Below, piece after piece: positions 1-64,000 of a stretch of 64,000 nucleotides of DNA. The position numbers and the translations under genes are program-made. Below the pieces are notes generated by a model. That model ran no database searches, had not been told where the DNA came from, and saw only the letters and a program-made list of their open reading frames with translations. The DNA is from Bacilli bacterium (GTDB lineage Bacteria; Bacillota_I; Bacilli_A; RF39; UBA660): positions 1,931 to 65,930 of the forward strand of contig JAFQID010000029.1 in assembly GCA_017397685.1 (NCBI GenBank). The letters are read 5' to 3'. The number at the start of each line of letters is the position of its first letter. The first letter of the stretch is position 1.

Positions 1-159
1 ACAACTAGTTCAGAAACAACTACTCCACCAACTGAAATAGAAAACCCTGATACAAGTGATCCTATTGCAAGTAGTATATTTATGGGAATAATGTCAATGT
101 TCGGTTTAGCTGGAACAACAATATACTTAAAAAGAAAAAATAATTTAGAACTAAAATAA
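1..159 (+). CDS. 3' end of a surface-protein gene, truncated by the window edge, with a sortase-anchor-like C-terminus
   Basis: Frame 1 is open from base 1 to TAA at 157-159. The tail reads ...TTPPTEIENPDTSDPIASSIFMGIMSMFGLAGTTIYLKRKNNLELK: a Thr/Pro linker, a hydrophobic helix and a basic tail. Confidence 0.4.
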   Translation, partial: TTSSETTTPPTEIENPDTSDPIASSIFMGIMSMFGLAGTTIYLKRKNNLELK

Positions 160-246
160 TTTCTATAAATTAGATTAGCAAGAGTGCTAGTCTTTTTCTT
201 TTAGAACAAAATAAAAAACTTACCATTTTATAGTTTTAATGATAAG

Positions 247-1446
247 TTATTTTTCTTTTTGTTTATAGTATTCATTTACTAAAGATTTATAATTACATTG
301 TTTTAAAAAATCGTATGGAACCTTTTCATAATTTTTTTTATTGTGTTTACCAGTTTTAATATATCTTTGCCAATTTTGCATATATTCATCTACTATCTTT
401 AGACTTTTAGAAGTATTTATTGTAGGAAAAAACCAATATTGCCAAGTTAGGTCATTTTCATTTTTTCCAAAAAACTTTCTATTAAATTTTCTATTCATTG
501 CTTTTAATGTTACTTCATAGGTAGCATCTTTTTTAATCATCCATCTTCTTAAACCTTTAGCAGTTCTTCTTATCTTTCCTTTAATCTTTTTAATAGTATT
601 ATCACTTAAATCAATAACACCATTTTGATAAGAAAAACCTAAAAACTCAAATTTTTCTTTTGGACTATATAAATATTCTTTATCGGTATTTATTTCTAAA
701 TTAACACTTTTTAAATAATCGATAATGTACTGTTTATGTTTTTCTATTAATTCTTTAGTATCAGCAAATACAATAATATCATCAGCATATCTTAAATAGA
801 TAATATTATTATCAAAAAAGTATTTGTCTAAATCTTTTAAATAATAATTAGATAAAAATGCTGATATAGGAACACCTGCCATAACACCCTTTTGTTCCTT
901 AATTAGTTTATCGTTATATAGGACATATTCATTTGTTAATAGTCGCTTTAATAAATCATAAAGAGGTTTATCGTTTAGATCATCTTTTAGATTTTTTAGT
1001 AATATAGATATATCAATACTATTAAAATAGTTCTTTATATCTACTTTATAGCCATATAAATTATTTAATTTATTTTTAGTAGTTAAATCGAATATTGCTT
1101 TTTTAACACCACTATTTTGTCTAAATGAATATAAATTAGAAGAAAATAAATAGTCGTATTTATATAAAAGAAATGTTATCATTTTTAAAATGTAATTTTC
1201 TTCTGTTTTATACATATATACAACTCTTTTTTTACTTTTACCCATTTTGCCTATTAATACTTTTTTAGGCGTAGAAAATGTATAATCATTGTTAATTATT
1301 TTGTTTGCTATTTCCTTATATTGCTTTTCGTTAATAAATGTTTCATAATTAGCAAGAACTTTTTTTGGTAGATGAGAAGTTTCTTTTTTTCTTATTAGAA
1401 ATTCTTGCCATTTAGAATCATTATTTAAAAGATATATTAAACTCAT
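247..1446 (-). CDS. Stand-alone reverse transcriptase with a group-II-intron-like thumb; no endonuclease domain and no intron RNA
   Basis: RT motifs are present: KKRVVYMY, SFRQNSG, DIKNYFNSI, GVPISAFLSNYYLKDLD, YLRYADDIIVF, LEINTDK, FEFLGFSY. A maturase-like thumb follows (KIVDEYMQNWQRYIKTGKH). RBS GGTGAT lies 5 nt upstream of the ATG. Confidence 0.9.
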   Translation of the reverse strand: MSLIYLLNNDSKWQEFLIRKKETSHLPKKVLANYETFINEKQYKEIANKIINNDYTFSTPKKVLIGKMGKSKKRVVYMYKTEENYILKMITFLLYKYDYLFSSNLYSFRQNSGVKKAIFDLTTKNKLNNLYGYKVDIKNYFNSIDISILLKNLKDDLNDKPLYDLLKRLLTNEYVLYNDKLIKEQKGVMAGVPISAFLSNYYLKDLDKYFFDNNIIYLRYADDIIVFADTKELIEKHKQYIIDYLKSVNLEINTDKEYLYSPKEKFEFLGFSYQNGVIDLSDNTIKKIKGKIRRTAKGLRRWMIKKDATYEVTLKAMNRKFNRKFFGKNENDLTWQYWFFPTINTSKSLKIVDEYMQNWQRYIKTGKHNKKNYEKVPYDFLKQCNYKSLVNEYYKQKEK

Positions 1447-1464
1447 ACTTGATCACCACATTAA

Positions 1465-1600
1465 GTAAAGGAGAATCGATTTGAGAATCGACGTAGTCGA
1501 ATTCGACAAGATTAAATATATTATAGCCACTTGCACAACTTTTTAAAATAATATACTTCATCCCACTGCAAGTGTTTTTAAATAAAACATCCCCTTTACA
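1465..1600 (-). ncRNA. Structured 5' leader, a candidate RT-associated non-coding RNA
   Basis: On the minus-strand RNA, the 5' end GUAAAGGGGA (1599-1590) pairs with UCUCCUUUAC (1474-1465): 10 bp including one G-U. Inside are an 8-bp stem CACUUGCA/UGCAAGUG (1574-1567 with 1535-1528), the palindrome GUCGAAUUCGAC (1496-1507) and a tandem UCGAUUCUC x2 (1471-1491). Confidence 0.4.
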
Positions 1601-1606
1601 CCTAAT

Positions 1607-1615
1607 ATTATAACA
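1607..1615 (-). promoter_or_regulatory. Extended -10 promoter (TGTTATAAT) for the RT leader
   Basis: Minus strand reads TGT-TATAAT. The predicted start, about 7 nt downstream, falls on the 5' arm of the clamping helix. Confidence 0.4.
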
Positions 1616-1670
1616 TATTTTGGCTATTTTTTATATATAGCAAACAAATTGGATTTCTAATTAAGAGTGA

Positions 1671-1903
1671 TTAATAACACAACTTATTGAGAAGGTTATT
1701 GTAAAGTTTATTATTAAACAAAAAAATAGAATTGAATGTATCAGCAGAAACGGAGACTATCACGGTTTCTTTACTATTAAGAATGTTGATATTGTATTGT
1801 CTGCTAAAAATCCAAGAGATTTAGAAGTTCTTACGAAATTTAGACATAAAATAGAAGAACATATTGTTGATTATTTGAATTCTAAAAGTTATAAAAAAGA
1901 TTA
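1671..1903 (+). pseudogene. Start-less ORF fragment, a remnant of an unknown gene
   Basis: The frame is open from the stop at 1668-1670 to TAG at 1901-1903 (…GDYHGFFTIKNVDIVLSAKNPRDLEVLTKFRHKIEEHIVDYLNSKSYKKD). It has no plausible start codon or RBS. Confidence 0.3.
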
Positions 1904-1910
1904 GCACATA

Positions 1911-1936
1911 AAAACTACCGTGACGGTAGCTTTTTT
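1911..1936. terminator. Bidirectional intrinsic terminator
   Basis: AAAA-CTACCG-TGA-CGGTAG-C-TTTTTT. The hairpin is flanked by an A-run and a T-run and sits just 3' of the minus-strand gene that ends at 1949. Confidence 0.7.
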
Positions 1937-1948
1937 AATTATAATAGC

Positions 1949-2713
1949 CTATTCTATATTACTTCTAACTTCTAAGTTGTTAATATCGAAATCATTAAAT
2001 TGAAGAAAAAAGTAATCATATAATTCTTTTGCAAATTTATATTTGTCATTATATTCCTTGGCGTTAAAACAATTTAATACTTTTTCAATAAATTCTTGTT
2101 CCGGCAACTTCTGAACATTATATTTTTTTCTATAATTTTCATTAGTAAATATTTTTTGAATTTTATTAAGCGGAATACAAGGTATTTGTTTATTGTAAAA
2201 ATATCCTTCAATAACTCTTTGTAAAAATATGTTATAAGTAAAATCTATATCTTCTTTTTTCTTATATTTAGATTCTAACTCATCAAAACCATCCCATACA
2301 CTATAGCAATTCATTTTATATTTATATTCATTTACATCTTCTAAATTAAAATTTTTATTAGCTATATTTATTAGTTCTTGAACACTACCATCTTTATCAT
2401 ATAGTATCTTACCATTAATAAATATCATAGTTGTTGACAAGTGATAATCTTTTAATTCACTCTCAAAATATGATAATATTTTTTTCTTTGGATTTATAAA
2501 ATATTCAATAAGGAATCCATCTATATTTTTATTGCCTCTTTCTCTCCATGTAAGATTATCCTTTGTAACAATATAAATATCTATATCACTATTTTCATCA
2601 TAATTTCCAGTAGCATAACTTCCTGTTAATATAGCTCCTAAAAAGTAATCTTCATCTTTATATTGGCTTATAAATTTTTCTATGGACAACTCCCAATTTT
2701 GCACTATTATCAC
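1949..2713 (-). CDS. Nucleotidyltransferase-domain protein (Pol-beta fold, antibiotic-NTase-like)
   Basis: Carries a GS...DxD motif: GAILTGSYATGNYDENSDIDIYIV. It starts 9 nt after the serS stop, so it is probably co-transcribed. Confidence 0.55.
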   Translation of the reverse strand: MIIVQNWELSIEKFISQYKDEDYFLGAILTGSYATGNYDENSDIDIYIVTKDNLTWRERGNKNIDGFLIEYFINPKKKILSYFESELKDYHLSTTMIFINGKILYDKDGSVQELINIANKNFNLEDVNEYKYKMNCYSVWDGFDELESKYKKKEDIDFTYNIFLQRVIEGYFYNKQIPCIPLNKIQKIFTNENYRKKYNVQKLPEQEFIEKVLNCFNAKEYNDKYKFAKELYDYFFLQFNDFDINNLEVRSNIE

Positions 2714-2722
2714 CTCTTATTC

Positions 2723-4003
2723 TTAATTAATTTTTTCTAATCCACCTAAATATGGTCTTAATACTTCTGGAATAGTTATACTTCCATCAGCATTTTGATA
2801 TTGTTCTACTATCGCAGGAACTAATCTACTTGTTGCAAGTCCACTACCATTTAAAGTACAAGCATAATGTAAGTTACCATTTTCATCACGATATTTAGTG
2901 TTGTTTCTTCTTGCTTGATAATCTCTACTGTTAGAAACACTACTTACTTCCTTATAAATTTTCATACTTGGGATCCAAACTTCTATATCATAAGTTCTAC
3001 ACATACCTTGAGCACAATCGCCTGCAGCAAGTTTACTAACTTGATAATGAAGTCCTAAGCTTTTCATTAACCCTTCTGCAATATTTAGCAATTCATCAAA
3101 AGCATCTTCTGTTTTATCTTCAGTTACATATTGAACCATTTCAACTTTATTGAATTGATGTCCTCTAATTGTTCCTCTTTCTTCTTCTCTTGAGCTTCCT
3201 GCCTCAACTCTAAAACATTGTGTATAAGCAAAATATTTTTTTGGTAGTTCATTAATATCCATAATTTCATTAGCATGAACATTAACAAGTCCTGTTTCGG
3301 CAGTAGGTAATAAGAATTTAGAATTTTTTTCATCTTTTGCTTCATCTTGAATCATATATACTTCATCATTAAACTTTGGAAACTGGCCTGCACCAAAACC
3401 ACATTCGTATTTTAACATATATGGAAGCATCATAAATTGAAAACCATTTTTTATATGAGTATCAATAAAGTAATTTATTAAAGCCCACTCCAATCTTGCA
3501 CCAATCCCTGTATATATCCAAGATTTTTCTCCTGCAATTTTAACTCCTCTATCATAATCTACCATATTTAAATCTTTTAATATTTCATAATGTGGTTTTA
3601 TATCAAAATTAAATTTGGGCTTTTCTAAATTAGTTCTTAAAACTTCGTTATTTTCTTTTCCCCCAGCTTTAACATCTTCATCTGGTGTATTAGGTAACCC
3701 TGCTAAGTAGTCAAATATTTTAGTATCTAACTCATTATACTTAACCATTCCCTCATCTATCTTATTGCCTAATTCCTTCATTTGATTAACTATTTTTGCT
3801 GTATCTTTACCTTCTTTTTTCAGTGTAGGAATAGTATCACTTACTTTTCTTCTTTCTGCACGATACTCATCCATTAATGTACCTATTTTTCTTTTTTCTT
3901 TATCCCATTCTAAAACTTCATCTAAATTAACATTATCCATTCTTTTTAATAATGCTTTTTCAACTTCTTCTTTATTGTTTCTTATTCTATTTATATCTAT
4001 CAT
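2723..4003 (-). CDS. serS: Seryl-tRNA synthetase
   Basis: 426 aa with an N-terminal coiled-coil arm and class II motifs (FRVEAGSSREEERGTIRGHQFNKVE, GSGLATSRL). A Ser T-box lies upstream. Confidence 0.95.
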   Translation of the reverse strand: MIDINRIRNNKEEVEKALLKRMDNVNLDEVLEWDKEKRKIGTLMDEYRAERRKVSDTIPTLKKEGKDTAKIVNQMKELGNKIDEGMVKYNELDTKIFDYLAGLPNTPDEDVKAGGKENNEVLRTNLEKPKFNFDIKPHYEILKDLNMVDYDRGVKIAGEKSWIYTGIGARLEWALINYFIDTHIKNGFQFMMLPYMLKYECGFGAGQFPKFNDEVYMIQDEAKDEKNSKFLLPTAETGLVNVHANEIMDINELPKKYFAYTQCFRVEAGSSREEERGTIRGHQFNKVEMVQYVTEDKTEDAFDELLNIAEGLMKSLGLHYQVSKLAAGDCAQGMCRTYDIEVWIPSMKIYKEVSSVSNSRDYQARRNNTKYRDENGNLHYACTLNGSGLATSRLVPAIVEQYQNADGSITIPEVLRPYLGGLEKIN

Positions 4004-4019
4004 TTTAATCTATCCTTTC

Positions 4020-4312
4020 TATTTTGTTTAAATCTTTAAAAACACAAAATTTCTAGGATCGTGTAATCATCCACCTATAATTTTTTTTCATTTTCTCATC
4101 CCCTTAAAAATAAAAAGAGAATGGTATATAGGAGTACATAATGCACGGTACCATCCTCTTGTTTTACTTAATTCAAATAACGGCTATTAACCGGAAATAG
4201 TTTGCTATTTCACTCAAAGGTAGAAACTTCTAATTAATCATGTTATCTTACACCAACCGATAACTCTCTATAATGATTTACATAAAAGTCATGTCCTCAT
4301 CAAAGATTTATA
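4020..4312 (-). promoter_or_regulatory. T-box leader with a Ser (UCU) specifier
   Basis: The minus strand carries the Stem I sequence AGAGAGUUAUCGGUUGGUG and a UCU-ACCU specifier context. The T-box core GGAUGGUACCGUG is at 4144-4156, followed by a terminator 3' arm UACCAUUCUCU plus a U-run. Confidence 0.8.
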
Positions 4313-4318
4313 TATTAA

Positions 4319-4347
4319 ATAATAGCACAAAACCTTAAAATAGTCAA
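4319..4347 (-). promoter_or_regulatory. Promoter of the serS leader
   Basis: Minus strand TTGACT (4347-4342), 17 nt spacer, TATTAT (4324-4319). Confidence 0.6.
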
Positions 4348-4451
4348 ATTTGCTCATTCATACTATGATACCTCGTTCAATCTATTATTAGTATATTGAA
4401 TTTAGACAAAAATGGTTCTAATCGCTATTTTGGGCTATTTTTTGACAAAAA

Positions 4452-4537
4452 GAAAAACTCGCGTTTTCCCTTATATTATCTGGGTTTGCGAGTTATTTCC
4501 CACAACATTGTTTATATTTTTTACCACTGCCACATGG
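4452..4537 (-). repeat. secA-tail copy A1 (45-mer at 4493-4537) with its terminator
   Basis: Minus strand CCATGTGGCAGTGGTAAAAAATATAAACAATGTTGTGGGAAATAA encodes PCGSGKKYKQCCGK*. A CTCGC...GCGAG hairpin plus T-run follows. There is no start codon upstream in frame. Confidence 0.9.
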
Positions 4538-4691
4538 TTCTTTATATTGGAGCTTTTGGTGGCACTTTCCGGCTTTTGACGGCACTTTATGGCTTCCGAG
4601 AGCACTCTACAGCACTCGGGAGCACTAGCTGAGGGTATCTAAAAAGGTATTTAATTTTCAAAAATTAGCCTTTTTCGAATATTTTTTGTAT
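4538..4691 (-). repeat. T1 element body, copy a
   Basis: Homologous to 8206-8368, 17127-17290 and 20667-20832. It contains the hairpin region GGCTTCCGAG...CTCGGGAG, tandem GGTATCTAAAAA/GGTATTTAATTT (4634-4657) and the tail AAAAATTAGCCTTTTTCGAATATTTTTTGTAT. Confidence 0.85.
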
Positions 4692-4701
4692 TCTTATTTT
4701 T

Positions 4702-6237
4702 TTACCTTTTTCTTATTTCATCTTTAATAAATTTGACGAATTCGTCAATTGATATTGAATAAGTTTCTTCACTGCCATATTTACGATAACTAATTAAATT
4801 ATTATCTCTTTCGTTATTACCTAAAATTAATGTGATAGGATTTTTCATTATATTACTTTGTCTTATCTTTTTCCCCATATTTTCTTTTGAGTTATCATAT
4901 TCTACTCTTATATCTTCACTTAATAATAAATCATAAATTTTCTTACAATACTCATCATGGTATTTAACATTAACTGGAATAATATTTACTTGTACTGGAG
5001 ATAACCATATTGGTAATACTCCTTTAAATTGTTCAAGTAATAGCATTATAAACCTTTCATAAGAACCAAGTACTGCTCTATGAACCATAACTGGAACTTG
5101 CTTTTCTCCGTTTTCATCTATGTAAGATAGTCCAAATCTTTTAGGCATCGCGAAGTCTAACTGCACTGTTGGTATTTGTATTTTTCTTCCTAATTCATCT
5201 TTAAACATAAAGTCAATCTTAGGTCCATAAAGTGCAGCTTCACCTTCGCATCTTTTTGCATTTAGTCCCAATTCTTCACAAATTTCTGCAAGCATATTTT
5301 CACAGATATCCCAATCTTCTTGACTACCAATATATTTTTCAGGATGTTCATAATCTCTTACTGATAATGATACCCAGAACACATCATATAATCCCATATT
5401 AGAATAGAAATCTTTTATTAAATTACATATATTCATTACTTCTTGTTTTACTTGTTCACGAGTACAGAATGAATGACCATCTTCAACAGTAATTGCATAT
5501 ACTCTTGACAATCCTCCTACTGCTCCCTGTAATTCTGCTCTATATTGTTTATCTGATTCCATGTATCTAATTGGCAAATCTCTATAACTACGAAGTTTAG
5601 ATGCATATATTTGAGTATGATGTGGGCATTGTACTGGTTTTAAAACATATTTATGTCCTTTAGGTGATTCTACTCTAAATAGTTCATCATTAAATTTCAT
5701 AGCATGACCTGAAGTTTCAAATAATGAAATGTCTGCTAAAGATGGACAACTTACTTTTTGAAAACCATATCTTCTACACACTCTTTCTATTTCTTTTTGT
5801 AATTCATCTTTTACAATAGTTCCTCTTGGAGTATATAAAGGCAATCCTGCACCTACATAATCAGAAAAACAAAATAAATCTAAATCTTTTCCAATCTTTC
5901 TGTGATCTCTTTCCTTTAATTCTTCTAGGAACTCTAAAAATTTATCAAGTTCTTCTTTGCTTTCAAATGCTCTTCCTGAAATTCTATCTATCATTTCATT
6001 ATTAGCATCACCATTATAATAAACTCCACTTATTCTAAGTATTTTAACAAAACAATTATTATCTAATTTATTAATTTCTTTTTCTAACGATTCAAAATCA
6101 TTTTCACTTATTTTTTCATCGATTTTAAATTCATAATAAAATTCTTCTTCATTAAATACTTTATTATCTAATTTAACATTTTTATATTTATCTTTTATTA
6201 TTTGTTCTAATAATACAACTGCTTTTTCATTTATCAT
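4702..6237 (-). CDS. thrS: Threonyl-tRNA synthetase, N-terminally short form (no TGS domain and most of the editing domain missing)
   Basis: Class II catalytic and anticodon-binding domains are present (RDHRKIGKDLDLF, HRAVLGSYERF). ATG at 6237 has RBS GAAGG; an in-frame GTG at 6291 is the alternative start. A Thr T-box lies upstream. Confidence 0.9.
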   Translation of the reverse strand: MINEKAVVLLEQIIKDKYKNVKLDNKVFNEEEFYYEFKIDEKISENDFESLEKEINKLDNNCFVKILRISGVYYNGDANNEMIDRISGRAFESKEELDKFLEFLEELKERDHRKIGKDLDLFCFSDYVGAGLPLYTPRGTIVKDELQKEIERVCRRYGFQKVSCPSLADISLFETSGHAMKFNDELFRVESPKGHKYVLKPVQCPHHTQIYASKLRSYRDLPIRYMESDKQYRAELQGAVGGLSRVYAITVEDGHSFCTREQVKQEVMNICNLIKDFYSNMGLYDVFWVSLSVRDYEHPEKYIGSQEDWDICENMLAEICEELGLNAKRCEGEAALYGPKIDFMFKDELGRKIQIPTVQLDFAMPKRFGLSYIDENGEKQVPVMVHRAVLGSYERFIMLLLEQFKGVLPIWLSPVQVNIIPVNVKYHDEYCKKIYDLLLSEDIRVEYDNSKENMGKKIRQSNIMKNPITLILGNNERDNNLISYRKYGSEETYSISIDEFVKFIKDEIRKR

Positions 6238-6291
6238 TTTCTTACCTTCTTTCTTATTATTTACTTTTTGATTGGGAGTATTTCGTATCAC

Positions 6292-6530
6292 TTTCCGTTT
6301 CCGTCATTAAAATCTCCTCCTTTAAAACAAAAAGAATAATACCGTTATAGGAGTCTATAAGACGGTACCATCCTTATTTTTACTTAATTTATATAACCGA
6401 TACCCTCGGGCAATCTCTTTCGAGTGCAACATAATAGGTAGTAATTATCAAGTTTATTATTATCTTCCACCAAACGATAACTCTCTATAAAATAAATTAT
6501 TAATAATCGTATCCTATATCTTAGTTTTTC
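6292..6530 (-). promoter_or_regulatory. T-box leader with a Thr (ACU) specifier
   Basis: Stem I AGAGAGUUAUCGUUUGGUG and an ACU-ACCU specifier context are present. The T-box core GGAUGGUACCGUC is at 6361-6373, with a terminator plus U-run. An extended -10 TGATATAAT lies at about 6538-6546. Confidence 0.8.
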
Positions 6531-6572
6531 TAATATTATTATATCATATTTTTTACTTTTAATTAATTAAAT

Positions 6573-6602
6573 TAAAAAGCCTATTACATTGATTGTAATA
6601 GA
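6573..6602 (-). terminator. Intrinsic terminator after the small peptide gene
   Basis: CTATTACA (6581-6588) pairs with TGTAATAG (6594-6601). A T-run follows on the minus strand. Confidence 0.6.
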
Positions 6603-6637
6603 CTCTTAATCCAAATATTATTCGTATAATATATTTA

Positions 6638-6721
6638 TTAAAGAATGCTAAAACAACCAATATTAACTATTGATTTAGTTGTTGTCGTAGTAGTTGTAGT
6701 TGCTAATTGATTGTTTAACAT
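6638..6721 (-). CDS. 27-aa peptide MLNNQLATTTTTTTTKSIVNIGCFSIL (AgrD-like C-terminus)
   Basis: RBS GGGAGAG lies 6 nt upstream of the ATG. TTGACA (6780-6775) is upstream and a terminator is downstream. The peptide ends in GCFSIL; the agrD at 27255 has GCFHLA. Confidence 0.45.
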   Translation of the reverse strand: MLNNQLATTTTTTTTKSIVNIGCFSIL

Positions 6722-6818
6722 ATTAATCTCTCCCTTTCAAAAAGTGATTATAGAATAACACAAAATAGCATTTTTGTCAAAATTAACATTCTAAATTTAT
6801 AAAAAACTATAAAAAACG

Positions 6819-6840
6819 GGTATCTAAAAGGTATCTAAAG
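6819..6840 (-). repeat. Iteron pair, GGTATC family
   Basis: GGTATCTAAAA GGTATCTAAAG, an 11-bp period, just 3' (minus sense) of secA-tail copy A2. Confidence 0.85.
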
Positions 6841-6881
6841 TGCATTTTTAGGGGTTAAAATACAAAAAAATTGTAGCAAAG

Positions 6882-6967
6882 AAAAATCTCGAAAACCCTT
6901 ATATTTCCTGGGCTTGCGAGGTTTATTTGCCGCAACATTGTTTATATTTTTTTCCACTGACACATGG
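6882..6967 (-). repeat. secA-tail copy A2 (45-mer at 6923-6967) with its terminator
   Basis: Encodes PCVSGKKYKQCCGK* with one Gly to Val change. A CTCG..CCC/GGG..CGAG hairpin and T-run follow. Confidence 0.85.
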
Positions 6968-7070
6968 TGTAAAATCTGCAATTTTTTTACAGTTTTTACA
7001 ATTTTTTTATTTAAATTACAAATAATTTATAAATTCTACAACTTATTTTTACTCTAAAATCTTCGCAGAA

Positions 7071-7106
7071 CGTATGTAAAAACGTATGTAAAAACTTATG
7101 TAAAAA
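7071..7106 (-). repeat. Iteron triplet, GTATGT family
   Basis: CGTATGTAAAAA CGTATGTAAAAA CTTATGTAAAAA, a 12-bp period. Confidence 0.9.
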
Positions 7107-7131
7107 TGAAATTATTAAAGGTTCAAATGAG

Positions 7132-7698
7132 CTATTTTTTTATATTAAAATCTCTTTTTGCACTTTTGAAGTTTTCAGCATGAAGTTTTGTAATATTCTT
7201 TATACATTCTTTTAGTTTTATTCCTTCTGGTGTAAGTTCAACACTATCATTATCTAAATCTAAAATTTTAGTTATTTTTAATCCTTGAGCACTCATGTGA
7301 AAAAGATCACCAAAATTCGAAAAATAACTTCCTAAACTACCATTTTGTAAAAATCTTTGTAATCCATCAAGTGTTGATTTATAATCATTGATTTTTTTAT
7401 CTAAGATCATTTTGCATCTAAGATCTTGAATATTATTCTCATCTAAATCAAATAAATTGTTTTCTCTGATAAACTCTAATTCAACTAAACTTAAATCAAA
7501 CAAACTTGTACTAAAACTTAAATCATACATTTCATAAAAATTAAATTCTTTATTTGGGATTGGCTCCATATCCATTTCTCTGCTAAGCGCACATACTTCA
7601 TCCCATTCTTTTTTTAATGATTCATATGTAAGAAACATCCTATTATTTACAACATCTTGAATCTTGTTTTTATCAATCACTGTATTTCTTATAAACAT
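7132..7698 (-). CDS. Hypothetical protein, 188 aa
   Basis: Long ORF with RBS GTGAGGA. I recognise no domain. Confidence 0.6.
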   Translation of the reverse strand: MFIRNTVIDKNKIQDVVNNRMFLTYESLKKEWDEVCALSREMDMEPIPNKEFNFYEMYDLSFSTSLFDLSLVELEFIRENNLFDLDENNIQDLRCKMILDKKINDYKSTLDGLQRFLQNGSLGSYFSNFGDLFHMSAQGLKITKILDLDNDSVELTPEGIKLKECIKNITKLHAENFKSAKRDFNIKK

Positions 7699-7721
7699 AA
7701 TTAATCCTCACTTAGTATTTT

Positions 7722-7985
7722 TTATCTATGCATACTATTAGATTCTTCTATTTCTTCACCTGCTAAAGTTTTTACTAAATTTAAATAATAAGCATAGTCT
7801 TCTGGTGTTAAAGTAGCAACATCTACTACCTTGTATCCATTTGCTTGTGCATAAGCTTGAACATTTTTATACTCATTTTGATATTTTTTTACTCTTTCAT
7901 CATTTGCTGCAAGAGTCTTTTGTTCAACAAATATTATTTTCTGATCATCATCTTGACCCCAATAAGAATAACAACTCATTTCCAT
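7722..7985 (-). CDS. Hypothetical protein, about 87 aa
   Basis: The track ORF starts at 8030, but a TATGATATAAT promoter lies inside that extension. RBS TTGGAG precedes the ATG at 7985 (MEMSCYSYWGQ...). Confidence 0.55.
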   Translation of the reverse strand: MEMSCYSYWGQDDDQKIIFVEQKTLAANDERVKKYQNEYKNVQAYAQANGYKVVDVATLTPEDYAYYLNLVKTLAGEEIEESNSMHR

Positions 7986-8066
7986 TATAATCACTCCAAT
8001 CATTTTTATTATATCATAAATATTCCTCATTTTTTCACTATTTACCTAAAATTACCCAAGAAAAAA

Positions 8067-8088
8067 CGTATGTAAAACGTATGTAGAA
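8067..8088 (-). repeat. Iteron pair, GTATGT family
   Basis: CGTATGTAAAA CGTATGTAGAA. The surrounding roughly 95 bp (8067-8160) is homologous to 19401-19500. Confidence 0.9.
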
Positions 8089-8116
8089 GCACTTTTTAAG
8101 TAAAAAATACAACTTT

Positions 8117-8205
8117 AAAAAAAAAACTCACGAGCCCTTATTTTATGGGGCTTTGCGAGGTTATTTACCACAGCATTGTTTATACTTGCGACCACTGCCA
8201 CATGG
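8117..8205 (-). repeat. secA-tail copy A3 (45-mer at 8161-8205) with its terminator
   Basis: Encodes PCGSGRKYKQCCGK*. The hairpin CTCACGAGCCC/GGGGCTTTGCGAG is followed by a 10-nt T-run on the minus strand. Confidence 0.9.
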
Positions 8206-8368
8206 TAAAAAGATTCCTAGTTTTTGATTGCACTTTCGGGCTTTTGAAGGCGTTTGGCAGCCCTTTTTTGCCCTTTTTGGCTTCCAAGAGCACTTGGGAA
8301 TCCTACCGGAAGGTATCTAAAAGGTATCTAAAATTCAAAAATTAGACTTTTTCAAATATTTTTTGTAT
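8206..8368 (-). repeat. T1 element body, copy b
   Basis: Hairpin GGCTTCCAAG-AGCA-CTTGGGAATCC lies at 8279-8303 and tandem GGTATCTAAAA x2 at 8312-8333. Homology with 9770-9836 continues up to the stop of the gene at 8457. Confidence 0.85.
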
Positions 8369-8456
8369 AAGTATTTTTGCATTCTATTTAATCACCGCAA
8401 TGTCTTAATACTCTGATTTAAACAATAAATTGTAATTTATAATAAGATATAACTAT

Positions 8457-9209
8457 TTAATCTATAGTTATTTTAATATCCCCTGTATCGGTGATAATTT
8501 CACATTTTTCATCTGTTATTACTTTTGGAACATCAATATTACCTGTATCGCTTTCAGCAAAAATTACTTTATCAGTAAGTAAGTTCCCTGTAACATTTCC
8601 TGTATCAGTTTTAACGAAAATATCACTAGCATCACTATCTTTAAATTTAACATCTCCTGTATCTGTTTCAATTTTAAATTTTTCTGACGCTATTACATTT
8701 TCCAATAAAATATTTCCAGTATCTGATTCAGAAAATAAATTTTTACATTTAGTATTAACAATTTTTAAATTTCCTGTTAAAGTAGATAAATCAAGCTTAT
8801 TAGCATTTATACTTTTAATACGAATATTCCCTGTATCAGATTCCATAATAAATTCGTCATATTCATTTTTAGATAAATATATGGTTATTTTTGATGTACT
8901 AATACCTATATGTTCATACCATTTTCTATTATCATTAACTTCAACTAATAAAGTGTTCTCTTTTACATTAACTGAGTGTTTTATATTTTTATGTTCTTCA
9001 CAAATAATCAAAGTATTTAAATTTTCAGAAAGTACAAAATCAATATCAGCAGTATCAGTTATAATTTTTATATTTTCAAAAGTTTCTTTAATTTCATATT
9101 CATTGGTTTCTAATTTAACTGTTATTGATAAACTATATAAAACGACACTTGCAACTAATAACAAACAAAATGTTATAGCAATCCAGATAATTGTTTTCTT
9201 CATAATCAA
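8457..9209 (-). CDS. DUF4097/LiaG-like putative adhesin-fold protein with an N-terminal TM helix
   Basis: Repeated (S/T)DTG(N/D)(I/V) beta-strand motifs (SDTGNI, TDTGDV, TDTGNV). RBS GGAGG. The plus-strand ORF 8491-9246 is its shadow. Confidence 0.7.
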   Translation of the reverse strand: MIMKKTIIWIAITFCLLLVASVVLYSLSITVKLETNEYEIKETFENIKIITDTADIDFVLSENLNTLIICEEHKNIKHSVNVKENTLLVEVNDNRKWYEHIGISTSKITIYLSKNEYDEFIMESDTGNIRIKSINANKLDLSTLTGNLKIVNTKCKNLFSESDTGNILLENVIASEKFKIETDTGDVKFKDSDASDIFVKTDTGNVTGNLLTDKVIFAESDTGNIDVPKVITDEKCEIITDTGDIKITID

Positions 9210-9229
9210 TCCTCCATTTCAACAAATTA

Positions 9230-9385
9230 CTATTTATTTAAATTAATAATTGAATAAACCATTAATGCTACTCCAAGACCAAATACTACACATCCATATA
9301 CTTCTGACAAATGGTTTGCAAAAAAACCTATGGTTCCACTTCCTAAAGCACATAATATTGCATATAATAATTTTTTCTTTTTCAT
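9230..9385 (-). CDS. Small membrane protein, 51 aa
   Basis: MKKKKLLYAILCALGSGTIGFFANHLSEVYGCVVFGLGVALMVYSIINLNK. RBS AAGGAG is 9 nt upstream, and an extended -10 TGGTATAAT lies further upstream. It is not in the ORF track because it is under 60 aa. Confidence 0.55.
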   Translation of the reverse strand: MKKKKLLYAILCALGSGTIGFFANHLSEVYGCVVFGLGVALMVYSIINLNK

Positions 9386-9523
9386 ATATCTCAACTCCTT
9401 AACAACTTACTATTTGTCTCTCAGTTCTATTATACCATATTTCAAGGTATATTTTTTATTGTCTTATTAAACACAATATTACTAAATTTCGAACACAGAA
9501 CTAAAACGATTTTTAAACTCGAT

Positions 9524-9697
9524 TGCCAATGTCATTTTGGCAGTCGACAAAATTTAGCCTTTTTTTTATTAACCAAATCTTTGCAATCCTTTATAAATAA
9601 AGGAATTATGGCAATTTTTAGCAATACAAAATTTTTGTATTTTTGCTTCAAAAAAGGGTATCTAGATACCTTTTAAATACTCACCGGAAGGTATTTT
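9524..9697 (-). repeat. T2 element, copy a
   Basis: Contains TGCCAA..TTGGCA, CCTTTATAAATAAAGG, ATACAAAATTTTTGTAT and the perfect palindrome GGTATCTAGATACC (9657-9670). Homologous to 10624-10836, 21489-21660 and 22752-22935. Confidence 0.85.
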
Positions 9698-9788
9698 GGC
9701 TTCCGAGAGCACTCGGGAAACCTAGCAGAAGGTATCTAAAAAAGTATCTAAAATTTAAAAATTAGCATTTTTTGAATATTTTTTGTAT
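9698..9788 (-). repeat. T1 element, partial copy c without a secA tail
   Basis: Carries GGCTTCCGAGAGCACTCGGGAAACC, then GGTATCTAAAAAAGTATCTAAAA, then the tail AAAAATTAGCATTTTTTGAATATTTTTTGTAT. Confidence 0.85.
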
Positions 9789-9836
9789 ACAAATTTTTTA
9801 TACCTATTTAGTAATCATAATATCTTAATATAACGA

Positions 9837-10430
9837 TCATTTATCTTCTACTGGTTTAGCTTCACTTCTTTCACAAGTTCCACCACTATTTTTTACATAG
9901 GCATCAATAACATCTAATACTTGATATGCATCTCCATACTTTTCTAAACCAGTTATATTTGCTAAATATCCATCTCCACCTGCTTCTTTAATTTCTCCTG
10001 TTGTTTCATAGTAGTTAAATTCATACCCATATGTTTTATCATGTAAAGTACAATTAATTGAAACATTCATTAATCTTCCAGAATTATTTTCATGAATATT
10101 TTTAAAAATAATTCGTAGCGCAATTAGAAGAATTGGTGCAACTATTATAAAGATAACCATAAATTTAATTAGTTTTAAAATTAAACCAGCTAGTTTTTCT
10201 GTATTAGATGTTTTTTCAACTAGAATATTTTTAATATCATTATCAGTTAATTCATCTAAACTTACATTAAATATTTTAGATAATTCTTTTGATTGTTTTA
10301 AATCTGGTGATGTTTCTCCTAATTCCCACTTTGAAATAGTTTGTCTTGCTACACCTACTTTTTCAGCAAGTTCTTCTTGAGAAAGACCATTTTTCTTTCT
10401 TAAGTCCATAATCTTTTTTCCAATTTCCAT
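9837..10430 (-). CDS. XRE-family HTH regulator with a TM helix and a C-terminal domain
   Basis: The HTH reads LRKKNGLSQEELAEKVGVARQTISKWELGETSPD. ATG at 10430 follows RBS GAAGGGA; the track start is 10454. Confidence 0.8.
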   Translation of the reverse strand: MEIGKKIMDLRKKNGLSQEELAEKVGVARQTISKWELGETSPDLKQSKELSKIFNVSLDELTDNDIKNILVEKTSNTEKLAGLILKLIKFMVIFIIVAPILLIALRIIFKNIHENNSGRLMNVSINCTLHDKTYGYEFNYYETTGEIKEAGGDGYLANITGLEKYGDAYQVLDVIDAYVKNSGGTCERSEAKPVEDK

Positions 10431-10623
10431 AATCATCCCTTCTTTCAAATACAATCATATGATATTTAAAATCTATTCTCTACCAATTTTAACTGGAATA
10501 CTCGCCCGTTTTTATAACATTTAAGCTACATATCTATTTTACCATAGAAATTGCAGATTTTTCACATTTGCTATTTAATCGTAAGATTACTATATTACGA
10601 TTAAAGTATTAATACTTATTTTT

Positions 10624-10836
10624 TTAACTCAATCACCAATACCGTTTTGGCACTGAACACAATTTTATCTCTTTTTTTAAAACAAATCTCTGCAAAGCCT
10701 TATAAATAAAGGAAACACCGTATTTCTTCACCATACAAAATTTTTGTATTTTTACCCCATTTTTGGGTATTTAGATACCTTTTAGATACTCAGTGGAAGG
10801 TATCCAGAAAGGTATCAAAAGTATTTTGCAAAGTTT
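10624..10836 (-). repeat. T2 element, copy b
   Basis: Same module order as the other T2 copies, with the near-palindrome GGTATTTAGATACC at 10766-10779. It lies directly 3' (minus sense) of secA-tail copy A4, just as T2-d follows the real secA. Confidence 0.85.
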
Positions 10837-10845
10837 TTGAAAATT

Positions 10846-10919
10846 AAAAAACCCCTAATTTTATGGGGTTTTAGCTATTTACCACAACATTGTTTATATT
10901 TTTTACCACTGCCACATGT
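10846..10919 (-). repeat. secA-tail copy A4 (45-mer at 10875-10919) with its terminator
   Basis: Encodes TCGSGKKYKQCCGK with a TAG stop. The hairpin is CCCC-TAATTTTA-TGGGG plus a T-run. Confidence 0.85.
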
Positions 10920-10933
10920 TAATAACAATCTAG

Positions 10934-11028
10934 TATATATAGTATTATGCGATATATATAGTATTATACGTTTTCCTAGGTATTACAAGATCTGGGATGA
11001 TTTGGTATATATAGTACATATAGTATTA
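10934..11028 (-). repeat. Direct repeats TATATATAGTATTAT, three copies
   Basis: Copies lie at 10934-10948, 10953-10967 and (with a 9-nt insertion) 11005-11028. Confidence 0.8.
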
Positions 11029-11053
11029 TAAGTACTATGTGTTCACGAGCGTT

Positions 11054-11075
11054 TGCACACAAATTGCACACATTA
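11054..11075 (-). repeat. Iteron pair, TGCACACA family
   Basis: TGCACACAAAT TGCACACATTA. It matches the cluster at 14860-14905. Confidence 0.8.
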
Positions 11076-11142
11076 TATCATCAGCATTCGTCTCTAAATA
11101 CATTATATCATGTTTTTATATATATTCATATTATTATCATCA

Positions 11143-11757
11143 TTATGATAAAGATAATCTTTTTATACTTTGTTTTAAATAAGTATTTTTGTACCATTCA
11201 GCAAATAATTCAGTTGCAGATGTATGTCCATCATTTCTATTCTTTCTTTCTTCATCAGACATTTCAGCTAAAGTTTTATCACAATTATCTGGTACAAATA
11301 CATACCATAAGTTAGATTTTGCTCTTTTTATTGAATCTCCTCTTTTACTGTATGCTAATGTTCCACTACTTACTCCATAAAAAGTATAAAAATCATTACC
11401 ATCATAAAAAGTTAAACAATCAATAAATTTGCAGGTTCTATTAGTCTCATCCTTCATTGTTTCAAGTAATCCTTCTATATCTGAACTTATTCCACTTCTC
11501 TTAACAAATGCTCCAGGATATCCAGGATTATTTGGATAATTATCTATATAAAATCCTGTATCAGCTACAAAACAAGGTGTTTGTAAAATGTTATATGCAT
11601 CCAATGCTTTTTTTCTTGATATTTTTTCAATATCATTTATTTCAATTTCTTCAAAGTCATATTCATAAAAGTCTATACCTATATTTTTTTCTTCAAAATA
11701 TTCTTTAACTGAAACATATTTACCATAATTTCCAGTTACATAAATTATATTTTTCAT
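11143..11757 (-). CDS. Ham1/RdgB-like non-canonical NTP pyrophosphatase, divergent
   Basis: VTGNYGKYVSVKEYF, ADTGFYIDNYPNNPGYPGAFVKR and a KNRNDGHTSA tail resemble the ITPase motifs (TGNxxK, DDSGL..PG.YSAR, KN.ISHR). Confidence 0.55.
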   Translation of the reverse strand: MKNIIYVTGNYGKYVSVKEYFEEKNIGIDFYEYDFEEIEINDIEKISRKKALDAYNILQTPCFVADTGFYIDNYPNNPGYPGAFVKRSGISSDIEGLLETMKDETNRTCKFIDCLTFYDGNDFYTFYGVSSGTLAYSKRGDSIKRAKSNLWYVFVPDNCDKTLAEMSDEERKNRNDGHTSATELFAEWYKNTYLKQSIKRLSLS

Positions 11758-11758
11758 T

Positions 11759-12679
11759 TTACATCTCTCCTCTAAAATTATATAGTTTTTTTACTAGTTT
11801 TGGATTGTATTCTGGTTGAGTTAAATCAATACCTTTATCATCAGCAATTTTCTTAGATAAAAAGTACATTTGTAACATAAGATAATACTCTTTCCAAAAA
11901 TAGTCTTCTTTTATATTTTCTGTATCAAAAATAGATAGATTGGAATATTCTTTATTTATTAATTCAATTAATATATTATCTAGTTCTCTTCTTTGATGAC
12001 ATAAATAGATAACATGACTATCAGGATACTGAAATAACAAATTGCTTCTTCCATGACAATATGAACCTTTATCGTGCATAACTGGTGCTGCTAATCCAGT
12101 TTCAACTAAATTAGATTCTAAAACACCACTAGATGTTTTTGTTTCATAACCACTCATTATTTGAATTAAAGACACATCTTTGAAATTAACTGTTATTTTA
12201 TCTATTTTCTCTCTACTTCTATTTAGTAATTCTTTTATCTTATCATTTATTTTTTTTATTTCATCAGATGCTATTTCCGTATTTAATGAAGTAGTTGCAT
12301 CTAACATTAATGTTATTGGTCCAAAACTAGACGCTAATGAAATAAAACTCTTTTCTATTTGATATTTTTCATTACCCCAAGAAACAACTTGATAACCTAC
12401 TTCTTGATTATTTTGAGTAATTAAAAATTTAGTACCATTAAAATCATCCAACACATCTTTAATACCATTTGTATTTCCACTTGTAGAAATTGCTATTAAA
12501 TTTGAAAATTTATTTCTATTAGTCTTATAAAAATAATCTCTTGGTTCTATCACTTCACAAATAATTCCATCGATTCCTAATCTTTCTATAATTAATTGTA
12601 AATAATATGCAACGACTTTTGATCCTCCTGTTGCAATTATTAATGTTGGATTTTTATCAATTGTTAATTGATATAACAT
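11759..12679 (-). CDS. SIS-domain-like protein; the 5' end probably extends to about 12787 with a non-ATG start
   Basis: IATGGSKVVAYYL and IAISTSGNTNG resemble the SIS motifs. The frame stays open upstream to RBS AAGGAGG (12798-12804), with ATA/ATT codons 7-13 nt after it. Confidence 0.45.
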   Translation of the reverse strand: MLYQLTIDKNPTLIIATGGSKVVAYYLQLIIERLGIDGIICEVIEPRDYFYKTNRNKFSNLIAISTSGNTNGIKDVLDDFNGTKFLITQNNQEVGYQVVSWGNEKYQIEKSFISLASSFGPITLMLDATTSLNTEIASDEIKKINDKIKELLNRSREKIDKITVNFKDVSLIQIMSGYETKTSSGVLESNLVETGLAAPVMHDKGSYCHGRSNLLFQYPDSHVIYLCHQRRELDNILIELINKEYSNLSIFDTENIKEDYFWKEYYLMLQMYFLSKKIADDKGIDLTQPEYNPKLVKKLYNFRGEM

Positions 12680-12843
12680 TTTTCTAATATCATTAGCTTT
12701 ATTTAATAATGGATCATTTATACTTAATATTCTTTTTTCTAATTTTGAAAAATTTATTTCTGATGGTTCTGTATGTGTATGTTTAATTATTATAAAACCT
12801 CCTTCTTAATTAAATCTTAACAAAGAAAGAGGTAATATATATG

Positions 12844-13326
12844 TCAGTTATAAAAATTTTCTAATATTTCTATTGATTTTATTCTATTTATATAAAAATG
12901 TCTTATTTCATCTTTTAGTTCACAATAAGCTGCTACTCCCCATTCATTACCCAAAAGAATTAAATCATAAGGATGAATAGTTCTACTTGTAAGTTTTTCT
13001 TCATTTTTAGAATAATACTCTATTAAACATTTTCTTTTTTCTTTAATCGCCCTATTTATTAGATTAAATAAATTTTTATCTTTTACATTTATTTCATTTG
13101 GTGTAATAAACCTTTTTGGAACACTTACATTTTGATTTAAAACATATCCACCATAAGGTCCTTTGATAGTATCTATATAAATACCTGCCTTTTCTATTTC
13201 ATCTTTATATACTCTAATCATCCTAGGAGTAACTTCTAATTTTTCAGACAATTCAGCAATACTATATTTTCTTCCTGTACTTAAATACTCAATCATAGTA
13301 AGTACATTACTAATTTTAGACATCAT
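12844..13326 (-). CDS. Short HTH-WYL transcriptional regulator
   Basis: The N-terminal winged HTH reads YSIAELSEKLEVTPRMIRVYKDEIEKAG. The C-terminal WYL-like domain reads RTIHPYDLILLGNEWGVAAYCELKDEIRHFYINRI. Confidence 0.7.
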   Translation of the reverse strand: MMSKISNVLTMIEYLSTGRKYSIAELSEKLEVTPRMIRVYKDEIEKAGIYIDTIKGPYGGYVLNQNVSVPKRFITPNEINVKDKNLFNLINRAIKEKRKCLIEYYSKNEEKLTSRTIHPYDLILLGNEWGVAAYCELKDEIRHFYINRIKSIEILENFYN

Positions 13327-13409
13327 ATCACCACCAATGTATCAATCTTATATCATATATATTTATACTAATTATATTACTAAAATCTATTATTTATAAT
13401 ATCATTCAA

Positions 13410-14705
13410 TTATCTATTTTTCGTTCCCATCATTGCATATAAAATTTTTTCAATATCAGATGATGAAGTCTCTCCTTTTATTAAACCAGTATCAGCGCTT
13501 GAGAACAATAATGCCAGTATTTTATTATTTACTTCTTCATCAGTTAAATTGCCATTATTTATTAAAGATAGATAGAAATAAGTTAATGCATACTTTTGTT
13601 TATATTCAGTTTCTAAATGTTTAGATGACATTAAAAGCTTTACAAAAATTCTCAAGAAATATAATGCAATTGAAATTATAGAAATAATTATAAATCCAGC
13701 TGGAATATTAATATTATTATTAAATATAGTAATTTCTAAAATTGTTTTATCTCCAAATTCAATTTTAGGACTTATGATTAGATACAATAAAATAATTATA
13801 AATATAACTATACCGCCTACTATAAAGCTATATTTTTTTACTTCTGCCTTATATTTATTAGCCTCGTTTTGCATATGTTCTGCCGGTTTAATAACTTTTA
13901 ATTTTTCCTCATATGTTTTTTCTATGTTTTGTAATCTTCTTTCAGCATCTTCTTCAAAACTATCAAATCTAACTTTAGCATCATTGCTAAAGTTACTATA
14001 ATCAGTTCTTACTTTTTCAAACCAATCCCTTTCTGCTTTTTTTACTTCTGACATATATTCTATGTATTCTTGTTTTTCATTTTCAATAGCAGTTATTGCT
14101 GTTGAATAAGCATTATTTATTTTGTCTATCTCTGTTTTAGATACTGATTTTCTAGTTAATGATTTATAATCATTTTCTCCAATCCTAAATCCCAAATAAG
14201 AAAATGCAACTTCACGTTCAATTTCATCACTACTGTTTATAGTTGATGTCAAATTAGAATTACTAGTTAATAAATTTATATAAATTTCTATACCTCTAAT
14301 ATCATATTTATCATATATATATTTTAATACTGTAAAAGATTTATATGACTTATTTTCATTTAAGCTATCTATAAAAATAAAATTTAATTTTTTACTATTA
14401 TTATAATCTAATCCTAGTTTATTTCGAATATTACTTTCAATATTTCTTTTTAAAGTATCTTCATCTTCTAATTCCATTAGTGAAGTAATCCAAGATTCTA
14501 TTTTTGTTATTTCAGCATTTATATAATTAGCATATGGTTCTATTTTATCTTTATATAATAATAAATTACTTTTAAAAAATGTTTTTAATTCAGTTAGATT
14601 ATTAAACTTTTTTGTTTTATTCAATTTATCTTTCAATATAATATTATTTTTTAAAATATGATTACTTATATTATTTTCAATATCAATCTTCTTCATTTCA
14701 ATCAA
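13410..14705 (-). CDS. Coiled-coil protein with two C-terminal TM helices, unknown function
   Basis: 431 aa. The N-terminal 290 aa are Lys/Glu-rich and helical. TM segments are FIVGGIVIFIIILLYLII and AGFIIISIISIALYFL. The start is TTG at 14705 or ATG at 14696. Confidence 0.6.
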   Translation of the reverse strand: MIEMKKIDIENNISNHILKNNIILKDKLNKTKKFNNLTELKTFFKSNLLLYKDKIEPYANYINAEITKIESWITSLMELEDEDTLKRNIESNIRNKLGLDYNNSKKLNFIFIDSLNENKSYKSFTVLKYIYDKYDIRGIEIYINLLTSNSNLTSTINSSDEIEREVAFSYLGFRIGENDYKSLTRKSVSKTEIDKINNAYSTAITAIENEKQEYIEYMSEVKKAERDWFEKVRTDYSNFSNDAKVRFDSFEEDAERRLQNIEKTYEEKLKVIKPAEHMQNEANKYKAEVKKYSFIVGGIVIFIIILLYLIISPKIEFGDKTILEITIFNNNINIPAGFIIISIISIALYFLRIFVKLLMSSKHLETEYKQKYALTYFYLSLINNGNLTDEEVNNKILALLFSSADTGLIKGETSSSDIEKILYAMMGTKNR

Positions 14706-14859
14706 AACTCCCTGCTTATTTTAAATTCGCTCAATTAATACTGATTATTATATCATAAAATAAAAACATTTCATATATAATACAAAAAAATATGTACTAA
14801 TGCTGACTTTTCTTTGTTTACATAACTAAAATCCTTTGTTTATAAGGGTAAATATAAAA

Positions 14860-14905
14860 TGTGTGCATAAATTTTTATATCATGCACACATTTTGCACAC
14901 AAATT
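14860..14905 (-). repeat. TGCACACA-family inverted and direct repeats
   Basis: TGTGTGCAT (14860-14868) and ATGCACACA (14882-14890) form an inverted repeat. The tandem TGCACACATTTT GCACACAAATT lies at 14883-14905. Confidence 0.8.
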
Positions 14906-14954
14906 AGCGTTTTTGGACAAAAATTGACCATTTTTATGAATTTTTTAATTTTTC

Positions 14955-15034
14955 AAAATCTCGCAAGCCCTTATTTTATGGACTTTCAGCTATTTACCAC
15001 AACATTGTTTGTATTTCTTGCCGGACCCACATGG
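14955..15034 (-). repeat. secA-tail copy A5 (45-mer at 14990-15034) with a degenerate terminator
   Basis: CCATGTGGGTCCGGCAAGAAATACAAACAATGTTGTGGTAAATAG encodes PCGSGKKYKQCCGK*. Ser is recoded AGT to TCC. An in-frame stop lies 13 codons upstream and there is no start. Confidence 0.9.
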
Positions 15035-15140
15035 CGGCGCAGTTTGGCAACCTCGAGATGCCTTGAGTCGTTAAATTCCTTTAAAACTCGTTAAAATTGT
15101 TTAATTTTAATCTCGAGACACCTCGGCAATGCCAGCAGAA

Positions 15141-15162
15141 CTTATCTAAAAACTTATCTAAT
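15141..15162 (-). repeat. Iteron pair, TTATCT family
   Basis: CTTATCTAAAAA CTTATCTAAT. It overlaps the pepF stop codon. Confidence 0.85.
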
Positions 15163-16842
15163 TTTATATTTCAATAATTTTTTTTCTAACATTTTAGATA
15201 AACATTTTATACTTTCTTCATCAAATGGATTATACATATTATATTTTTCAATAATACTTTTAAATGGATAATATGAAGCTATTGAGCCAATATTTTCAAA
15301 CATATTCATATCTTTTTCACACCCATCAAAAATAGCAAATGCTCCGAAATAAGATAACGCATAATCAATGTAATAAAATGGATCTAACATTATATGACTT
15401 TGTCTATAAAAATATCCCCCTGTTTCTAAATTTATGTGACCTTGATTATTTTTATCAAATTTATACTTTTTCGATAATTCTAACCATGTTATTCTTAAAT
15501 CCTCTTTTTTTAAATTTTTATTTGAGTATATTTGTTCTTGGAATTCATCAACCAAGCAAACATAAGGAATCACACTTACTAAATTATATATTTTCATAAA
15601 ACAATATTTTTTATAATCTTCTGCAGAAAACAAACTATCAGAATAATTCATACAAATAAGTTCCATTGCATATGAAAACATTTCTGCAATATCAAAAGTT
15701 GGATATTTTAATAACGAAGAAACTACATAATTTTTATCTTTAATTCCAGCATGATATTTTTGATATGCGTGTCCAAATTCATGAGAAACTGTTTGTATAT
15801 CTAAATAAGAATTTTTAAAATTACCAGTTATAACAGGCATAGCAGATTCAGTCAAATAATTAGTAATAGCAAAATTAACTTTATTATCTCTTGTTTCTAA
15901 ATCAATGTATCCATTTTCTAACATTTCTATATAAAATTTATATAGATCACTATCTATTTTTTTTAAAGTTTCTCCAAATTTAACCAATAATGCTTTTCCG
16001 TTAAATAATATTACAGGCATTTCTTTAAAATAAATAGTATCAAAATATTCAATATTTTCTATATCTAATTCTTGGTTTTTCCATTCATTTAGTTTCTTAC
16101 ATAAAGGAACTAGGTATCTTATGACACCATTTCTAAAATTAGATATATCTAAATAATTGTATCCAAATCTTCTTAATTTATACAAACTATATATTGAATA
16201 ATTTTCAAACCCTAGTTTACTAGCTATTTCATTTCTAACATTAACTAAATTAAATAAAATTTCATCTAATTCTGCTTGATTATTATAATAAAAATCGTTA
16301 ACAGCATCATGTGCTCGTTTTCTTACAGTTCTATCCTTATCAGAAAAAAATCCACTAACATAAGCCAAATTTCTTTCTTCACCATCAAATAATATTTTTT
16401 CTCTTATTATTTTTCTATATTCTGTTTTTAAATCACTTTCTACTTTTTGTAACTCTATTATTTTATCAGAAGTTATTCTTACTTGAAGTTCAATTGTGTT
16501 GAAAAAATTTTCTGGCACAATTTCCTTTAATTGTTCTTTAAATCTTGAATCTATACACAATTTATAAAAAGGTTTAAATAACAAATCAAATTTGGGCTTG
16601 TATTCATTCCAAAAAATTATTTCATGTTCAAAATACTCATCATTAGAATCTCTCATATTTCTTATATCAGCATAGTCATACATTTCTTCTATATGATTTT
16701 GAATTTTTATAATTTCCTTAAAAGTTGAAAGATATTTTTCATATGTTTGAGCAGTTTCTAATCTTGTTATTAATAAATTTAATTTTTCTTCTATAACTTC
16801 ATAATTTGGTCTAATATATTTTATTTGATCAAATTTAATCAT
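15154..16842 (-). CDS. pepF: Oligoendopeptidase F (M3B family)
   Basis: Zinc motif HEFGHAYQ in a roughly 560-aa protein. ATG at 16842 follows RBS GAAGGTGG; the track start at 16851 is GTG. Confidence 0.85.
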   Translation of the reverse strand: MIKFDQIKYIRPNYEVIEEKLNLLITRLETAQTYEKYLSTFKEIIKIQNHIEEMYDYADIRNMRDSNDEYFEHEIIFWNEYKPKFDLLFKPFYKLCIDSRFKEQLKEIVPENFFNTIELQVRITSDKIIELQKVESDLKTEYRKIIREKILFDGEERNLAYVSGFFSDKDRTVRKRAHDAVNDFYYNNQAELDEILFNLVNVRNEIASKLGFENYSIYSLYKLRRFGYNYLDISNFRNGVIRYLVPLCKKLNEWKNQELDIENIEYFDTIYFKEMPVILFNGKALLVKFGETLKKIDSDLYKFYIEMLENGYIDLETRDNKVNFAITNYLTESAMPVITGNFKNSYLDIQTVSHEFGHAYQKYHAGIKDKNYVVSSLLKYPTFDIAEMFSYAMELICMNYSDSLFSAEDYKKYCFMKIYNLVSVIPYVCLVDEFQEQIYSNKNLKKEDLRITWLELSKKYKFDKNNQGHINLETGGYFYRQSHIMLDPFYYIDYALSYFGAFAIFDGCEKDMNMFENIGSIASYYPFKSIIEKYNMYNPFDEESIKCLSKMLEKKLLKYKIR

Positions 16843-16954
16843 TAATACCACCTTCTTTATTATTATATCATATACCTGACCAGAACTATGCTGGGAATGG
16901 TCAATTTTCTATTTTTCTTTTATTTATAGGTATTTCAGAGTACTTATTAAATTT

Positions 16955-17003
16955 CTAGATAAGTTTTAGATAAGCAAAAAAACTATCTAAAGCTTATTTA
17001 AAC
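16955..17003 (-). repeat. TTATCT-family iterons (two inverted, two direct)
   Basis: TAGATAAGTTT TAGATAAGC is followed by ACTATCTAAAG CTTATTTAAAC. Confidence 0.75.
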
Positions 17004-17037
17004 GTACTTTTTACCATTTTTATGTAACATCAAAAAT

Positions 17038-17126
17038 CAAAAAAATCCTCGTAAAGCCTTTATTTACGGGGATTTTCTATATTATTTACCACAACATTGT
17101 TTATACTTTTTACCACTGCCACATGG
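17038..17126 (-). repeat. secA-tail copy A6 (45-mer at 17082-17126) with its terminator
   Basis: Encodes PCGSGKKYKQCCGK*. The hairpin is CCTCGTAAA/TTTACGGGG plus a T-run. Confidence 0.9.
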
Positions 17127-17290
17127 TAAAAAGATTCCTAGCTTTTGGTAGCACTTTATAGCTTTTGAGAGCGTTTGGCAGCCCTTTTTCGCCCTTTTTG
17201 GCTTCCGAGAGCATTCGGGAATCCTAGCTAAGGGTATCTAAAAAGGTATCTAATTTTCAAAAATTACCATTTTTCAAATATTTTTTGTAT
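17127..17290 (-). repeat. T1 element body, copy d
   Basis: Close to copy b. The hairpin lies at 17200-17224 and the tandem GGTATCTAAAAA GGTATCTAATTT at 17233-17256. Confidence 0.85.
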
Positions 17291-17296
17291 TACTGT

Positions 17297-17821
17297 TTAA
17301 CTCTTTAATTTTTCTTTAATAAATTTTATTTTTTTATCATTTTCTTCTCTGGTATTTTGATCATTAGATTCTCTAAAATAATCTAAAAATTCAAATTCTA
17401 TATATAGCCATTCACTTATTCCTTTAAAATATTCAATAATGCCATTAATCTCTTCTTCGTTGTCTTCTTTCGTTGCATAGCCTGTCAATATAAGGTAAAA
17501 TTTCTTACCTTTTAGTAATTCGTGATTATACAAAGGATTAAATCTATCTATTAAATTTTTTAATATTCCATTAATATTACTCATATACATTGGACTGGCC
17601 AATAGAATGTCATTTGCTTTTATTATTTCTTCATATACATTATTTGTAATAAAGTCATTTAAAACACAATGTCTTTCAAGATTGTCTTGACACCTTTCAC
17701 AACCTAAACAAAAATCCATTTTTTTGTTTGCTAATGATATTAACTTATCGCTGTCACTTTTAATATCATTTAATATTTTGTAACAATTCACTTCTCTATT
17801 AGAACAATTTATCAATAACAT
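17297..17821 (-). CDS. Flavodoxin-fold FMN reductase / iron-sulfur flavoprotein-like protein
   Basis: The N-terminus LLINCSNREVNCYKIL and the Cys cluster FCLGCERCQ...HC resemble the Isf/NADPH-FMN reductase family. Confidence 0.5.
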   Translation of the reverse strand: MLLINCSNREVNCYKILNDIKSDSDKLISLANKKMDFCLGCERCQDNLERHCVLNDFITNNVYEEIIKANDILLASPMYMSNINGILKNLIDRFNPLYNHELLKGKKFYLILTGYATKEDNEEEINGIIEYFKGISEWLYIEFEFLDYFRESNDQNTREENDKKIKFIKEKLKS

Positions 17822-17851
17822 ATATTTTTCCTCCTTTTAAAGATATAATAC

Positions 17852-18442
17852 TTATTCATTGTTTAATTCAAATAATTCTTCCTTAATATTTTCCCATGGA
17901 TATACAGAAACAAGATGATAATTTATTCCTAATTTTTTACACTCTTCTTCGGAAATTTGTTTTGTTTCATTTGTAATCAATCCCCAAGTTGTATAACAAA
18001 CATTATCTACATTGTTTCTATATGAATAATCTCTTGTTAATGATACATAGATTATTTTTACATTTTCACCAAATTTTTCTCTTAAAAGCTTTACTGCTAT
18101 ATTTGATGTGGTTCCTGTAACGTGATTTCCTTCAACAAGTAAAATGCATTCATCTTCTGCTACTTGTGTATTTTTTTTATAGTCCAAACCGACCTTTAAA
18201 TCTATATCATGAGTTTCGCTATTATGTTTCAATTGTATTGGTAACATATCTATGATATTAAACATATGGGATAATTTGACAGCAGGAACGCCTCCACCTC
18301 TTAATATTGGGGCTATATATTTAATTTTTAAATTATTTTCAGTTATATAGTTTTTTACATCTGAATAAATTTTATCTATAAATTCATCTATTCTTTTCCA
18401 AGATATCAAATCTAAATCCTTTTCAGTATATTTGTATTTCAT
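17852..18442 (-). CDS. Phosphoribosyltransferase-domain protein
   Basis: PRPP-binding loop CILLVEGNHVTGTTSN. Confidence 0.6.
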   Translation of the reverse strand: MKYKYTEKDLDLISWKRIDEFIDKIYSDVKNYITENNLKIKYIAPILRGGGVPAVKLSHMFNIIDMLPIQLKHNSETHDIDLKVGLDYKKNTQVAEDECILLVEGNHVTGTTSNIAVKLLREKFGENVKIIYVSLTRDYSYRNNVDNVCYTTWGLITNETKQISEEECKKLGINYHLVSVYPWENIKEELFELNNE

Positions 18443-18605
18443 AAAGTCATCTCCTAATAAATATTATATCATAATTTTTTTGCTTATATTTAATGAAAAA
18501 TAAATCATTTAATATCTGTGTTCTATGTCTATACAATTTTTTTGCCGAAATTACAAAGAATTTATATTTTATACAACTAAAATTTGAACAATAAATTTCA
18601 CAAAA

Positions 18606-18629
18606 CGTATGTTAAAACGTATATAAAAA
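18606..18629 (-). repeat. Iteron pair, GTATGT family
   Basis: CGTATGTTAAAA CGTATATAAAAA. Confidence 0.75.
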
Positions 18630-18663
18630 GCATTAATTATAGTTAGATAAATTGTAATTTGTA

Positions 18664-18882
18664 TTACTTATTCAAATAATATTTGTTGTCTTTTGTCTTT
18701 ACTAAAATCTTTTGTTTTTGTAATTTATCATTTATTCTTACAAATCTATCAGGTTTTCCAACACCAACTTCTTCTAATGTTTTTGCAGTTTCTTCACTAA
18801 TAGCACCACATAAATATAATTTTTTGATTATTAAATTTCTTCTTAATAAATATATATTTAACATAATTTTCAATTTTTCCAT
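18664..18882 (-). CDS. Hypothetical protein, 72 aa
   Basis: ORF directly downstream of the XRE gene. The motif ATAAATTGTAATTT follows its stop. Confidence 0.45.
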   Translation of the reverse strand: MEKLKIMLNIYLLRRNLIIKKLYLCGAISEETAKTLEEVGVGKPDRFVRINDKLQKQKILVKTKDNKYYLNK

Positions 18883-18890
18883 TTATCCAA

Positions 18891-19247
18891 TTAAAACACA
18901 AGTTGAATAATAATGAAAATCAACATTCCAATAATTCCACTCAATACTGCAAATTTAAGTCTTAATCTCTTACCATATTTTTCTATTAAATACAAACGAA
19001 GATGTTGTTCTGAAAAAAATTTAAAATCCTGTTCAAGCATTTTTTCTCCATAATAAAATTCGTTAATTGAAATTCCTAAAGTATTACACAAAGAATCCAA
19101 AATAGTATAATCAGGCAAAGATTTTCCATTTTCCCATCTACTAATAGATTTTGATGACACCTCTAAAATTTCGCTTAGTTGTTCTTGTGTGATATTTTTT
19201 TGTTTTCTGCATTCTAAAATAAATTTACCTATTTTTTCTTGGTTCAT
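18891..19247 (-). CDS. XRE-family HTH protein with a C-terminal TM helix
   Basis: MNQEKIGKFILECRKQKNITQEQLSEILEVSSKSISRWENGKSLPD. The N-terminus is paralogous to the gene at 43819-44685. Confidence 0.8.
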   Translation of the reverse strand: MNQEKIGKFILECRKQKNITQEQLSEILEVSSKSISRWENGKSLPDYTILDSLCNTLGISINEFYYGEKMLEQDFKFFSEQHLRLYLIEKYGKRLRLKFAVLSGIIGMLIFIIIQLVF

Positions 19248-19400
19248 TATTATCCCTCTTTTCTAAAACAATTGTATATTATATGCTTTAAATTTAACAG
19301 GACATAAACTGAGAGTTTATCAAATTACTATTTTTCTATTTAATTATATCATTTTTTTATAATTAATTTGTCAGAATTATGCTCAAAATCACTAAAAAAA

Positions 19401-19422
19401 CGTATGTAAAACGTATGTAGAA
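19401..19422 (-). repeat. Iteron pair, GTATGT family
   Basis: CGTATGTAAAA CGTATGTAGAA, identical to 8067-8088. Confidence 0.9.
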
Positions 19423-19457
19423 GCACTTTTTGAGGGAAAAGTACAACTTTTCAAAAA

Positions 19458-19545
19458 AATAAAAACCCCGGAAACCATTATATTTCTTGGGTTTGTGAGG
19501 CTATTTACCACAGCACTGTTTATACTTGCGACCGCTGCCACATGG
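19458..19545 (-). repeat. secA-tail copy A7 (45-mer at 19501-19545) with its terminator
   Basis: CCATGTGGCAGCGGTCGCAAGTATAAACAGTGCTGTGGTAAATAG encodes PCGSGRKYKQCCGK*. Confidence 0.9.
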
Positions 19546-19602
19546 CAACCTATTAAAACAACCAGGTAATTTTTTGTTTGAAAATTGGGCTTTCTTACTC
19601 AT
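19501..19602 (-). CDS. 33-aa SEC-C-motif micro-ORF, the only secA-tail copy with an in-frame ATG
   Basis: MSKKAQFSNKKLPGCFNRLPCGSGRKYKQCCGK. There is no obvious Shine-Dalgarno sequence, so expression is uncertain. Confidence 0.3.
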   Translation of the reverse strand: MSKKAQFSNKKLPGCFNRLPCGSGRKYKQCCGK

Positions 19603-19672
19603 AAGTTTTAATAACTTACACTTAAAAAATTGCAATAAAGTGATGTCTAATTTTCTAACAATGCGGTTTAAA

Positions 19673-19696
19673 CTTATCTAATAACTTATCTTAAAA
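19673..19696 (-). repeat. Iteron pair, TTATCT family
   Basis: CTTATCTAATAA CTTATCTTAAAA. Confidence 0.85.
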
Positions 19697-19735
19697 AATT
19701 GATTTGTTAATAATATAATATAGAAACTATAATTG

Positions 19736-20416
19736 CTAGAATTTTTTGACTAATTTTCTTTCAAATGATGTAACAGGGTATCCGTCTACTTTTGCACCTA
19801 AAAGTATTGTTATTTCTTTACCATTTTTATGTTTAACAAAGTTTTCAATATCTTCATCTACTAAATATATTAATTCAAATGGTAAACCATTTTGTCTAGA
19901 AATAATCTCTCTTGTTTTATCACTCAAACTATAACCATCTACATTTTCTCTTTTTTTACCAAGTACTATTAATGTATCAATTTCAGCATCATCAAAATAT
20001 GTTCCACTTTGAAATTTTTCTATTTCCTCTTCTTTATTAATGAAAGCCCATTGTAAAGTTAATAGTCCTTCATCGTCATCTTTAGTAGTATAAAAAACTG
20101 TTGGTTCGCCATATTCTTCACTTAATATTGAATAGAAATCACTTAAGGCAGCCATTTTTTCACCAAGTGAACTACCACAATGATTAGACCCCACACCTAT
20201 TCTTAAAAACTCATTTTCAGAAAATTTAAAATAAAATGGCAAACAGCATCCATTAAACATATATTCCCCATTATTTCTTCTGTATGAGGATAAATATTTA
20301 CCACTTGGAATTTCTATATACGTAGAACCATAAAAATCAATTTTATCTCCTAATTTCTTCTTTAGCTTACTTGCTAACAAATTGCAATCTTCCGCTTTTG
20401 AATATAACTCACTCAT
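19736..20416 (-). CDS. Hypothetical protein, 226 aa
   Basis: Long ORF with RBS AGGAGG and an upstream TGATATAAT promoter. I recognise no domain. Confidence 0.6.
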   Translation of the reverse strand: MSELYSKAEDCNLLASKLKKKLGDKIDFYGSTYIEIPSGKYLSSYRRNNGEYMFNGCCLPFYFKFSENEFLRIGVGSNHCGSSLGEKMAALSDFYSILSEEYGEPTVFYTTKDDDEGLLTLQWAFINKEEEIEKFQSGTYFDDAEIDTLIVLGKKRENVDGYSLSDKTREIISRQNGLPFELIYLVDEDIENFVKHKNGKEITILLGAKVDGYPVTSFERKLVKKF

Positions 20417-20520
20417 TTATAAAACCTCCTGATCTGAATATATTATATCATATTTTTTAATTGTTCAGGTATTCAATTTGTTTTACCATCATTATTATAG
20501 AGTCAAAATCAATAAAAAAA

Positions 20521-20542
20521 CTTATCTAAAACTTATCTAAAC
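20521..20542 (-). repeat. Iteron pair, TTATCT family
   Basis: CTTATCTAAAA CTTATCTAAAC. Confidence 0.9.
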
Positions 20543-20581
20543 GACTTTTTTGAGGTATAATTACCTAAAAATTGTAATCAT

Positions 20582-20666
20582 CAAAAAGCCCGCAATCCCT
20601 TTATTTATGCGGGCTTACAGGCTTATTTTCCACAACATTGCTTATATTTCTTTCCACTGCCACATG
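20582..20666 (-). repeat. secA-tail copy A8 (45-mer at 20622-20666) with its terminator
   Basis: CCATGTGGCAGTGGAAAGAAATATAAGCAATGTTGTGGAAAATAA encodes PCGSGKKYKQCCGK*. The hairpin is GCCCGCA/TGCGGGC. An in-frame TAA lies 2 codons upstream of the 45-mer. Confidence 0.9.
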
Positions 20667-20832
20667 GATTTTAGTTTTCGGGTTTTTAACAGCATTTTCG
20701 GGCTTTTGGGGGGCTTCTAGGATCCCTTTTTTGCCCTTTTTGGCTTCCGGCAACACTCGGGAAGCCTAGCAGAGAGTATCTAAAAAGGTATCTAAAATTT
20801 AAAAATTAGCCTTTTTCGAATATTTTTTGTAT
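20667..20832 (-). repeat. T1 element body, copy e
   Basis: The hairpin GGCTTCCGGCAACACTCGGGAAGCC lies at 20742-20766 and AGTATCTAAAAA GGTATCTAAAAT at 20775-20798, followed by the standard tail. Confidence 0.85.
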
Positions 20833-20862
20833 TTCAATTTTTTACATAATAAATTATTTATT

Positions 20863-21381
20863 TTATCTTCTTAATGATTTAACATATTCTTGATGTCTAA
20901 CTTCTTCTGGCTTTTCCAACCACCAATTGTTGTAGTCATTATTAATACCTTTTTCAAACAATTCTCTATTAGAATTTAGAAATGCCATCCAATCCTTATT
21001 AAATTCAATACACCACCAAAAATCAGTTCTTAATTTTTTAAAACCTGTATCCTTTGTTGATGAGGTTGGTATTTTTTCTAACTCTGAATATTCTTTTAAA
21101 TGATATGGGGTATTTATAAATGAAGCTAATCCCTCTAATATTTCATTTGATAATTCTTGATTTGAAAATAATATTAACTCATTATTTTCCTTTGTATATA
21201 TTCCCGTAGAAGTATATACATAACTATCAAAGTCATGCATAATTCTTCTGAAAGATCTTGGAATAGCACCAAATTCAAATTCAGCTGAACCCATATAATC
21301 TAAATCTACTACTCCATCTCTTCCAGTTAAACCGTTTCCATCTTTATTAAACTTTCCTCTTTGTATTAAATAGAACTTCAT
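20863..21381 (-). CDS. Hypothetical protein, 172 aa
   Basis: Long ORF with no recognised domain. Confidence 0.6.
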   Translation of the reverse strand: MKFYLIQRGKFNKDGNGLTGRDGVVDLDYMGSAEFEFGAIPRSFRRIMHDFDSYVYTSTGIYTKENNELILFSNQELSNEILEGLASFINTPYHLKEYSELEKIPTSSTKDTGFKKLRTDFWWCIEFNKDWMAFLNSNRELFEKGINNDYNNWWLEKPEEVRHQEYVKSLRR

Positions 21382-21488
21382 TAATTATCATCCCTTTGTG
21401 ATTATTTATTATAGCATAATTACTCATAAAAACAATAATTTAACCTAATAATTATCGTACTTCTTTATATTTATTATTTTATCATTCT

Positions 21489-21660
21489 AAACTCGTTTAC
21501 CATTGTCATTTTGGCAATGGACACAATTTCTTCTTTTTTCTTAATTAAATTTTTGCAAATCCTTATAAATAAAGGAAATATCGTGATTTATATCAATACA
21601 AAAATTTTGTATTTTAAGCCCATTTTGGGGTATCTAGATACCTTTTAGATACTCAGCGGA
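21489..21660 (-). repeat. T2 element, copy c
   Basis: The palindrome GGTATCTAGATACC lies at 21629-21642 and TAGATACT at 21646-21653. Confidence 0.85.
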
Positions 21661-21719
21661 AGGTATGTAAAAAGGTATCTAATTTTCAAAAATAAGCCTT
21701 TTTCGAACATTTTTTGTAT
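21661..21719 (-). repeat. T1 tail fragment, copy f
   Basis: GGTATGTAAAAA GGTATCTAATTT is followed by AAAAATAAGCCTTTTTCGAACATTTTTTGTAT. Confidence 0.8.
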
Positions 21720-21752
21720 TGCTTTTTTAACACATTTTTTATTAATTAAAAA

Positions 21753-22667
21753 TTATATTTTTAACTTCTTACAATTATTTTTAGAAGAATACTTTATCCT
21801 TTGATATAAATCACTTTTTAATTCTTCTGGTAACATAGGCATATTTGCCAATTCTGTCATAAAATTAGTCTTTGAGTAATTATCTAAAGGTTGATTTTCA
21901 AATTCCATACTCCAATCAAAAGCAAAATAATTATCTTCTTTTTCAAATTCATTTCCAGGATAATCTAATATAATTGCACTATATTGTCCACCAAAACTGC
22001 TTTCTCCGATTATTGTCGAACATGAAAATCTATTAAGATCTTCTTCTTTTGTTTCATAATCAATTGGAAGTAATTTATAACCACTTTCCCAATTAACACC
22101 AGTTAATATGTATCTATCTAGATTATAATATTTTTCTAATGCCTCTAATACAGCAGCATTATTCAAATTATTATTTTTTACATAAGTTAGTATCTTCCAC
22201 ACAGTAAATGTTGGAATCTTTTTTAACCACTGATTTTTTTGTCTTCTTTCTTCTAATCTTTCTATGGATTCTTGAAAGACTTCAAGAAATATTGGATTAC
22301 TTTTTAATGATTCAATATGTTTATATAAAACAGTATTTTCCATATTTTCATCTGTAAATAAAAATTCTTCATACGCATCAACTATATCATTACATACCTT
22401 TGCAAAAAGATAAGGTTTTTCTTGATGCATATTTTTTTTGCAATCACTTGATAATTGCGTTAATAATGACAACATTTCATCATCATTTGTAATTTTTAAT
22501 TTTTGCTTTTTTATTTTTTTAATTAACTCTTTATTTGATTTCAATTGTTTTTTATAATATTCTTTTTCAATCCCATCACCAATACACAAAGCTAATATTA
22601 AATCTCTATTTTCATAAATATATAAATATCTTTTTATTAATTCATCTTGAACTAAGTTAATTTCCAT
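21753..22667 (-). CDS. Hypothetical protein, 304 aa
   Basis: Long ORF with no recognised domain. It is the first gene after secA. Confidence 0.6.
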   Translation of the reverse strand: MEINLVQDELIKRYLYIYENRDLILALCIGDGIEKEYYKKQLKSNKELIKKIKKQKLKITNDDEMLSLLTQLSSDCKKNMHQEKPYLFAKVCNDIVDAYEEFLFTDENMENTVLYKHIESLKSNPIFLEVFQESIERLEERRQKNQWLKKIPTFTVWKILTYVKNNNLNNAAVLEALEKYYNLDRYILTGVNWESGYKLLPIDYETKEEDLNRFSCSTIIGESSFGGQYSAIILDYPGNEFEKEDNYFAFDWSMEFENQPLDNYSKTNFMTELANMPMLPEELKSDLYQRIKYSSKNNCKKLKI

Positions 22668-22751
22668 AAAACACTCCTATCAATTATTATATCACAAAAT
22701 TAGCAATTTTTATAAATAAAATACTAGAGTTTAAATATTAATGTTTTATGT

Positions 22752-22935
22752 CTATTTGGCAGTGGACACAATTTAATCTTTTTTTATTAGATAAATCTTC
22801 GCAATTCCTTATAATTAAAGGAAATATCGTTATTTTAAGCAATACAATTTTTTTGTATTTTTGCTTCAAAAAAAGGTATCTAGATACCTTTTAAATACTC
22901 ATCGGAAGGTATCTAAAAAAGTATTTAAATTATTT
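22752..22935 (-). repeat. T2 element, copy d, directly downstream of the real secA
   Basis: The palindrome GGTATCTAGATACC lies at 22875-22888, followed by GGTATCTAAAAAAGTATTTAAA. Confidence 0.85.
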
Positions 22936-22950
22936 TTATAATTTTAGGCA

Positions 22951-22979
22951 TCAAAAAAGCCCTTGTTTTACGGGCTTTA
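22951..22979 (-). terminator. secA intrinsic terminator
   Basis: AAAGCCC (22956-22962) pairs with GGGCTTT (22972-22978). A T-run follows on the minus strand. Confidence 0.75.
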
Positions 22980-22981
22980 TT

Positions 22982-25474
22982 TTACTTACCACAACATTGT
23001 TTGTACTTTTTGCCACTGCCACATGGACACGGATCATTTCTTCCAATCTTATTACCTACTGTCTTAGGTTTCTTTTGAACTTTTTCCTTCCCATCATTAG
23101 TTCTAATATTCTTAACTTCATGACGCTCTATATTTTGTCTAACCTCAGCTTTCAATAAAAATTGTGATATTTCCGCATTTGTAGAAGCAATCATTCTATC
23201 AAACAAATCAAATCCTTCTAAAGCATATACCTGAAGAGGATTAGATTGAGCATAACCACGAAGCCCCACACCTTCTTTTAAATTTTCCATCGCATCTAGC
23301 TGATTCATCCAATTTTTATCCAAAATTCTAAGAGTAATAGACTTTTCAAAATCATCTTGTAGTTCATCAGGAAAATCCTTCATTTTCTCATCATAATCTT
23401 TAATAACAACATCATATATCTTACTTATAAGTTCTTCATTATTTAAATCTTCTAAATCATTTTTTACTAATTTTTCTTTCTTAAGTAAATTAGCATTAAA
23501 AACCTCAACTATATTATCTAAATCATTACTAGTAATAACTCCCTCTGGGGCAATATGACTGTTTACTTCATAAGAAACAAAATCTTTAAAAGTATTAAGT
23601 ATTCTATCTCTTATACTCTCATTATCAAGTATTTCATTTCTTCTATCATAAATAATCTCTCTTTGTTTACTAATTACATTATCAAAATCTAATAAACCTT
23701 TTCTTCTGTCAAAATTGAATCCTTCAACTTTCTTCTGAGCAGTCTCAAGATTTTTAGAAATCATTTTATTTGAAATAGCTTGGTCTTCTGCCACTCCCAA
23801 AGAAATCATAACACTTTTCATTCTTTCAGAACCAAACTTAATCATCAAATCATCTTCCATAGATACAAAGAATCTAGAGGTACCAGGATCTCCTTGTCTT
23901 CCAGCACGTCCTCTTAACTGATTATCAATTCTTCTAGAATCATGTCTTTCAGTACCAAGAACATAAAGCCCACCTAGTTCTCTAACACCTTCACCAAGTT
24001 TAATATCCGTACCACGTCCTGCCATATTAGTCGCAATAGTAACAGCATTTAACTTTCCAGCATTTTCTATTATACTTGCTTCACGTTCATGGTTCTTAGC
24101 ATTTAATAGTTCATGCTTAACTCCAGCTTTAGTTAATAATTGATCTACAACCTCACTCATTTCAACAGAAGCAACACCAATTAAAACTGGTCTACCACTT
24201 TTATGTATCTCTTTAACAGTTCTAACAAGAGCTGTAAGCTTACCGTTCATTGATGAATAAATTAAATCAACAAGATCTTCTCTTATAACAGGTTTATTTG
24301 TAGGGATACATACTACATTAGTATTATAAATATCAACAAACTCTTCTTCCTCAGTTTTAGCCGTACCAGTCATACCAGAAAGTTTATTATACATTCTAAA
24401 TAAATTTTGAAAAGTTATTGTCGCTAAAGTCTTAGTCTCTTCATTAATTTCAACACCTTCTTTAGCTTCTAAAGCTTGATGTAATCCTTCACTAAACTGT
24501 CTTCCATGCATTAATCTACCAGTAAATGTATCAACAATAACAACTTTTCCATTATCAACAACATAATCAACATCTCTCTTAAATGCATAATTAGCAATCA
24601 AAGCTTTATCAATATTATGTACTAAAGAACTATTTTCAATATCATACAAATTAGTTAAATTCAAAACTTTTTCTAGTTTTTGAACACCTTCTTCAGTAAG
24701 AGTTACTTTCTTTGTTTTTTCATCTATTACATAATCATCTATTTTAAGATTTTTAACAGTTCTATCAGCATCTTTATAAATATTAGATGACTTTTGAGCA
24801 CCACCAGATATAATCAAAGGAGTTCTAGCTTCATCTATTAAAATAGAATCAACTTCATCAATTATCGCAAAATTTAGTCCCCTTTGAACTCTCCTTTCAC
24901 TTCTAACAACCATATTATCACGTAAATAATCAAAACCAAGCTCATTATTAGTTGTATAAGTAATGTCCGCATTATAAGCCTCTTTCTTTTCAAGAGGGGA
25001 TTTATCTCTAATATTTATGCCTACACTTATACCAAGAAATTCATAAATAGGTCCCATCCATTCAGCATTTCTCGTAGATAAATATTCATTAGTAGTTATA
25101 ACATGAACCCCAAGTCCACTCAGAGCATTTAGATATGCCGGTAAAACAGTAGTTAAAGTCTTACCTTCACCAGTTTTCATTTCAGCAATATTACCACGAT
25201 GAATCGCAACACCACCAATAAGTTGAACTCTGAAAGGTTTTTCTTTTAAAACTCTAAAACAAGCTTCTCTCGCAACCGCAAAAGCTTCTACTAAAATATC
25301 ATCAAGACTCTCCCCTTTTTCAAGTCTACTTTTAAACTCATCAGTTTTAGCTTTTAATTCAACATCTGTTAAAGACTGCATCTTATCATCTAATAACTCT
25401 ATTTCATCAACAATTTTGTTAATCCTTTTTAATTCTTTTGTTTCATAATCAAATATGCTTTTAAATAATTTCAT
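22982..25474 (-). CDS. secA: Preprotein translocase ATPase SecA
   Basis: DEAD-like motor motifs (MKTGEGKT, DEVDSILIDEARTPLIISG, TNMAGRGTDI) and the C-terminal zinc motif CPCGSGKKYKQCCGK. ATG at 25474 follows RBS GAGGTGG; the track start is 25486. Confidence 0.97.
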   Translation of the reverse strand: MKLFKSIFDYETKELKRINKIVDEIELLDDKMQSLTDVELKAKTDEFKSRLEKGESLDDILVEAFAVAREACFRVLKEKPFRVQLIGGVAIHRGNIAEMKTGEGKTLTTVLPAYLNALSGLGVHVITTNEYLSTRNAEWMGPIYEFLGISVGINIRDKSPLEKKEAYNADITYTTNNELGFDYLRDNMVVRSERRVQRGLNFAIIDEVDSILIDEARTPLIISGGAQKSSNIYKDADRTVKNLKIDDYVIDEKTKKVTLTEEGVQKLEKVLNLTNLYDIENSSLVHNIDKALIANYAFKRDVDYVVDNGKVVIVDTFTGRLMHGRQFSEGLHQALEAKEGVEINEETKTLATITFQNLFRMYNKLSGMTGTAKTEEEEFVDIYNTNVVCIPTNKPVIREDLVDLIYSSMNGKLTALVRTVKEIHKSGRPVLIGVASVEMSEVVDQLLTKAGVKHELLNAKNHEREASIIENAGKLNAVTIATNMAGRGTDIKLGEGVRELGGLYVLGTERHDSRRIDNQLRGRAGRQGDPGTSRFFVSMEDDLMIKFGSERMKSVMISLGVAEDQAISNKMISKNLETAQKKVEGFNFDRRKGLLDFDNVISKQREIIYDRRNEILDNESIRDRILNTFKDFVSYEVNSHIAPEGVITSNDLDNIVEVFNANLLKKEKLVKNDLEDLNNEELISKIYDVVIKDYDEKMKDFPDELQDDFEKSITLRILDKNWMNQLDAMENLKEGVGLRGYAQSNPLQVYALEGFDLFDRMIASTNAEISQFLLKAEVRQNIERHEVKNIRTNDGKEKVQKKPKTVGNKIGRNDPCPCGSGKKYKQCCGK

Positions 25475-25547
25475 AAGCCACCTCATAATAAATTATATCA
25501 AAAAAGAGTTAATATACCAATAACTCTTTTTAATTTCACAAAATTTA

Positions 25548-26075
25548 CTAATTTACTTCTATAAGTCCATAATCTCCATCTTTTCTTTTATAAATAACGC
25601 ATGTCTTATTACTATCTACATCTTTAAACACAAAGAAAGAGTGCCCTAAAAGTTCCATTTGAGTAATAGCTTCCTCTTCATCAATAGGCTTTAAAAATAA
25701 TTCTTTTCTTCTAACAACTTTTAAATCATTTTGAGTATCTAAATCTTCTTCAAAAAACATTTCAGCTTCTGGTATATCTTTTACCCTTTTACTAATTACT
25801 TTAGTTTTAAATTTTCTAATTTGTCTTTCAATTTTATCTACAATCAAATCAATCGCAGCATATAAATCATCATTTTTTTCTTCTACTCTGATATTATATT
25901 TTCCACTCCAAATTGTAACTTCTATCTTTTGATCCTTTCCTTTAGTAGAAATTACAGCTTTAACCTCAGCTCCTTCATCATCAAAATATTTTTCAATTTT
26001 AGAAAGCTTTTCTTCAAGATAATCTTTAATAGAATCAGTAACCTCTATCTTATTACCTCTAATATTATATTTCAT
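25548..26075 (-). CDS. hpf: Ribosome hibernation promoting factor, long form
   Basis: 175 aa: MKYNIRGNKIEVTDSIKDYLEEKL... plus a C-terminal dimerisation domain. It sits in the usual position next to secA. Confidence 0.85.
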   Translation of the reverse strand: MKYNIRGNKIEVTDSIKDYLEEKLSKIEKYFDDEGAEVKAVISTKGKDQKIEVTIWSGKYNIRVEEKNDDLYAAIDLIVDKIERQIRKFKTKVISKRVKDIPEAEMFFEEDLDTQNDLKVVRRKELFLKPIDEEEAITQMELLGHSFFVFKDVDSNKTCVIYKRKDGDYGLIEVN

Positions 26076-26182
26076 ATAATTTCCTCCTATAATAAGAATA
26101 CCATAAATAAACTGAATATAGAAGAAAATATATTATAATTCACAAAACTTTTACAAAAGAAAAAACACTAAAAAGTGTTTTA

Positions 26183-26404
26183 TTATACAATAGTTAAGCT
26201 TACTTCACGAACATCAATTGCTTGATTACCTTTAGTTGTTTCCACTAAAGTAAACTCTACAATATCGCCTTCTTTTAAAGTTTTGTAACCATCACATAAA
26301 ATAGCTGAATAGTGAACAAAAATATCTTCACCAGTTTCATCAGCAAACTCAATAAATCCATAGCCCTTTTCATTATTGAACCATTTTACTCTTCCTTTGC
26401 TCAT
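26183..26404 (-). CDS. Cold-shock protein (CspA family)
   Basis: [20 protein letters not shown] (RNP1) and DIFVHYS (RNP2). ATG at 26404 follows RBS GGAAGG. Confidence 0.9.
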
Positions 26405-26646
26405 TTCACACCTTCCCTTCTTATACTTCAATAATAAACTACCATGCATAGCTAGCACAAGAAAAATAATACTCTAAAAATCGACATATTAAATACAAAT
26501 GTCGTAAAACACAAATATCATGTCATCAAACAAAAAAAATATATTAATAATTTAAATAAAATGTTATTCAAACAAATAAAATAAAAAATATATATTAAGT
26601 ACAAAAAAATCTATATAAATTATTATATTATTTATTTGGAGGTAAA

Positions 26647-27258
26647 ATGAAACAAGCAATAATAAATAATACTATGAATAGTATTAAAAAATACAAAGAC
26701 TTCAATGATATCAAATTAGCAGAAATAAAATATGGATTAGAATCACTATACTTAACAATAACAAAAATAATTGTAGTAATCCTTATATCTATACCACTTA
26801 ATACAACAAAAGAACTATTATATATATTTTTATTTTATGGATTATTAAGAATATCCGGGTTTGGAGCACACGCCAAAAAAAGCATTCATTGTTGGATATT
26901 TACAATATCAGTATTCATTTTAATACCTTACTTAGCAAAAACATTATTTATATCTAAAATAACATCAATAATAATTATGTCTGTATTGTTAATTCCTATA
27001 ATAATTTATGCACCCGCAGATACCGAAAAAAGACCACTTATACATGCTAAAAAAAGAAAAATTTATAAAGTAATTTGTTCATTAAACACACTCACTTACT
27101 TATTAATAACAATTTTCGCTTATAATCAATATTTCTCAAATATATTTTTATTCTCGATTTTAATTCAAGTAATTATGGTATTACCAATTACCTATAAATT
27201 ACTAGGAATTAAATATAATAATTATAAAACTTATAAAAGAAAGGAGGATATAAAATGA
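26647..27258 (+). CDS. agrB: AgrB-like accessory gene regulator B (peptide-processing membrane protease)
   Basis: A multi-TM protein of about 200 aa, immediately followed by and overlapping (ATGA) an AgrD-like peptide gene. Confidence 0.75.
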   Translation: MKQAIINNTMNSIKKYKDFNDIKLAEIKYGLESLYLTITKIIVVILISIPLNTTKELLYIFLFYGLLRISGFGAHAKKSIHCWIFTISVFILIPYLAKTLFISKITSIIIMSVLLIPIIIYAPADTEKRPLIHAKKRKIYKVICSLNTLTYLLITIFAYNQYFSNIFLFSILIQVIMVLPITYKLLGIKYNNYKTYKRKEDIK

Positions 27259-27371
27259 AATTATTTGCTTCAATAGCAGCTTTCGTTGGAGCTCTAGTTG
27301 CTGCTACTGCTACTACTGGATGTTTCCATCTAGCTATAGATGAACCTCAAATGCCTGAAAGTTTATTATAA
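27255..27371 (+). CDS. agrD: AgrD-like autoinducing peptide precursor, 38 aa
   Basis: MKLFASIAAFVGALVAATATTGCFHLAIDEPQMPESLL: an amphipathic leader, Cys plus 4 residues, then an acidic DEP..P tail. RBS AGGAGG. Confidence 0.7.
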   Translation: MKLFASIAAFVGALVAATATTGCFHLAIDEPQMPESLL

Positions 27372-27391
27372 AAATAATTAGCAACCGCTAA

Positions 27392-28702
27392 TTATTTTTC
27401 TTTTATATTTATATTTAAAATTGAAACAAAGTTACCATTTTCTAAAAATTGATTAAAAGTAATATTTGAAGACTTAGATATTAAACTTTTTAATATAAAT
27501 AAACCGTATCCACTACTAGAAGTTTTACTACTATATCCTTTATTATAAATTTTACTAAAATCAATTTTATTACTATCACAACTATTTTCTATTCTGATTA
27601 TTAAATTATCATTTTCCCTATAAAACTCAATAATAACATACTTATTTTTACTTTTAATAGACGCATCATTTGCATTATCTAAAAGTATACCTAATGCTTT
27701 TGTAATCAAAACGAAATCTTTATTAACAATTTTTTCTATTGATTCCATAACAACATTAGATAAAATTATTTGAACATCTATACCACTAGATTTCATATCG
27801 TATATTTTATAATACAACATTCCTTTTAAACCTGAAGGTAATTTATAAATATTTTTATAAGAAGTTCCACTTTTCTTATATTTATTTATAAAATCATTCA
27901 AAACAATATCATAATTCTTTGAATTTTTATTTTTATAACTTTTTAAAACAATTAAATCATTATGAACTTCATGCAATTTAACCCTATGTTCATCTATTAA
28001 TTTCTCATAATTAGACATAAAATCAAGCAACACCTCATGTTTATGTTTTACTAAATCTGATTTATGTTTAATATAGAATATAACAAATAATAATAAAATT
28101 AAACAAACTAATAAAAATATATTATCAAAATAATTATATGAATATGTAAAATTACTCTTGTATTTAAAGACTAATATTAAAAGATATATCAATGATATTA
28201 TCAAAGAAACAAATATTAATAAACCATCTTTAATCTTATGTATTAACATATTCGAAAACCTTCTGACAAAATTTAAAGAAACAAATAAATAAGTCAAAAC
28301 ATACACACAAGTTGAAAGAAAAACTTTATAGATGCTTGAATTATCAAACTCAATAATCGAACTATATGATGGCAATAAAAAAATAACAAAAGAAAAAATT
28401 ATTTCAGCTATAGCCATTACTATAAAAAACACTAAACTTCTAAACAAACATTCTTTAAAGGAATCTCTAAAAATAACATAATTAGAAAATAGAGTTAAAA
28501 GAAAACTTATTAACAACATACTAAACGATAAATTACAATATGTATTAATTGTCATTAAACATATAGTTAAAATTGTACATAAAACTTTTCCAATAGTATT
28601 TAACTGAAATTTGTTATCTGAAAGTTTTTCATAACATTTATACTGAAAATAAATAGCCATTTCCAAACCTAAAGCAATAACAACATAATCAATCACGTCC
28701 AT
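27392..28702 (-). CDS. AgrC-like membrane histidine kinase
   Basis: Six or seven TM helices are followed by a GHKL ATPase domain (GYSSKTSSSGYGLFILKSL). ATG at 28702 follows RBS AAGGAG and overlaps the stop of the regulator gene. Confidence 0.8.
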   Translation of the reverse strand: MDVIDYVVIALGLEMAIYFQYKCYEKLSDNKFQLNTIGKVLCTILTICLMTINTYCNLSFSMLLISFLLTLFSNYVIFRDSFKECLFRSLVFFIVMAIAEIIFSFVIFLLPSYSSIIEFDNSSIYKVFLSTCVYVLTYLFVSLNFVRRFSNMLIHKIKDGLLIFVSLIISLIYLLILVFKYKSNFTYSYNYFDNIFLLVCLILLLFVIFYIKHKSDLVKHKHEVLLDFMSNYEKLIDEHRVKLHEVHNDLIVLKSYKNKNSKNYDIVLNDFINKYKKSGTSYKNIYKLPSGLKGMLYYKIYDMKSSGIDVQIILSNVVMESIEKIVNKDFVLITKALGILLDNANDASIKSKNKYVIIEFYRENDNLIIRIENSCDSNKIDFSKIYNKGYSSKTSSSGYGLFILKSLISKSSNITFNQFLENGNFVSILNINIKEK

Positions 28703-29399
28703 AATTCTCAAGCTCCTTCTTATGTGCCACCGATAACAAATTCTTACATAAATCATTATCGAAAGTTACATTAAATGTTTTCCAATTTAAACATTTTACT
28801 CTATCCATATTTATAATTGCACCTTTAGTACTTTTTAAAAAACTTTTACCTAATTTAACTTTAATTTCATTAACTGATTTATTTTGATAATAAATCTTTT
28901 TATCCGTAACAATAGCAGTTCTTCTACCTTCTCTAACAACATAAAGAATACTTTTTAAAGGAATAACATGATCCATGCTTTTGTAAGTAAACTTAAAAGA
29001 TTTATTTAATCCAAATATTTCAATACACAAATCAAAAAGTTCATGCAGGTCTTTTACATAATTGCTATCTTTCAACAAATAATCTAATAAAACAAGTCTT
29101 TTTTTAAAAGAACTAAGAGCAAAAGAATTATATGCAGTCAAAACAATAATTTGACTTAACCAATCATTTAATCTTATATCTCTTGCTACATCAATAGCAG
29201 TACCACTAGGCAAATCAAAATCTAATATATAAATATTATTTTCTTTATTGTTCCTAATATGTTTAATTAATTTTTTATCATAATCATCAAACTCATGAAC
29301 TTTAAAATCCAAACTATTACTCATCATGAATTTAACTATAATTTCTACTACTATTTTTCTATACTGCTCATTATCCTCTACTACAACAAAATTAATCAT
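28689..29399 (-). CDS. LytTR-family response regulator (AgrA-like)
   Basis: The receiver domain starts MINFVVVEDN. The C-terminal LytTR region reads IPLKSILYVVREGRRTAIVTDKKIYY. The start is ATG at 29399. Confidence 0.8.
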   Translation of the reverse strand: MINFVVVEDNEQYRKIVVEIIVKFMMSNSLDFKVHEFDDYDKKLIKHIRNNKENNIYILDFDLPSGTAIDVARDIRLNDWLSQIIVLTAYNSFALSSFKKRLVLLDYLLKDSNYVKDLHELFDLCIEIFGLNKSFKFTYKSMDHVIPLKSILYVVREGRRTAIVTDKKIYYQNKSVNEIKVKLGKSFLKSTKGAIINMDRVKCLNWKTFNVTFDNDLCKNLLSVAHKKELENYGRD

Positions 29400-29547
29400 T
29401 GCCTCACCCATTAATAAGAGTATATTAGCACATTCACAAGTCATTTTCAATATTATAAATAAAATAAAATTAATTATTAATTAATTATATATTAAACAAT
29501 TAAAAACCTTGCTTTTTAAAGCAAGATCATTAATAAATATAATATTT

Positions 29548-30186
29548 CTATCTAAAATCCTCAATAGATAAAGTATATAAATTTTCCGGATCTATTACCT
29601 CTCCTTTATAATAAACTTCAAAATGAAGTGTATTAGAAAAATCAGAATTTATACTTGAACTACCACTAACACCAATTATCTCTCCTTGTGAAACTTTATA
29701 ACCAACATTCATATTTACATCGTTAATATTGCTATAAACGGTTGTTAAATTATCATTGTGTTTAATAGTCACAATATTTCCAAAAATATCACTTTCTTCT
29801 ATTGAAAATACCTCACCATCCAAAACAGCAACAACATCAAAAACTTCATTATCAATATAATCTACACCTGAGTTTTGCATATAAGTATTTTCATAATACA
29901 CAAGTGAGCCCTCTTGTTCAGCACTATCAGCTTCAAAATCATAAAAATACTTTCCAATTGTTACAGTGGAAGAAACATAAGGTCTTATAATTTCGCTATT
30001 ATCTCCATCTCCAACAACAGGCATTAAATCTCCTTCAAAAACTCCATCCAAAGTATAATTATAATCAACACTATCATTTAAAAAATTATTAATTCCATTA
30101 AGAATCATAACAGTACTAATAACCATAATAGCTATAACCGCAACATATACTGTTGGTATAATAAGTTTACTATAATCTCTTTTCAT
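29548..30186 (-). CDS. M23/LytM-domain membrane protein (SpoIIQ-like context)
   Basis: An N-terminal TM helix and a C-terminal LytM fold (TLHFEVYYKGEVIDP), adjacent to spoIID. Confidence 0.65.
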   Translation of the reverse strand: MKRDYSKLIIPTVYVAVIAIMVISTVMILNGINNFLNDSVDYNYTLDGVFEGDLMPVVGDGDNSEIIRPYVSSTVTIGKYFYDFEADSAEQEGSLVYYENTYMQNSGVDYIDNEVFDVVAVLDGEVFSIEESDIFGNIVTIKHNDNLTTVYSNINDVNMNVGYKVSQGEIIGVSGSSSINSDFSNTLHFEVYYKGEVIDPENLYTLSIEDFR

Positions 30187-30223
30187 ATTTCACTCTCCTA
30201 AATATAGAGTGAACATTTTTTTA

Positions 30224-31153
30224 TTAATTATACATAAGTTCTACACCAGTATAGTAATGTTTTAAAATTTCTTCATAACTTTTTCCATTTTTAGCCATAC
30301 CTTCCGCGCCATATTGACTCATACCAACACCATGGCCATAACCCTTAGTTTTAATAGTAACAAGTTTTCCATAACTAATTTCAAAATCAGTAGATTTAAG
30401 ATCAAGTTTATTTCTAAACTCTGTTCCTTTAAACTCTTTATTGTTAACAGTAATAGTATTTACTCTTCCACTATTAGTTTTATCTATAGTTATGGTTTCA
30501 ATTTTTCTATCACTCATTCCTAATTTATCAAAAAATAAATCAGTACTTAAAACAACACTATCTTCTTTAAAAGAGTAATTCTCATCCCAAGAAGAATCAA
30601 CACTAACTAAATAATCTAATTTTTCACCAAAAACAAGTGATACATCCTCAGTCTTTCCATTAGAAATAGAAAAATAAAAAGATTTTATAATTTCATCATC
30701 ATAAGTTAAATATTCTCCTTCAGTAGAATTAACAGCATCCTTGATTTTATTATAATACTTTTCAAAACTATCATCCCATTTATCTCTCATTTCATCTTCA
30801 TCAATATAACATTGATCGCTAATAGTTGATGTTAAATCATATTCCTTATTTCCGTTCATTTTATAAAGCGCAAAAGTTCTTGCCGCAACAGCCATCGCTT
30901 TTAAAGCCTCTACTTCAAAACTAGCAGGCATTTCACAAGCAACAACTCCAATAACATAATCTTCAAGATCAATATTTATAATATCATCTTTATATAATAA
31001 ATTAACTGTTTTACTATTTTCTTTCTCATCTAACGATTCATATAAAATATCTTCATTTATAGAAAGCATATCTTCATTTTTTTCCATATTATAAAAATAA
31101 CTATGTATAAAAATCACAGCTAAAAACGTAATTATAATTATTTTATTTTTCAT
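30224..31153 (-). CDS. spoIID: SpoIID/LytB-domain lytic transglycosylase
   Basis: Signature motif GYGHGVGMSQYGA plus ALKAMAVAARTFA. Confidence 0.85.
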   Translation of the reverse strand: MKNKIIIITFLAVIFIHSYFYNMEKNEDMLSINEDILYESLDEKENSKTVNLLYKDDIINIDLEDYVIGVVACEMPASFEVEALKAMAVAARTFALYKMNGNKEYDLTSTISDQCYIDEDEMRDKWDDSFEKYYNKIKDAVNSTEGEYLTYDDEIIKSFYFSISNGKTEDVSLVFGEKLDYLVSVDSSWDENYSFKEDSVVLSTDLFFDKLGMSDRKIETITIDKTNSGRVNTITVNNKEFKGTEFRNKLDLKSTDFEISYGKLVTIKTKGYGHGVGMSQYGAEGMAKNGKSYEEILKHYYTGVELMYN

Positions 31154-31202
31154 ATTATATTTTATTCACAAAATACAAAAATATTCAAAAAAAAGAAGAA
31201 GA

Positions 31203-31640
31203 TCAATTACTTTCTTCTATTCTAGCTATTTTTTCTCTTCTTCTAATATGTCTATCTTCATTAGATAATGATGAATTTATAAAAGACTCTACTATACTAA
31301 CAGGATCATCTATACTCTCACCAATAGCAATTACATTCGCACCATTATGTTCTCTAGCAAGTTTGGCTTCTCTTACATCGCTTACCTTTGCACATATAAT
31401 ACCATCTATTTTATTCGCAACAATACTCATTCCTATTCCAGTACCGCAAATAAGAATACCAAGATCAACATTTCCTAAATTAATTTCTTCACATAACTTT
31501 AAAGCATAATCAACATAATCAACATTATCCTTATAATCAGCACCATAATTAATATAACTAATTTTCTTTTCATCAAAATAATTAATTATTTTACCCTTTA
31601 CATCAATTCCATGATGATCATTCGCAATACCTATAATCAT
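31203..31640 (-). CDS. rpiB: Ribose-5-phosphate isomerase B
   Basis: 145 aa: MIIGIANDHHG..., ILICGTGIGMSIVANK. Confidence 0.85.
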   Translation of the reverse strand: MIIGIANDHHGIDVKGKIINYFDEKKISYINYGADYKDNVDYVDYALKLCEEINLGNVDLGILICGTGIGMSIVANKIDGIICAKVSDVREAKLAREHNGANVIAIGESIDDPVSIVESFINSSLSNEDRHIRRREKIARIEESN

Positions 31641-32389
31641 TTTTTCTCCTTAATCTTTGCTTCTTTAGTATTATCACCAATCTTAACAACATTAGTATTA
31701 GCAAGCATATCATGAAGTCCTCTTCCATCTAATCTAAACATCATCATACCAAAACTAACAAACAAAAGTGTTAAATCTAGTAATTGTACATAACTAGCAA
31801 GATTCATGTATAAATCTTTATTAAAAATATAAAACAATGAAATAGATAACATCAACGTAGCAATACTATTAATTATAACAGATCTTATTAAAACTTGACT
31901 AAACTTAAGTTTACCATCCAAAGAAACAACATTAATTTTAAGAAGTGCCTTTCCAATAGTTTTTCCACCATTAAAATACTGAAAAACAACAAAATATAAA
32001 ATAGTAACAACTAACTGAATAATTGAAGTTGGCATTCCATACTTAGTCATATTATAATTTAACAAAGATAACTCCTCATTTATTTCTTCATCAGTTTTTT
32101 CTTCACTTATAATATCATCTTCTAACACTATATCATCATCTTTAGTATCTTCAACATTATTGCTATCTTCTTTAATATCTTCTTTATTTTCTACTTCATT
32201 TCTATCTTCCTTATCAACATCACCAAGCAACTGAGAAGTATATAAATCCATATACTTTTCATAAGTTTCATTATATTCATCTAAATAAGGATTTAATATA
32301 GATAAACTAGCAAACATACTAGCAATAAACATCACAATAAGTGAATCAATCAAAAAAGCCCCAAATCTCTTTCCAGTAATTTTTTCCAT
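31637..32389 (-). CDS. RDD-family membrane protein with an acidic insert
   Basis: GKRFGAFLIDSLIV at the N-terminus and GRGLHDMLANT at the C-terminus are RDD-like. Confidence 0.6.
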   Translation of the reverse strand: MEKITGKRFGAFLIDSLIVMFIASMFASLSILNPYLDEYNETYEKYMDLYTSQLLGDVDKEDRNEVENKEDIKEDSNNVEDTKDDDIVLEDDIISEEKTDEEINEELSLLNYNMTKYGMPTSIIQLVVTILYFVVFQYFNGGKTIGKALLKINVVSLDGKLKFSQVLIRSVIINSIATLMLSISLFYIFNKDLYMNLASYVQLLDLTLLFVSFGMMMFRLDGRGLHDMLANTNVVKIGDNTKEAKIKEKK

Positions 32390-32403
32390 AATTTCCTCCG
32401 TTT

Positions 32404-33843
32404 CTATTTTGACTTCTTATAAAATATTGACAAAAAATTAGGTTTCTTTCTTATAAGACCTTTATTAGCCTTATAATTAGGATTAATATTAGCATATATA
32501 GTATGAGCTAAATCAAATAATCCACCTTCCAAAATCGCATCATTTCTCTTACTTTTAGATTTATCTAATACAATCAGTGGCACTCTAGTAGAAAAATTAA
32601 TCTTACAAAGTTCATGCCTATCATTATATAACTCAGTCTCTATTCCATAAAAAGATGAAATAAATAATGCACCATTATTAGAAACTAAATAATCACCCAA
32701 AACACCAATAATTTCATCAATACTTTTAAGCCTTTCTTTCATCTCCTCAACACTTTTACAAGATTCAATCTCATAATTTAATATTATAAACTCATGATTA
32801 TATTTTGTAAATAGGGTCATAACCTTATCTTTATCATAAATAAAATTATCATCAGTAGGAATATAATTTACATTAACATCCGCATTATTTCTAAGGCCAG
32901 TTAAATAATAGTTAATATATCCGCATCTTTCCTTAGTATCAAGAACTAGTGCTTTAGCGCCTATCTCTTTGATAAAATTAGCAAAATATGTAGAAGATAA
33001 AGCAAAATTATACATAAAAGGAATCTGAACATCACATTTAACAGGAAATAAAGAATAAATCTTTAAATTATCAACATTAAATGTTTTATATTTTTGAGCA
33101 CCCAAATCTTTCCTAAAATGACCAATATCAATATTATTATAGTTATAGAAAAATATAATATCCCTCTCTTCAAGCGCAAAACCCTCATTAAGCATAAAAG
33201 TTCTCGCATCACAAGGAGCAGTTCTATTTTGAGTAAGAACACTTATCTTTTTACTTGTATCTTTCCACTTCTCACCATAATCAGTTATTAAACTTTTAAT
33301 AATATCTCTAGAAGTAAGAGTCTTATTAAAATTATTCTCACCAGATACAATACTTATTCTTAAATTATTAGAATATTCATAATTTAATTTAGTCATAACC
33401 GCTGACATATTTTTATAATCATATAAAGACTTTTGACAAAGTATTAAATGCACAACAATCTGTACATCAGGATTAATCATCATCTCTTTAATAAACATAA
33501 ATAAATGTTCAATAGTCTTATCATTTTCCCAAAAACAAAAAATATGGATTTTTCCTCCCGAAGCATTTCTAGTATCTAACATATGTTTAAAAATATTATT
33601 ATTTTTATAATCAAGTTTACTAATACTATTTTCAACAATACTATAGGTTAAAGGTTTATTAATACCAATACTAAAATTTCTATACCCACTTTTGTAATCT
33701 AATTCCGTGCACTCCATAGATGTAAACAATCCTTCTTTAGTATACCTGTCTAGATTAGGCATTAATGAAGAAGTATAAATATTATAAGAACCAGCTTGTT
33801 CAATACCAAAACCATTTATTAAAAGTAAAACATTTCTTTTCAT
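32404..33843 (-). CDS. Cofactor-independent phosphoglycerate mutase-like (alkaline-phosphatase superfamily) protein, divergent
   Basis: Its size and its N-terminus MKRNVLLLINGFGIEQAGSYNIYTSSLMPNLD resemble iPGM, but I could not verify the catalytic motifs. ATG at 33843 is preferred over 33921. Confidence 0.35.
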   Translation of the reverse strand: MKRNVLLLINGFGIEQAGSYNIYTSSLMPNLDRYTKEGLFTSMECTELDYKSGYRNFSIGINKPLTYSIVENSISKLDYKNNNIFKHMLDTRNASGGKIHIFCFWENDKTIEHLFMFIKEMMINPDVQIVVHLILCQKSLYDYKNMSAVMTKLNYEYSNNLRISIVSGENNFNKTLTSRDIIKSLITDYGEKWKDTSKKISVLTQNRTAPCDARTFMLNEGFALEERDIIFFYNYNNIDIGHFRKDLGAQKYKTFNVDNLKIYSLFPVKCDVQIPFMYNFALSSTYFANFIKEIGAKALVLDTKERCGYINYYLTGLRNNADVNVNYIPTDDNFIYDKDKVMTLFTKYNHEFIILNYEIESCKSVEEMKERLKSIDEIIGVLGDYLVSNNGALFISSFYGIETELYNDRHELCKINFSTRVPLIVLDKSKSKRNDAILEGGLFDLAHTIYANINPNYKANKGLIRKKPNFLSIFYKKSK

Positions 33844-33954
33844 ATTTCTTACCCTTTCTACACTATTAATTATAACATTATACATATAAAATATAAAGAA
33901 CATTATTATATATCTATACATTTATAAACACAAATAATCAACATCGTGTGTTGA

Positions 33955-36576
33955 TTATTTTTCTTTTTTAGAAAACTTATATATTTCCATTACCAAAATT
34001 ACAGGCACTGCAATAAAGAAAAGAATAATTAAATGTAAAAATGGAATCTCACTAGTTTGTAAAAATTGTGCAAGTACAGGTACTTCCATAAACACAATTT
34101 GTAATAAAGTTGCACCAACTATAGTAAATAATACAAAAGGATTTTTCCTAAATCCATTTACAAACACACTTTTCTTTTCACTTCTACAATTAAGAACATG
34201 CATATTTTGTAAAAACACCATAAGCATAAGAACATAACCACGAGCAATTTCAACATCAAAATTAAATAACTTAATTAAAAATACCCATACTACAAAAACC
34301 ACACACCCCATATAAAGTCCCGAAAGAAGAATTTGTTTAATCAATTCTCTATCAAATAAACTTTCCTTAGGACTTCTTGGTTTTTCATGCATCAAAGTAT
34401 CAGTTTCTCTTTCAAAAGAAAGCGCCATATCTTGAAGGCCATCAGTAACGATATTAAGCCATAAAAGTTGTATTGCAACAAGAGGAATAGGTAAATCAAA
34501 GATTATTGAACCAACAAAGAATAATACTTCAGCTAGTCCACACGAAAGAAGCATAATACTAATTTTTCTAATATTAGCATAAGCATTTCTTCCCTCTTCA
34601 ATACCCGAAACTATTGAAGTAAAATTATCATCAATAATTATCATCTTAGCAGTCTCTTTTGCAACATCAGTTCCACTTCCCATCGCAACACCAATATTAG
34701 CAACCTTTAATGCAGGAGCATCATTAACGCCGTCACCTGTAACCGCAACAAATTCTCCTTGCCTTTGTAAAGATTCTACAATTCTAAGTTTATCAAGAGG
34801 AGTAACTCTAGCAAAAACTTTTTTATCACTTATAAACTTATCAAAATCCTTATCCTTAGTATATTTACTTATATCTTCTCCAGTTACAACTTCTCCTTTA
34901 TTACTAGCAATACCAAGTTCTTTAGCAATAGCATAAGCCGTTAAAGCATGATCACCAGTTATCATAATAACTTTAATACCAGCTTTTTTACATTCATTTA
35001 CAGAAGTTAACGCTTCTTTTCTAACAGGATCAATAAATCCAACTAACCCAACAAAACATAATTTTTTTATATATTCCTCACTATATTCAGCAGCATTTTC
35101 AATTTCTCCATCACATATAGCTATTACCCTATATCCAAGTGAAGCTAGTTTTTCATTCTGCTCAAGTATAACTTTTTTATCAAGTTTAACTTCTTTACCT
35201 TCATCATACATAGAATTACAAAAACTTAAAACTGTCTCAACGGAACCCTTAACAGTACATCTAACTTGTTTTTTATTATTATAAAATACTGCAGAATATT
35301 TCTTTTCAGATTCATAGGGAATTTCATGTATTTTTTTAACCTTTAAATCATTAACTCCTAACTTATGTGCAAGAACCAAAAAAGCAACATCAATAGAATC
35401 ACCTTGATGAACCCATTTTCTTCCTTTTTTTTCAAATGCAGCTTCATTATTAATCATACCAAGCTTAGAAACATACTCAGCACTTCTTAAATCAGTCCCA
35501 TCACAAGCTTTAACCTTTCCATCTGGTTTATATCCATAACCATCTATCTCAATTTTTCCACCATTCGGAAGGAAAACAATTTTAGCGGTTTGCTCATTAA
35601 CAGTAAGCGTTCCAGTTTTATCACTAGCAATAACAGTACAACTCCCAAGACTCTCAACACTATTAAGTTTCTTTACAATTACATTCCTTTTACCCATTCT
35701 ATTAGACCCAATAGTAAGAGCCATGGTAAGCGCAAGTGGCAATCCTTCAGGCATCGCAGAAACAGATAAAGCAACAACAGATAAAAATATATCCAAAGGT
35801 TCATAATTCTTAAAAAATAAAACGCCTCCTATTACTAAAGCAACAGCAATAATAAGCATTGATATCTGTTTTGAAAACTTTTCCATTCTAACAGTAAGAG
35901 GACTTTTACTCTCAGCAGTAGTAGAAACTTTCTGAGCAATTTTACCAAGTTCAGTATTAATCCCAGTTGAAGCACAAACAGCTTTAGCCCGTCCAGTAAG
36001 AACACTTGTCCCGGCATAAACCATATATAATGATGCATCAATATAATTATTAGCATCCTTACTAACACTAATACTTTCCCCAGTTAATATTGATTCATCT
36101 ACAGTTAAATTATTTGATTCAATCAATCTTAAATCTGCACAAATTTTATCACCAGATTCAAGTACAACAATATCCCCTGGAACAATCATAGAAGATTCAA
36201 CTTGCATTTTCTTCTCATTTCTAATAACTGTGCACATAACCTTAATTAAATTTTTTAAAGCCTCAGAGTTTTTACCAGCTCTATACTCTTGAATAGTAGA
36301 AACAATACCATCAATTAATATTATTAATAAAATAGCTAATGCATCAAGTGATTCTCCACCAATAAATGATAAAACAGCTGCAACTATCAATACATAAATA
36401 ATCGGATCACAAAAAGATTTAAAAAATATTTTAAAAATCCCATCATGTTTCTCTTTCGGTAGTTCGTTTAAACCATACTTTTCCAATCTATCACTTACAT
36501 CGCCAAAATCAAGACCAGCAATAGTAGTCTTGAAACTTGAAAGAATATTTTTAATTTCATTTTCCTTTTTATTCAT
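33955..36576 (-). CDS. P-type cation-transporting ATPase (type II, Ca2+-like)
   Basis: DKTGTLT, TGES, MITGDH, TGDGVNDAPAL and ten TM segments. Confidence 0.9.
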   Translation of the reverse strand: MNKKENEIKNILSSFKTTIAGLDFGDVSDRLEKYGLNELPKEKHDGIFKIFFKSFCDPIIYVLIVAAVLSFIGGESLDALAILLIILIDGIVSTIQEYRAGKNSEALKNLIKVMCTVIRNEKKMQVESSMIVPGDIVVLESGDKICADLRLIESNNLTVDESILTGESISVSKDANNYIDASLYMVYAGTSVLTGRAKAVCASTGINTELGKIAQKVSTTAESKSPLTVRMEKFSKQISMLIIAVALVIGGVLFFKNYEPLDIFLSVVALSVSAMPEGLPLALTMALTIGSNRMGKRNVIVKKLNSVESLGSCTVIASDKTGTLTVNEQTAKIVFLPNGGKIEIDGYGYKPDGKVKACDGTDLRSAEYVSKLGMINNEAAFEKKGRKWVHQGDSIDVAFLVLAHKLGVNDLKVKKIHEIPYESEKKYSAVFYNNKKQVRCTVKGSVETVLSFCNSMYDEGKEVKLDKKVILEQNEKLASLGYRVIAICDGEIENAAEYSEEYIKKLCFVGLVGFIDPVRKEALTSVNECKKAGIKVIMITGDHALTAYAIAKELGIASNKGEVVTGEDISKYTKDKDFDKFISDKKVFARVTPLDKLRIVESLQRQGEFVAVTGDGVNDAPALKVANIGVAMGSGTDVAKETAKMIIIDDNFTSIVSGIEEGRNAYANIRKISIMLLSCGLAEVLFFVGSIIFDLPIPLVAIQLLWLNIVTDGLQDMALSFERETDTLMHEKPRSPKESLFDRELIKQILLSGLYMGCVVFVVWVFLIKLFNFDVEIARGYVLMLMVFLQNMHVLNCRSEKKSVFVNGFRKNPFVLFTIVGATLLQIVFMEVPVLAQFLQTSEIPFLHLIILFFIAVPVILVMEIYKFSKKEK

Positions 36577-36585
36577 ATTACATAC

Positions 36586-37674
36586 CTATTCACTTTGGCC
36601 AAGTTTTACATCAAAATCTTTGCTTTTACTTCCTCTCATAACCTTGACTTTAACAGTCTCGCCAGGTTCATGTTTATATAAATAATACTTTAATTCCGCT
36701 ATACTATAAATATCATATTCACCAACCTTAACAATTACATCTCCTTTTTTAAGACCAGCTTTTTCACTAGGACTATCTTCAGCAACAGACATAATTACAA
36801 CTCCAGCGGTAACAGAAGGGTCAATCTCAATACCTTCTCTTATGAAATAATAAGATGAATAAGTTAAATCTGCATACTCTATTCCTAAATAAGCTCTTTT
36901 TATTTCTCCCCCACTAACTATTTTATTCGCATAATCAAGAGCATCCTCAATAGGTATAGAAAAACCTATTCCTTCAATAGTAGTTTGAACAATTTTAATA
37001 GAATTAACTCCTACAACTTCTCCACTTACATTACAAAGAGGTCCTCCACTATTACCAGGATTTATAGCCGCATCAGTTTGCATAACATTCATAATCCAAT
37101 CATTTTGGTTACTATTAGTAACTGAAACTTCAACCATTCTGTCCTTTCCACTTAAAATACCTCTAGTTACCGTACCAGCATACTCACTATCAACTGGTGT
37201 ACCAATCGCAAAAATAGTATCACCAAGTTCTAGTTCTTGACTACTACCTATTTTAGCAACTTTTAATATTTTTTCAGGATCAACTTTAAGCACTGCAATA
37301 TCAGCATACTGATCACTTCCAACCAAAGAAGCATCTATAGTTTGACCATTAGAAAGCATTAACTTAATATTTTTAACACCATTTATTACATGATGATTAG
37401 TCATAACATAGCCTTTTTCATCGTAAACAAAACCAGAACCTAAAGTAGTAATTCCTCCCTTATCACTGCTTTGAACCGTTACAACCGCATCATAAATATT
37501 ATTAATCCCTTCAGATATACCTTCATCAGTAACAGTAACATCTTTAATAGTTTTGGTAACAGTATCAACTATAACACTAGGAAAAAAATGTATAAGTCCA
37601 TACATCCCAGCCGCACCTAAAAACACACATAAAATGCCTGTAATTACATATAAAATTGTATTGTTTTTTTTCAT
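36586..37674 (-). CDS. htrA: HtrA/DegP-family serine protease with a PDZ domain
   Basis: TNHHV, DIAVLK and GNSGGPL form the catalytic triad context, followed by a C-terminal PDZ domain. Confidence 0.9.
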   Translation of the reverse strand: MKKNNTILYVITGILCVFLGAAGMYGLIHFFPSVIVDTVTKTIKDVTVTDEGISEGINNIYDAVVTVQSSDKGGITTLGSGFVYDEKGYVMTNHHVINGVKNIKLMLSNGQTIDASLVGSDQYADIAVLKVDPEKILKVAKIGSSQELELGDTIFAIGTPVDSEYAGTVTRGILSGKDRMVEVSVTNSNQNDWIMNVMQTDAAINPGNSGGPLCNVSGEVVGVNSIKIVQTTIEGIGFSIPIEDALDYANKIVSGGEIKRAYLGIEYADLTYSSYYFIREGIEIDPSVTAGVVIMSVAEDSPSEKAGLKKGDVIVKVGEYDIYSIAELKYYLYKHEPGETVKVKVMRGSKSKDFDVKLGQSE

Positions 37675-37686
37675 TTATATCATCTC

Positions 37687-38625
37687 CTAATCTAAATAAC
37701 TTATTTCCCTAAAATTCTCAGGGAATCCCATTCTAACTAAAATTCTTTTAATGTCAATACTTTTAATTTTAGAACTAAGCCAATCCATCTCATAACAAAT
37801 TTCATTCATCATCATCTTAAAATCATCCTTGCTAAGCATTCTTTTAAGAATAATTATTAATGCAAAAATATCATTTTTTCCATAAATATATTCATCATCT
37901 TCAATAGGTATACCCAGCTCACAATGATAAGTCGTATTACCGATAGACTTTTGTGTAATATGATTATATAAAATATCTTCATGTGCACATAAATTTCTAT
38001 AATTAGAAAGAACAGATAAATAATCTTCAAAATCACAAGAAGATATATTATAATAACTAGAAATTTCATCTTTGTCTTCACTTTTTAAAATACTAAACAT
38101 TTCACTTATTATACCAAAACTCAAAACTTTGATACTAACCCATAAAGGAAGATAACCATAATTATTAATATAATGACTTGTTGCTTGATGTTGACCACCA
38201 TTAATCCTAATTTGTCTTTTTAACTTTCTAATCAAATCATTTATCTGTCTAGTTTTATCTTTACTTCTATCAAAATTATTAACATCTAAATAATTCTTTT
38301 CTTTATAACCATATTTACCACTCATTACATAACTAAATATAGATTTATAATTATTTTCAACAATTAAAATATTTTTAAAAATAATATTTCTAAAAAACCT
38401 GTCAAAAGTAAATAATGCATACAGCTCTTCAAAAGTCGCACCAGAAACAAACTTTTTAGAACCATTAATTAAAAAAGGAGAACGATAACCATTAATAAAG
38501 AAATAATTCTCTCTAAGTAAAATTTCTTTAGTCTTATCATAATCATTAATAATTAAATTTTTACTCTTAAGAATTTCTATTTGCTCATCTAAAGTTTTAA
38601 ATGTTTTAGCAGCCATAGACTTCAC
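37687..38625 (-). CDS. Abi-like protein (Abi_2 / AbiD-AbiF family)
   Basis: The N-terminus FKTLDEQIEILKSKNLIINDYDKTKEILLRENYFFINGY and the motif LSNYRNLCAHEDILYN are typical of the family. Confidence 0.7.
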   Translation of the reverse strand: MKSMAAKTFKTLDEQIEILKSKNLIINDYDKTKEILLRENYFFINGYRSPFLINGSKKFVSGATFEELYALFTFDRFFRNIIFKNILIVENNYKSIFSYVMSGKYGYKEKNYLDVNNFDRSKDKTRQINDLIRKLKRQIRINGGQHQATSHYINNYGYLPLWVSIKVLSFGIISEMFSILKSEDKDEISSYYNISSCDFEDYLSVLSNYRNLCAHEDILYNHITQKSIGNTTYHCELGIPIEDDEYIYGKNDIFALIIILKRMLSKDDFKMMMNEICYEMDWLSSKIKSIDIKRILVRMGFPENFREISYLD

Positions 38626-38732
38626 TCTCCTATTAACTATAATAAATTATATCATTTTTATAAAAACATTAAAAGGATTTTCACCAAACTTTCTCAGAAA
38701 AAATTGTAAAAAAAAGAAGTTTATTAACCTCT

Positions 38733-39062
38733 CTATCCTAGTTTATCACCATTTTTAACCTTAATATCTGGAACAACTAAAACTACTCCTTGATCACTAT
38801 AAGTTCCAAGTACTAAAACCTCTGATATGAAATCAGCAATTTGTTTTGGCGGGAAATTAACAACTGCGAACACTTGCTTACCAACTAAATCACTAACTTC
38901 ATATACCTTAGTTATTTGAGCAGAAGACTTTTTAATACCAATTTCTTCACCAAAATCAATTTCAAGTTTATAAGCTGGCCTAATAGCTTTTTCATTTATA
39001 CATGCATTAATTATAGTACCAACTCTAATATCAACTTTCATAAAATCATCAAACGTTATCAT
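38733..39062 (-). CDS. tRNA-binding-domain protein (CsaA-like)
   Basis: 109 aa: FMKVDIRVGTIINA...KLEIDFGEEIGIKKSSAQI. Confidence 0.7.
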   Translation of the reverse strand: MITFDDFMKVDIRVGTIINACINEKAIRPAYKLEIDFGEEIGIKKSSAQITKVYEVSDLVGKQVFAVVNFPPKQIADFISEVLVLGTYSDQGVVLVVPDIKVKNGDKLG

Positions 39063-39083
39063 TATTAACCTCCTATAATTTTA

Positions 39084-39674
39084 TTATAACTTATTAACAT
39101 TAAGTTTTCCACAGTTTCTAAATTTGTTTTTACCATACGAAAACTTTTTAACATTAATATCACTCGGCAAAATACTAACATCTAAAAACCAATCTTTAAT
39201 ATTAACAAGTAATTTTTCATCCCCATTACATACCAAATAATAAGGAGATAAATCACTCAAAACATCAGCAGTTTCAATAGGATATATAGCCTCAGGAGAA
39301 AATCCTCCAATAAAAAAATCAATTAAAAACTCTAATTTATTCATCTTTTTTTCTCTAGTTAACACATAAATATCAAAGTTACCATAATATTCACGTAAAA
39401 CTTCGTTATAAGAACTATGTTTATTTTTATACTTTTTCTTATCAAGCTCAACTCTCATATGCAAGCAAGGTAAATGTTCTTGATTATTAAGCAAACTATC
39501 AACACTCATACCAAACACTTTAGATAGTTCCTTTAAATTACTTACATCAGGTAGTCCCATATCACTTTCCCATTTAGTAATTGCTTGTCTAGAAACTTTC
39601 ATAATATTAGCTAGTTGTTCTTGAGAAAAACCAAAACTCTTTCTTATATTTTTTAATTTTTGTCCAAAAGTCAT
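39084..39674 (-). CDS. XRE-family HTH protein
   Basis: LKNIRKSFGFSQEQLANIMKVSRQAITKWESDMGLPD. Confidence 0.8.
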   Translation of the reverse strand: MTFGQKLKNIRKSFGFSQEQLANIMKVSRQAITKWESDMGLPDVSNLKELSKVFGMSVDSLLNNQEHLPCLHMRVELDKKKYKNKHSSYNEVLREYYGNFDIYVLTREKKMNKLEFLIDFFIGGFSPEAIYPIETADVLSDLSPYYLVCNGDEKLLVNIKDWFLDVSILPSDINVKKFSYGKNKFRNCGKLNVNKL

Positions 39675-39770
39675 ACCATCCCTTCTTTCAAATATAATAA
39701 TACTAAAAATACTTATAAATATCTAGAACTTTTTAGCTACTTTTAGTAGCAATTAAAAAAGCCCTAAGGC

Positions 39771-40847
39771 TTAATTAGCAGTACAATTAACAGTTTTTGT
39801 TTTTTTACAAATATCTCCAGACTTAGTATATCCACTAGGACAAACCTTAGTAGTTTTTTTACTCACGGTTTTAACACACCAACTCTTACCCTTAGAATCT
39901 TTGTAATCAACCTCAGCATCATCCCATGTATCACATTGCCTTATGTTCGCATCAACCTTAGTAGATAATTTAATACACACAGTTTTAGAAGAATTATACC
40001 AAGGTGTATACAATGTAGAACCACTAGGACAAGTAGTTTTTTTAACTAAACTAGTAGTCACAACTTTAGTACAAGTCTTGCCATCTTCACTAGGAGTACA
40101 ATCTTTTGGGCAAGTATAAGGTTCCTTCCATAAAGCTTTAATTGTCATATTTTCACTTAAAATAGTATCCGAATTAACACTATTACCATTACTATCAACC
40201 CATCCAGCAAAAACATAACCTTCTTTAGTAGGATTAATAGGTAACAAAATCTTACCTTTTTCAATAACTATACTATCAATTAAGTTGCCACCATCAGTAT
40301 CAAAAGATACACTAACAGTTTCAGCATCAACACTTATCCATAAAGCCTTAAAAACCATATTTTTATCAACAATCATATTTTCATTTATTAACTTACCCTC
40401 TTCATTAATCCAACCAATAAATATATAACCTTCACGAACCGGATCAACGGGCAATAAAATGGTACCATCTTTTAAAACAACAATATTTTCTATTTCAAAA
40501 AGTCCATCAGTATCAAAAACAACCTCATTCTTTTCAGCAGAATCACTTATCCATTCTGCTTTTAAAGTTAAATCTTCACTAATTTTACTACCGGAAGTAA
40601 TAATCTTACCTTCTTTATTAGACCAACCAACAAAAGTATGACCTTCTTTTTTAGGAGCATCTGGTAATTTCACTATCTCCCCATTCTTTACTTCAATACT
40701 GGGTACCTCACTCCCACCATTACTATCTAGTGTAATAGTATAAGTTTTCTCCCTAAAGAAAAACAAATACCCAACTAATAAAAGCAAAATAACAACAACT
40801 ATAATTAAAATAACAATTAATTTATTTTTATTCTTCATACTCTTCAC
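39771..40847 (-). CDS. Membrane-anchored protein with Listeria-Bacteroides (Flg_new) repeats and a Cys-rich tail
   Basis: Three repeats of the type DSNGGSEV..LP..P.KEGH.FVGW, with an N-terminal TM helix. Confidence 0.7.
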   Translation of the reverse strand: MKSMKNKNKLIVILIIVVVILLLLVGYLFFFREKTYTITLDSNGGSEVPSIEVKNGEIVKLPDAPKKEGHTFVGWSNKEGKIITSGSKISEDLTLKAEWISDSAEKNEVVFDTDGLFEIENIVVLKDGTILLPVDPVREGYIFIGWINEEGKLINENMIVDKNMVFKALWISVDAETVSVSFDTDGGNLIDSIVIEKGKILLPINPTKEGYVFAGWVDSNGNSVNSDTILSENMTIKALWKEPYTCPKDCTPSEDGKTCTKVVTTSLVKKTTCPSGSTLYTPWYNSSKTVCIKLSTKVDANIRQCDTWDDAEVDYKDSKGKSWCVKTVSKKTTKVCPSGYTKSGDICKKTKTVNCTAN

Positions 40848-40898
40848 CCATTAATATATTATCACAAAACGATCACAATAACCATACAAAAAAACAAA

Positions 40899-41366
40899 TT
40901 ACACAATATTAAAACAATATTCTTTTATTCCGTCCTTATACAAACTATCAACAATCTTTGTTAACTTCCAGTTATACTTAACAATTATTTTTTCAAACAT
41001 AAATAATTTATCTTCATTAAATGTTATTATTGGTTTTTTTGTTCCCAAAATATTAAAAGATTCCTCTAAAAGCATAGTTCCAACACCTTTTTTCCTATAT
41101 TCTTCACAAACATACAAAGTACAAATCTTCTTTTCATTATCTTCCATTTTCAAAAAACTCACTCCAATAATTTTAGAGTTTTCATTCTTTATAAATAAAA
41201 TATCTCTAAATCTAGAAAAACAACCATTAACTTGTTTATTATAAAACCATTCTTTATACCTAGGATAATCTTCATTTAAATGTTCAACTATACTATAAAT
41301 TTCATTTATTATCTTTACATCTTCAGCATCATCAAATAAATAATTTTTAATACTATCTAAAATCAT
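40899..41366 (-). CDS. GNAT-family N-acetyltransferase
   Basis: LYVCEEYRKKGVGTMLLEE (acetyl-CoA-binding motif A). Confidence 0.75.
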   Translation of the reverse strand: MILDSIKNYLFDDAEDVKIINEIYSIVEHLNEDYPRYKEWFYNKQVNGCFSRFRDILFIKNENSKIIGVSFLKMEDNEKKICTLYVCEEYRKKGVGTMLLEESFNILGTKKPIITFNEDKLFMFEKIIVKYNWKLTKIVDSLYKDGIKEYCFNIV

Positions 41367-41368
41367 AA

Positions 41369-41773
41369 TTACTCTCTAAACCTCAATAATCCACATAAAG
41401 GCTCCTTCTCACTAATATATCGATAAAACTGAGGAATAACAAATTTATTATCAACACTTCTAATCTCATCTAACTCAATAGGATTTTTAAACCTATAATA
41501 ATTATTAATATGTAAAGCAAAACATTCTTTAGAACCAATAAAATAATCAACTATATCTTTATTATCAAAATAATTAGTTTCATTTAAAATATAATCTAAA
41601 TCACCTTTTAAAATCCTATCAACAACCATATACCCAACTATAGCTTTTTCATTCTCAGAAGAATAAATATATATTTTTTTATTACAATTTTTATCACCAA
41701 TACTTTTTCTACGAAACTCATATTTCTTTTTCCCAGAAAAAATCTCATTAGCATATTTAGTTTTTATAGACAT
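41369..41773 (-). CDS. ASCH-domain protein
   Basis: MSIKTKYANEIFSGKKKYEFRR resembles the ASCH N-terminal signature. Confidence 0.55.
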   Translation of the reverse strand: MSIKTKYANEIFSGKKKYEFRRKSIGDKNCNKKIYIYSSENEKAIVGYMVVDRILKGDLDYILNETNYFDNKDIVDYFIGSKECFALHINNYYRFKNPIELDEIRSVDNKFVIPQFYRYISEKEPLCGLLRFRE

Positions 41774-41812
41774 TAACAACATTTCTTTCTCCTTATTATT
41801 AGATATAATTGA

Positions 41813-42013
41813 TTATTTTAAACTCTTAATATAATTAATACCAAACTTATCCAAATTTGATACTTTAATACGTTCTTTTTTTAAAGCTTCACTAACAGTT
41901 TCTACAAAGCCATTTTCATACTTTACAACAATATAATCATTTTTCAAACAATCCCAAAAATAAATATATTCTTCATCTTCATAAAAACTTTCAAGGGGCT
42001 TCAGCACAAACAA
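41813..42013 (-). CDS. Hypothetical protein, 66 aa
   Basis: ORF only. It overlaps the upstream gene by 23 nt. Confidence 0.35.
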   Translation of the reverse strand: MFVLKPLESFYEDEEYIYFWDCLKNDYIVVKYENGFVETVSEALKKERIKVSNLDKFGINYIKSLK

Positions 42014-42266
42014 AATCTTTCATATCAGTGCTTTTATCAACAATTATAAAATTATCATAAAAAGTACACGAATAACTAAAACCCTTAATAACAGCATCAT
42101 GAATACCATTACCACAATGATAAGTATCAACTAATATACCTTCTCTTTTGCTGCCTCTTGTTTCAATACCAATAAAAGTATTTCTATCAAAAATTAATGC
42201 TTGAATTGAATCTAGTAATATAATACCTAATAAAACCAAAAAAATAATTACTACTTTATTTTTCAT
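41991..42266 (-). CDS. Hypothetical secreted or membrane protein, 91 aa
   Basis: N-terminal hydrophobic signal KVVIIFLVLLGIILL. Confidence 0.45.
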   Translation of the reverse strand: MKNKVVIIFLVLLGIILLDSIQALIFDRNTFIGIETRGSKREGILVDTYHCGNGIHDAVIKGFSYSCTFYDNFIIVDKSTDMKDFVCAEAP

Positions 42267-42277
42267 ATAAACCTCAC

Positions 42278-42751
42278 TTATATTTTTTTAATCTTTTTAT
42301 ATGCTCCATCTGTTTTACAATCATAAGTTTTAATCGTTCTATCCTCTAGAAAAGCCCCTTCATAATTAACAAACATAGCAGGTAAATTATTAATATCAGC
42401 CCATAACAATTCTTCACATTTATCATATTCAACAATTTTAGGAATACCTACATATGTTCTAACCTCAAAATAAAAATCAATATATGGTTGGATTCTTTTG
42501 CCTTCAATATCAAAATAATTTCTTCTTAAAACTACATAATCATTAATTATATCATCAATATTAATTTCAATTCCTAGCTCCTCTTTAGCTTCTCTAAATA
42601 AAGCATCGTATTGATTTTCCCCTACATCAATATGCCCAGCAGGTAACGCATAATACCCAGGCCATAAATTAGTACCTTTTCTTTTTTGCAATAATATTTT
42701 ATTATCCCTCATTAAAATTAAATGCACAGCACTTTTAAAATTTTCTTTCAT
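42278..42751 (-). CDS. NUDIX hydrolase
   Basis: Nudix box GHIDVGENQYDALFREAKEELGIE. Confidence 0.85.
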   Translation of the reverse strand: MKENFKSAVHLILMRDNKILLQKRKGTNLWPGYYALPAGHIDVGENQYDALFREAKEELGIEINIDDIINDYVVLRRNYFDIEGKRIQPYIDFYFEVRTYVGIPKIVEYDKCEELLWADINNLPAMFVNYEGAFLEDRTIKTYDCKTDGAYKKIKKI

Positions 42752-42897
42752 ATATTCTCCAAAATATAATTATTACTTATTTCACAATTTTTTATTTTAT
42801 CTTAACAGTAAAACTATTATGAATTTCAAAATACTTTATCAAAACTGTATATGCTAATTATACACCAAAAACTCCAAGATATCTTATTTTTTTATAA

Positions 42898-43665
42898 TTA
42901 CCTATTTCTTGCTTTAATCAATATGTGTCTAAACTCATCTGGTAATTTTTTATTTGCTGCATCAATTAAATTATCACTAATTCCATATGCAGCTTCTGAC
43001 ATAGAACCTACAATACATGCATTAGTATCAGTATCACCACCCATATATACCGCTTTTCTTATAGCATCTTCAAAACCAGTTGAATAATAAAATACATATA
43101 AACAATTATCAATAGTTTCACTACAAGTAACATTAAACTTTTTAAAAGGAATATATTTTAGTTCAATTTTTAACTTATTATATATTTCCTCTTTTGATAG
43201 TCCTTTTCTTAAATAAAATATAACTAATGCAATCTTTGTAGCAGCATCTATTGATTCTTCCGAATTATGAGAAGGAATAGTTGCTAATTTAGCATTTTCA
43301 ATTACCTTCTCTTCAGAATCAAACATAAAACCAATTGGCGAAATTCTCATCATTGCACCATTTCCAGCGCTGTGACCAATAGAATCACTAATAGACCATT
43401 TCATCAATTTAGGAGAAAATGTAGTTTTAAAATATGGTTCAAAATCAGGTTTATATGAAGAATATTTCTTTATATAATATCTTAAATATTTTTCATAATC
43501 TTTATCATTTAAAATAGCATCCGCTATCGCTATTGTTAAAATAGTATCATCACTATAAAAAGCGTTGTTTTCAATAAGATTATCTATACTTATTTTTTCT
43601 ATAGATTTTGTTTGCTCAAACTCATATATGCTTCCAGCTAAATCACCTATTATTGCTCCATACAT
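42898..43665 (-). CDS. ADP-ribosylglycohydrolase-family protein
   Basis: MYGAIIGDLAGSIYEF at the N-terminus and GGDTDTNACIVGS near the C-terminus. Confidence 0.8.
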   Translation of the reverse strand: MYGAIIGDLAGSIYEFEQTKSIEKISIDNLIENNAFYSDDTILTIAIADAILNDKDYEKYLRYYIKKYSSYKPDFEPYFKTTFSPKLMKWSISDSIGHSAGNGAMMRISPIGFMFDSEEKVIENAKLATIPSHNSEESIDAATKIALVIFYLRKGLSKEEIYNKLKIELKYIPFKKFNVTCSETIDNCLYVFYYSTGFEDAIRKAVYMGGDTDTNACIVGSMSEAAYGISDNLIDAANKKLPDEFRHILIKARNR

Positions 43666-43818
43666 TAAAATTCACCTAGTAACATTGTACCAAATTTCAA
43701 ACGAAAAGTATTTAGTTCTAATAAAAAATGTTGAATTATTATAAATTCCGTTCAAAAAAGAAATAAACCAACTCACTTATTATTATACACAAAATTATAA
43801 CTAATAAATTGTAATTTG

Positions 43819-44685
43819 TTATTTAGTAAAATAAAATTCAGCTTTTTGTTGATTCTCTAATGATAATCTTTTTAGTGTTCCATCTTGATGGACATCCTCA
43901 ATTTGCTTTCTTACATTTCTTGGAAATATATTTTTTATGTCTTTTGGATAATAACTTCCATCTCTTGGTATTCTAGAATCGATAACTTCAAATTCATCAT
44001 TTATTTTTTCTACTACAAACTTATATGGTATTGATGAACTACTTTCATTAATAATTTTTTCATCTTCATAATAAAAGCATTCTTCTAATACCCAAGCATA
44101 AACATAATACAAATTATTTTCTTCCTTTTCATCTATTAGAAAAATTCTCATTGATGCAAATGTTTTTGAATTCTCATGTCTTTTATATTCATCTCCATTT
44201 GCAACTATATAATTTTCTATTGAATTAATAATCTTTTCATTATCTAGATTAACCGGAGGAAAATAATCAAATCCCCATGTACTAAAAAATACCGGTTCAT
44301 TATTTCTCATTCTATTAATATCAATACTAAATAATGTTACATATACTAACAAAAACAAAATTATTATTCCTATTATTATTGCATATTTGTTTCTTGTCTT
44401 TTTTATTTGTTTCTGTGAATAGTTAATAGTATTTAAAACATTTTCCTCAAACTTATTTTGATATTCTTTTTTATCTATTTTTTCTCCACTAATAAGTTCA
44501 TTGATTGATATTCCTAATTCTTGGCATAATGGTTTCATTAATGATAAATCTGGCATACCTCTACCATTTTCCCATTTTGATATTGCTCTATCTGTAACAC
44601 CAATCTTATCAGCTAATTCTTGTTGTGTCATATTTTTTTCTTTACGAAGTTCTAAAATAAACTTACCTATTTTTTCTTGATTCAT
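43819..44685 (-). CDS. XRE-family HTH, TM helix and extracytoplasmic domain protein
   Basis: MNQEKIGKFILELRKEKNMTQQELADKIGVTDRAISKWENGRGMPD. ATAAATTGTAATTT follows the stop. Confidence 0.8.
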   Translation of the reverse strand: MNQEKIGKFILELRKEKNMTQQELADKIGVTDRAISKWENGRGMPDLSLMKPLCQELGISINELISGEKIDKKEYQNKFEENVLNTINYSQKQIKKTRNKYAIIIGIIILFLLVYVTLFSIDINRMRNNEPVFFSTWGFDYFPPVNLDNEKIINSIENYIVANGDEYKRHENSKTFASMRIFLIDEKEENNLYYVYAWVLEECFYYEDEKIINESSSSIPYKFVVEKINDEFEVIDSRIPRDGSYYPKDIKNIFPRNVRKQIEDVHQDGTLKRLSLENQQKAEFYFTK

Positions 44686-44774
44686 ATTTTTTCTCCTTTC
44701 GTAAATTAATTATAATATAGCTGTATTAAGAATACACCAAACGAACCGTAGAGTTAAACAAACTACTATTTGTT

Positions 44775-45260
44775 CTATAAAATAAATTGTATAACCAATC
44801 CAACTATCGCACATATAACTAATGCTAAAACTTCTCCAATTAAACATCCCTTAATATGAAACCAATAATTATGATATTCATCTACCATATCTTCAGTACC
44901 TTTAAATACAAAATATGGATCGTGGCAAAACCAAATAATATCCATTACAACAGCATCGTATATGTTTACTATTGTCCATAGTAAAAATCCATAACTAAAG
45001 CCTTCTATAAAAGTTGTATATCCATTAACATACCTTAATATTAAACTTATAATAGCTATAATTAAAATTGATGCTAAACTTTTAGCTAATATTTTATTTT
45101 TTTGTGTTGGTATTTTATTTTTATATTCATCCAAAGATTTTACTCTTTCCTGAATCTTTGGTGGATAATTATATAAAGTTTTAATTGGTTCTCTAGACAT
45201 TACATATACCATTATTGTAAATAACACACATAGTGCAATACTTTCTATTACTAATATCAT
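44775..45260 (-). CDS. Membrane protein, 161 aa, four TM helices
   Basis: ORF with hydrophobic segments. Its promoter region is homologous to the promoter region of the gene at 45650-46282. Confidence 0.55.
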   Translation of the reverse strand: MILVIESIALCVLFTIMVYVMSREPIKTLYNYPPKIQERVKSLDEYKNKIPTQKNKILAKSLASILIIAIISLILRYVNGYTTFIEGFSYGFLLWTIVNIYDAVVMDIIWFCHDPYFVFKGTEDMVDEYHNYWFHIKGCLIGEVLALVICAIVGLVIQFIL

Positions 45261-45447
45261 ATACTTCTCTCACTTTCAAATTACTATTTGTTGTTCAGTT
45301 TTATTATATCACAAATATGCAAAAAATTAGATTGCGAGAACGACTAACTTCTAGATTTTATAATGTTTTCGTTATATCGTGTACGCTGCATGTATGCTGT
45401 GTGTTATCTTTAGTTCAAAATTAGCCTATTTTTCATATTTTATTACA

Positions 45448-45535
45448 GCAAAAAAACCGTAAATACGGACTTTTTGAAACATTGAAATACGTAATTTTGT
45501 ACCAATATTGGTAATTTTTTAACGTTTACTAAATT
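45448..45535 (-). repeat. Displaced copy of the rpsI 3' end with its terminator (left direct repeat)
   Basis: Near-identical to 46478-46563. It includes TTAACGTTTACTAAATT (the last 17 nt of rpsI) and the hairpin CCGTAAATACGG. Confidence 0.9.
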
Positions 45536-45570
45536 AGCTTCCCTTTATTTATGCGGGTTTACAGCGTTTT

Positions 45571-45603
45571 TGTATGATACGCGTATGATACCTGTAGTAT
45601 CTT
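45571..45603 (-). repeat. Iterons, GTATGATAC family
   Basis: TGTATGATACG CGTATGATACC TGTAGTATCTT, an 11-bp period. Confidence 0.85.
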
Positions 45604-45649
45604 CAACTGACTCTGAGATATCTTAGTAATTTTGTTCTTATATAAGACA

Positions 45650-46282
45650 TTATTTTAAACCTAAATGTCTACTTAAAACTTTTTGTCCTTTTTCAGGATT
45701 AGTTGCAAATTCAAGCATTTGTTCTTTATTTATTCTTTCAAAAATATATCTTCCATATTTCAATATATCTCTAGCAGCGGAATAATTGCCAACATGAACA
45801 TAATATTCCATAGCATTATTTATTTGATTTATAATTATTTCCTGAAAAGTCATAGAGGTAAAATATGTATCTCTTGCAAATTTAATATTATCTCTCTCAT
45901 CATAAAATAAGGGAAATATCGGGCTATAAGTTATAGTTCCATTATTGATGTTAAAAACACCCGGTATTAGTCCATAAGGATCGCTAAGCTTCATACCAGC
46001 ATACCTTATCCCTTTACTTAATTCCTCTTCTCTTAAATTACATCCACCCATAGGTTTTAATGGATCATCGATTGAAATACAAGCACGTCTGAATTGATTT
46101 AAAGATTCATTATTACTAAAATCATATTTAGATAATTCTTCAGGAGAAATATAACTAAGAAAAAATCTATCATTATCTATTTCGTGCTTTTTATCCTCTA
46201 ATATTCTAGAAAAAATATCTTCTGTCGAACTTATTTCAATTTGTTCTAATCTTATAATTCTATCTATATATATCTGTGACAT
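45650..46282 (-). CDS. Hypothetical protein, 210 aa (cargo of the rpsI-locus cassette)
   Basis: Long ORF with no recognised domain. Confidence 0.6.
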   Translation of the reverse strand: MSQIYIDRIIRLEQIEISSTEDIFSRILEDKKHEIDNDRFFLSYISPEELSKYDFSNNESLNQFRRACISIDDPLKPMGGCNLREEELSKGIRYAGMKLSDPYGLIPGVFNINNGTITYSPIFPLFYDERDNIKFARDTYFTSMTFQEIIINQINNAMEYYVHVGNYSAARDILKYGRYIFERINKEQMLEFATNPEKGQKVLSRHLGLK

Positions 46283-46408
46283 AATATATTCCCCTTAAAA
46301 AAGAATTTGATAAACTTTATTATATCACAAATTCTCATTTTATCCTAATCACAGAACTATTGCCAGCACGACTAGCCTCTAGGTTCTATAAGGGTTTCTT
46401 ATACATTG

Positions 46409-46452
46409 TGTATGATACCTGTATGATACCTGTATGATACTTGTATGATACA
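46409..46452 (-). repeat. Iterons, GTATGATAC family, four copies
   Basis: TGTATGATACC TGTATGATACC TGTATGATACT TGTATGATACA, an exact 11-bp period. Confidence 0.95.
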
Positions 46453-46477
46453 AGCTAAAAGCTTAATTTCAGACAAG

Positions 46478-46563
46478 CAAAAAAGCCCGTAAATACGGAC
46501 TTTTTAAAATTGAAATACGTAATTTTGTACCAATATTGGTAATTTTTTAACGTTTACTAAATT
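46478..46563 (-). repeat. Native rpsI 3' end with its terminator (right direct repeat)
   Basis: The partner of 45448-45535. It overlaps the rpsI stop at 46547-46549. Confidence 0.9.
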
Positions 46564-46942
46564 GAGGTGCCCTTCTAGCCTTCTTAAGACCATATTTCTT
46601 TCTTTCTTTAATTCTTGCATCTCTAGTAATCATACCATTACTTTTAAGCGTAGATCTATTCTCACCATTAGCAAGCATTAAAGCTCTAGCAATACCTAAT
46701 CTAATAGCACCAGTTTGACCATTAAATCCTCCACCTTTAACAGAAACACTAATATCATATTTATTTAATGAATCAGTAAGTTCTAAAGGTTGAACTAAAT
46801 CCATTACTAAAGTCTCATAAGGCATATAATCTTTAACATCTTTTCCATTAACTACTATTTTACCTGTTCCAGAAGTCATAGTAACTCTAGCAACACTTCT
46901 TTTTCTTCTTCCAGTAGCAACCCATCTATTTTTCTCTGCCAT
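46547..46942 (-). CDS. rpsI: 30S ribosomal protein S9
   Basis: The protein ends ...[12 protein letters not shown]. It sits in the usual rplM-rpsI pair. Confidence 0.97.
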
Positions 46943-46943
46943 A

Positions 46944-47372
46944 TTATACCTCTAAACTTTCTGGTTTTTGAGCAACTTGCTTATGCTCAGAACCCTCATA
47001 AACAAATAATTTTTTATACATTTGTCTTCCAAGTCTTCCTTTAGGAAGCATACCCTTAACAGCTTTTTCAAGCATTTCAACAGGATATTTTTCTTTCATA
47101 ACTCTAGCAGTTCTAACTCTTAAACCACCAGGATAACCACTATGGTTGTAATACATTTTTTTATCTAGTTTATCACCAGTTAAATTAATTTTTCCAGCAT
47201 TGATAATTACAACATTATCACCTGAATCAACATGTGGCGTATAAGTAGGTTTGTGCTTTCCTCTAAGTACATGAGCAGCTTTAGAAGCAACACGTCCAAG
47301 GTTTTTTCCCTCAGCATCAATAATATACCACTTATGAACAGCCTCTTCTTTTTTTAACATAAATGTTTTCAT
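46944..47372 (-). CDS. rplM: 50S ribosomal protein L13
   Basis: [30 protein letters not shown].... ATG at 47372 follows RBS AAGGAG; the track start is 47435. Confidence 0.95.
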
Positions 47373-47498
47373 TATAAATTTCTCCTTCTTAAGATCATAG
47401 CCATCTATAAAAGATGATAACATATAAATTTGCAACTTTATACATTAAATAATTTCCTTCCCACAGAAACTATGCCCCAATCAAAATGTACCGGTCAT

Positions 47499-47527
47499 AT
47501 TATACAAAAACTATATACATTTGTCAA
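47499..47527 (-). promoter_or_regulatory. Consensus promoter of the rplM-rpsI operon, followed by a roughly 120-nt leader
   Basis: Minus strand TTGACA (47527-47522), 17 nt spacer, TATAAT (47504-47499). The leader may be an L13-type autoregulatory leader, which I have not verified. Confidence 0.6.
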
Positions 47528-47614
47528 TCTTTTTTAGCATAAGAATTTCAAAGACAATATTGACAAAATAAAAATATAATTATAGAATAATTATAGTTAT
47601 ACTAGGAGGAAAAA

Positions 47615-48676
47615 ATGAAAAATAAAGGGATGTTAATTTTTATAACTTTTTTATTAATTGTATGTACAGCGGCAGCTGCATTAGGTTTTATTGAAAGCAA
47701 AAAAGTAAAAGAACCAATAAAAGTGCCCGAAGAAAAAGCAGAAATAACTTATGTATATTACTTAGAAGATGTAGAAGTAGAGCAAATGCCTACCAATATA
47801 AAAGAAACAGATGATGAAGGAAATGAAATAGAAAATATACTTTATGAGTATTCTTCACATACATGTACAAACAAAATTGAAGGAACATTTAATACAGAAA
47901 CATGGACATTCGAACCTAACAAAGTATTAGATGGAACTTGTAAAATCTATTTTGTAAAATCAAAATATGAAGTGTCCTTTGTCGCAACAAATGCAGCAAT
48001 TAGTGAAGATAATGAAAAATATATTGACAGAGGAGAAAGTGGCTCATTTATAGTAACCCCAACAGAAGGTTATGAGTTTGAAAGTATATCATGTACTGAT
48101 GAAAAAGAAGCTACCTTTGATCCAGAAACAAATAAAGTAACAATAAGCAATATAATGAAAGATGTAGCATGCAAAATAGACTTTAAAATCAAAAAATTAG
48201 AAATGAAAGTAACAGTTAAAAATGGAACAGGAAACACAACAGAAACAGCTGAATATGGTCAATCAATATCAGCCATAATTAAAGCAGACACTGGCTTTGA
48301 AAATCCAAAAATAGAATGTACAAATAACCAAACAGCAACTTTTGAAGATAATGAATTAAAAATATATAAATTAACAGATAATACATCATGCAAAGTAACA
48401 TTTGAAAAAGTACCCGTTGAACAATTCACATTGACTATAGATGAAAGCAAACCTGATACTATAAAAGTAGTGCAAGGTTCAATGATTCAAGCTATAAACA
48501 AAAATGAAACAGGTAGTTTTACATTAAAAGCTGATGAAGGATATGAAATAGATAATGTATCGTGTGGAGACACTATACCGACAATAACAGAAGAATCTAA
48601 TGGTACAAAATATACATTTAATGAAGTATCTAAAAATATTACTTGTGAAGTAAGTGCAAAAATAGTAAGCGAATAA
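47615..48676 (+). CDS. Membrane-anchored extracellular protein with internal repeats
   Basis: An N-terminal TM helix or signal is followed by repeated modules of about 75 aa (..EGYEFESISCTD.., ..EGYEIDNVSCGD..). Confidence 0.6.
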   Translation: MKNKGMLIFITFLLIVCTAAAALGFIESKKVKEPIKVPEEKAEITYVYYLEDVEVEQMPTNIKETDDEGNEIENILYEYSSHTCTNKIEGTFNTETWTFEPNKVLDGTCKIYFVKSKYEVSFVATNAAISEDNEKYIDRGESGSFIVTPTEGYEFESISCTDEKEATFDPETNKVTISNIMKDVACKIDFKIKKLEMKVTVKNGTGNTTETAEYGQSISAIIKADTGFENPKIECTNNQTATFEDNELKIYKLTDNTSCKVTFEKVPVEQFTLTIDESKPDTIKVVQGSMIQAINKNETGSFTLKADEGYEIDNVSCGDTIPTITEESNGTKYTFNEVSKNITCEVSAKIVSE

Positions 48677-48745
48677 TCATAGGAAACTATGATTTTTTCT
48701 TGATTAAAAATCAATATTAATTTATAATTGTCTCGAGGAAAAATT

Positions 48746-49726
48746 ATGTGGAAAATAGGTAATGTTGAAATCAAAAACAAAATAGTATTTGCTCCCATGG
48801 CAGGTGTTTCCAATATAAGTTTTAGGAAAATCATAAAAGAAATGGGCGCAGGTTTAATATACTCAGAAATGGTAAGCAATATGGGTATAATATATAATAG
48901 TAAAAAAACAATTGAATTACTCAAGATAAATAATGAAGAAAGACCAATAAGTATTCAAATATTTGGTAGTGACACAGAAAGTTTTATAAATGCAGCAAAA
49001 TACGTAGAAGAAAATTTCAAACCAGACATAATAGATATAAACATGGGTTGTCCTGTTCCAAAAGTAGCTGTGAAATCTCAAGCAGGATCAGCACTACTTA
49101 AAAATCCCGAAAAAATATATGAAATAGTTAAAAATGTAGTAGACAATATTAAAACACCAGTAACAGTAAAAATAAGATTGGGTTGGGATAAAAATAATAT
49201 AAACTGTATAGAAATAGCCAAACTAATAGAAAAAGCAGGAGCAAGCGCTATAGCACTTCATGCAAGAACAAGAGCTGATGGCTACTCTGGAAAAGCAGAT
49301 TGGAAATACATAAAACAAGTAAAAGAAAATGTTACAGTGCCAGTAATTGGAAATGGAGATGTTACTTCACCAGAAGAAGCAATAAAAATGCTAAAAGAAA
49401 CAAATTGCGATGCAGTAATGATTGGAAGAGCAACCCTCGGAAACCCATGGATAATTAAAAAATGCGTTGAAAAACTAGAAAATGATATAGATATACCGGA
49501 TCCATCTTATACAGAAAGAATAGACATGATCCTAAAACACTATAATCTTCTAAAAGAAAATACAAACGAAAAAACGGCATTACTTGAAATAAAAACACAC
49601 GCTCTATGGTACTTAAAATATATACCAAACTCAAAAGAAATAAAAAGACAAATCTCAGTAGTAAAAACTGAAAAAGAATTCCTAAAAATATTAAAAAACT
49701 TTAAACAAGAACTTATAAATTATTAA
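48746..49726 (+). CDS. dusB: tRNA-dihydrouridine synthase
   Basis: FAPMAGVSN, DINMGCP and the TIM-barrel Dus motifs. ATG at 48746 follows RBS GAGGA. Confidence 0.9.
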   Translation: MWKIGNVEIKNKIVFAPMAGVSNISFRKIIKEMGAGLIYSEMVSNMGIIYNSKKTIELLKINNEERPISIQIFGSDTESFINAAKYVEENFKPDIIDINMGCPVPKVAVKSQAGSALLKNPEKIYEIVKNVVDNIKTPVTVKIRLGWDKNNINCIEIAKLIEKAGASAIALHARTRADGYSGKADWKYIKQVKENVTVPVIGNGDVTSPEEAIKMLKETNCDAVMIGRATLGNPWIIKKCVEKLENDIDIPDPSYTERIDMILKHYNLLKENTNEKTALLEIKTHALWYLKYIPNSKEIKRQISVVKTEKEFLKILKNFKQELINY

Positions 49727-49836
49727 GTTCTTTTACTTTGTGAAAAATAAATTAAAAATCGAAATAAATTAAAAATTTTAAGAACGCTTGTATTGAAAAT
49801 ATTTTTGTAATATAATGAATTCGAGGAGGGATAGAG

Positions 49837-51348
49837 GTGACAATACTAAAATTTATATTATTTATTATATTTGAAGCTCTTTTAGTTTTATCTTATAAAA
49901 AAATAAAAACTGAAAAAACAGCATTATTTAAAAATATAATATTTATATTATTTCAAATTGTTATCATAACATGGTTTGTACCAGCAAGCTACTTTAGCGG
50001 CGGAGAATTAGCTGAACTTGAAATGAACAGAATCGGTATATTCGATTTCTTCCAATTACTATTCGGATCATTCCAATTTCAATATTTTATCCAAATATTA
50101 TTCCTATTAGTATCTGTTGGAGCACTTTATGGTGTTTTAGGAACTACAGGAAAGTATAGAGCTTGGATAGAAAAAGTCGCAAACAAATTTAAAAGAAAGG
50201 AAAAAATATTCTTAATACTAGTTGCATCATTACTTGCAATACTAACATCAGCATTTGATTACGGTCTAATGTTATTAATATTTATCCCAGCAATAATAAG
50301 TATTATATTAACAATGGGATACGATAAAATAACAGCTGTATTATCAACATTTGGTGCTATGTTAATTGGTACTATAGGTGCTACATTTAATGAAAACATT
50401 ATAGGAACAATTAACTCACAAATACCAAGTGCAACAAACACAACTGGAATAATATTTAAAATTGCCCTATTAGTATTATCTTTAGCTACTTTAATAGTAT
50501 ACTTAGTAAGAGTTAAATTAACTAAAACTAAAAAAGATGAAGCAATTGAAGACATGTTTATTGGAGAAAAAAGTTCAAATAAATATCCAGTTTGGCCAGT
50601 ATATGTAATGTTTATAATAATATTTGTAATATTAGTATTAGCATGTACTCCATGGACATCATTTAATATTAATTTATTTACAAATGTACACAACGCTGTT
50701 ACCGAGTTCACACTAGCTGATATTTCATTCCTTGCTAAATGGTTTGAAGGAGCTAAACTAACAACTGAACCTTTCTTTGGAAGTATTCTTGGAACAATAA
50801 CTGAATTTGGATCATGGTACTACGCTGAAATGTCAGTAGTTTGCTTAATCGCTGCAATAGTAATGGGCAAAGTATATAGAAAAAAATTATCTGAAGTATT
50901 TGCTAATATGGCTGAAGGTGCATTAAAAATGATTAAACCAGCTTTATTAATAATGTTAGCATATACAGTTGTATACTTCACAGGAAATACATACTTCTTC
51001 CCAACAATAGCTGATAAAATATTATCGCTAACAAAAGGATTTAATGTATTTACTACAACAGTTGCAACAGCCCTTGGTTCTTTATTACATGTGGATATGG
51101 TATATGTATCAAATTACATATTACCACAAACTATTGGAATGTTTGCTGGAAGCGAAACTATAGTTGCTTTAATAACACAAAGCATATATGGAGTAACAAT
51201 GTTTGTAGCCCCTACTAGTGCTCTTATAATACTAGGACTAAGTTATTTAAATATTTCTTATAAAGAATGGATAAAAAAAACTTGGTTACTAACACTATTA
51301 TTATTAGCAGTTTCATTAGTAGTAGTAATAATAGCTGCATTAATATAA
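49837..51348 (+). CDS. Polytopic membrane transporter (YfcC/DcuC-like)
   Basis: 503 aa with at least 10 hydrophobic segments and a GTG start. The family assignment is tentative. Confidence 0.45.
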   Translation: MTILKFILFIIFEALLVLSYKKIKTEKTALFKNIIFILFQIVIITWFVPASYFSGGELAELEMNRIGIFDFFQLLFGSFQFQYFIQILFLLVSVGALYGVLGTTGKYRAWIEKVANKFKRKEKIFLILVASLLAILTSAFDYGLMLLIFIPAIISIILTMGYDKITAVLSTFGAMLIGTIGATFNENIIGTINSQIPSATNTTGIIFKIALLVLSLATLIVYLVRVKLTKTKKDEAIEDMFIGEKSSNKYPVWPVYVMFIIIFVILVLACTPWTSFNINLFTNVHNAVTEFTLADISFLAKWFEGAKLTTEPFFGSILGTITEFGSWYYAEMSVVCLIAAIVMGKVYRKKLSEVFANMAEGALKMIKPALLIMLAYTVVYFTGNTYFFPTIADKILSLTKGFNVFTTTVATALGSLLHVDMVYVSNYILPQTIGMFAGSETIVALITQSIYGVTMFVAPTSALIILGLSYLNISYKEWIKKTWLLTLLLLAVSLVVVIIAALI

Positions 51349-51410
51349 AGAAAACTAAAAAGTTTTCTTTTTTTATGTTTATTTTTCTTATATAAAGACA
51401 TAATATTAAT

Positions 51411-52790
51411 ATGACAAACTATACAGAAGAAGTTAAAAAAATATTAAAAACAAGTGAAGTAGAAATGTTAAACTTACATCATCCATTTTTAGGAACAGAG
51501 CATCTTTTATTAGGAATATTAAAAACAAACAATGATATCAAAGAACTCTTAAACAAAAAAAACATATATTACGAAAATTTTAAAACAAAGCTAATAAAAT
51601 ATGTAAAAAAAGGAAATAAACGTAGTAATAATATAACATACACTCCTCTACTAAAACGAATAATACTAAATGCTAGTAAAGACGGAAAAACAGATTTAAA
51701 AAACTTAATGATTTCGTTTTTAGAAGAAGGTGAAGGAATAGGCATAACACTTCTAAATAACATGAAACTAGATTTAAATAACTTTTATCAAACTATAAAA
51801 AATATAGCAAAAACTCAAGAATATGGAATTAATTTAAATGAACTAGCCAAAAATAATAAATTAACTCCTGTTATTAATAGAGAAAATGAAATAAATGAAC
51901 TAATAGAAGTTCTTAGTCGAAAAAACAAATGTAATCCATTATTAATTGGAAAAGCAGGAACAGGAAAAACCGCAATAGTAGAAGGTTTAGCCATAAAAAT
52001 AGTAAACAAAGAAGTCCCGAAATTTATGCAAAATAAAGAAATAATATCAATAAACTTATCATCAGTTATAAGTGGTACTAGATATAGAGGAGAATTCGAA
52101 GAAAAACTTCATAAAATAATCAAAGATTTTGAAAATAATCCAAACCTTATCATGTTTATTGATGAAGTACACACATTAGTAGGAGCAGGTGGTGCAGAAG
52201 GAGCAATAGATGCATCAAACATATTAAAACCATATCTAGCAAGAAACAATATAAAATGTATAGGAGCAACAACTTTAGCAGAATATAAAAAATCAATACT
52301 AAAAGATAAAGCTTTAAATAGAAGATTTCAAAAAATTGAAATAGAAGAACCAAATATAGAAAAAACAAAATACATATTAAAAAGTATTAAAAATATATAT
52401 GAAAATTATCATAATGTTATTATTACAAATAGCCAAATAGATTCATTAGTCGATTTAACATCAAAATACATATTAGACAAATCAGAACCCGATAGAAGTA
52501 TAGATATACTAGATGAAGTATGTACTAAAACATCTATATATGATTATGAAAATGAAACAAAAAAACTCAAAATGGAATTAGAAAAGATAAAAGAAAAAAA
52601 AGAAGAAGCAATATATAATAAAGATATATCTTTAGCAACGCACTATAAAGAAAAAGAAAAAAATATTGAAAAGAAAGTTAATAGATACAAACCAAAAGTA
52701 AAAACTGAAACAATAAAAAACGTAATATTAAACAAAACTAAACACAATATAAAACCAATAGGATACACTGCAGAAATAAGTTATACATAA
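51411..52790 (+). CDS. ClpC-like AAA+ protein with a Clp-N domain and a single D1 ATPase module
   Basis: The Clp-N repeat reads FLGTEHLLLGIL. Walker A is GKAGTGKTAIVEGLA and Walker B is IMFIDEVH. There is no second AAA module. Confidence 0.7.
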   Translation: MTNYTEEVKKILKTSEVEMLNLHHPFLGTEHLLLGILKTNNDIKELLNKKNIYYENFKTKLIKYVKKGNKRSNNITYTPLLKRIILNASKDGKTDLKNLMISFLEEGEGIGITLLNNMKLDLNNFYQTIKNIAKTQEYGINLNELAKNNKLTPVINRENEINELIEVLSRKNKCNPLLIGKAGTGKTAIVEGLAIKIVNKEVPKFMQNKEIISINLSSVISGTRYRGEFEEKLHKIIKDFENNPNLIMFIDEVHTLVGAGGAEGAIDASNILKPYLARNNIKCIGATTLAEYKKSILKDKALNRRFQKIEIEEPNIEKTKYILKSIKNIYENYHNVIITNSQIDSLVDLTSKYILDKSEPDRSIDILDEVCTKTSIYDYENETKKLKMELEKIKEKKEEAIYNKDISLATHYKEKEKNIEKKVNRYKPKVKTETIKNVILNKTKHNIKPIGYTAEISYT

Positions 52791-52842
52791 TTTCTTCAAA
52801 TTATCACATTCTAATGATATAATAAAAATAGGAGTGATAAAA

Positions 52843-53517
52843 ATGAGTCAAAATTTAGATTTAATACTTATGCTATTAATTATATTATTACCAGTAATAG
52901 CAAACATAAAAGTAAATAGCAATTATAATAAATATTCAAAACAAAAAAACAATGCAAATATTACTGGATCAATGATAGCTAGACTAATATTAGATAGAAA
53001 TGGGCTAAATCATATCAAAATACAAAAAGGCAGCGGACATTTAACCGATTATTTTGATGGAAAAAATGGATTAGTTGTTCTATCTCCAGAAATACATGAT
53101 GGAACATCAATATCTTCTATAGCAGTTGCTGCTCATGAAACAGGACATGCACTTCAGTACAAAGAAGGATATAGCTTTTTAAAATTAAGAACATCATTAG
53201 TTCCAGTTGTAAACTTTACATCTAGATTTTCAACAATTTTCTTATTTTTAGGTATAATATCAGGTATCATGAACTTCTTCGACTTAGGAATAATATTGTT
53301 ATCAATCGGATTATTATTTCACTTAGTTACACTTCCAGTAGAATATAATGCATCAAAAAGAGCAAAAGAAGAACTTTTAAATATGAATATGATTGCATCA
53401 AATGAAACAATAGGTATTAAAAAAGTATTAAATGCAGCTGCATTAACTTATGTAGCAGGATTTCTAGCAATGGCATTACAAATAATAAGATTAATAGCCT
53501 TAAGAAATAGAGATTAA
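52843..53517 (+). CDS. Membrane zinc metallopeptidase (YugP-like)
   Basis: HETGHALQ motif. ATG at 52843 follows RBS TAGGAG. Confidence 0.7.
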   Translation: MSQNLDLILMLLIILLPVIANIKVNSNYNKYSKQKNNANITGSMIARLILDRNGLNHIKIQKGSGHLTDYFDGKNGLVVLSPEIHDGTSISSIAVAAHETGHALQYKEGYSFLKLRTSLVPVVNFTSRFSTIFLFLGIISGIMNFFDLGIILLSIGLLFHLVTLPVEYNASKRAKEELLNMNMIASNETIGIKKVLNAAALTYVAGFLAMALQIIRLIALRNRD

Positions 53518-53563
53518 AAAAAGATTTTGAAACAAACTCAAAATCTTTTTAAATACAAATTAA

Positions 53564-53776
53564 TTATTTTACATAAGGTAAAATAGCCATAAATCTAGCT
53601 CTTTTAATTTGATTAGCAATATGTCTTTGATGTTTAGCACAAGCACCAGTCATTCTTCTAGGTAATATTTTACCTTTTTCATTAATATATTTTGATACAA
53701 TAGCCGCATCTTTATAATCAACTGTTTTACCAGCACACATTTGACATATTTTCTTTCTTCTATAAAACTCTGCCAT
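53564..53776 (-). CDS. rpsR: 30S ribosomal protein S18
   Basis: The standard rpsF-ssb-rpsR arrangement; the protein contains ...[14 protein letters not shown].... Confidence 0.95.
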
Positions 53777-53787
53777 ATTTTCCTCCT

Positions 53788-54273
53788 TTAAAATGGTAAA
53801 TCATTATCACTTAACGTGATTTCACTATCAAAGTCTTCATAAGGATCTGAACTAGGCACTTCAATTTCTGGAGTAGAAGTATTGTTAGAAGAAACATCAG
53901 GATAAAAACCACTACTAGCATTATTATCACTAACATAACTACTATTAGAACTATCATTCTTAGAACCTACAAACTCTACATTATCAACAAGAACTTCAGT
54001 AACATATCTCTTAGTTCCATCATTAGCATCATAACTACGACTTTGTATTCTTCCTTCAAGTCCTATCATATTTCCTTTTTTAAAATACTTACTAATAAAA
54101 TCAGCTTGATTTCTAAAAGCAACGCAATTTATAAAATCAGCATCAAAATTGCCATCTTTATTTTTAAAATTTCTTTGAACAGCAACAGAAAAATTAGCTG
54201 TATTAAATCCAGAAGTTGTACTTCTTAATTCAGGATCTCTTGTAAGTCTTCCAACAAGTATAACTTTATTCAT
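53788..54273 (-). CDS. ssb: Single-stranded DNA-binding protein
   Basis: [17 protein letters not shown]... and an acidic C-terminal tip DNDLPF. Confidence 0.95.
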
Positions 54274-54274
54274 A

Positions 54275-54562
54275 CTATTCCTCTTCTCTTATTATTAAAT
54301 GTCTTAAAATGTTTTCATCGATCTTAGCTTTTCTATCGAACTCATTAACAGCTTCTTTAGTAGCCTCAACATTTAATACAAAATAATATCCTCGAACTTG
54401 TTTCTTTATTGGATAAGCAAGTTTTCTTTGACCCATATCCTTAGTATTAACTATCTTAGATTTCATATCAGTTAAAACTTTTTCCATAGCTTTTTCAGTT
54501 TCTTTTACTGATTTTTCATCAAGTTCAGCTTTAATAATAAACATTATTTCATATTTATTCAT
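54275..54562 (-). CDS. rpsF: 30S ribosomal protein S6
   Basis: MNKYEIMFIIKAELDE.... Confidence 0.95.
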   Translation of the reverse strand: MNKYEIMFIIKAELDEKSVKETEKAMEKVLTDMKSKIVNTKDMGQRKLAYPIKKQVRGYYFVLNVEATKEAVNEFDRKAKIDENILRHLIIREEE

Positions 54563-54693
54563 ATTTCTACCCTCCTTTTGGTCTCACGGCTTTATTAAAA
54601 TAAAGCAAGGAACTTTTCGTTCACACGTATTATAACATACCACAAAAATAAGTTCAAGAACATTTTTTCGTAAATAATAAAAACATACAAACT

Positions 54694-56418
54694 TTACATC
54701 TTATCAGGCACATCAATAGCTAAAATATCAAGTAAACTCTCGCAAACACCATATACTAATTTTAAAAGACCTATATAACTAGACTTTTTATTAATATCTT
54801 GTTCACCTATTACATTATGTTCACTATAAAACTTACTAAATAAACTGCAAAGTTCAAACAAATATTCACAAATATAACTAGTCACTTTATCATTATATGA
54901 TTTTTTAAGTACTTTTGATAGTTCAACCACTTTTAAATATATATTTTTCTCCTCATCACTATATATATCTTTTATACTATATTCATTATAATCAAGCTTA
55001 TTCAAAATAGATTTAATTCTAACTAAACTATATAAAATATATGGTCCGGTTTTTCCTTCAAAAGAACTAAACTTTTCAACATCAAAAATATAATCAGTTG
55101 TCCTATAAGGTAATAAATCAGCATACTTAATCGTAGCAATAGTAAGAATATCTATGATTTTTCTAGATTCCTCATTATCTTCATATTTAACCATCTTCTT
55201 ACGAATTTCATCTTTTACCATGTCAATTAAAGAATTAAGTTCTAAAACGCCACCATCTCTAGTCTTATAAGGTTTACCATCCTTGCCATTTAAAGTACCA
55301 TTTGAATAATGAGCAAGCTTAACATTTTCTCTAACTAAACCACTTTTATAAGATGCTCTAAAAATTTGTTCAAAATAAAGCGACTGTCTAACATCTACAA
55401 CATACCATATTTCATCAGGATTATAATTCTTAACCCTAGCATAAATAGTAGCCAAATCTCTAGTGGCATAAATAGAAGCTCCATCATTTTTAACAACAAT
55501 CAAAGGAGGAATTTCAATTTTATCGTCATCTTTTTTAACATCAATAACCTTTGCTCCATTAGATTCATACATATAAGGTTCTAAAACTTTAAGAGTATCA
55601 TCTATATAAGCAAGTGAACTAAGTTCTCCTTCCCATAAATCAAAGTTACAATTTAATAAATCATAAGTTTTCTTAATTTCATTTTTAGAAACTTCAACAA
55701 TATCCTTCCACATAGAAAAGTATGGTTCTTTTCCTTCATCAACGAAAGCAGTTATCTTCCTAACCTCTTCCATTCTTTCAGGATTTTCTTTTGCATCTTT
55801 ACTAGCTTCCGGATAATAAATAGCAAGCTCTTCTGGAGTAATTTCAAGTTTTGGGTATGCTCCACTATAATTAGAATCAAAATATACTAACTCAGGTTTT
55901 CTTTTTTTAATTTCAGAAATTACCATACCTGATTGTCTTCCTAAATCCCCTAAATGAACATCACCTATAGTTTTATGACCAAGAGCCTTAGCAAGTCTTT
56001 TCAAAGCCTCTCCAATATTAGCAGTCCTCATATGGCCAACATGAAGTGCTTTCGCCGCATTCGCACCACCATAATCAACAACTATACTCTTTGGTTCTTC
56101 TTTGTCTATTAAACAATTAAAATCAATTAGTGCATTATTAATATAATCTAATAAAAACTTATCAGATAAACTAACATTAATAAAACCAGGTCCCGCAATA
56201 TTAACATTAGTAAATCTGTTATCAAACTCTTGTATTATTCTATCAGCTAATTCTCTAGGATTTAATCCATATTTTTTAGCCAAAGACATACATATATTAA
56301 TTTGAAAATCTCCCAAATCTTTTCTCGATGATACTTCAAACATCGCATTATCAATATCATAACCTAATTTTTTTACTATATCCAAAATATACTCTTCACA
56401 TAGTTTTATCAAACTCAT
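54694..56418 (-). CDS. argS: Arginyl-tRNA synthetase
   Basis: Class I HIGH-type motif ANAAKALHVGH and a C-terminal DALR anticodon-binding domain. The start is ATG at 56418 (or 56442). Confidence 0.9.
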   Translation of the reverse strand: MSLIKLCEEYILDIVKKLGYDIDNAMFEVSSRKDLGDFQINICMSLAKKYGLNPRELADRIIQEFDNRFTNVNIAGPGFINVSLSDKFLLDYINNALIDFNCLIDKEEPKSIVVDYGGANAAKALHVGHMRTANIGEALKRLAKALGHKTIGDVHLGDLGRQSGMVISEIKKRKPELVYFDSNYSGAYPKLEITPEELAIYYPEASKDAKENPERMEEVRKITAFVDEGKEPYFSMWKDIVEVSKNEIKKTYDLLNCNFDLWEGELSSLAYIDDTLKVLEPYMYESNGAKVIDVKKDDDKIEIPPLIVVKNDGASIYATRDLATIYARVKNYNPDEIWYVVDVRQSLYFEQIFRASYKSGLVRENVKLAHYSNGTLNGKDGKPYKTRDGGVLELNSLIDMVKDEIRKKMVKYEDNEESRKIIDILTIATIKYADLLPYRTTDYIFDVEKFSSFEGKTGPYILYSLVRIKSILNKLDYNEYSIKDIYSDEEKNIYLKVVELSKVLKKSYNDKVTSYICEYLFELCSLFSKFYSEHNVIGEQDINKKSSYIGLLKLVYGVCESLLDILAIDVPDKM

Positions 56419-56527
56419 ACTTATCAATCCCTCTCTCGACACAAATTATATCAAATTTTACAAAGAATTCAAATTATTATTTAAATATTAAAAAAATTAA
56501 ATTATAATAATAACAGGAGAAAAGGAT

Positions 56528-57034
56528 ATGAATATACTATTAGCACAATTAATTGGTATGGCCGGAGTAATTCTAATGGTTGGAAGCATGCAATTTAAAA
56601 CAAAAAAACATATAATGCTAGCTCAACTAATCGCAAACATTTTATATGCTATTCAGTACACACTACTAGGTGCATTTTCAGCAAGCTCAATGAACATTAT
56701 TGGTACAATTAGATGTTTAACTATATATACACACGAAAAAAAATTAAAAAAGCCAAATATTTTAATACCTATATTATTAAGTATAATTACAATTATAATT
56801 GGAATAATTAATTATAAAACCTATTTATCTTTAATCCCACTTTTAATATCACTTTCTCACACAATAACAGCATTTTTAAAAAATACTAAAATATATAAAA
56901 TTACATTTTTAACAACATGTATAATATGGATTTACTATAATTACTCAGTAAAAGCATTCACTTGCTTAATAGGTAATATATTAGAAGCATTCTCCACTTC
57001 AATCTCATTACATAAAACAAAAAAAAGTCAATAA
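56528..57034 (+). CDS. YgjV-like inner membrane protein
   Basis: 168 aa with five TM segments. The N-terminus LLAQLIGMAGVILMVGSMQFK is typical of the family. Confidence 0.5.
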   Translation: MNILLAQLIGMAGVILMVGSMQFKTKKHIMLAQLIANILYAIQYTLLGAFSASSMNIIGTIRCLTIYTHEKKLKKPNILIPILLSIITIIIGIINYKTYLSLIPLLISLSHTITAFLKNTKIYKITFLTTCIIWIYYNYSVKAFTCLIGNILEAFSTSISLHKTKKSQ

Positions 57035-57069
57035 TATAATTATAATTTCATATAATATATTACACTATT

Positions 57070-57098
57070 TTGACAAAACTCATTAAATTTGCTATAAT
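57070..57098 (+). promoter_or_regulatory. Perfect consensus sigma-A promoter
   Basis: TTGACA (57070-57075), 17 nt spacer, TATAAT (57093-57098). Confidence 0.75.
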
Positions 57099-57104
57099 TA
57101 AATA

Positions 57105-57469
57105 CGTGTGGAGCATTATTCTAGTCAAATAGACTACTAGAAGATGGGGCTAAAAATCCATTAATTGTGCAAAAAGATACTTTATGTGTTTTGCTTCTTT
57201 CGCCCAGACTGGGGTGAACATATAATTTTAGATTTAAGGATATTATATAATGGCATATATAAGAACTCCTTTTATCACATCGGAGATTATGAACGCACAT
57301 GTCGTGAGTGGTTTATTGGGAAAGAAATTGAAAAATAAATTGCAAAAGCGAATAAAAGTAGAACCTATTTGTTTGGGAAAACCTCTAGACTGTCATGACT
57401 ATAAGGATTGAAGTGCGGACTAAGTGGTAATCGAGTAATCACTTAAGGCAACTAGTGATTTGGTTTTTT
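57105..57469 (+). ncRNA. Unclassified structured RNA or riboswitch-like leader of about 365 nt, ending in an intrinsic terminator
   Basis: G+C-enriched pockets stand out in an AT-rich background. There is a hairpin at 57129-57152. The terminator is AATCACT (57437-57443) paired with AGTGATT (57454-57460) plus TGGTTTTTT. The competing helix is TAAGTG (57421-57426) paired with CACTTA (57440-57445). Confidence 0.45.
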
Positions 57470-57587
57470 AAAGAGAAATCGCCTAAGGGTAACCGAGGGA
57501 AAAATCCAAGAGAAATTCAACTCGACCTAAAGCCGTAAAATTAACTTATAGTATTCCATACATTTTTTTATTAGGAGAAAAAATAAA

Positions 57588-58109
57588 ATGAAAAAAGATA
57601 ACTGGATTTTAAAAGCATTTTTGATGACTTTTTTTATAGCTCTTTTTTTTAGCGGAACATCTAATTTAATTGTAAATAAATTTGATTTCTTAACATTAAT
57701 AATTTTAACAATAATAATTATTTTAATAGGAATAATATTTGATATGATTGGTACCGCTGTTTTAACAGCAAGTGAGCCATCATTCCACGCCAAAAGTGCA
57801 AAGAAAATAAAAGGTGCAAAAGAAACAATATATTTAATAAAAAATCAAAATAAAATAGCCAGTATATGTAATGACGTAATCGGAGATATATGTGGAATTA
57901 TAAGTGGTAGCCTAGGAGCAATGATATCACTAAATTTAAATAGTATATTAAATATAAACATAACAATTATAACATTACTAGTTAGCAGCATAATATCATC
58001 TCTAACCGTAGGAGGAAAAGCCGCAGGAAAGAAAACAGCCATAAAAAAAAGTGATAACATAATATTTATAGTAGGAAAAATAATATATAAATTTAAAAGA
58101 AAAAAATAA
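57588..58109 (+). CDS. Membrane protein, 173 aa, unknown family
   Basis: RBS AGGAG and four hydrophobic segments. It lies downstream of the structured RNA. Confidence 0.6.
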   Translation: MKKDNWILKAFLMTFFIALFFSGTSNLIVNKFDFLTLIILTIIIILIGIIFDMIGTAVLTASEPSFHAKSAKKIKGAKETIYLIKNQNKIASICNDVIGDICGIISGSLGAMISLNLNSILNINITIITLLVSSIISSLTVGGKAAGKKTAIKKSDNIIFIVGKIIYKFKRKK

Positions 58110-58116
58110 AGACATT

Positions 58117-58482
58117 TCAATCTCTAAAATGTCTTTTTTTATTTTTCTTTAAACTATAACCATACTTATTTGGTAGTTCATTTTGAACCATTACAAAACC
58201 ACAAATCTCGCATTTTCCTTCATAAGATAAAGCCATATCCCAAAACGGACTTTCCTTTTCTCTCCATTCAAATTTATGTCCTTGTAATTCACAAATTATA
58301 CCATTAATATAACTAAGCTCCTCTTTTCTCTTTTCAGATAATTTAATTGCATTTTCAAATAGTCTCTTTGCTTTTTCTCTTTCCTCATATAATTCTTTTA
58401 ATAAATTATCATAAGCTAGCTCAGACTTCTTTTTAATTTCTAAAACATCATTAACTTTACTAGAAAAACTATTCTTCTTCAT
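58117..58482 (-). CDS. Hypothetical protein, 121 aa
   Basis: A coiled-coil N-terminus and a C..C pair (CELQGH...CEICGF). Confidence 0.5.
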   Translation of the reverse strand: MKKNSFSSKVNDVLEIKKKSELAYDNLLKELYEEREKAKRLFENAIKLSEKRKEELSYINGIICELQGHKFEWREKESPFWDMALSYEGKCEICGFVMVQNELPNKYGYSLKKNKKRHFRD

Positions 58483-58493
58483 ATATCTCCTTA

Positions 58494-60299
58494 TTATTTT
58501 ATATTACTTCTATATCTCATTTTACTATCTAAAATCTTTTTTCTAATTCTAATACTCTCAGGAGTTACTTCTACTAATTCATCGCTTTCAATAAACTCTA
58601 AAGCACCCTCTAAACTAAAAATCTTAGGCTTAGTAAGAACTATCGCATCATCACTACCAGCTGATCTTGTATTACTAAACTCTTTATTCTTACATGGATT
58701 TACATCCAAATCATTTTCTCTACTATGAATACCAACAATCATTCCATTATATATATTTTCTCCTGGTCCAATAATCATAGTACCTCTATCTTGTAAATTA
58801 TATAAAGCATATCCAAACGACTGCCCATTTTCCATAGAAACTAAAACACCATTTTTTCTAGATTGTATTTCTCCACTATAAGGTTTATACGAATCAAAAC
58901 TTCTAACCATAATACCTTCACCCTTAGTATTAGTAATAAAATTACTTCTATAACCAAGTAAACCTCTAGTAGGTGCAGAAAACTCAAGTCTATCATAACC
59001 ACCATCTAAAGTTTCCATTAACTCTAAAGTACCTTTTCTTTCACTTATGTCACTTATAATACCACCAGAATACTCACTAGGAGTATTTATAATAACTTTT
59101 TCAAACGGCTCACACTTAACACCATCTATTTCTTTAAATATAACTTCAGGCTTAGATACAGCAAGCTCGTACCCCTCACGTCTCATATTTTCAATTAATA
59201 TAGATAGATGTAATTCACCTCTACCAGATACTTTAAAACCTTCTTGATTAGCTAGAGATTCAACTTCTAAACCAACATTTCTTTCAAGTTCAGCCTCTAA
59301 CCTATCCTTTAAATGACGACTAGTTACAAACTTACCTTCCTTACCAGCAAAAGGAGAATTATTAACTAAAAAATTCATAGTCAAAGTTGGTTTTTCTATT
59401 TCGATTTTAGGAAGCGGATTTACATTATTAACATCACAAATAGTATCGCCAATAGATATATTACCGCACCCAGCAACCGTAACAATATCACCATAGTATG
59501 CTTCCTTAACTTCTACTTTCTTTATTCCCTCATTTACAAATATTTTAGATATTTTTTCTTTTACTTCACTTCCATCATTTTTAGCAATAACAACAGTTTC
59601 TCCAACTCTTATTTTTCCTTTACTAACCCTACCAATTCCAAGTCTACCAATATAATCATCATAATCAAGTTGAGAAATTTGAAGTTGAAGAGGGTCATTT
59701 TCATTACCATCATAAGGATTAGTAGTTTCAAGTATTGTATCTAATAAAGGATATATATCATCATTTAAATCATCCTCATTATATCTAGCAATTCCATCTC
59801 TAGCTATACCATATATAATCTTAAAATCAAGTTGCTCATTACTAGCCCCAAGATCACAAAACAAATCAAAAGTCATATTAACAACTTCTTCACTTCTAGC
59901 ATCCTTTTTATCAATTTTATTAATAAACAGAATTGGCCTAAGACCATATTTTAAAGCTTCATTTAAAACGAACCTTGTTTGAGGCATAGGTCCCTCACTA
60001 GAATCAACAAGCAAAATAGCTGTATCAACAGTTTTAATAATTCTTTCTATTTCACTACTAAAATCAGCATGCCCAGGAGTATCAACAATATTCATTTTTA
60101 CCCCTTTGTATCTTATAGAACAGTTTTTAGCTGTAATAGTAATACCTCTTTCTCTTTCAATATCTCCACTATCCATAACACATTCTTTAACTTCTTCATT
60201 ATCACGAAAAACGTTACAAGATTTAAGTAAAGCATCTACTAAAGTACTTTTACCAGCATCAACATGAGCCATAACCGCAACATTAATTATTTTTTCCAT
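58494..60299 (-). CDS. typA: Translational GTPase TypA/BipA
   Basis: G1 motif AHVDAGKST and G3 motif DTPGHADF in an EF-G-like architecture. The start is ATG at 60299. Confidence 0.93.
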   Translation of the reverse strand: MEKIINVAVMAHVDAGKSTLVDALLKSCNVFRDNEEVKECVMDSGDIERERGITITAKNCSIRYKGVKMNIVDTPGHADFSSEIERIIKTVDTAILLVDSSEGPMPQTRFVLNEALKYGLRPILFINKIDKKDARSEEVVNMTFDLFCDLGASNEQLDFKIIYGIARDGIARYNEDDLNDDIYPLLDTILETTNPYDGNENDPLQLQISQLDYDDYIGRLGIGRVSKGKIRVGETVVIAKNDGSEVKEKISKIFVNEGIKKVEVKEAYYGDIVTVAGCGNISIGDTICDVNNVNPLPKIEIEKPTLTMNFLVNNSPFAGKEGKFVTSRHLKDRLEAELERNVGLEVESLANQEGFKVSGRGELHLSILIENMRREGYELAVSKPEVIFKEIDGVKCEPFEKVIINTPSEYSGGIISDISERKGTLELMETLDGGYDRLEFSAPTRGLLGYRSNFITNTKGEGIMVRSFDSYKPYSGEIQSRKNGVLVSMENGQSFGYALYNLQDRGTMIIGPGENIYNGMIVGIHSRENDLDVNPCKNKEFSNTRSAGSDDAIVLTKPKIFSLEGALEFIESDELVEVTPESIRIRKKILDSKMRYRSNIK

Positions 60300-60495
60300 A
60301 AAACTCATCCCCATTTCAATTTGCAAGAGTAATAATACTATAAAATCAAATAATTTTCAAGCATTAATTAATAAAACATAATATGACATAAATTTTAAAA
60401 TTCAAATGATATTATTATTAATAGTGATAAATTATCATTAATGGTAAGTGGTTAAAAATCATAAATAATGTAAAAATATTATTAGGAGAAATAAA

Positions 60496-60750
60496 ATGAA
60501 AGAAAATACCACAATAATTAAGGAAAATGAATTATATAAAAAAATTGGTAAAAATATAAAATATTATAGACGTCTTTATAGTATAAATATAGAAGAAATG
60601 ACACAAGAAAAATTAGCAAAAAAAATAAACGCATCAACATCTCTAATAGGAAACCTAGAAAGCTCAAAAATAGTACAAGGAATTAGCCTATATAATTTAT
60701 ATAAAATAAGCATTGTTCTAAAAGTAAAAATAGATAAATTTTTTGAATAA
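60496..60750 (+). CDS. Small XRE-like HTH protein, paralog 1
   Basis: ELYKKIGKNIKYYRR...TQEKLAKKINASTSLIGNLES...SLYNLYKISIVLKVKIDKFF. Confidence 0.7.
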   Translation: MKENTTIIKENELYKKIGKNIKYYRRLYSINIEEMTQEKLAKKINASTSLIGNLESSKIVQGISLYNLYKISIVLKVKIDKFFE

Positions 60751-60824
60751 TCCAACAGATTTATTATAATTTTTAAAAAAAGAGCAATAATAATACTAAT
60801 AATAAATCATATAGGAGAATCAAA

Positions 60825-61064
60825 ATGAATGAAAAGGAGTTATATAAAACTATTGGAAAAAATATAAAGAAATATAGAAACGAATATAATAAAAAAAATC
60901 CTAAAATCACTCAGGAAAAATTAGCTGAAATAATAAACGTTTCAGTATCATTTATAAGTGGATTAGAAAGTTCAAAAACTTCTAAAGGCATAAGCATTTA
61001 TACTTTATATAATATAAGTAAAGTATTAAAAGTAAGTATAGATGATTTAATAAAAAAAGATTAA
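60825..61064 (+). CDS. Small XRE-like HTH protein, paralog 2
   Basis: ELYKTIGKNIKKYRNEY...TQEKLAEIINVSVSFISGLES...SIYTLYNISKVLKVSIDDLI. Confidence 0.7.
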   Translation: MNEKELYKTIGKNIKKYRNEYNKKNPKITQEKLAEIINVSVSFISGLESSKTSKGISIYTLYNISKVLKVSIDDLIKKD

Positions 61065-61312
61065 TCTTCATACTCAAAAAATTTATCAATTCTAACCCCC
61101 AAAACAATTGATATTTTATAAAGAGAATACAATGATAATCCCTCACTACCTCTAGTGCTTTCAAATTTCCTAATAAACTCTGGGTAAACACCAATATCAA
61201 GTGCAAGCTGCTCCTGAGTAATACCCACTAATTTTCTATATTTTCGTACATTATAAGATATAGTCTCAATTATTTTATCATCAAAATCAAAATCTCTTTT
61301 AAACCTTGCCAT
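61061..61312 (-). CDS. Small XRE-like HTH protein, paralog 3 (opposite strand)
   Basis: ISYNVRKYRKLVGITQEQLALDIGVYPEFIRKFES...SLYSLYKISIVLGVRIDKFF. Its stop overlaps the stop of paralog 2. Confidence 0.7.
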   Translation of the reverse strand: MARFKRDFDFDDKIIETISYNVRKYRKLVGITQEQLALDIGVYPEFIRKFESTRGSEGLSLYSLYKISIVLGVRIDKFFEYED

Positions 61313-61391
61313 AAAACTTCACCTAAAAATATTTTACCTTCTTTACAAGAAAAACGATGTAGTGTTATACTATACATGTGTAGGAGAAATA

Positions 61392-61637
61392 ATGAAAGAA
61401 GAAGATTTTTATAATATAATAGGTCAAAATATTAAAAAATATAGAAATGAATATAATAAAAAGTATGGTAAAATGACACAAGAACTATTAGCTGAAAAAT
61501 TAAACACATCCGTTTCATTCATAAGTAAATTAGAAAGTAAAAGAACTTATCAAAGCATAAGCATACCAACACTATACAAAATATCAATAATATTAAAAAT
61601 ACCAATAGACAAACTGATTAAAGGAGATACACAATGA
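61392..61637 (+). CDS. Small XRE-like HTH protein, paralog 4
   Basis: DFYNIIGQNIKKYRNEY...TQELLAEKLNTSVSFISKLES...SIPTLYKISIILKIPIDKLI. RBS TAGGAG. Confidence 0.7.
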   Translation: MKEEDFYNIIGQNIKKYRNEYNKKYGKMTQELLAEKLNTSVSFISKLESKRTYQSISIPTLYKISIILKIPIDKLIKGDTQ

Positions 61638-62167
61638 ATATAGATAACTATTTATTAAAAGATTACATTATTAATGCATCAGACATTAAATATCTTTTAA
61701 AAACTAAAACTTTAAAAAAACTATTAAAAGAAATATCAAACGATAAAATAACAATAACAAACAAACAAATACACCACCAAGACATAAACCATATAGAAAA
61801 TTTTATACTTATTTTAGATCAATACATATATTTTATAAAAAAACAAATATTTTTAGATCCATTAGAAATAAGATATTTAATAGAACTATCTATTGACAAC
61901 AAATATAGCAATTTATTCACAAATAAAAATTATTACTTAGATAATGAAGATTATTATCTAAAAGAATTTAAAAAATTATTTTCACACAATTTTAAAATTA
62001 ATCAAAGAATAATCAAAAAAAATGTTAACAACTATCAAGTTATCAACAATTATAAATCTTTATGTAATTTAATTAACAATAACAAAGATAAATATTATAT
62101 TCTTTTTGAAACTTATAATAATATAGAAAACTTATTAAGCAATTGGAAAAAAATAAAGTTTAATTAA
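61634..62167 (+). CDS. Hypothetical protein, 177 aa
   Basis: Its start overlaps the stop of paralog 4 (ATGA). It is Asn/Lys/Ile-rich with no recognised domain. Confidence 0.5.
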   Translation: MNIDNYLLKDYIINASDIKYLLKTKTLKKLLKEISNDKITITNKQIHHQDINHIENFILILDQYIYFIKKQIFLDPLEIRYLIELSIDNKYSNLFTNKNYYLDNEDYYLKEFKKLFSHNFKINQRIIKKNVNNYQVINNYKSLCNLINNNKDKYYILFETYNNIENLLSNWKKIKFN

Positions 62168-63236
62168 CAAAAGCATCATACATATTTTTATATTTAAAAG
62201 TCACTCTATTATCATGTGATTTTTTTTCTTTTATTAAATATCCAGCTTCAACTAACTTATTTAAAACTTTATTAACTGAATTAATATGTAATCCTGTATC
62301 AACAACAATATCATTAGTAGTAAAAACGACTCTTTTAATAATAATAGGATAAACCTTATAAATAGTACTTCCACCTATTACTTCTTTAAAAGCTTCATAA
62401 TCATTTTTATAAACTTTATTTAATTGTTTTATTTTCTTAATATTAAAAGAACATTGTTTTATAACACATTGTAAGAAAAACTTAATAAAATGTATAGGAA
62501 GAACCTCTTCATTAGCACTTAAAAGAGTAAAATAAGTATTTTTAAAATGTTCCATACTTTCAGAAAGAAACAAAATTGGAGGTTCATTCTTATAATAAGA
62601 AAGAATAACCGGAATTAATAAACGCCCAATCAAACCATTACCATTCAAATATGGATGTATCCTTTCAAATTGAAAATGAAATAAAGATAACGCTATGAAA
62701 CTTTCATCATTATTATCATTTAAATATTCACACAAATTTTTCATAAGAGAACTAATTTCGCCATATACAGGAGGAACAAAAGATACACTAGAACCCGCTA
62801 GGCCAGGCTTCAAAATATACGTTTGTGTCTTTCTAAAATGTCCACTTCCTTTAGTACCACTCTCTTTTTTACAACCTAGAAACACATTTTTATTAATACC
62901 ATTAAAAAGAGAAACATTAAAACCCTTTTGGTTACTATTAGCGATTGAAAACATAAAAGTTTTTTTCAAATTATTAAAAATAATACTATTATTATCTTTA
63001 ACTCTATACGGCATATTAAACATATCTTCTTTACTAATTTTTAAATTATCTATTTTACAAGAATAATAAATATCATTAATTAGTAAAGATTCAAGTAAAA
63101 ACTTATAATCAAAACTCATGTTTTTTAAAAACCCTTTATATTCCCCATACGCTTCTTTTGCTTCACATAGCAAATTAATAAGTTCAGTATTAAAATCATA
63201 ATCATGAGGTAATTTTTGTGCTTTAAAAGGTTCCAT
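62160..63236 (-). CDS. Fic/DOC-family protein with a C-terminal winged HTH
   Basis: Fic motif HPYLNGNGLIGRLL. ATG at 63236 follows RBS TAGGAG. Confidence 0.85.
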   Translation of the reverse strand: MEPFKAQKLPHDYDFNTELINLLCEAKEAYGEYKGFLKNMSFDYKFLLESLLINDIYYSCKIDNLKISKEDMFNMPYRVKDNNSIIFNNLKKTFMFSIANSNQKGFNVSLFNGINKNVFLGCKKESGTKGSGHFRKTQTYILKPGLAGSSVSFVPPVYGEISSLMKNLCEYLNDNNDESFIALSLFHFQFERIHPYLNGNGLIGRLLIPVILSYYKNEPPILFLSESMEHFKNTYFTLLSANEEVLPIHFIKFFLQCVIKQCSFNIKKIKQLNKVYKNDYEAFKEVIGGSTIYKVYPIIIKRVVFTTNDIVVDTGLHINSVNKVLNKLVEAGYLIKEKKSHDNRVTFKYKNMYDAFVN

Positions 63237-63352
63237 AGCTATCACTCCTATCAAATACATAATAACATACTTTTTAGAAAAAATATACATAATTTTATAA
63301 AATTATGTATACTAATTAAAAACAATCGTGATATAATTTAATTGGTGATTAC

Positions 63353-64000
63353 ATGAAAACATTAAAAAACTGTCTAATATATGTAATTAATTTCATAATA
63401 AGTACACTCATATATTTTTTAGAAGTCACACTATTAATAATATTTTCTATTAACTCAGTATTAAGTTATAGAACAATAAATACATTAGTGCAAAATATAG
63501 AAGTAAAAGAAATTATAAAAAATATAGATGATAATGATAACATATTAGATAATATATATAATGAATCAAAAAAAATAGGCATTTCAGAAAAAAGCATAGA
63601 CAATTTATTAGAATCAAAAGAAATAAAAAACATTTTAGCAAAATATATATCATCTAGCGCTAAATATATATTAAAAGAAAAAGGTAGTAAAGATATTTTT
63701 ATAGATGATATAATAAATGAATTAAAAATAAACTTTAAACAAATATTAAAAGAAAACAATGAAAATATCCTACCAAAAAATGAAGAAAAATTAAATAAAG
63801 TAATTGATAATATATCTAAAACATTAAAAGAAAATCTCCCTGAGATTAAAGATTCAGCAAACAATATAAATCCATTAACTTTAAAATACATTAGATTAAT
63901 ATTTAATATAAAAACCACTTTAATAATATTATTAACAATTATTGTGCTAACCACAATAATAGCATTACTAAAAAAATCATATTATGCTTGGACGCTAAAT
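63353..64000 (+). CDS. Membrane protein, 3'-truncated by the window edge
   Basis: ATG at 63353 follows GGTGAT and the frame is open to base 64000. The N-terminal TM helix is CLIYVINFIISTLIYFL. The minus-strand ORF 63466-63954 is its shadow. Confidence 0.55.
   Translation, partial: MKTLKNCLIYVINFIISTLIYFLEVTLLIIFSINSVLSYRTINTLVQNIEVKEIIKNIDDNDNILDNIYNESKKIGISEKSIDNLLESKEIKNILAKYISSSAKYILKEKGSKDIFIDDIINELKINFKQILKENNENILPKNEEKLNKVIDNISKTLKENLPEIKDSANNINPLTLKYIRLIFNIKTTLIILLTIIVLTTIIALLKKSYYAWTLN

Follow-up and report, generated by a model that had tools for sequence, protein, structure and literature searches.

Both parts of the locus described here are already catalogued, the reverse transcriptase (RT) as UG26 (Mestre 2022) and the RNA in front of it as the Rfam family RT-5 (Weinberg 2017). 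In the survey by Mestre et al. (2022, NAR 50:6084; PMC9226505) UG26 had 35 members, 9 of which had a YcjD/COG2852-like neighbour; no ncRNA was described and the association of UG26 with defence was judged 'inconclusive'. The authors of RT-5 gave no function for it beyond 'near RT genes, perhaps retrons' (Weinberg et al. 2017, NAR 45:10811; PMC5737381), and we found no paper in the searchable literature that connects RT-5 with UG26. The characterised class-2 relatives, namely, DRT2, DRT9, and DRT10, have each revealed an unprecedented route for making DNA. DRT10 (UG17) is tripartite and is made up of an RT, an ncRNA, and SLATT (Tang et al. bioRxiv 10.1101/2025.10.16.682844; 10.64898/2026.04.29.721553; 10.64898/2026.06.29.735271), and its template window lies between SL5 and SL1 (bioRxiv 10.1101/2025.10.16.682844; 10.64898/2026.06.29.735271). 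DRT9 (UG28) and DRT2 (UG2) each consist of an RT and an upstream ncRNA without a separate effector gene; DRT9 copies a conserved poly-U tract into poly-dA, while DRT2 makes a concatemeric gene. In retrons, too, the RT gene adjoins a structured RNA with paired ends.

The window, by which we mean the whole stretch of 64,000 nucleotides that was analysed, carries near one end an RT gene with an upstream RNA and no separate effector gene, as in DRT9 and DRT2. What is new here is that UG26 is tied to a specific Rfam RNA, that RT-5 is extended by one more hairpin, by a pseudoknot, and by a helix that closes the structure, that a fixed 10-nt stretch is indicated as the likely template, and that two families of partner proteins are found beside UG26 RTs. 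The features of the locus are as follows.

247..1446, minus strand: open reading frame of 399 aa, the UG26 reverse transcriptase
1607..1615, minus strand: extended -10 promoter, TGtTATAAT, read from the sequence; it ends 7 nt before the clamp
1590..1599, minus strand: P1 5' strand, GUAAAGGGGA, purine-rich, half of the end clamp (helix 1)
1573..1589, minus strand: P2 hairpin, UGUUUU-AUUUA-AAAACA (helix 2)
1567..1574, minus strand: pseudoknot 5' strand, CACUUGCA (helix 3)
1508..1564, minus strand: P3, a long hairpin, placed from the Rfam RT-5 alignment (helices 4 and 5, 91.9% and 97.2% paired)
1535-1528, minus strand: pseudoknot 3' strand, UGCAAGUG, the apical loop of P3 (helix 3)
1485..1504, minus strand: P4 hairpin, GAAUUCGAC-UAC-GUCGAUUC, variable in sequence and length
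1475..1484, minus strand: junction J(P4/P1), UCAAAUCGAU, predicted to be single-stranded, the candidate template window
1471..1491, minus strand: direct repeat UCGAUUCUC-AAA-UCGAUUCUC, an A-B-A' pattern seen by inspection of the letters
1465..1474, minus strand: P1 3' strand, UCUCCUUUAC, pyrimidine-rich (helix 1)
1453..1457, minus strand: Shine-Dalgarno sequence GGUGA, 6 nt before the ATG at 1446 and outside the clamp
172..193, no strand assigned: hairpin between a convergent surface-protein gene and the RT stop codon, probably a shared terminator; the plus strand was scored and the U run on the minus strand is weaker

The reverse transcriptase and its family

The window RT matches the PADLOC profile RT_UG26 with 504.6 bits (E 4.1e-152), over residues 1-398 and profile positions 1-397 of 398. 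The runners-up are the generic RT profile (125 bits) and UG17 (123.5 bits), and lower still are DRT9 (85 bits), DRT2 (57 bits), and the retron RT models (61-63 bits), among them retron_St85_RT with 61.3 bits against a cutoff of 235. The same family, UG26, was obtained for all 39 aligned homologues and for the RTs of 10 distant loci. As in the UG26 of Mestre 2022, the protein is of the same size, has no fused domain, and matches the profile over its full length. Its sole Pfam domain is RVT_1 (residues 67-272) and no known domain is fused to it. The YADD motif occupies residues 220-223, and in the alignment of 39 sequences Y220, D222, and D223 are invariant and A221 is conserved in at least 90%. 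The C-terminus carries a conserved NEYY, in which Y394 is also conserved in at least 90% of these sequences. The AF2 model is one compact fold (pLDDT 92.4) that is closest to the GsI-IIC RT (TM 0.78-0.79), followed by G2L4 (TM 0.71) and DRT9 (TM 0.63-0.66). The fingers-palm-thumb fold is common to UG26, the group II intron RTs, and G2L4 (TM 0.71-0.79). The identity of the RT and the integrity of its catalytic site are established by these comparisons. By profile and alignment it is a UG26 RT, free-standing and intact, and belongs with DRT2, DRT9, and DRT10 to class 2 of the UG/DRT lineage.

Other identities were considered and dropped. A retron RT was rejected on RT family, the retron models giving at most 63 bits where UG26 gives 504.6, and DRT10/UG17 was rejected on the same scale (123.5 against 504.6 bits). 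A group II intron RT was rejected because there is neither intron RNA nor a maturase-level protein score: at E<=1, the Rfam matches within positions 1-8000 of the window are RT-5 and two T-boxes and nothing else, hence no group II intron RNA, and TIGR04416 gives 128 bits, far under its cutoff of 300. The window RT further differs from group II intron RTs in having no endonuclease domain. TR/VR-like repeats, the sign of a diversity-generating retroelement, were not found within 8 kb of the RT. A first-pass annotation made from the letters alone had described an RT of 399 aa with YADD and neither endonuclease nor intron domains, and this description holds, RVT_1 being the only Pfam domain and intron RNA being absent. 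It had also raised the prospect of a decayed, intron-derived fragment, and here the UG26 profile and the intact catalytic site give the opposite answer.

The leader RNA, its structure and its expression

The leader (1465-1599, minus strand) matches the Rfam model of RT-5 RNA, RF03026, over its full length (1-104) with 49.3 bits against a gathering score of 45.7, and RT-5 was also matched in 10 of 11 other UG26 loci with 52-88 bits. The Rfam model of 104 nt ends before P1 and P2, and its structure line leaves the strands of the pseudoknot unpaired. Since MAFFT alignments of the leader put the clamp strands out of register, they were set aside in favour of a covariance model that was made from 4 closely related sequences. 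With this model 81 homologue sources were searched (E<=1e-4), and 71 of the 81 had exactly one RNA match, immediately in front of the RT gene and in the same orientation. These 71 RNA-RT loci come from three or more phyla.

Across the 71 loci 94.8% of the cells are paired, as compared to 68.7% when shuffled and 41-55% when slid, and 45 of the 47 pairs show compensatory changes. P1, a helix of 10 bp, is 97.6% paired with compensatory changes in 10 of 10 pairs, P2 is 91.5% paired with 6 of 6 pairs covarying, and the two helices of P4, helices 6 and 7, are 82.5% and 98.4% paired. The pseudoknot is 99.3% paired and 5 of its 6 pairs covary even though it lies outside the model that was used for the alignment. 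The lengths of the hairpins vary freely among the homologous RNAs. The single-sequence fold of the leader is unexceptional (z = -1.45) and the support for the structure is comparative. The RNA is thereby identified and its structure established by covariation. We regard the leader, from the model match and this alignment, as an RT-5 RNA extended here by the closing helix P1, the hairpin P2, and the pseudoknot.

Much of what had been read from the single sequence survives this comparison. The proposed end clamp, in which GUAAAGGGGA (1599-1590) pairs with UCUCCUUUAC (1474-1465), is compensated in every pair, and the end-clamped structured RNA is conserved and accompanies the RT gene in the 71 loci. 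An 8-bp stem with a 31-nt loop had also been drawn; its pairing is real (1574-1567 with 1535-1528) but its true form is the pseudoknot, in which an unpaired strand on the 5' side joins the apical loop of P3. The 12-nt palindrome GUCGAAUUCGAC is present in the window but is not conserved and is not a feature of the family, and the pairing that is conserved there is P4 (1504-1485), which had been offered as the alternative.

The extended -10 promoter placed before the leader (1615-1607) was likewise upheld, because 45 of the 71 homologues have a TATAAT with at most one mismatch at a distance of 3-15 nt before the clamp, 23 of them with the TG as well. A simple -35/-10 scan skipped the window promoter because it has no -35 match. 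From the position of this promoter, transcription should start at about 1603-1599.

A different view of the RNA is that it is a cis-acting 5' UTR, an autoregulatory leader that controls translation or transcription of the RT and is neither template nor scaffold. The RNA is always in the position of a 5' UTR, the median gap between the end of P1 and the start codon in the 71 homologues being 19 nt, and neither Rfam nor Weinberg 2017 gives it a function. In the window it could be a mere 5' UTR since the 3' strand of P1 ends only 18 nt ahead of the ATG of the RT, which is read from the same strand, and no strong U-run follows P1 (5 U). Against this, a U-run after P1 (at least 7 U in 10 nt) is present in 39 of the 71 homologues and in several of them a separate, canonical terminator hairpin, judged by eye, lies between the RNA and the ATG of the RT. 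These U-runs and hairpins suggest that the RNA is a discrete one. Moreover, none of the conserved helices takes in the Shine-Dalgarno sequence or the start codon and so no mechanism of sequestration is visible, and the characterised class-2 UG RTs that have an upstream structured RNA (DRT2, DRT9, and DRT10) all use it as scaffold and template. For these reasons we think that a purely regulatory leader is unlikely.

The pairing of the 5' and 3' ends, as in retron ncRNAs, also brings to mind a retron. The clamp would then be the a1/a2 duplex, the 2'-OH of a clamp-adjacent G would prime, and the RT would copy more of the interior, P4 and onward, to give a branched msDNA that restrains a toxin. 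The start of the putative template does adjoin the 3' strand of the clamp, and in Weinberg 2017 retrons were the speculative explanation for many of the RT motifs (PMC5737381). However, no msr/msd layout is apparent in UG26, no conserved msd-like long hairpin is found in the leader RNA of the 71 loci, and in most sequences P2 takes up the nucleotide that follows P1, so that no unpaired clamp-adjacent G is apparent for branching. Nor is there a retron effector, either as a gene in the window or, in known form, among the neighbours of 43 loci, and the RT scores 61-63 bits with retron RT models but 504.6 with UG26. A retron is therefore distinctly improbable. The first-pass annotation had likened the locus to both retrons and defence RTs; the first likeness fails on RT family, whereas the analogy with ncRNA-templated DRTs is reasonable because the RT is a class-2 UG/DRT enzyme and the leader is a conserved, end-clamped RNA.

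The junction between P4 and P1 as a candidate template

J is 10 nt long in 56 of the 71 RNAs and 9-11 nt in 68, with the consensus UCAAANNNWU, the 5' half of which (UCAAA) is highly conserved. DRT10 and UG26 are alike in having an upstream ncRNA (~137 nt), a window, predicted in UG26 to be single-stranded, that sits between two anchors (a hairpin on its upstream side and a basal stem), a short direct repeat at that window that in UG26 may be read as A-B-A', and a conserved hydroxyl residue at the C-terminus of the RT. They differ in that SLATT is absent from the window and from the UG26 relatives, in that the RT sequences are only distantly related, and in that the 5' half of the UG26 junction is conserved while DRT10 templates are poorly conserved. 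Unlike the template of DRT9, J is not poly-U. From these comparisons we infer that J is likely to be the template window and that P4 is a candidate for the 5' template-boundary element, comparable to SL5 of DRT10.

The two copies of UCGAUUCUC (1491-1483 and 1479-1471) span the 3' strand of P4, J, and the start of the 3' strand of P1. This tandem repeat had been pointed out before and is indeed present, but its length of 9 nt is limited to the window and to one other locus, L001; it is 4-6 nt in L002 and L003 and 3-4 nt elsewhere. The 3-4-nt repeat with a period of 10-11 is found family-wide and exceeds the composition null (3.4 against 2.88, 0 of 2000). The two copies of the repeat do not co-vary in a locus-specific way (permutation against cross-locus pairs, P about 0.1-0.2). 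Thus, A-B-A' is a possible reading that is compatible with the data, and the long tandem repeat was left out as evidence.

The repeat at the junction and the clamp that joins the ends of the RNA, both of which the first-pass annotation had put forward, would fit copying as in DRT2. Everything from one clamp strand to the other would then be copied by rolling circle into a concatemeric cDNA that encodes a new gene. On concatenation, a stop-free frame is found in only 14-21 of the 71 RNAs, with no consistency of strand or frame, and any such reading frame would be shifted because the hairpin lengths vary freely. Unlike DRT2, therefore, UG26 RNAs support no such frame, and the DRT2 model gives the RT only 57 bits. 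The open concatemer was rejected on these counts and copying of this kind is extremely improbable.

The explanation that we favour, and consider more likely than not, is that the locus is a self-contained RNP of the class-2 UG/DRT type that copies a short RNA template, probably in phage defence. Positions ~1465-1615 and 247-1446 on the minus strand would form one module with its own promoter, a structured ncRNA of ~135-140 nt, and the UG26 RT gene. RT-5 RNA would be the dedicated partner of UG26, a clamped scaffold of several helices that the RT presumably binds and that would present the fixed 10-nt single-stranded window between P4 and P1. The RT would copy this window into DNA, much as DRT10/UG17, DRT9, and DRT2 copy theirs, although which nucleotides serve as template is our reading of the alignment. 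Copying may be repeated, with a reset at (A/U)UUC(U), the short direct repeat found on either side of the window, and may be primed from protein, for which the conserved C-terminal Tyr394 is the candidate. The DNA product would then act in phage defence.

A narrower form of this proposal, which we put forward tentatively, is that UG26 is a minimal, effector-less, telomerase-like RT that is anchored on P4/P1 and reiterates the 10-nt window, and that tandem-repeat DNA primed by Tyr394 stops the phage. In the window the reset would occur on the 9-nt UCGAUUCUC and give a 12-nt unit, the complement of UCGAUUCUCAAA. The DNA might act alone or through the small MGLFD/MGFF-type partners that 48 of 80 relatives have. 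If this is the case, then UG26 would join DRT10 as a second and independent lineage of bacterial RTs that reiterate their template, one that is widespread in gut Firmicutes and Bacteroidota. The copy in the window is a clean module of two parts and has the longest A-B-A' repeat of the family.

Distribution, neighbours and partner proteins

UG26 relatives were found in 416 of 185,579 species genomes, and the family as gathered here has at least 80 species-level loci with 39-96% identity. In L001, which is from another genome, the module is 96% identical in nucleotides to that of the window from position 1638 on, and the flanks are unrelated. The module thus moves as a unit and has its own promoter, and its RNA and RT are linked across phyla. 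The patchy distribution and the differing flanks of near-identical copies indicate that the RT is an accessory and not a core gene. A scan of IMG/VR for carriage by phages gave only unrelated RTs with 25-30% identity.

The neighbours in the window are serS and thrS with their T-boxes and genes for a nucleotidyltransferase, Ham1, an M3 peptidase, SecA, and HPF, and housekeeping genes are also the neighbours at most homologous loci. Regulators and genes of unknown function are interspersed among those in the window, and the stretch is an ordinary, co-directional, chromosomal one. The suggestion that the RT has a role in the biology of an adjoining array of gene cassettes finds no support because these neighbours are ordinary housekeeping genes, and the 96%-identical module stands elsewhere in a different context.

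The housekeeping context might instead point to an RT like those of group II introns that has been domesticated for a housekeeping task, such as the DNA repair proposed for G2L4, and to which the RNA is incidental. The best folds, GsI-IIC (TM 0.78) and G2L4 (TM 0.71), and the 128 bits with TIGR04416 would agree with this. Yet that score is far below the cutoff of 300 bits, the UG26 model fits from end to end, a dedicated, covarying RNA lies beside the gene in 71 loci, and neither the patchy spread nor the exchange of flanks between near-identical copies is what such a role would predict. We consider a housekeeping RT to be very improbable.

The first-pass annotation had called the RT an orphan, and in the window this is so: no effector gene is present there, and the RNA and the RT have no further gene between them or behind them. 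Among the relatives it is not general, because 48 of 80 carry one of two conserved small partner proteins, A and B. Both families are absent from the window and from the 99%-identical contig L086, and neither has a Pfam match or a PDB sequence match. They are not homologous to each other beyond an N-terminal MG(L/F)F motif. The AF2 model of partner B has a confident C-terminal domain, with no fold match better than E 0.04. Compared with the UG26 set of Mestre, the loci here have RT-5 as an RNA partner, and the small partner proteins are two others that lack a Pfam match; Pfam DUF559, compared in view of Mestre's YcjD-like cluster, did not match family A.

SLATT was not among the top 25 families in the neighbours of 43 loci (Pfam and PADLOC). 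Among 140 neighbours from the 43 loci the commonest defence match is mad3, and these matches are probably non-specific because their number coincides with that of ABC-transporter ATPases (PF00005, 5 members). Single strong matches were obtained to AbiO, Nhi, JetA, IetA, PDC-S68, and SoFic, all of these being raw counts, and Abi_2 adjoins an RT that is 77% identical to that of the window.

The UG26 reverse transcriptase and the RT-5 leader RNA

The elements that the first-pass annotation had listed for the reverse transcriptase (RT) gene and its leader were all found, by sequence reading, where they had been placed. The features of the RT locus in the window are as follows.

1915-1929, both strands: bidirectional terminator, from a terminator scan
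1615-1607, (-) strand: extended -10 element TGtTATAAT, read from the sequence
1599-1590, (-) strand: purine-rich 10-nt segment GUAAAGGGGA, complementary to UCUCCUUUAC, read from the sequence
1474-1465, (-) strand: UCUCCUUUAC, partner of GUAAAGGGGA, read from the sequence
1457-1453, (-) strand: Shine-Dalgarno GGUGA, read from the sequence
1446, (-) strand: RT start codon ATG, read from the sequence
247-1446, (-) strand: RT ORF of 399 aa, from the ORF call

The RT is matched end to end by the PADLOC profile RT_UG26 (E 4.1e-152, 504.6 bits), the runner-up PADLOC families being generic RT (125 bits), UG17 (123.5), UG4 (121), UG27 (107), Drt9 (85), and Drt2 (57). It fell far under every cutoff of the NCBIfam models for group II maturase, Drt3a, retron, and Drt2. 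The Pfam domain RVT_1 spans residues 67-272 with YADD at 220-223. The AF2 model of the RT is confident (pLDDT 92.4) and its nearest fold is the GsI-IIC group II intron RT (TM 0.78-0.79), followed by G2L4 (0.71), DRT9 (0.63-0.66), and DRT2 (0.52), and the PDB sequence profile matches agree with this. An Rfam search around the RT found no group II intron RNA. The same database has the leader as RF03026, 'RT-5 RNA': 1472-1577 (-) scores 49.3 bits against a gathering score of 45.7 and covers the full model. It is virtually certain that the two parts are a UG26 RT and an RT-5 RNA.

Both parts have been catalogued. RT-5 is one of 19 'RT motifs' found near RT genes by Weinberg et al. 2017 (PMC5737381), who offered no function for these motifs past a possible role in retrons or DGRs. 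UG26 is a class-2 UG/Abi group defined by Mestre et al. 2022 (PMC9226505), who had 35 members, called its defence prediction 'inconclusive' and reported an occasional YcjD-like neighbour and no ncRNA. In our literature search no paper was found that connects UG26 with RT-5 or characterises either. What is new here is the UG26/RT-5 pairing, the extended structure of the RNA, a candidate template window, and the partner proteins, and the interest stems from UG26 being a functionally uncharacterised group.

Conservation and architecture of the RNA

The predicted folding energy of the lone leader is unremarkable (z = -1.45) and, therefore, the argument that it is a real RNA must rest on comparison across genomes. 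A large protein collection gave 1409 RT homologues at E<=1e-20, the best 120 of which are all ~400 aa with RVT_1 as the sole domain. Scanning one genome per species turned up relatives in 416 genomes, nearly all metagenome-assembled and many labelled as ruminant or other animal gut or faecal samples, and 80 loci with an RT identity of 39-96% were fetched from this set. The hosts are Bacilli, Erysipelotrichaceae, Clostridia, Lachnospiraceae, Oscillospiraceae, Prevotella, Alistipes, Muribaculaceae, and one Eggerthellales genome; no UG26 RT was found in IMG/VR viral contigs. By profile, all 39 proteins in the alignment were UG26, and so were 10 of the most divergent RTs among the loci.

Visual inspection of the 220 nt preceding each RT showed the same layout in nearly all cases. 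A covariance model seeded only with the window and its three closest relatives gave, at E<=1e-4, exactly one match in each of 71 sources out of 81, and this match always immediately preceded the RT on the same strand. Of 11 loci tested with the Rfam RT-5 model, 10 scored 52-88 bits, including two that had been missed by our own covariance model. Pairs were counted in the model's alignment of 71 sequences, into which the pseudoknot had been entered manually. Standard pairs made up 94.8% of the cells, compared to 68.7% when the 3' letters were shuffled and 41-55% when the 3' partners were slid by 1-3 columns, and compensatory changes occurred in 45 of 47 pairs, the counts for nested helices being biased towards structure because the alignment model contains those helices. 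The end clamp, P1, is 97.6% paired with covariation in 10/10 pairs. The pseudoknot is 99.3% paired with covariation in 5/6 pairs, and this support is independent since the pseudoknot is absent from the alignment model.

From 5' to 3' the RNA consists of the 5' strand of P1, the hairpin P2, one pseudoknot strand, P3, which is a long hairpin whose loop bears the second pseudoknot strand, an invariant GU, the hairpin P4, a single-stranded junction J (window 1475-1484), and the 3' strand of P1. The Rfam RT-5 model excludes P1 and P2. The clamp that had been described in the window is a feature of the family. So is the '8-bp stem' of the first-pass annotation, although it is actually a pseudoknot, whereas the 12-nt palindrome is not a family feature and the conserved helix is P4, which had been given as the alternative pairing. 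We consider it quite probable that the RNA is a dedicated partner of the RT. It could instead be a purely regulatory leader, but no mechanism for regulation is visible in it.

In 45/71 loci a TATAAT, one mismatch being allowed, ends 3-15 nt ahead of P1, mostly at 6-7 nt and with TG in 23 of these, and the loci that lack it are mostly from Bacteroidota or GC-rich genomes. At least 7 U are present in the 10 nt after P1 in 39/71 loci, the U-run of the window being weak (5/10), and a canonical G+C-rich hairpin with a U-run was seen by eye between the RNA and the RT start in L036, L039, L041, L044, L049, L059, and L067. The U-run after P1 and the terminator hairpins in these homologues favour a discrete RNA and suggest that it is released as such, with read-through into the RT gene. 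RNA and RT move together as one module: the window and L001, its close relative from a different species-level genome, are 96% identical in nucleotides over a stretch that starts at window 1638, some 20 nt before the -10 element, and runs through the RT, and their flanks are unrelated. The contig L086, which is 99% identical, has the window's own gene context. The terminator at 1915-1929 separates the module from the upstream nucleotidyltransferase-serS operon. Between the module and the nucleotidyltransferase gene, and before this terminator, is a small ORF at 1797-1904 (+). It is 35 aa from its first start codon, has a gene call of 67 aa in L086, and matched no known family.

The junction J as a candidate template

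In every characterised class-2 UG RT with an upstream structured RNA, that RNA is both scaffold and template. The product of DRT2 is a concatemeric gene, that of DRT9 is poly-dA made off a poly-U tract, and DRT10 (UG17) produces tandem repeats by copying a window between the upstream stem-loop SL5 and SL1, resetting on A-A' microhomology (bioRxiv 10.1101/2025.10.16.682844; 10.64898/2026.06.29.735271). The UG26 RNA is like that of DRT10 in having a single-stranded window of fixed length, from P4 to P1, and a short direct repeat bracketing it. J, lying between hairpin P4 and basal helix P1, varies less in length than any other single-stranded segment of the RNA, being 10 nt in 56/71 sequences and 9-11 nt in 68/71, with the consensus U-C-A-A-A-N-N-N-W-U. 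The repeat, (A/U)UUC(U) with a period of 10-11 nt, brackets J in most members, and its mean longest match is 3.4 versus 2.88 in a composition-matched null (0/2000 shuffles). When the copies of each locus were compared with copies from other loci in a permutation test there was no excess (P about 0.1-0.2). The repeat is a conserved motif and not a co-varying one. The 9-nt tandem repeat reported earlier is confined to the window and L001, and it shrinks to 4-6 nt in L002 and L003 and to 3-4 nt elsewhere.

Since the class-2 relatives use their RNA as scaffold and template and the UG26 RNA follows the same logic, we consider it most likely that the UG26 RT binds the RT-5 RNA and copies J, perhaps reiteratively, and that the product serves defence. 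By analogy with DRT10, J as a reiterated template is a tentative and rather doubtful proposal; a defence role for the module is slightly favoured. The priming residue of DRT10 is a C-terminal Ser or Tyr and, therefore, Y394 in the NEYY conserved at the C-terminus of the UG26 RT (at least 90% conserved in the 39-sequence alignment) is a candidate for priming. A DRT2-type mechanism, in which a concatemeric gene would be made, is not supported, as there is no conserved open concatemer. The first-pass annotation had also likened the locus to retrons, but a retron-type mechanism is unlikely because the RT family and the details of the RNA speak against it.

Partner proteins and genomic surroundings

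Two mutually exclusive families of small proteins recur near UG26 RTs.

Family A, 27/80 loci: ~150-190 aa, just upstream of the RNA and co-oriented with it, in the more distant RT clades (L019:5373-5816, L026:5302-5820, L054:5252-5839, and 24 other loci)
Family B, 21/80 loci and L087, L088, L090: ~100-157 aa, downstream of the RT in convergent orientation, frequently with overlap of the RT stop, in the RT clades closest to the window (L009:7187-7564 (-), L010:7168-7578 (-), L087:8807-9202 (-), and others)

Both begin MG(L/F)F(D/S)xL, after which the linker varies and the C-terminal domain is conserved; in A this domain has the motif ..GIPFINFYTHMPNERxYVxxRI.. In B the N-terminus is MGLFD, the linker is disordered, and the small alpha/beta domain ends ..VRFDKxNTYIIVE..YHIKK. 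Neither family has a Pfam match or a PDB sequence match, and no relatedness between A and B was detectable. The 163 members of B in the large protein collection are all unnamed or 'hypothetical protein'; the C-terminal domain in its AF2 model is confident (pLDDT >94) and a fold search with this model gave no convincing match. Family A could be the 'YcjD-like' cluster that Mestre et al. 2022 reported, or a separate one.

Neither A nor B is encoded in the 64-kb window or in L086. The RTs of L087, L088, and L090, which have B, are 74-77% identical to that of the window, and in L087 and L090 the gene order is RT, a convergent anchored surface protein of ~510 aa, and then B. Window 1-158 (+) is the 3' end of a homologous surface protein gene and, therefore, any B gene would sit past the left edge of the window; L086 has a different gene at the position expected for B. 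The surface protein (window 1-158 (+), L086:2813-4375, L087:7242-8753, L090:2274-3824) is secreted with a C-terminal membrane anchor and is convergent with the RT in the window and in the 74-77%-identical relatives. These proteins are 43-68% identical among themselves, and their adjacency could reflect conserved gene order in related genomes or else a connection with the module.

In its first ~26 kb the window has serS and thrS, each with a T-box leader, and genes for a nucleotidyltransferase, Ham1, an M3 peptidase, SecA, HPF, HTH and WYL regulators, DUF4097, DUF6161, and several proteins that no Pfam family matched. The suggestion that the RT has a role in cassette biology is not supported, for this is a co-directional chromosomal stretch rather than a cassette array in need of an RT. 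The flanking genes at 43 other loci are heterogeneous and mostly housekeeping, with single strong matches to AbiO, Nhi, JetA, IetA, PDC-S68, and SoFic. An abortive-infection-type Abi_2 gene (PF07751; L087:3923-4837 (-)) is found 1.2 kb upstream of a 77%-identical RT, in divergent orientation. The defence association of UG26 is suggestive at best, in agreement with the finding of Mestre et al. for this group.

About 11 kb from the RT, a WYL-domain regulator gene is directly beside a DUF6161 membrane protein gene (window 12844-14705 (-)). WYL regulators are frequent companions of defence systems. The T-box leaders of serS and thrS are alike, and further upstream of each is a direct repeat of ~85 nt, 77-91% identical (leader and repeat sites at window 4454-4538, 6882-6968; 4162-4273, 6378-6490). 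An OLE (ornate large extremophilic) RNA match of 223.6 bits is at window 57092-57575 (+); the genome has ~25% G+C, and its closest relative is a Bacilli MAG from goat caecum.

Follow-up and report, generated by a model that had tools for sequence, protein, structure and literature searches.

The window analyzed here is a 64-kb stretch of DNA, in which secA is located on the minus strand (22982–25486). The ORF has 834 residues, and its SecA domains and SEC-C are listed in gene tables for identical contigs. The last 45 nt of the gene are repeated downstream on the same strand, as eight truncated tails at 20623–20667, 19501–19545, 17082–17126, 14990–15034, 10875–10919 (starting with ACATGTGG), 8161–8205, 6923–6967 (with a G-to-V change), and 4493–4537. 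The nine co-oriented copies of the secA 3′ end described in the original prediction, including that of secA proper at 22982, are recovered with a degenerate 38-nt pattern, and an nhmmer profile finds the identical set; one start, given as 20622, is corrected to 20623. The pattern has nine matches in the window, all on the minus strand (4500, 6930, 8168, 10882, 14997, 17089, 19508, 20630, and 22989), with none elsewhere in the 64 kb, none in 100 shuffles, and none expected by chance. A stem-loop and a U run come after each of the nine tails, in agreement with the terminators proposed for every copy. The hairpins of the truncated tails, in the order given above, are at 20586–20624, 19463–19494, 17040–17078, 14965–14985 (weak, z = −0.7), 10848–10872, 8127–8159, 6888–6920, and 4456–4494. 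The terminator and flank of the last tail are 82–85% identical to the sequence directly behind secA in L085, L092, L046, and L016 (our own designations), and a degenerate AGAACCA repeat is found beyond its hairpin, at 4413–4419.

The similarity to secA ends sharply, as had been noted, and the boundary is CCATGTGG. The in-frame open stretch upstream of the tails is just 26–58 codons, and start codons as well as the first Cys of the CPC motif are absent from the copies. The upstream sequences had been described as unrelated. This is correct with respect to secA, but they are related to each other, as conserved arm modules (see below). The tails differ by 29 synonymous and 8 non-synonymous changes (4, 4, and 29 by codon position), and their peptide sequence is conserved. 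This conservation favors small genes for the SEC-C motif, or duplications of the secA end by homologous recombination or slippage, with no mobile element involved. We give this reading almost no credence, however, as it is contradicted by the missing Cys and start codons, by flanks that are phage attP arms, by strain content that differs exactly from the core onward, and by the integrases present at this site in relatives (see below).

The tails bound eight blocks, each with one to four genes co-oriented with secA, as expected from the original description. Matching short direct repeats are found at both ends of each block, and the repeat type changes between neighboring blocks. There are four types: AGATACC, AGATAAG, ACATACG, and TGTGTGCA. 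Together, the arms and a tail constitute a lambda-type attP of ~330 bp, split at the core. The P arm contains a spacer of ~100 nt with A-tracts recurring every ~10 nt. Both arms, the repeat pairs, and the spacer length are intact in most units, and most units are 1–2 kb in size with a single self-promoted gene. Three more junctions have lost the tail, and therefore the array probably contains 11 units, and at least eight; the eight islets originally counted correspond to the tail-bounded blocks. Extended −10 boxes are readable ahead of the first genes of the blocks, consistent with the TGnTATAAT-type promoters proposed earlier; a generic promoter scan cannot discriminate in the 26% GC DNA of the window. 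The type-matched arm repeats were absent from the original description, and they are key to the nature of the units.

All eight blocks are on the minus strand. Block A (20668–22981) consists of two fused AGATACC-type islets, A1 (gene at 21753–22667) and A2 (gene at 20863–21381), with the P′ arm at 22875–22914, the P arm and spacer at 20668–20843, and a tail-less fusion junction at ~21629–21760. Its cargo has no match in Pfam, PHROG, NCBIfam, or PADLOC. Block F (8206–10874) is also a fusion of two AGATACC-type islets, F1 (HTH gene at 9837–10454) and F2 (DUF4097 gene at 8457–9209), with the P′ arm at 10773–10815, the P arm and spacer at 8206–8379, and a tail-less junction at ~9657–9800. The P′ module of A1, A2, F1, and F2 (~250 nt) was not found beside any phage integrase. 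Block C (17127–19500) contains islet C1, of the ACATACG type, fused to C2. C1 has P′ repeats at 19401–19418, an HTH gene at 18891–19247, an ORF at 18664–18882, and a P-arm remnant at the third tail-less junction (18527–18629). C2 has genes at 17852–18442 and 17297–17821 and an AGATACC P arm with spacer at 17127–17301. The P′ arm of C1 is a match to that next to integrase P0006 in L111.

Two islets are of the AGATAAG type. Block B (19546–20622) has a gene at 19736–20416, P′ repeats at 20521–20538, and P repeats at 19673–19691, and its P′ arm shares its type with the arm adjoining the integrase of prophage L100. Block D (15035–17081) carries an M3 oligoendopeptidase gene (15154–16851), which is 67% identical in nucleotides to a gene behind secA in L008, with P′ repeats at ~16957–17005 and P repeats at 15141–15159. 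Block G (6968–8160) is an ACATACG-type islet with ORFs at 7722–8030 and 7132–7698, P′ repeats at 8067–8084, and P repeats at 7071–7101; its P′ arm matches that of the L111 phage. Block E (10920–14989) is a class-1 element, of the TGTGTGCA type, that lacks an integrase. It contains genes for an AbiZ-like protein (13410–14705), a WYL regulator (12844–13326), an unknown ORF (11759–12679), and Ham1 (11143–11757), with P′ repeats at 14860–14901 and a P arm at 10920–11072 with ATAATACTATATAT repeats. Its arms are 81–88% identical to those of element 1 of L026, with different cargo, and its WYL gene and 306-residue ORF are 79% identical to L017.

Block H (4538–6922) is an AGATACC-type islet with the P′ arm at 6819–6922 and a P arm with phased A-tract spacer at 4538–4700. 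It carries thrS (4702–6237; 519 bits on TIGR00418), preceded by a T-box leader (6346–6531; E = 6.5e-10). This thrS equals the ordinary chromosomal thrS of related species. The presence of such a gene between phage arms is counted against the accretion model.

No tyrosine recombinase was found in any frame of the 64-kb window with HMMs of both integrase families and tblastn, which extends the earlier observation that the 23 kb examined contained no integrase. A recombinase motif screen of the window was also negative, with a control that matched just one of the two families. Because the window lacks an integrase, the islets are integrase-less, att-flanked (CIME-like) elements accreted in tandem. 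The absence of a recombinase had been considered a misfit to integration at secA. It is resolved by the autonomous relatives in other genomes, which encode a phage-type tyrosine integrase.

These arms also occur at the ends of complete temperate prophages that public viral contigs show integrated at secA; next to the arm is a tyrosine integrase containing an arm-binding domain. A complete prophage is located on one 40.1-kb IMG/VR contig (L119 and L098). It has, in order, the secA tail, a hairpin box, an AGATACC P′ arm, a convergent integrase, tail, holin, and endolysin genes, morons, an AGATACC P arm with A-tract spacer, and a truncated tail. Over 107 nt, the P′ arm of islet H has ~90% identity with the attL arm found in prophages L119, L120, and L126. 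The entire P module of the islet is likewise present in the IMG/VR prophage, whose right end aligns with the P arm. Prophage L100, with AGATAAG arms, encodes an integrase, CI-like repressor, Erf, exonuclease, and replisome organizer, and sits behind an integrase-less islet. Integrases P0012, L115, L117, and L118 are paired with AGATACG arms, and P0006 with an ACATACG arm that is nearly identical to the starts of islets C1 and G. The Arm-DNA-bind_4 domain is present in several of these arm-paired relatives, and integrases L100, L119, P0006, and P0012 also qualify as arm-binding tyrosine recombinases.

A second family, consisting of small elements that carry an integrase, has the TGTGTGCA-like arms. 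Class-1 integrases are located directly behind secA or within tail-bounded units in L009, L012, L019, L020, L023, L026, and L042, and that of L042 has Arm-DNA-bind_4, SAM_3, and Phage_integrase domains. The two integrase families are only 24% identical and act at the same core, with identity starting at a 3-nt offset. A class-1 element followed by a phage is found in L111 and L120. The autonomous partners observed are temperate phages and integrase elements of 1–4 kb.

The cassette-sized, co-oriented units and the conserved hairpin after each tail are reminiscent of an integron-like platform, in which cassettes without promoters would be inserted at a fixed point behind secA by an unseen dedicated recombinase acting on folded, attC-like hairpins. 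This alternative is contradicted on several counts, and we regard it as very improbable. There is no intI-like gene adjoining the array or elsewhere in the window. The cassettes have their own promoters (extended −10 boxes) and leaders (the T-box). What is repeated is the end of a protein-coding gene, with typed repeats on its flanks that are identical to phage attP arms, and relatives have phage-type integrases with arm-binding domains at this site. The integron-cassette size of the units, originally listed as a misfit, is also resolved.

Comparison with relatives locates the breakpoints, as anticipated, within the 45-mer. Same-species contigs are 98–99.2% identical over 13 kb of flank; homology is lost 13–26 nt into the 45-mer (at 23013 or 23000), and the genes are unrelated thereafter. 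The C-terminus of SecA in these contigs is RKYKMCCGK or KKYKMCCGK, as compared to KKYKQCCGK here. The arrays are completely different between strains with 98–99% identity in the flank. More broadly, relatives differ in the number of tails and in what the blocks contain, with 2–4 truncated tails behind secA in 12 of ~48 related species and likewise in several metagenome contigs. Every tail found sits behind secA. In other species, 17 of the 20 inter-tail blocks have the minimal form, with no integrase and no phage-gene debris. Arms and cargo are common, at 79–91% nucleotide identity, to genomes in which the SecA C-terminal region is only ~50% identical. The array itself is not an assembly artifact: 20 kb of it recur with 100% identity on contigs from two further samples (three samples in all). 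In two lineages (L100 and L199), an islet with a 383/384-residue gene and secA are collinear and equally diverged (~75% identity), which points to vertical inheritance of at least one such islet and to long residence rather than recent movement.

The accretion model of the original prediction, in which elements integrate at the secA 3′ end, bring a replacement tail, and displace the older one, is supported by the strain breakpoints and by the variation in tails and content. We consider it likely that, in a clade of uncultured low-GC gut Bacillota, temperate phages and small integrative elements insert at the secA end, with the last 45 nt of secA (22982–23026) as the attachment core. Two or more families of heterobivalent (lambda-type) tyrosine integrases would use this attB core. 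The proposed attP of ~330 bp would have, in order, the P arm with spacer, the core, a terminator-like hairpin box, and the P′ arm. The P arm would consist of a pair of 7–8-nt direct repeats, putative arm-type sites for the integrase, and then the ~100-nt A-tract spacer, which probably bends the DNA; the P′ arm would have repeats of the same type. The core would encode the SecA C-terminus in its own synonymous version, beginning at CCATGTGG in class 2 or at TGTGG in class 1 and running to the stop. Upon integration, this copy would replace the secA tail, and the displaced tail would be left behind the P arm of the element. Repeated integration at any tail would then produce stacked elements. 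Each unit is a split attP around self-promoted cargo only, and the units would be either deletion derivatives of secA-targeting phages and small integrative elements or hitch-hikers on them. The islets may still be mobile, and they would be excised and moved solely when a cognate integrase acts in trans or when they form a composite with a neighboring prophage. The sequence available from this genome (64 kb, about 85 kb of scaffold) supplies no integrase gene, and this is counted against the explanation, as are the identity of the array in three samples, the vertically inherited islet, the junctions without a core, the arms-only unit in L019, and the P′ module of A1, A2, F1, and F2 that has no counterpart beside a phage integrase.

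Two readings of the present state of the islets are to be weighed. The first, in which we place limited confidence, is that they are inert scars: site-specific integration built the array, the integrase and phage genes were deleted, and the units were kept for useful cargo. The three core-less junctions and an arms-only unit in L019 indicate decay, and the disrupted integrase in L026 is in line with it, as are the equal divergence of one islet and secA in two lineages, the identical array in three samples, and the lack of an integrase in the window. On the other hand, the arms, spacer length, and repeat pairs are intact in most units, and the arms are 82–90% identical to those of functional-looking prophages. 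The minimal blocks elsewhere are free of phage debris, the unknown cargo genes in the window have no PHROG hits (the sole hits being generic HTH regulators), the same arms carry different cargo in distant hosts, and closely related strains have wholly different arrays. The second reading, which we also hold only tentatively, is that the islets are a working cassette system, in which a full phage attP and one self-expressed gene borrow the integrases of temperate phages. If this is true, orthogonal arm specificities (AGATACC, AGATAAG, ACATACG, and TGTGTGCA) coexist in one array, cassettes are excised or reshuffled, or leave with any phage that happens to be there, and the locus is a phage-driven functional analog of an integron behind an essential gene.

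The array shares with those of integrons small co-oriented cassettes at a fixed chromosomal point, with the recombinase outside the cassettes. It differs in having no intI, attI, Pc, or attC, in cassettes with their own promoters, and in a site that is a split phage attP. Phage satellites (PICI/SaPI/P4-like) and XerCD/dif elements (IMEX) were also considered and do not fit. The islets have neither an integrase nor, apart from generic HTH genes, cargo with PHROG hits, and their site is the secA coding end, with phage-type integrases encoded by the relatives. SCC and pseudo-SCC elements form composite islands at the 3′ end of rlmH (orfX) in staphylococci. There, recombinase-less cassettes are also located in tandem behind a conserved gene, each bounded by a gene-end repeat, but the recombinases are Ccr large serine enzymes and the direct repeats are short, arm-less, and unrelated to phage attP. 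In the tycheposon islands of Prochlorococcus, elements with an integrase and a replication module target tRNA and tmRNA genes (bioRxiv 10.1101/2020.12.28.424599). As at secA, successive integrations at one site displace older elements inward, partial copies of the target gene are found across the island, and the cargo reflects niche and defense; their remnants have no clear boundaries, however, whereas those of the secA islets are intact (bioRxiv 10.1101/2020.12.28.424599).

Arm repeats on both sides of an attB-identical core, a replacement gene end supplied by the element, and an integrase with an N-terminal arm-binding domain are features of lambda-type systems that target gene 3′ ends (lambda, Tn916, and many Firmicute phages). 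The islets have the arm repeats, and 45-nt cores bound the blocks; the arm-binding recombinase is found in the autonomous relatives rather than in the window. In comparison with lambda-type systems, the phased A-tract spacer appears to replace the host-factor bending sites, and one core serves two integrase families with only 24% identity, at an offset of 3 nt in the start of the identity. We found no publication that describes secA as an attachment site. In accretion, the islets resemble CIMEs and ICEs, such as ICESt1/ICESt3 at fda in Streptococcus thermophilus (reviewed in PMC5704250). CIMEs keep attL and attR, have lost the integration genes, and are found in tandem at the 3′ end of a housekeeping gene, with composite cis-mobilization as a proposed route (PMC5704250). 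The islets likewise have attL and attR related to an autonomous element, no integration or transfer genes, and non-phage cargo, with tandem units at the same att site in the eight blocks here and also in L100, L111, and L120. Unlike in CIMEs and ICEs, the target is secA, the partners are phages and 1–4-kb integrase elements rather than conjugative elements, and one array has 8–11 units, mostly of 1–2 kb with a single self-promoted gene, with four orthogonal arm types interleaved.

The secA open reading frame occupies 22982-25486 (minus strand) and finishes with NDPCPCGSGKKYKQCCGK and the stop codon. A degenerate 38-nt pattern for the secA tail (the last 45 nt of the gene) finds nine matches in the 64-kb window, on one strand only and all within 4500-23026, with none in the rest of the 64 kb and none in 100 shuffles. 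The identical nine copies in the window are recovered with an nhmmer tail profile, which confirms the nine co-oriented copies of the secA end described in the original prediction. Contigs from two other samples (L084 and L103) match the array at 100% identity over 20 kb, which excludes mis-assembly. Samples with this strain are ERZ28668719/SAMN15829932, ERZ28018825 and ERZ27256787.

The copies start at CCATGTGG, except for that at 10875, which starts at ACATGTGG. Their zinc motif is without its first Cys, and the in-frame open stretch upstream is only 26-58 codons, so that they are truncated gene ends and not SEC-C genes. The possibility that the tails are functional small SEC-C genes was ruled out, as they have neither that Cys nor start codons. 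Relative to their consensus, the window tails show 37 differences, 29 of them synonymous (4/4/29 over the three codon positions), and for 28 tails from several genomes the corresponding distribution is 27/19/141. This excess of synonymous, third-position differences indicates that each tail evolved as coding sequence. In single-sequence folds a stem-loop and a U run follow every tail, in agreement with the separate terminators assigned to the copies earlier, although that of tail 14990 is weak. RNAalifold gave no consensus for these hairpins from a poor MAFFT alignment, and the single folds were used instead. A generic promoter/terminator scan is uninformative at the 26% GC of the window, and its loop limit misses the post-tail hairpins.

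The eight blocks between the tails (A to H) are framed by typed repeat pairs, a feature overlooked in the original prediction. In the orientation of secA, every block starts with two direct repeats of 7-8 nt, 40-90 nt past the hairpin, with inverted copies additionally present at some starts, and ends with a pair of the matching type, roughly 100 nt ahead of the next tail. AGATACC repeats are found in blocks A, F and H and at the end of C, AGATAAG repeats in B and D, ACATACG repeats in G and at the start of C, and TGTGTGCA repeats in E. The end module of the AGATACC units is conserved over ~175 nt, reading ATACAAAAAATATTCGAAAAAGGC...TTAGATACCTTTTTAGATACC, and the 96-107-nt spacer after it has A-tracts every ~10 nt (autocorrelation peak at lag 10, value 0.27). 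From this periodicity we infer that the spacer is intrinsically curved. None of the arm or spacer modules has an Rfam match; T-box leaders, RT-5 and OLE are the sole Rfam findings.

At three junctions (~21629-21760, 18527-18629 and 9657-9800), end and start modules are fused without a tail. These look like deletions between adjacent arms, and the eight blocks therefore probably correspond to eleven units, with fused pairs in A, C and F. A conserved module of ~190-250 nt with several hairpins opens islets A1 (22755-22945), A2 (21509-21699), F1 (10646-10836) and F2 (9537-9727). This module is also present in loci L096, L006 and L027, and it was not found beside a phage integrase in IMG/VR. In the related locus L019, a ~0.3-kb unit (14539-14810) consists of a start (P') arm fused to an end (P) arm and then a frameshifted tail, a cargo-less remnant of the adjoining TGTGGACA-type element. 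For islet B, the Logan unitigs (1025-1035 bp) stop at the P' repeats on one side and within the next tail on the other; they were rejected as evidence for circles, as their ends do not overlap. An AGATACC pair in contigs L097 and L099, with neither a tail nor a related integrase, probably reflects chance or another use.

No tyrosine recombinase was found in any frame of the window with HMMs of both integrase families and tblastn, and none by Pfam in 30 ORFs between 1 and 37.6 kb. A tyrosine/serine recombinase motif screen of the window was also negative; of the two integrase families, its control matched one only. Relatives, by contrast, encode integrases at the same secA site.

These integrases are of two classes. 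The class 1 enzyme (~400 residues, with Arm-DNA-bind_4, SAM_3 and Phage_integrase domains) is located directly behind secA in L009, L012, L020, L023 and L042, while L019 has two copies and L026 a disrupted one within units bounded by tails. The arm repeats of this class are TGTTTGCA, TGTGCACA, TGTGGACA, TGAGGACA or TTGTCTAC, in the same layout as in block E. Class 2 is represented by a complete prophage, the 40.1-kb IMG/VR contig 3300028833_003330 (L119 and L098). Its left part contains the secA tail and hairpin box, GCACTTTAGATACCTTTTAGATACC and a convergent integrase, followed by tail, holin and endolysin genes and by helicase and methyltransferase morons. At the right end is an AGATACC end module with an A-tract spacer, and then a truncated tail. 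Islet H and this prophage have ~90% of 107 nt of the P' arm and the entire P module in common.

A second prophage (L096/L100), with genes for an integrase, S24 repressor, Erf, exonuclease, replisome organiser, NinB and HNH, has AGATAAG repeats and is positioned behind an integrase-less AGATACC islet. Its integrase has 1361 homologues at E <= 1e-30, some of them with PF14657. Of these homologues, P0012, L115, L117 and L118 are paired with arm type AGATACG, and P0006 with GTGCTTCTACATACGTTTTACATACG, with which islets C1 and G of the window begin. At 42-46% identity, relatives have retained the repeats and hairpin box but occupy a different site, which assigns the hairpin box to the phage arm. 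Identity between the two integrase families is 24%, and the onset of secA identity differs by 3 nt between them. Against GenBank phages, the P-arm module gave no DNA match, and the identity of the integrase to those of cultured phages did not exceed 29%.

Contigs of the same species were selected by an identical Hpf protein; the exact SecA, with two alternative starts, had no database record. In the flank, these contigs share 98-99.2% identity with the window for up to 13 kb, and the homology ends at 23013 or 23000, within the 45-mer. The genes beyond the break are unrelated to those of the window: one version has HTH, MazE, ABC transporter, DUF5131 and beta-lactamase genes, and another has a nitroreductase-like gene. 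The SecA C-terminus is changed to RKYKMCCGK or KKYKMCCGK. Such a break, with different genes beyond it and an altered SecA end in near-identical strains, is the tail swap predicted by the accretion model, and supports it. An agr-type histidine kinase gene (27392-28756, minus strand) is unalignable between the window and strain L085, with both flanks ~98.8% identical, which looks like allelic variation in agr specificity.

A scan with the SecA C-terminus, taking one genome per species, finds the closest relatives among uncultured gut 'Bacilli/Tenericutes/Mycoplasmatota' MAGs, at no more than 75% identity. Two to four co-oriented truncated tails are located behind secA in 12 of ~48 related loci, and none in the more distant Lachnospiraceae and other Clostridia loci scanned. 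The minimal form, a split attP and cargo, accounts for 17 of 20 inter-tail blocks in other species, and additional arrays are seen in metagenome contigs. The block E arms are 81-88% identical to those of an L026 element with different cargo, from a genome with a SecA C-terminal region 49% identical. Many contigs stop at, just past or inside the secA tail, as expected where assembly meets a repeat, and secA arrays are probably fragmented in assemblies and under-represented in MAGs. L001, L003, L011, L024, L035, L087 and L101 are among these MAG and metagenome contigs.

The cargo of islet H (4702-6790, minus strand) is a full thrS transcription unit, with a promoter, a T-box leader (6346-6531) and a 511-residue ThrRS that lacks the usual N-terminal domain. 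This thrS is 82-85% identical in nucleotides to genes of related species in ordinary chromosomal contexts without tails or arms (L193-L195), and the unit is 88-91% identical to an internally deleted copy within an islet of L026. In block E (12844-14705, minus strand), an AbiZ-like abortive-infection gene (PADLOC E = 7e-34; Pfam DUF6161) adjoins that of a WYL-domain regulator, which together with a 306-residue ORF is 79% identical to L017. Block E thus has anti-phage cargo in an element whose integration site is also used by phages. Other cargo includes Ham1, an M3 peptidase, a flavodoxin-like protein and HTH regulators, and several further cargo proteins have no family or PHROG match.

After the last tail is serS (2723-4312, minus strand), which has a T-box leader of its own at 4127-4312 (E = 1.5e-14). 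At 4413-4419, a degenerate AGAACCA repeat is similar to start arms of L085, L092 and L016 (AGATCCA and GGAGCCA), so that another, larger unit may extend the array to the left. An RT-5 RNA motif (1472-1577) lies immediately upstream of a reverse transcriptase ORF (247-1446, minus strand) with group-II-intron-type and Drt3a-like model matches, all below cut-offs, and a gene for an MntA-like nucleotidyltransferase (1949-2713, minus strand) adjoins it. The region (247-2713) may be a defence-type RT module just past the array. OLE RNA is located at 57092-57575 on the plus strand (Rfam, 223.6 bits).

In the favoured explanation, the secA tail serves as attB, a ~330-bp element-borne attP brings a synonymous replacement tail, and successive integrations stack units behind secA. 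Phages are located behind islets in L100, L111 and L120, and integration is thus not confined to the secA-proximal tail. The window units consist of a split attP and cargo, and nothing else. Deleted cores, the arms-only unit of L019, the disrupted integrase of L026 and an islet whose divergence between two lineages parallels that of secA point to decayed or fixed islets. Intact near-prophage arms, the lack of phage debris, arm-cargo reassortment and complete turnover between near-identical strains point to islets used in trans or in cis.

These observations identify the C-terminal coding end of secA as an attachment site in wide use within a little-known clade of uncultured gut Bacillota, and they explain why many MAG contigs of this clade break off precisely there. 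Nearly all of a fast-changing accessory locus can be made up of units that lack an integrase and are framed by phage attachment sites. The interleaved arm types, paired with diverged integrase N-terminal domains, represent natural orthogonal integrase/attP pairs with one common core, of use in work on the specificity of arm sites and perhaps in genome engineering. Should phage integrases mobilise the islets, cassettes would be exchanged by a route separate from integrons.

Full-text searching of the literature gave no publication that describes secA as an attachment site. The window array fits the concept of CIMEs (cis-mobilizable elements) and tandem accretion (PMC5704250), and tycheposon islands show similar growth through repeated integration (bioRxiv 10.1101/2020.12.28.424599). 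The mechanism class is already known; the novelty lies in secA as the target, in arms of phage origin, in how large and pure the array of integrase-less units is, and in the interleaving of arm specificities.

Follow-up and report, generated by a model that had tools for sequence, protein, structure and literature searches.

The closest described counterparts of the repeats considered here are the P and P' sites of phage lambda and the DR2 repeats of Tn916, which are likewise direct repeats of 9-11 bp set about one helical turn apart. Such arm sites flank the core at distances of tens to about 100 bp, adjoin the integrase gene, are specific to the integrase lineage and become divided between attL and attR when the element integrates, and the present repeats resemble them in each of these respects. 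At the level of whole elements, tandem accretion of CIMEs is described for streptococcal ICE/IME families in PMC5704250 (citing Pavlovic 2004 and Bellanger 2011). Here an array of gene islets at the end of secA is analysed within a 64-kb window, the whole stretch of DNA under study. The iterons that flank the islets are most likely phage-type integrase arm sites, as predicted from their sequence and setting, and the region would comprise about eleven integrase-less, att-flanked cassettes accreted at the secA end.

Word counts were taken over both strands of the 64-kb window, with expectations from a first-order Markov model. The word GGTATCTAA was observed 12 times (0.60 expected), CGTATGTAA 4 times (0.23), CTTATCTAA 6 times (2.18), TGCACACA 5 times (0.74) and TGTATGATAC 5 times (0.15). 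The four secA-array words have 27 copies, every one of them within 4634-22930, a span that makes up 28.6% of the window (P about 2e-15). The original prediction had listed coordinates for these iterons, and the word given for each is present at every one; it had also held that the two ends of an islet carry the same family, which is so for seven of the eight tail-bounded islets (permutation P = 0.0024). Its five families are real as words, but GGTATCTAAAA, CGTATGTAAAA and CTTATCTAAAA are variants of a single motif, NKTATSTAAAA, of which related genomes hold many further variants. The GGTATC repeats, too, are real, yet merely the core of far longer conserved end modules of 60-250 nt.

The secA gene is an open reading frame at 22982-25486 on the minus strand, and SecA Pfam domains were found on the conspecific locus L111. 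Nine copies of its tail (T0-T8, all minus strand) bound eight islets, at positions 22989 (T0), 20630 (T1), 19508 (T2), 17089 (T3), 14997 (T4), 10882 (T5), 8168 (T6), 6930 (T7) and 4500 (T8). T0 (22982-23026), the last 45 nt and the true end of secA, is supplied by the adjoining islet. T1 (20623-20667; PCGSGKKYKQCCGK-stop) has its own terminator on its left; T2 (19501-19545) shares a K to R variant with T6 (8161-8205), these two being the tails of the GTATGT family. T4 (14990-15034) has eight synonymous changes that leave the protein unaltered, T7 (6923-6967) has a single G to V change, and T3 (17082-17126) and T5 (10875-10919) complete the internal series. T8 (4493-4537) marks the distal end of the array and, under a displacement model, would predate the other tails; the original secA terminator would then lie at about 4440-4492. 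Of the nucleotide differences among the tails, 45 fall in synonymous codons and 8 in non-synonymous ones, and the tail variant goes with the iteron family on its terminator side, as at T2 and T6. Among conspecific strains, the last 36 nt of secA vary with the neighbouring element while the upstream secA sequence is the same. Evidently, to judge from these comparisons of sequence, each element brings in a replacement secA tail and terminator.

The anatomy of the islets can be read directly from the window; arm and iteron coordinates are given on the plus strand. The distal arm of I8 (4538-4700, 'type A') begins with a G-rich linker carrying 10-bp phased T-tracts (4538-4633), followed by the iteron pair GGTATCTAAAAAGGTATTTAA (4634-4656) and a conserved block of about 45 nt with GAATATTTTTTGTATTC; the same module recurs at the far end of the prophage at L005. 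Its proximal arm (6819-6922, 'type C') has an iteron pair (6819-6840), the palindrome AATACAAAAAAATTGTA (6859-6879) and a terminator hairpin, a layout that matches the integrase-proximal arm of the prophage at L009, and between the arms lie a Thr8 peptide, a T-box-like leader and a thrS paralogue (4702-6721, minus strand). I7 has CGTATGTAAAAA three times distally (7071-7106), CGTATGTAAAA twice proximally (8067-8087) and minus-strand cargo at 7132-8030. In I5 the distal arm (10920-11075) is a TAGTATTAT-rich linker plus TGCACACAAATTGCACACA (11054-11075), and a similar linker with a TGTAGACAA pair is found in L064 and L076; the proximal iterons (14860-14905) are two copies of TGCACACA (14883-14905) and one inverted copy (14860-14867), and the cargo encodes an AbiZ-like protein, a WYL regulator, a 306-aa protein and Ham1. 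I2, with a 226-aa protein as cargo, has CTTATCTAATAACTTATCTTAA distally (19673-19694) and CTTATCTAAAA twice proximally (20521-20542), the latter arm also adjoining integrase genes in L012, L059 and L063.

Several islets are more elaborate. I6 and I1 each hold two cassettes fused at a tail-less junction, and their clusters at 9657, 10766, 21629 and 22875 each consist of a palindrome, GGTATCTAGATACC, and an inverted arm copy (the B module). In I6, which has a distal arm of linker and GGTATCTAAAA twice (8206-8333, iterons 8312-8333), the junction (9510-9752) is made up of a B module (9510-9684), a truncated copy, 35 nt of linker and a direct pair (9731-9752), and the proximal end (10620-10821) of a B module (10620-10793), a 7-nt spacer and a short direct pair, GGTATCCAGAAAGGTATCAAAAG (10799-10821). 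I1, whose cargo is a 304-aa protein, has a distal arm of linker and AGTATCTAAAAAGGTATCTAAAA (20668-20797, iterons 20775-20797); 7-nt spacers separate B module and direct pair both at its junction (21485-21684; B module 21485-21656, pair 21662-21684) and at its proximal end (22735-22981; B module 22735-22902, pair 22908-22930), which closes with a terminator. I4, with an M3 peptidase as cargo, shows that the original statement of direct orientation throughout is wrong: CTTATCTAAAA occurs twice distally (15141-15162), and at the proximal end (16953-17003) an inverted TTATCT pair (16953-16975) is followed, after a spacer, by a degenerate direct pair (16983-17003). The B module is present in many islets, with differing cargo; it has no role in the standard arm-site model. 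I3, the PRTase/flavoprotein block already singled out as an exception to matched ends, is indeed one, and is composite. The distal arm of its PRTase/flavoprotein cassette (17127-17254) is a linker with GGTATCTAAAA twice (17233-17254); of the deleted proximal side there remains a piece of tail, TGCTTATATTT (18481-18495), which a GTATGT-type linker follows. The XRE cassette follows, with degenerate distal iterons, CGTATGTTAAAACGTATATAAAA (18606-18629), and CGTATGTAAAA twice proximally (19401-19421). XRE regulators encoded in the islets had been put forward as binders of the repeats, which is unlikely because most repeat-carrying islets encode no regulator.

A comparable islet lies at the end of rpsI (45440-46565, minus strand), where the rpsI end and terminator are present twice as a direct repeat of about 88 bp, once within 45440-45535 and once within 46478-46565. 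The iteron family originally described for this locus is confirmed: two iterons at 45571-45592 and four at 46409-46452, all TGTATGATAC, enclose one gene (45650-46282), which encodes 210 aa. This site is empty in the conspecific L106, holds other cargo in L102, L104 and L110, and has differing cargo between the same arms in L101, L104, L105 and L110. The rpsI end is a second hotspot, which we read as the target of a sister integrase lineage.

The association of the words with integrase genes is observed directly in related contigs, where they come after the stop codon of a tyrosine integrase gene and before a copy of the secA tail. In the viral contig IMGVR_UViG_3300028833_003330 the order outward from secA (L009) is tail, terminator, GGTATCTAAAAGGTATCTAAAG, 35 nt and an integrase of 376 aa (PF00589, E = 1.3e-24) with an S24 repressor next to it; at the other end (L005) it is GGTATCTAAAAAGGTATCTAAAA, linker and displaced tail. 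These loci are the ends of one 40-kb prophage with words at both, and the arrangement is that of attL/attR arm-type sites. In L012 and L080, CTTATCTAAAA occurs twice between the secA tail and a 387-aa integrase that is 51% identical to that of L009, and the GGTATC arm of the neighbouring element comes next. By integrase lineage, the loci carry GGTATCT (L074, L076, L083), CGTATCT (L060, L061, L077, L078, L079), CTTATCT (L059, L063, L064, L072, L080, L081), TGGATCT (L062, L065) and AGTATCT (L082); the arm of L075 is not visible because that locus ends at the integrase stop codon. The iteron word tracks the integrase lineage. An exact tandem pair with a period of 10-13 bp, within the 220 nt that follow the integrase stop codon, was found for 32 of 70 related metagenomic integrases (46%) and was absent by this criterion in the other 38, versus 5.7% of control windows. 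Two small elements, L131 (5.6 kb) and L062 (8.5 kb), keep the integrase and repeat a single word, directly oriented, at either end. The integrase itself gives weak matches to Arm-DNA-bind_4 (residues 16-57, E = 0.0055, below the Pfam threshold) and SAM_3, and its best solved relative is the Tn1549 integrase; integron family models scored far under their cut-offs on it. For three of the five window families (CGTATGTAAAA, TGCACACA and TGTATGATAC) no integrase was found, nor was a contig with the GGTATC family in attP form, and residue-level covariation between integrase N-terminus and word was not demonstrable with few lineages. Adjacency to integrases, presence at the far prophage end and lineage tracking all favour element-specific recombinase arm-type sites among the options first proposed.

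Since the iterons are most likely integrase sites, the region would be a stack of integrase-less cassettes inserted repeatedly at the secA end. The iterons would serve as arm-type sites to which tyrosine integrases of the lambda/Tn916 style bind with their N-terminal domain. Such integrases would be encoded in temperate phages, and in integrative elements related to them, whose target is the final ~40 nt of secA. The putative circular attP would run from the int-side iteron pair through terminator and replacement secA tail to a predicted crossover region, CCATGTGG(CAG), a linker of ~100 nt whose 10-bp phased T-tracts probably bend the DNA, and the second iteron pair. Each integrated element would be bracketed by its own word because integration separates the arms and leaves one at each end. 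The tail of the incoming element would become the new secA end, displacing the earlier tail downstream, so that successive integrations would have built the array; tail-less junctions would stem from deletions between directly repeated arms. Present-day cassettes would be excisable and re-insertable only by a cognate integrase acting in trans, the iteron word picking the integrase.

Recurrence of a whole islet was seen directly. The 304-aa islet is colinear in tail, arms and cargo with L203 and L204 (83% mean column identity), where its neighbours differ from those in the window; the islets act as units, and this integrase-less islet has both arms in three genomes in all. For one cargo gene the closest homologues lie in contexts without att sites, and cargo therefore moves by other routes too.

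It is possible, though considerably less probable, that the repeats are arm sites and the islets nonetheless dead scars of decayed prophages or integrative elements, their matched pairs mere history. The window lacks an integrase or remnant of one (tblastn, best E = 0.06); arms are damaged, with the PRTase proximal arm deleted, the iterons at 18606, 19673 and 16983 degenerate and T7 altered from G to V; tail-less junctions and the fusions in L204 and L207 indicate that deletions still happen; and the array is identical in several samples. However, not one integrase or phage gene fragment is left, no cargo protein of the window matched phage families, and eleven independent clean deletions, each sparing both arms, would be needed, which is unlikely. 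Seven of the eight displaced tails, moreover, are still coding apart from conservative changes, their differences being mostly synonymous; the integrase-less islet with both arms occurs beside different neighbours in three genomes; and the rpsI site is polymorphic for presence and cargo within a single species.

Other assignments concern the protein that binds the repeats. Binding by an excisionase (a directionality factor) or by a bending protein of the host, instead of by the N-terminal domain of the integrase, is improbable: short direct repeats within att arms are recognised by Xis-type proteins too, and the arm-binding domain of the integrase is a sub-threshold match, but the repeats occupy both arms, whereas Xis sites are typically confined to one (lambda, P22, Tn916). 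In many lineages, moreover, the repeats are found 0-95 nt from the stop codon of the integrase, they change with the lineage, and the one-sided phased linker repeats are the better candidate for an accessory factor or static bend. Tandem direct repeats at one-turn spacing in an AT-rich region might suggest plasmid-like or satellite elements whose iterons serve a replication origin or partition, but Rep, Par and primase genes are absent from every islet, Rep and Par genes from the whole window, the plasmid collection gave no match except a SEC-C gene, and the repeats are split to both element ends at a constant distance from the tail core; this option, part of the original prediction, is very unlikely. 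Least probable of all are transposase-binding terminal repeats of small transposons, also among the options first raised. Inverted copies do occur in the clusters at 9657, 10766, 16953, 21629 and 22875; against this, the window has no transposase and no target-site duplications, the matched outer pairs are direct apart from the inverted copies described above, every insertion hits a single sequence, the end of secA or of rpsI, and the enzyme associated with related elements is a tyrosine integrase.

Taken as integrase arm sites, the repeats differ from those of lambda and Tn916 in that one core, the secA tail, is common to many lineages while the arm words differ, and in that the int-distal arm lies past a phased T-tract linker of ~100 nt. 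Like integron gene cassettes, the islets are small, recombinase-less cargo units inserted in one orientation at a fixed site; unlike them, they come with a promoter of their own and lack both attC hairpins and an adjoining IntI/attI/Pc platform. Staphylococcal SCC composite islands at rlmH (orfX) likewise form tandem arrays at a conserved gene 3' end, with each unit bounded by a target-end repeat and some units recombinase-less (pseudo-SCC), but SCC uses large serine recombinases (Ccr) and simple sites with no arm-type repeats. In Prochlorococcus tycheposons and tRNA-flanked arrays (bioRxiv 10.1101/2020.12.28.424599), as proposed here, new integrations at the same site displace older elements inward, only partial target copies lie between neighbouring elements, and niche and defence genes are carried; tycheposons, however, target tRNA genes and have their own integrases, whereas the present units are integrase-less and target protein-coding 3' ends. 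By analogy, the cassettes can be read as att-flanked cargo units in the CIME sense: as in the streptococcal ICE/IME accretion treated in PMC5704250, attL and attR would be kept and recombination and transfer genes are absent. They differ from CIMEs in that the partners seen are temperate phages rather than ICEs, in the unusual length of the array (about eleven units of 1-4 kb), in having no decayed backbone and in the dedicated design of their ends, many units having the B module there around varying cargo.

Repeated copies of the end of secA divide the DNA behind this gene into eight tail-bounded islets (I1-I8). secA is an ORF on the minus strand (22982..25486) of a window with a G+C content of about 25%, and the final 38 nt of the gene (plus strand, CCACAACATTG...CCACATGG) are found eight more times in the window, as the displaced tails T1-T8 (20630, 19508, 17089, 14997, 10882, 8168, 6930 and 4500), T0 being the real end of the gene. 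The array genes all run in the same direction as secA, no recombinase, transposase or replication protein was detected among them with Pfam, and the distal limit of the array is a T-box leader followed by serS.

Short tandem repeats, or iterons, stand at the islet ends, and the original prediction held that each islet is bracketed by a matched pair drawn from five word families. At every coordinate that it gave, the word in question was present. Compared with a first-order Markov expectation for both strands of the window, GGTATCTAA occurs 12 times (0.60 expected), CGTATGTAA four times (0.23), TGCACACA five times (0.74) and TGTATGATAC five times (0.15); when the 64-kb window was scanned, 27 of 27 copies of the four secA-array words fell within the array. 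The same arm family is found at both ends of seven of the eight tail-bounded islets (permutation P = 0.0024), and the one unmatched islet, the PRTase/flavoprotein block, is composite, as had been foreseen. Other parts of the prediction required correction. Not all pairs are direct, the pair at 16953 being inverted, and the clusters at 9657, 10766, 21629 and 22875 consist of a palindrome and an inverted copy rather than a simple direct pair, which lies further downstream. Three of the five supposedly separate families are only 1-2 bases apart, within NKTATSTAAAA.

All nine tails encode (P/T)C(G/V)SG(K/R)KYKQCCGK*, and relative to T0 they carry 45 nucleotide differences in synonymous codons and 8 in non-synonymous ones. 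The terminator hairpin is different for every tail, and the tail variant follows the family on the terminator side (T2 and T6 are both in GTATGT islets); related GGTATC phages keep the same tail across different hosts. Among conspecific strains (the exact SecA protein has no database record; contigs were found via the hpf-like, rpsI and serS proteins), secA is the same just upstream of the tail, and its last 36 nt vary with the adjacent element. As judged from these sequences, the element supplies its own secA end. The invariant portion of every tail is CCATGTGGCAG, and strand exchange would take place at or just 5' of it. At several junctions the tail forms an inverted repeat, TTTTTACCA-TGTGGCAG-TGGTAAAAA, with the end of the linker (the segment between displaced tail and distal iterons), and this repeat would provide core-type half-sites. 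GGTATC-family linkers contain T-tracts phased at 10 bp (TRF: 4552-4626, 8260-8278, 17181-17199), which would bend the DNA and might so bring the distal arm to the core.

The same words lie beside integrase genes in loci from related genomes, viral contigs and metagenomes (L-numbers). In viral contigs the GGTATC pair was matched 16 times, five times with an adjoining secA tail. At one end of a 40-kb viral contig (L009) the secA 3' end is followed by a terminator, by GGTATCTAAAAGGTATCTAAAG and, 35 nt further on, by the stop codon of a convergent gene. This gene encodes a tyrosine integrase of 376 aa (PF00589, E = 1.3e-24), and an S24 repressor comes after it; the arm is colinear with the window arm 6819-6967. 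The opposite end of this contig (L005) combines GGTATCTAAAAAGGTATCTAAAA and the same block of ~45 nt with a G-rich linker and a displaced tail; the window has this module at 4634, 8312, 17233 and 20775. The integrase in L012 is another one (51% identical), and after it come CTTATCTAAAACTTATCTAAAA, terminator and tail, with the distal arm of a GGTATC element next, a junction of the same kind as T1. An integrase gene adjoins the repeat cluster in L009, L012, L059-L066, L074-L083 and L124-L202; tblastn of the window with 16 integrases found none there (best E = 0.06). Both ends match also in the prophage L009/L005 and in L131 (5.6 kb) and L062 (8.5 kb), small integrase-bearing elements with the same word at both ends in direct orientation. 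Those relatives that carry an integrase resemble prophages (S24 repressor, ~40 kb), and no ICE or IME relatives were seen among the related elements. Viral scans for CGTATGTAAAA, TGCACACA and TGTATGATAC pairs gave only matches with no secA tail nearby, those to TGTATGATAC being coding sequence of a 47% GC phage, and no integrase was found for these three families; an attP-shaped pattern of the GGTATC family had zero matches among viral contigs.

Scans with integrase alignments covered genome, viral and metagenome collections. The word is constant inside an integrase clade and different between clades (GGTATCT, CGTATCT, CTTATCT, TGGATCT and AGTATCT by lineage), with TGGGTAGGTA, TGTATAGGTA, TGGGTACCTA and others in more distant relatives; no residue-level covariation of integrase and word could be made out in the few lineages compared. 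An exact tandem pair with a period of 10-13 lies within 220 nt past the integrase stop codon in 32 of 70 metagenomic relatives, as against 5.7% of arbitrary windows from the same loci. The integrase N-terminus has a conserved motif, MPxYKSxxPTKDGRxWFF, and a weak match to Arm-DNA-bind_4 (E = 0.0055, 16.7 bits vs a 22.3-bit cut-off). Its closest relative with a solved structure is the Tn1549 integrase, and the nearest integrases of cultured phages (phi3626, phiMMP02) are only ~30% identical, so that no characterised attP was usable. Related integrases appear to share one core site and to use different arm words, a series that would be useful for study of the evolution of arm specificity and possibly as orthogonal recombination tools.

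The window islets are flanked by attL and attR and contain no integration or transfer genes. As expected of a block that travels together with both iteron clusters, the 304-aa islet next to secA recurs, arms included, in two other genomes among different neighbours. One copy (L203, 87% protein identity) sits between a CBASS islet and a 487-aa islet, and another (L204, 65% identity) comes third in the row of units behind secA. All three copies align in the same order through tail, terminator, arms, promoter, cargo and distal arm, at 83% mean column identity. The window-type secA array is unchanged in other samples, and other strains of the species have TGGATCT elements at secA in its place. In two conspecific strains (L112 13090-13300, L119 4470-4680) the sequence after secA is shared from the TGGATCT arm through promoter and 5' leader as far as the ribosome-binding site, past which the cargo differs; this suggests exchange of cargo within a constant arm. 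The 226-aa cargo gene offers no test of mobility, since its closest homologues (89-92% identical) lie in islands without iterons or tails.

The cargo of islet I8 (4702-6721, minus strand) comprises a peptide of 27 aa with a run of eight threonines (MLNNQLATTTTTTTTKSIVNIGCFSIL), a T-box-like leader at 55.8 bits (under the gathering score) and a paralogue of threonyl-tRNA synthetase from which ~125 N-terminal residues are missing. The impression is of a mobile spare ThrRS that senses threonine and may serve for resistance or as a backup. Islet I5 (11143-14705, minus strand) encodes an AbiZ-like protein (PADLOC, E = 7e-34), a WYL regulator, an NTP pyrophosphatase of the Ham1 family and a 306-aa unknown protein, and probably acts against phages as a module. 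CBASS and NERD genes occur in related arrays, and the islet cargo proteins had zero matches to PHROG families. Just upstream of the first gene in most islets, a candidate extended -10 promoter, TGnTATAAT (ATTATATCA on the plus strand), was read by eye (for example at 6535-6550, 8005-8020, 14745-14760, 16862-16875, 20435-20450 and 22685-22700); if real, such promoters would make the cassettes independent of read-through from secA. Several islets and loci share a short motif, ACAAATTACAATTTAT(T/C), close to the distal arm and directly behind the stop codon of the cargo gene (window ~18643-18670 and ~8418-8445; L102 ~8312; L104 ~8015; L119 ~5440).

Just beyond serS, at the array's distal end, are a reverse transcriptase (247..1446, minus), an RT-5 RNA motif just upstream of it (1472-1577, minus) and an adjoining nucleotidyltransferase (1949..2713, minus). 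The reverse transcriptase resembles group II, Drt3a and retron enzymes, with scores under every cut-off, and may be a defence RT. Upstream of secA lies an agr-type quorum-sensing locus (AgrB, histidine kinase, LytTR regulator) with SpoIID (26647-29450 region; L111 6632-9429), consistent with a spore-forming low-GC Firmicute host. Elsewhere in the window is a full-length OLE (ornate large extremophilic) RNA (57092-57575, plus strand; 223.6 bits vs a gathering score of 50).

In many integrase-less ('U-type') islets ~170 nt extra, the B module, separate the proximal iteron pair from the promoter of the cargo. It is present in the GGTATC islets of the window (22735-22902, 21485-21656, 10620-10793, 9510-9684), in I4 of the TTATCT family and at L012 285, L203 2662 and L204 6770. 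The module is the integrase-proximal arm copied inverted, decayed tail included (69% mean column identity), and its landmarks are 99-101 nt apart in a constant geometry. Because RNAalifold found no compensatory pairs in seven B modules, a structured RNA or attC-like fold is unsupported. Neither an Rfam search of the entire window at the gathering threshold nor one of the array by E-value assigned a family to the conserved end modules; two T-box-like leaders alone appeared, both under the gathering score. At 9657 and 21629 the tail-less junctions have the appearance of deletions between direct iteron pairs flanking a tail. Further deletion junctions that made use of these repeats are found at L204 8085-8110, where the AAATGACATTG part of the following B module directly adjoins a linker ending TTTTTACCA, and at L207 1560-1746, where, between two GATACC repeats, the iterons of a B module have dropped out. 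On the reading of these junctions, the arms are evidently substrates of secondary recombination.

The 3' end of rpsI (window 43800-46565; L101-L110) is a second hotspot, with the same cassette design as at secA. The site is empty in the conspecific L106, and the window's own rpsI islet is present in L101, L107 and L108. In L104, L105 and L110 the word GTATCATAC is kept and the cargo is different; this word stands at both ends in L101, L108 and L110, and the distal arm is missing in L104 and L105. An ABC-transporter islet with CAGCATACA at both ends occupies the site in L102, L103 and L109. Within one species, then, the rpsI site is empty or holds a 210-aa, acetyltransferase, AMP-binding or ABC-transporter islet. 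Similar blocks precede the genes further downstream, for a 161-aa protein, an HTH protein and an ADP-ribosylglycohydrolase, and these may be cassettes of older date.

Several other origins for the paired repeats were weighed. Local tandem duplication, named in the original prediction as one alternative that would undo it, is rejected: unrelated genes lie between the pairs, and many synonymous sites vary from tail to tail. Integron cassettes would also place accessory genes in a row; here the end modules have no covarying hairpin, no integrase lies beside the array, and integron-integrase models gave a related integrase 57 bits vs a cut-off of 265. Plasmid or phage replication iterons are tandem words as well, and the islet ORFs hold zero Rep or Par domains; the plasmid collection had nothing similar except a SEC-C gene. 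As to transposon terminal repeats, the outer pairs are direct, the insertion site is fixed and a transposase is absent.

A tentative reading, which we consider rather doubtful, is that the integrase-less islets are not debris and form a dedicated class of cargo cassettes, putatively mobile, that parasitise phage integrases. Each islet would then carry a full set of att arms, the iteron word serving as an address label for one integrase lineage, together with its own promoter and a replacement end for the essential target gene; U-type islets would add the conserved inverted arm module. Without a resident recombinase, low-GC gut Firmicutes could in this way use secA and rpsI, much like integrons, as places to build and swap accessory and defence genes. 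The broader interpretation of the iterons as integrase arm sites explains how a series of unrelated accessory genes, among them an abortive-infection gene of AbiZ type and an additional threonyl-tRNA synthetase, ended up downstream of an essential gene in an uncultured Firmicute of the gut. It also yields a rule, that the word should predict which islet a given phage integrase can move. If mobilised in trans, the cassettes would be a phage-dependent counterpart of integron cassettes.

With integrase binding putative, the mechanism read from these arms is the attP arm organisation of lambda/Tn916-type integrases. A search of the literature with the phrase 'end of secA' found no description of the secA 3' end as an integration hotspot. 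The accretion model of streptococcal ICE/IME/CIME tandems fits the secA array (PMC5704250), and the window islets share the definition of CIMEs, which are flanked by attL and attR and lack genes for integration and transfer. The secA array further resembles the tRNA-flanked arrays of tycheposons. Unlike both the ICE/IME/CIME tandems and the tycheposons, however, the secA array has secA as its target and phages as its partners, and it differs from them in the number and cleanliness of its integrase-less units, in the variety of arm words around a common core and in its B module.
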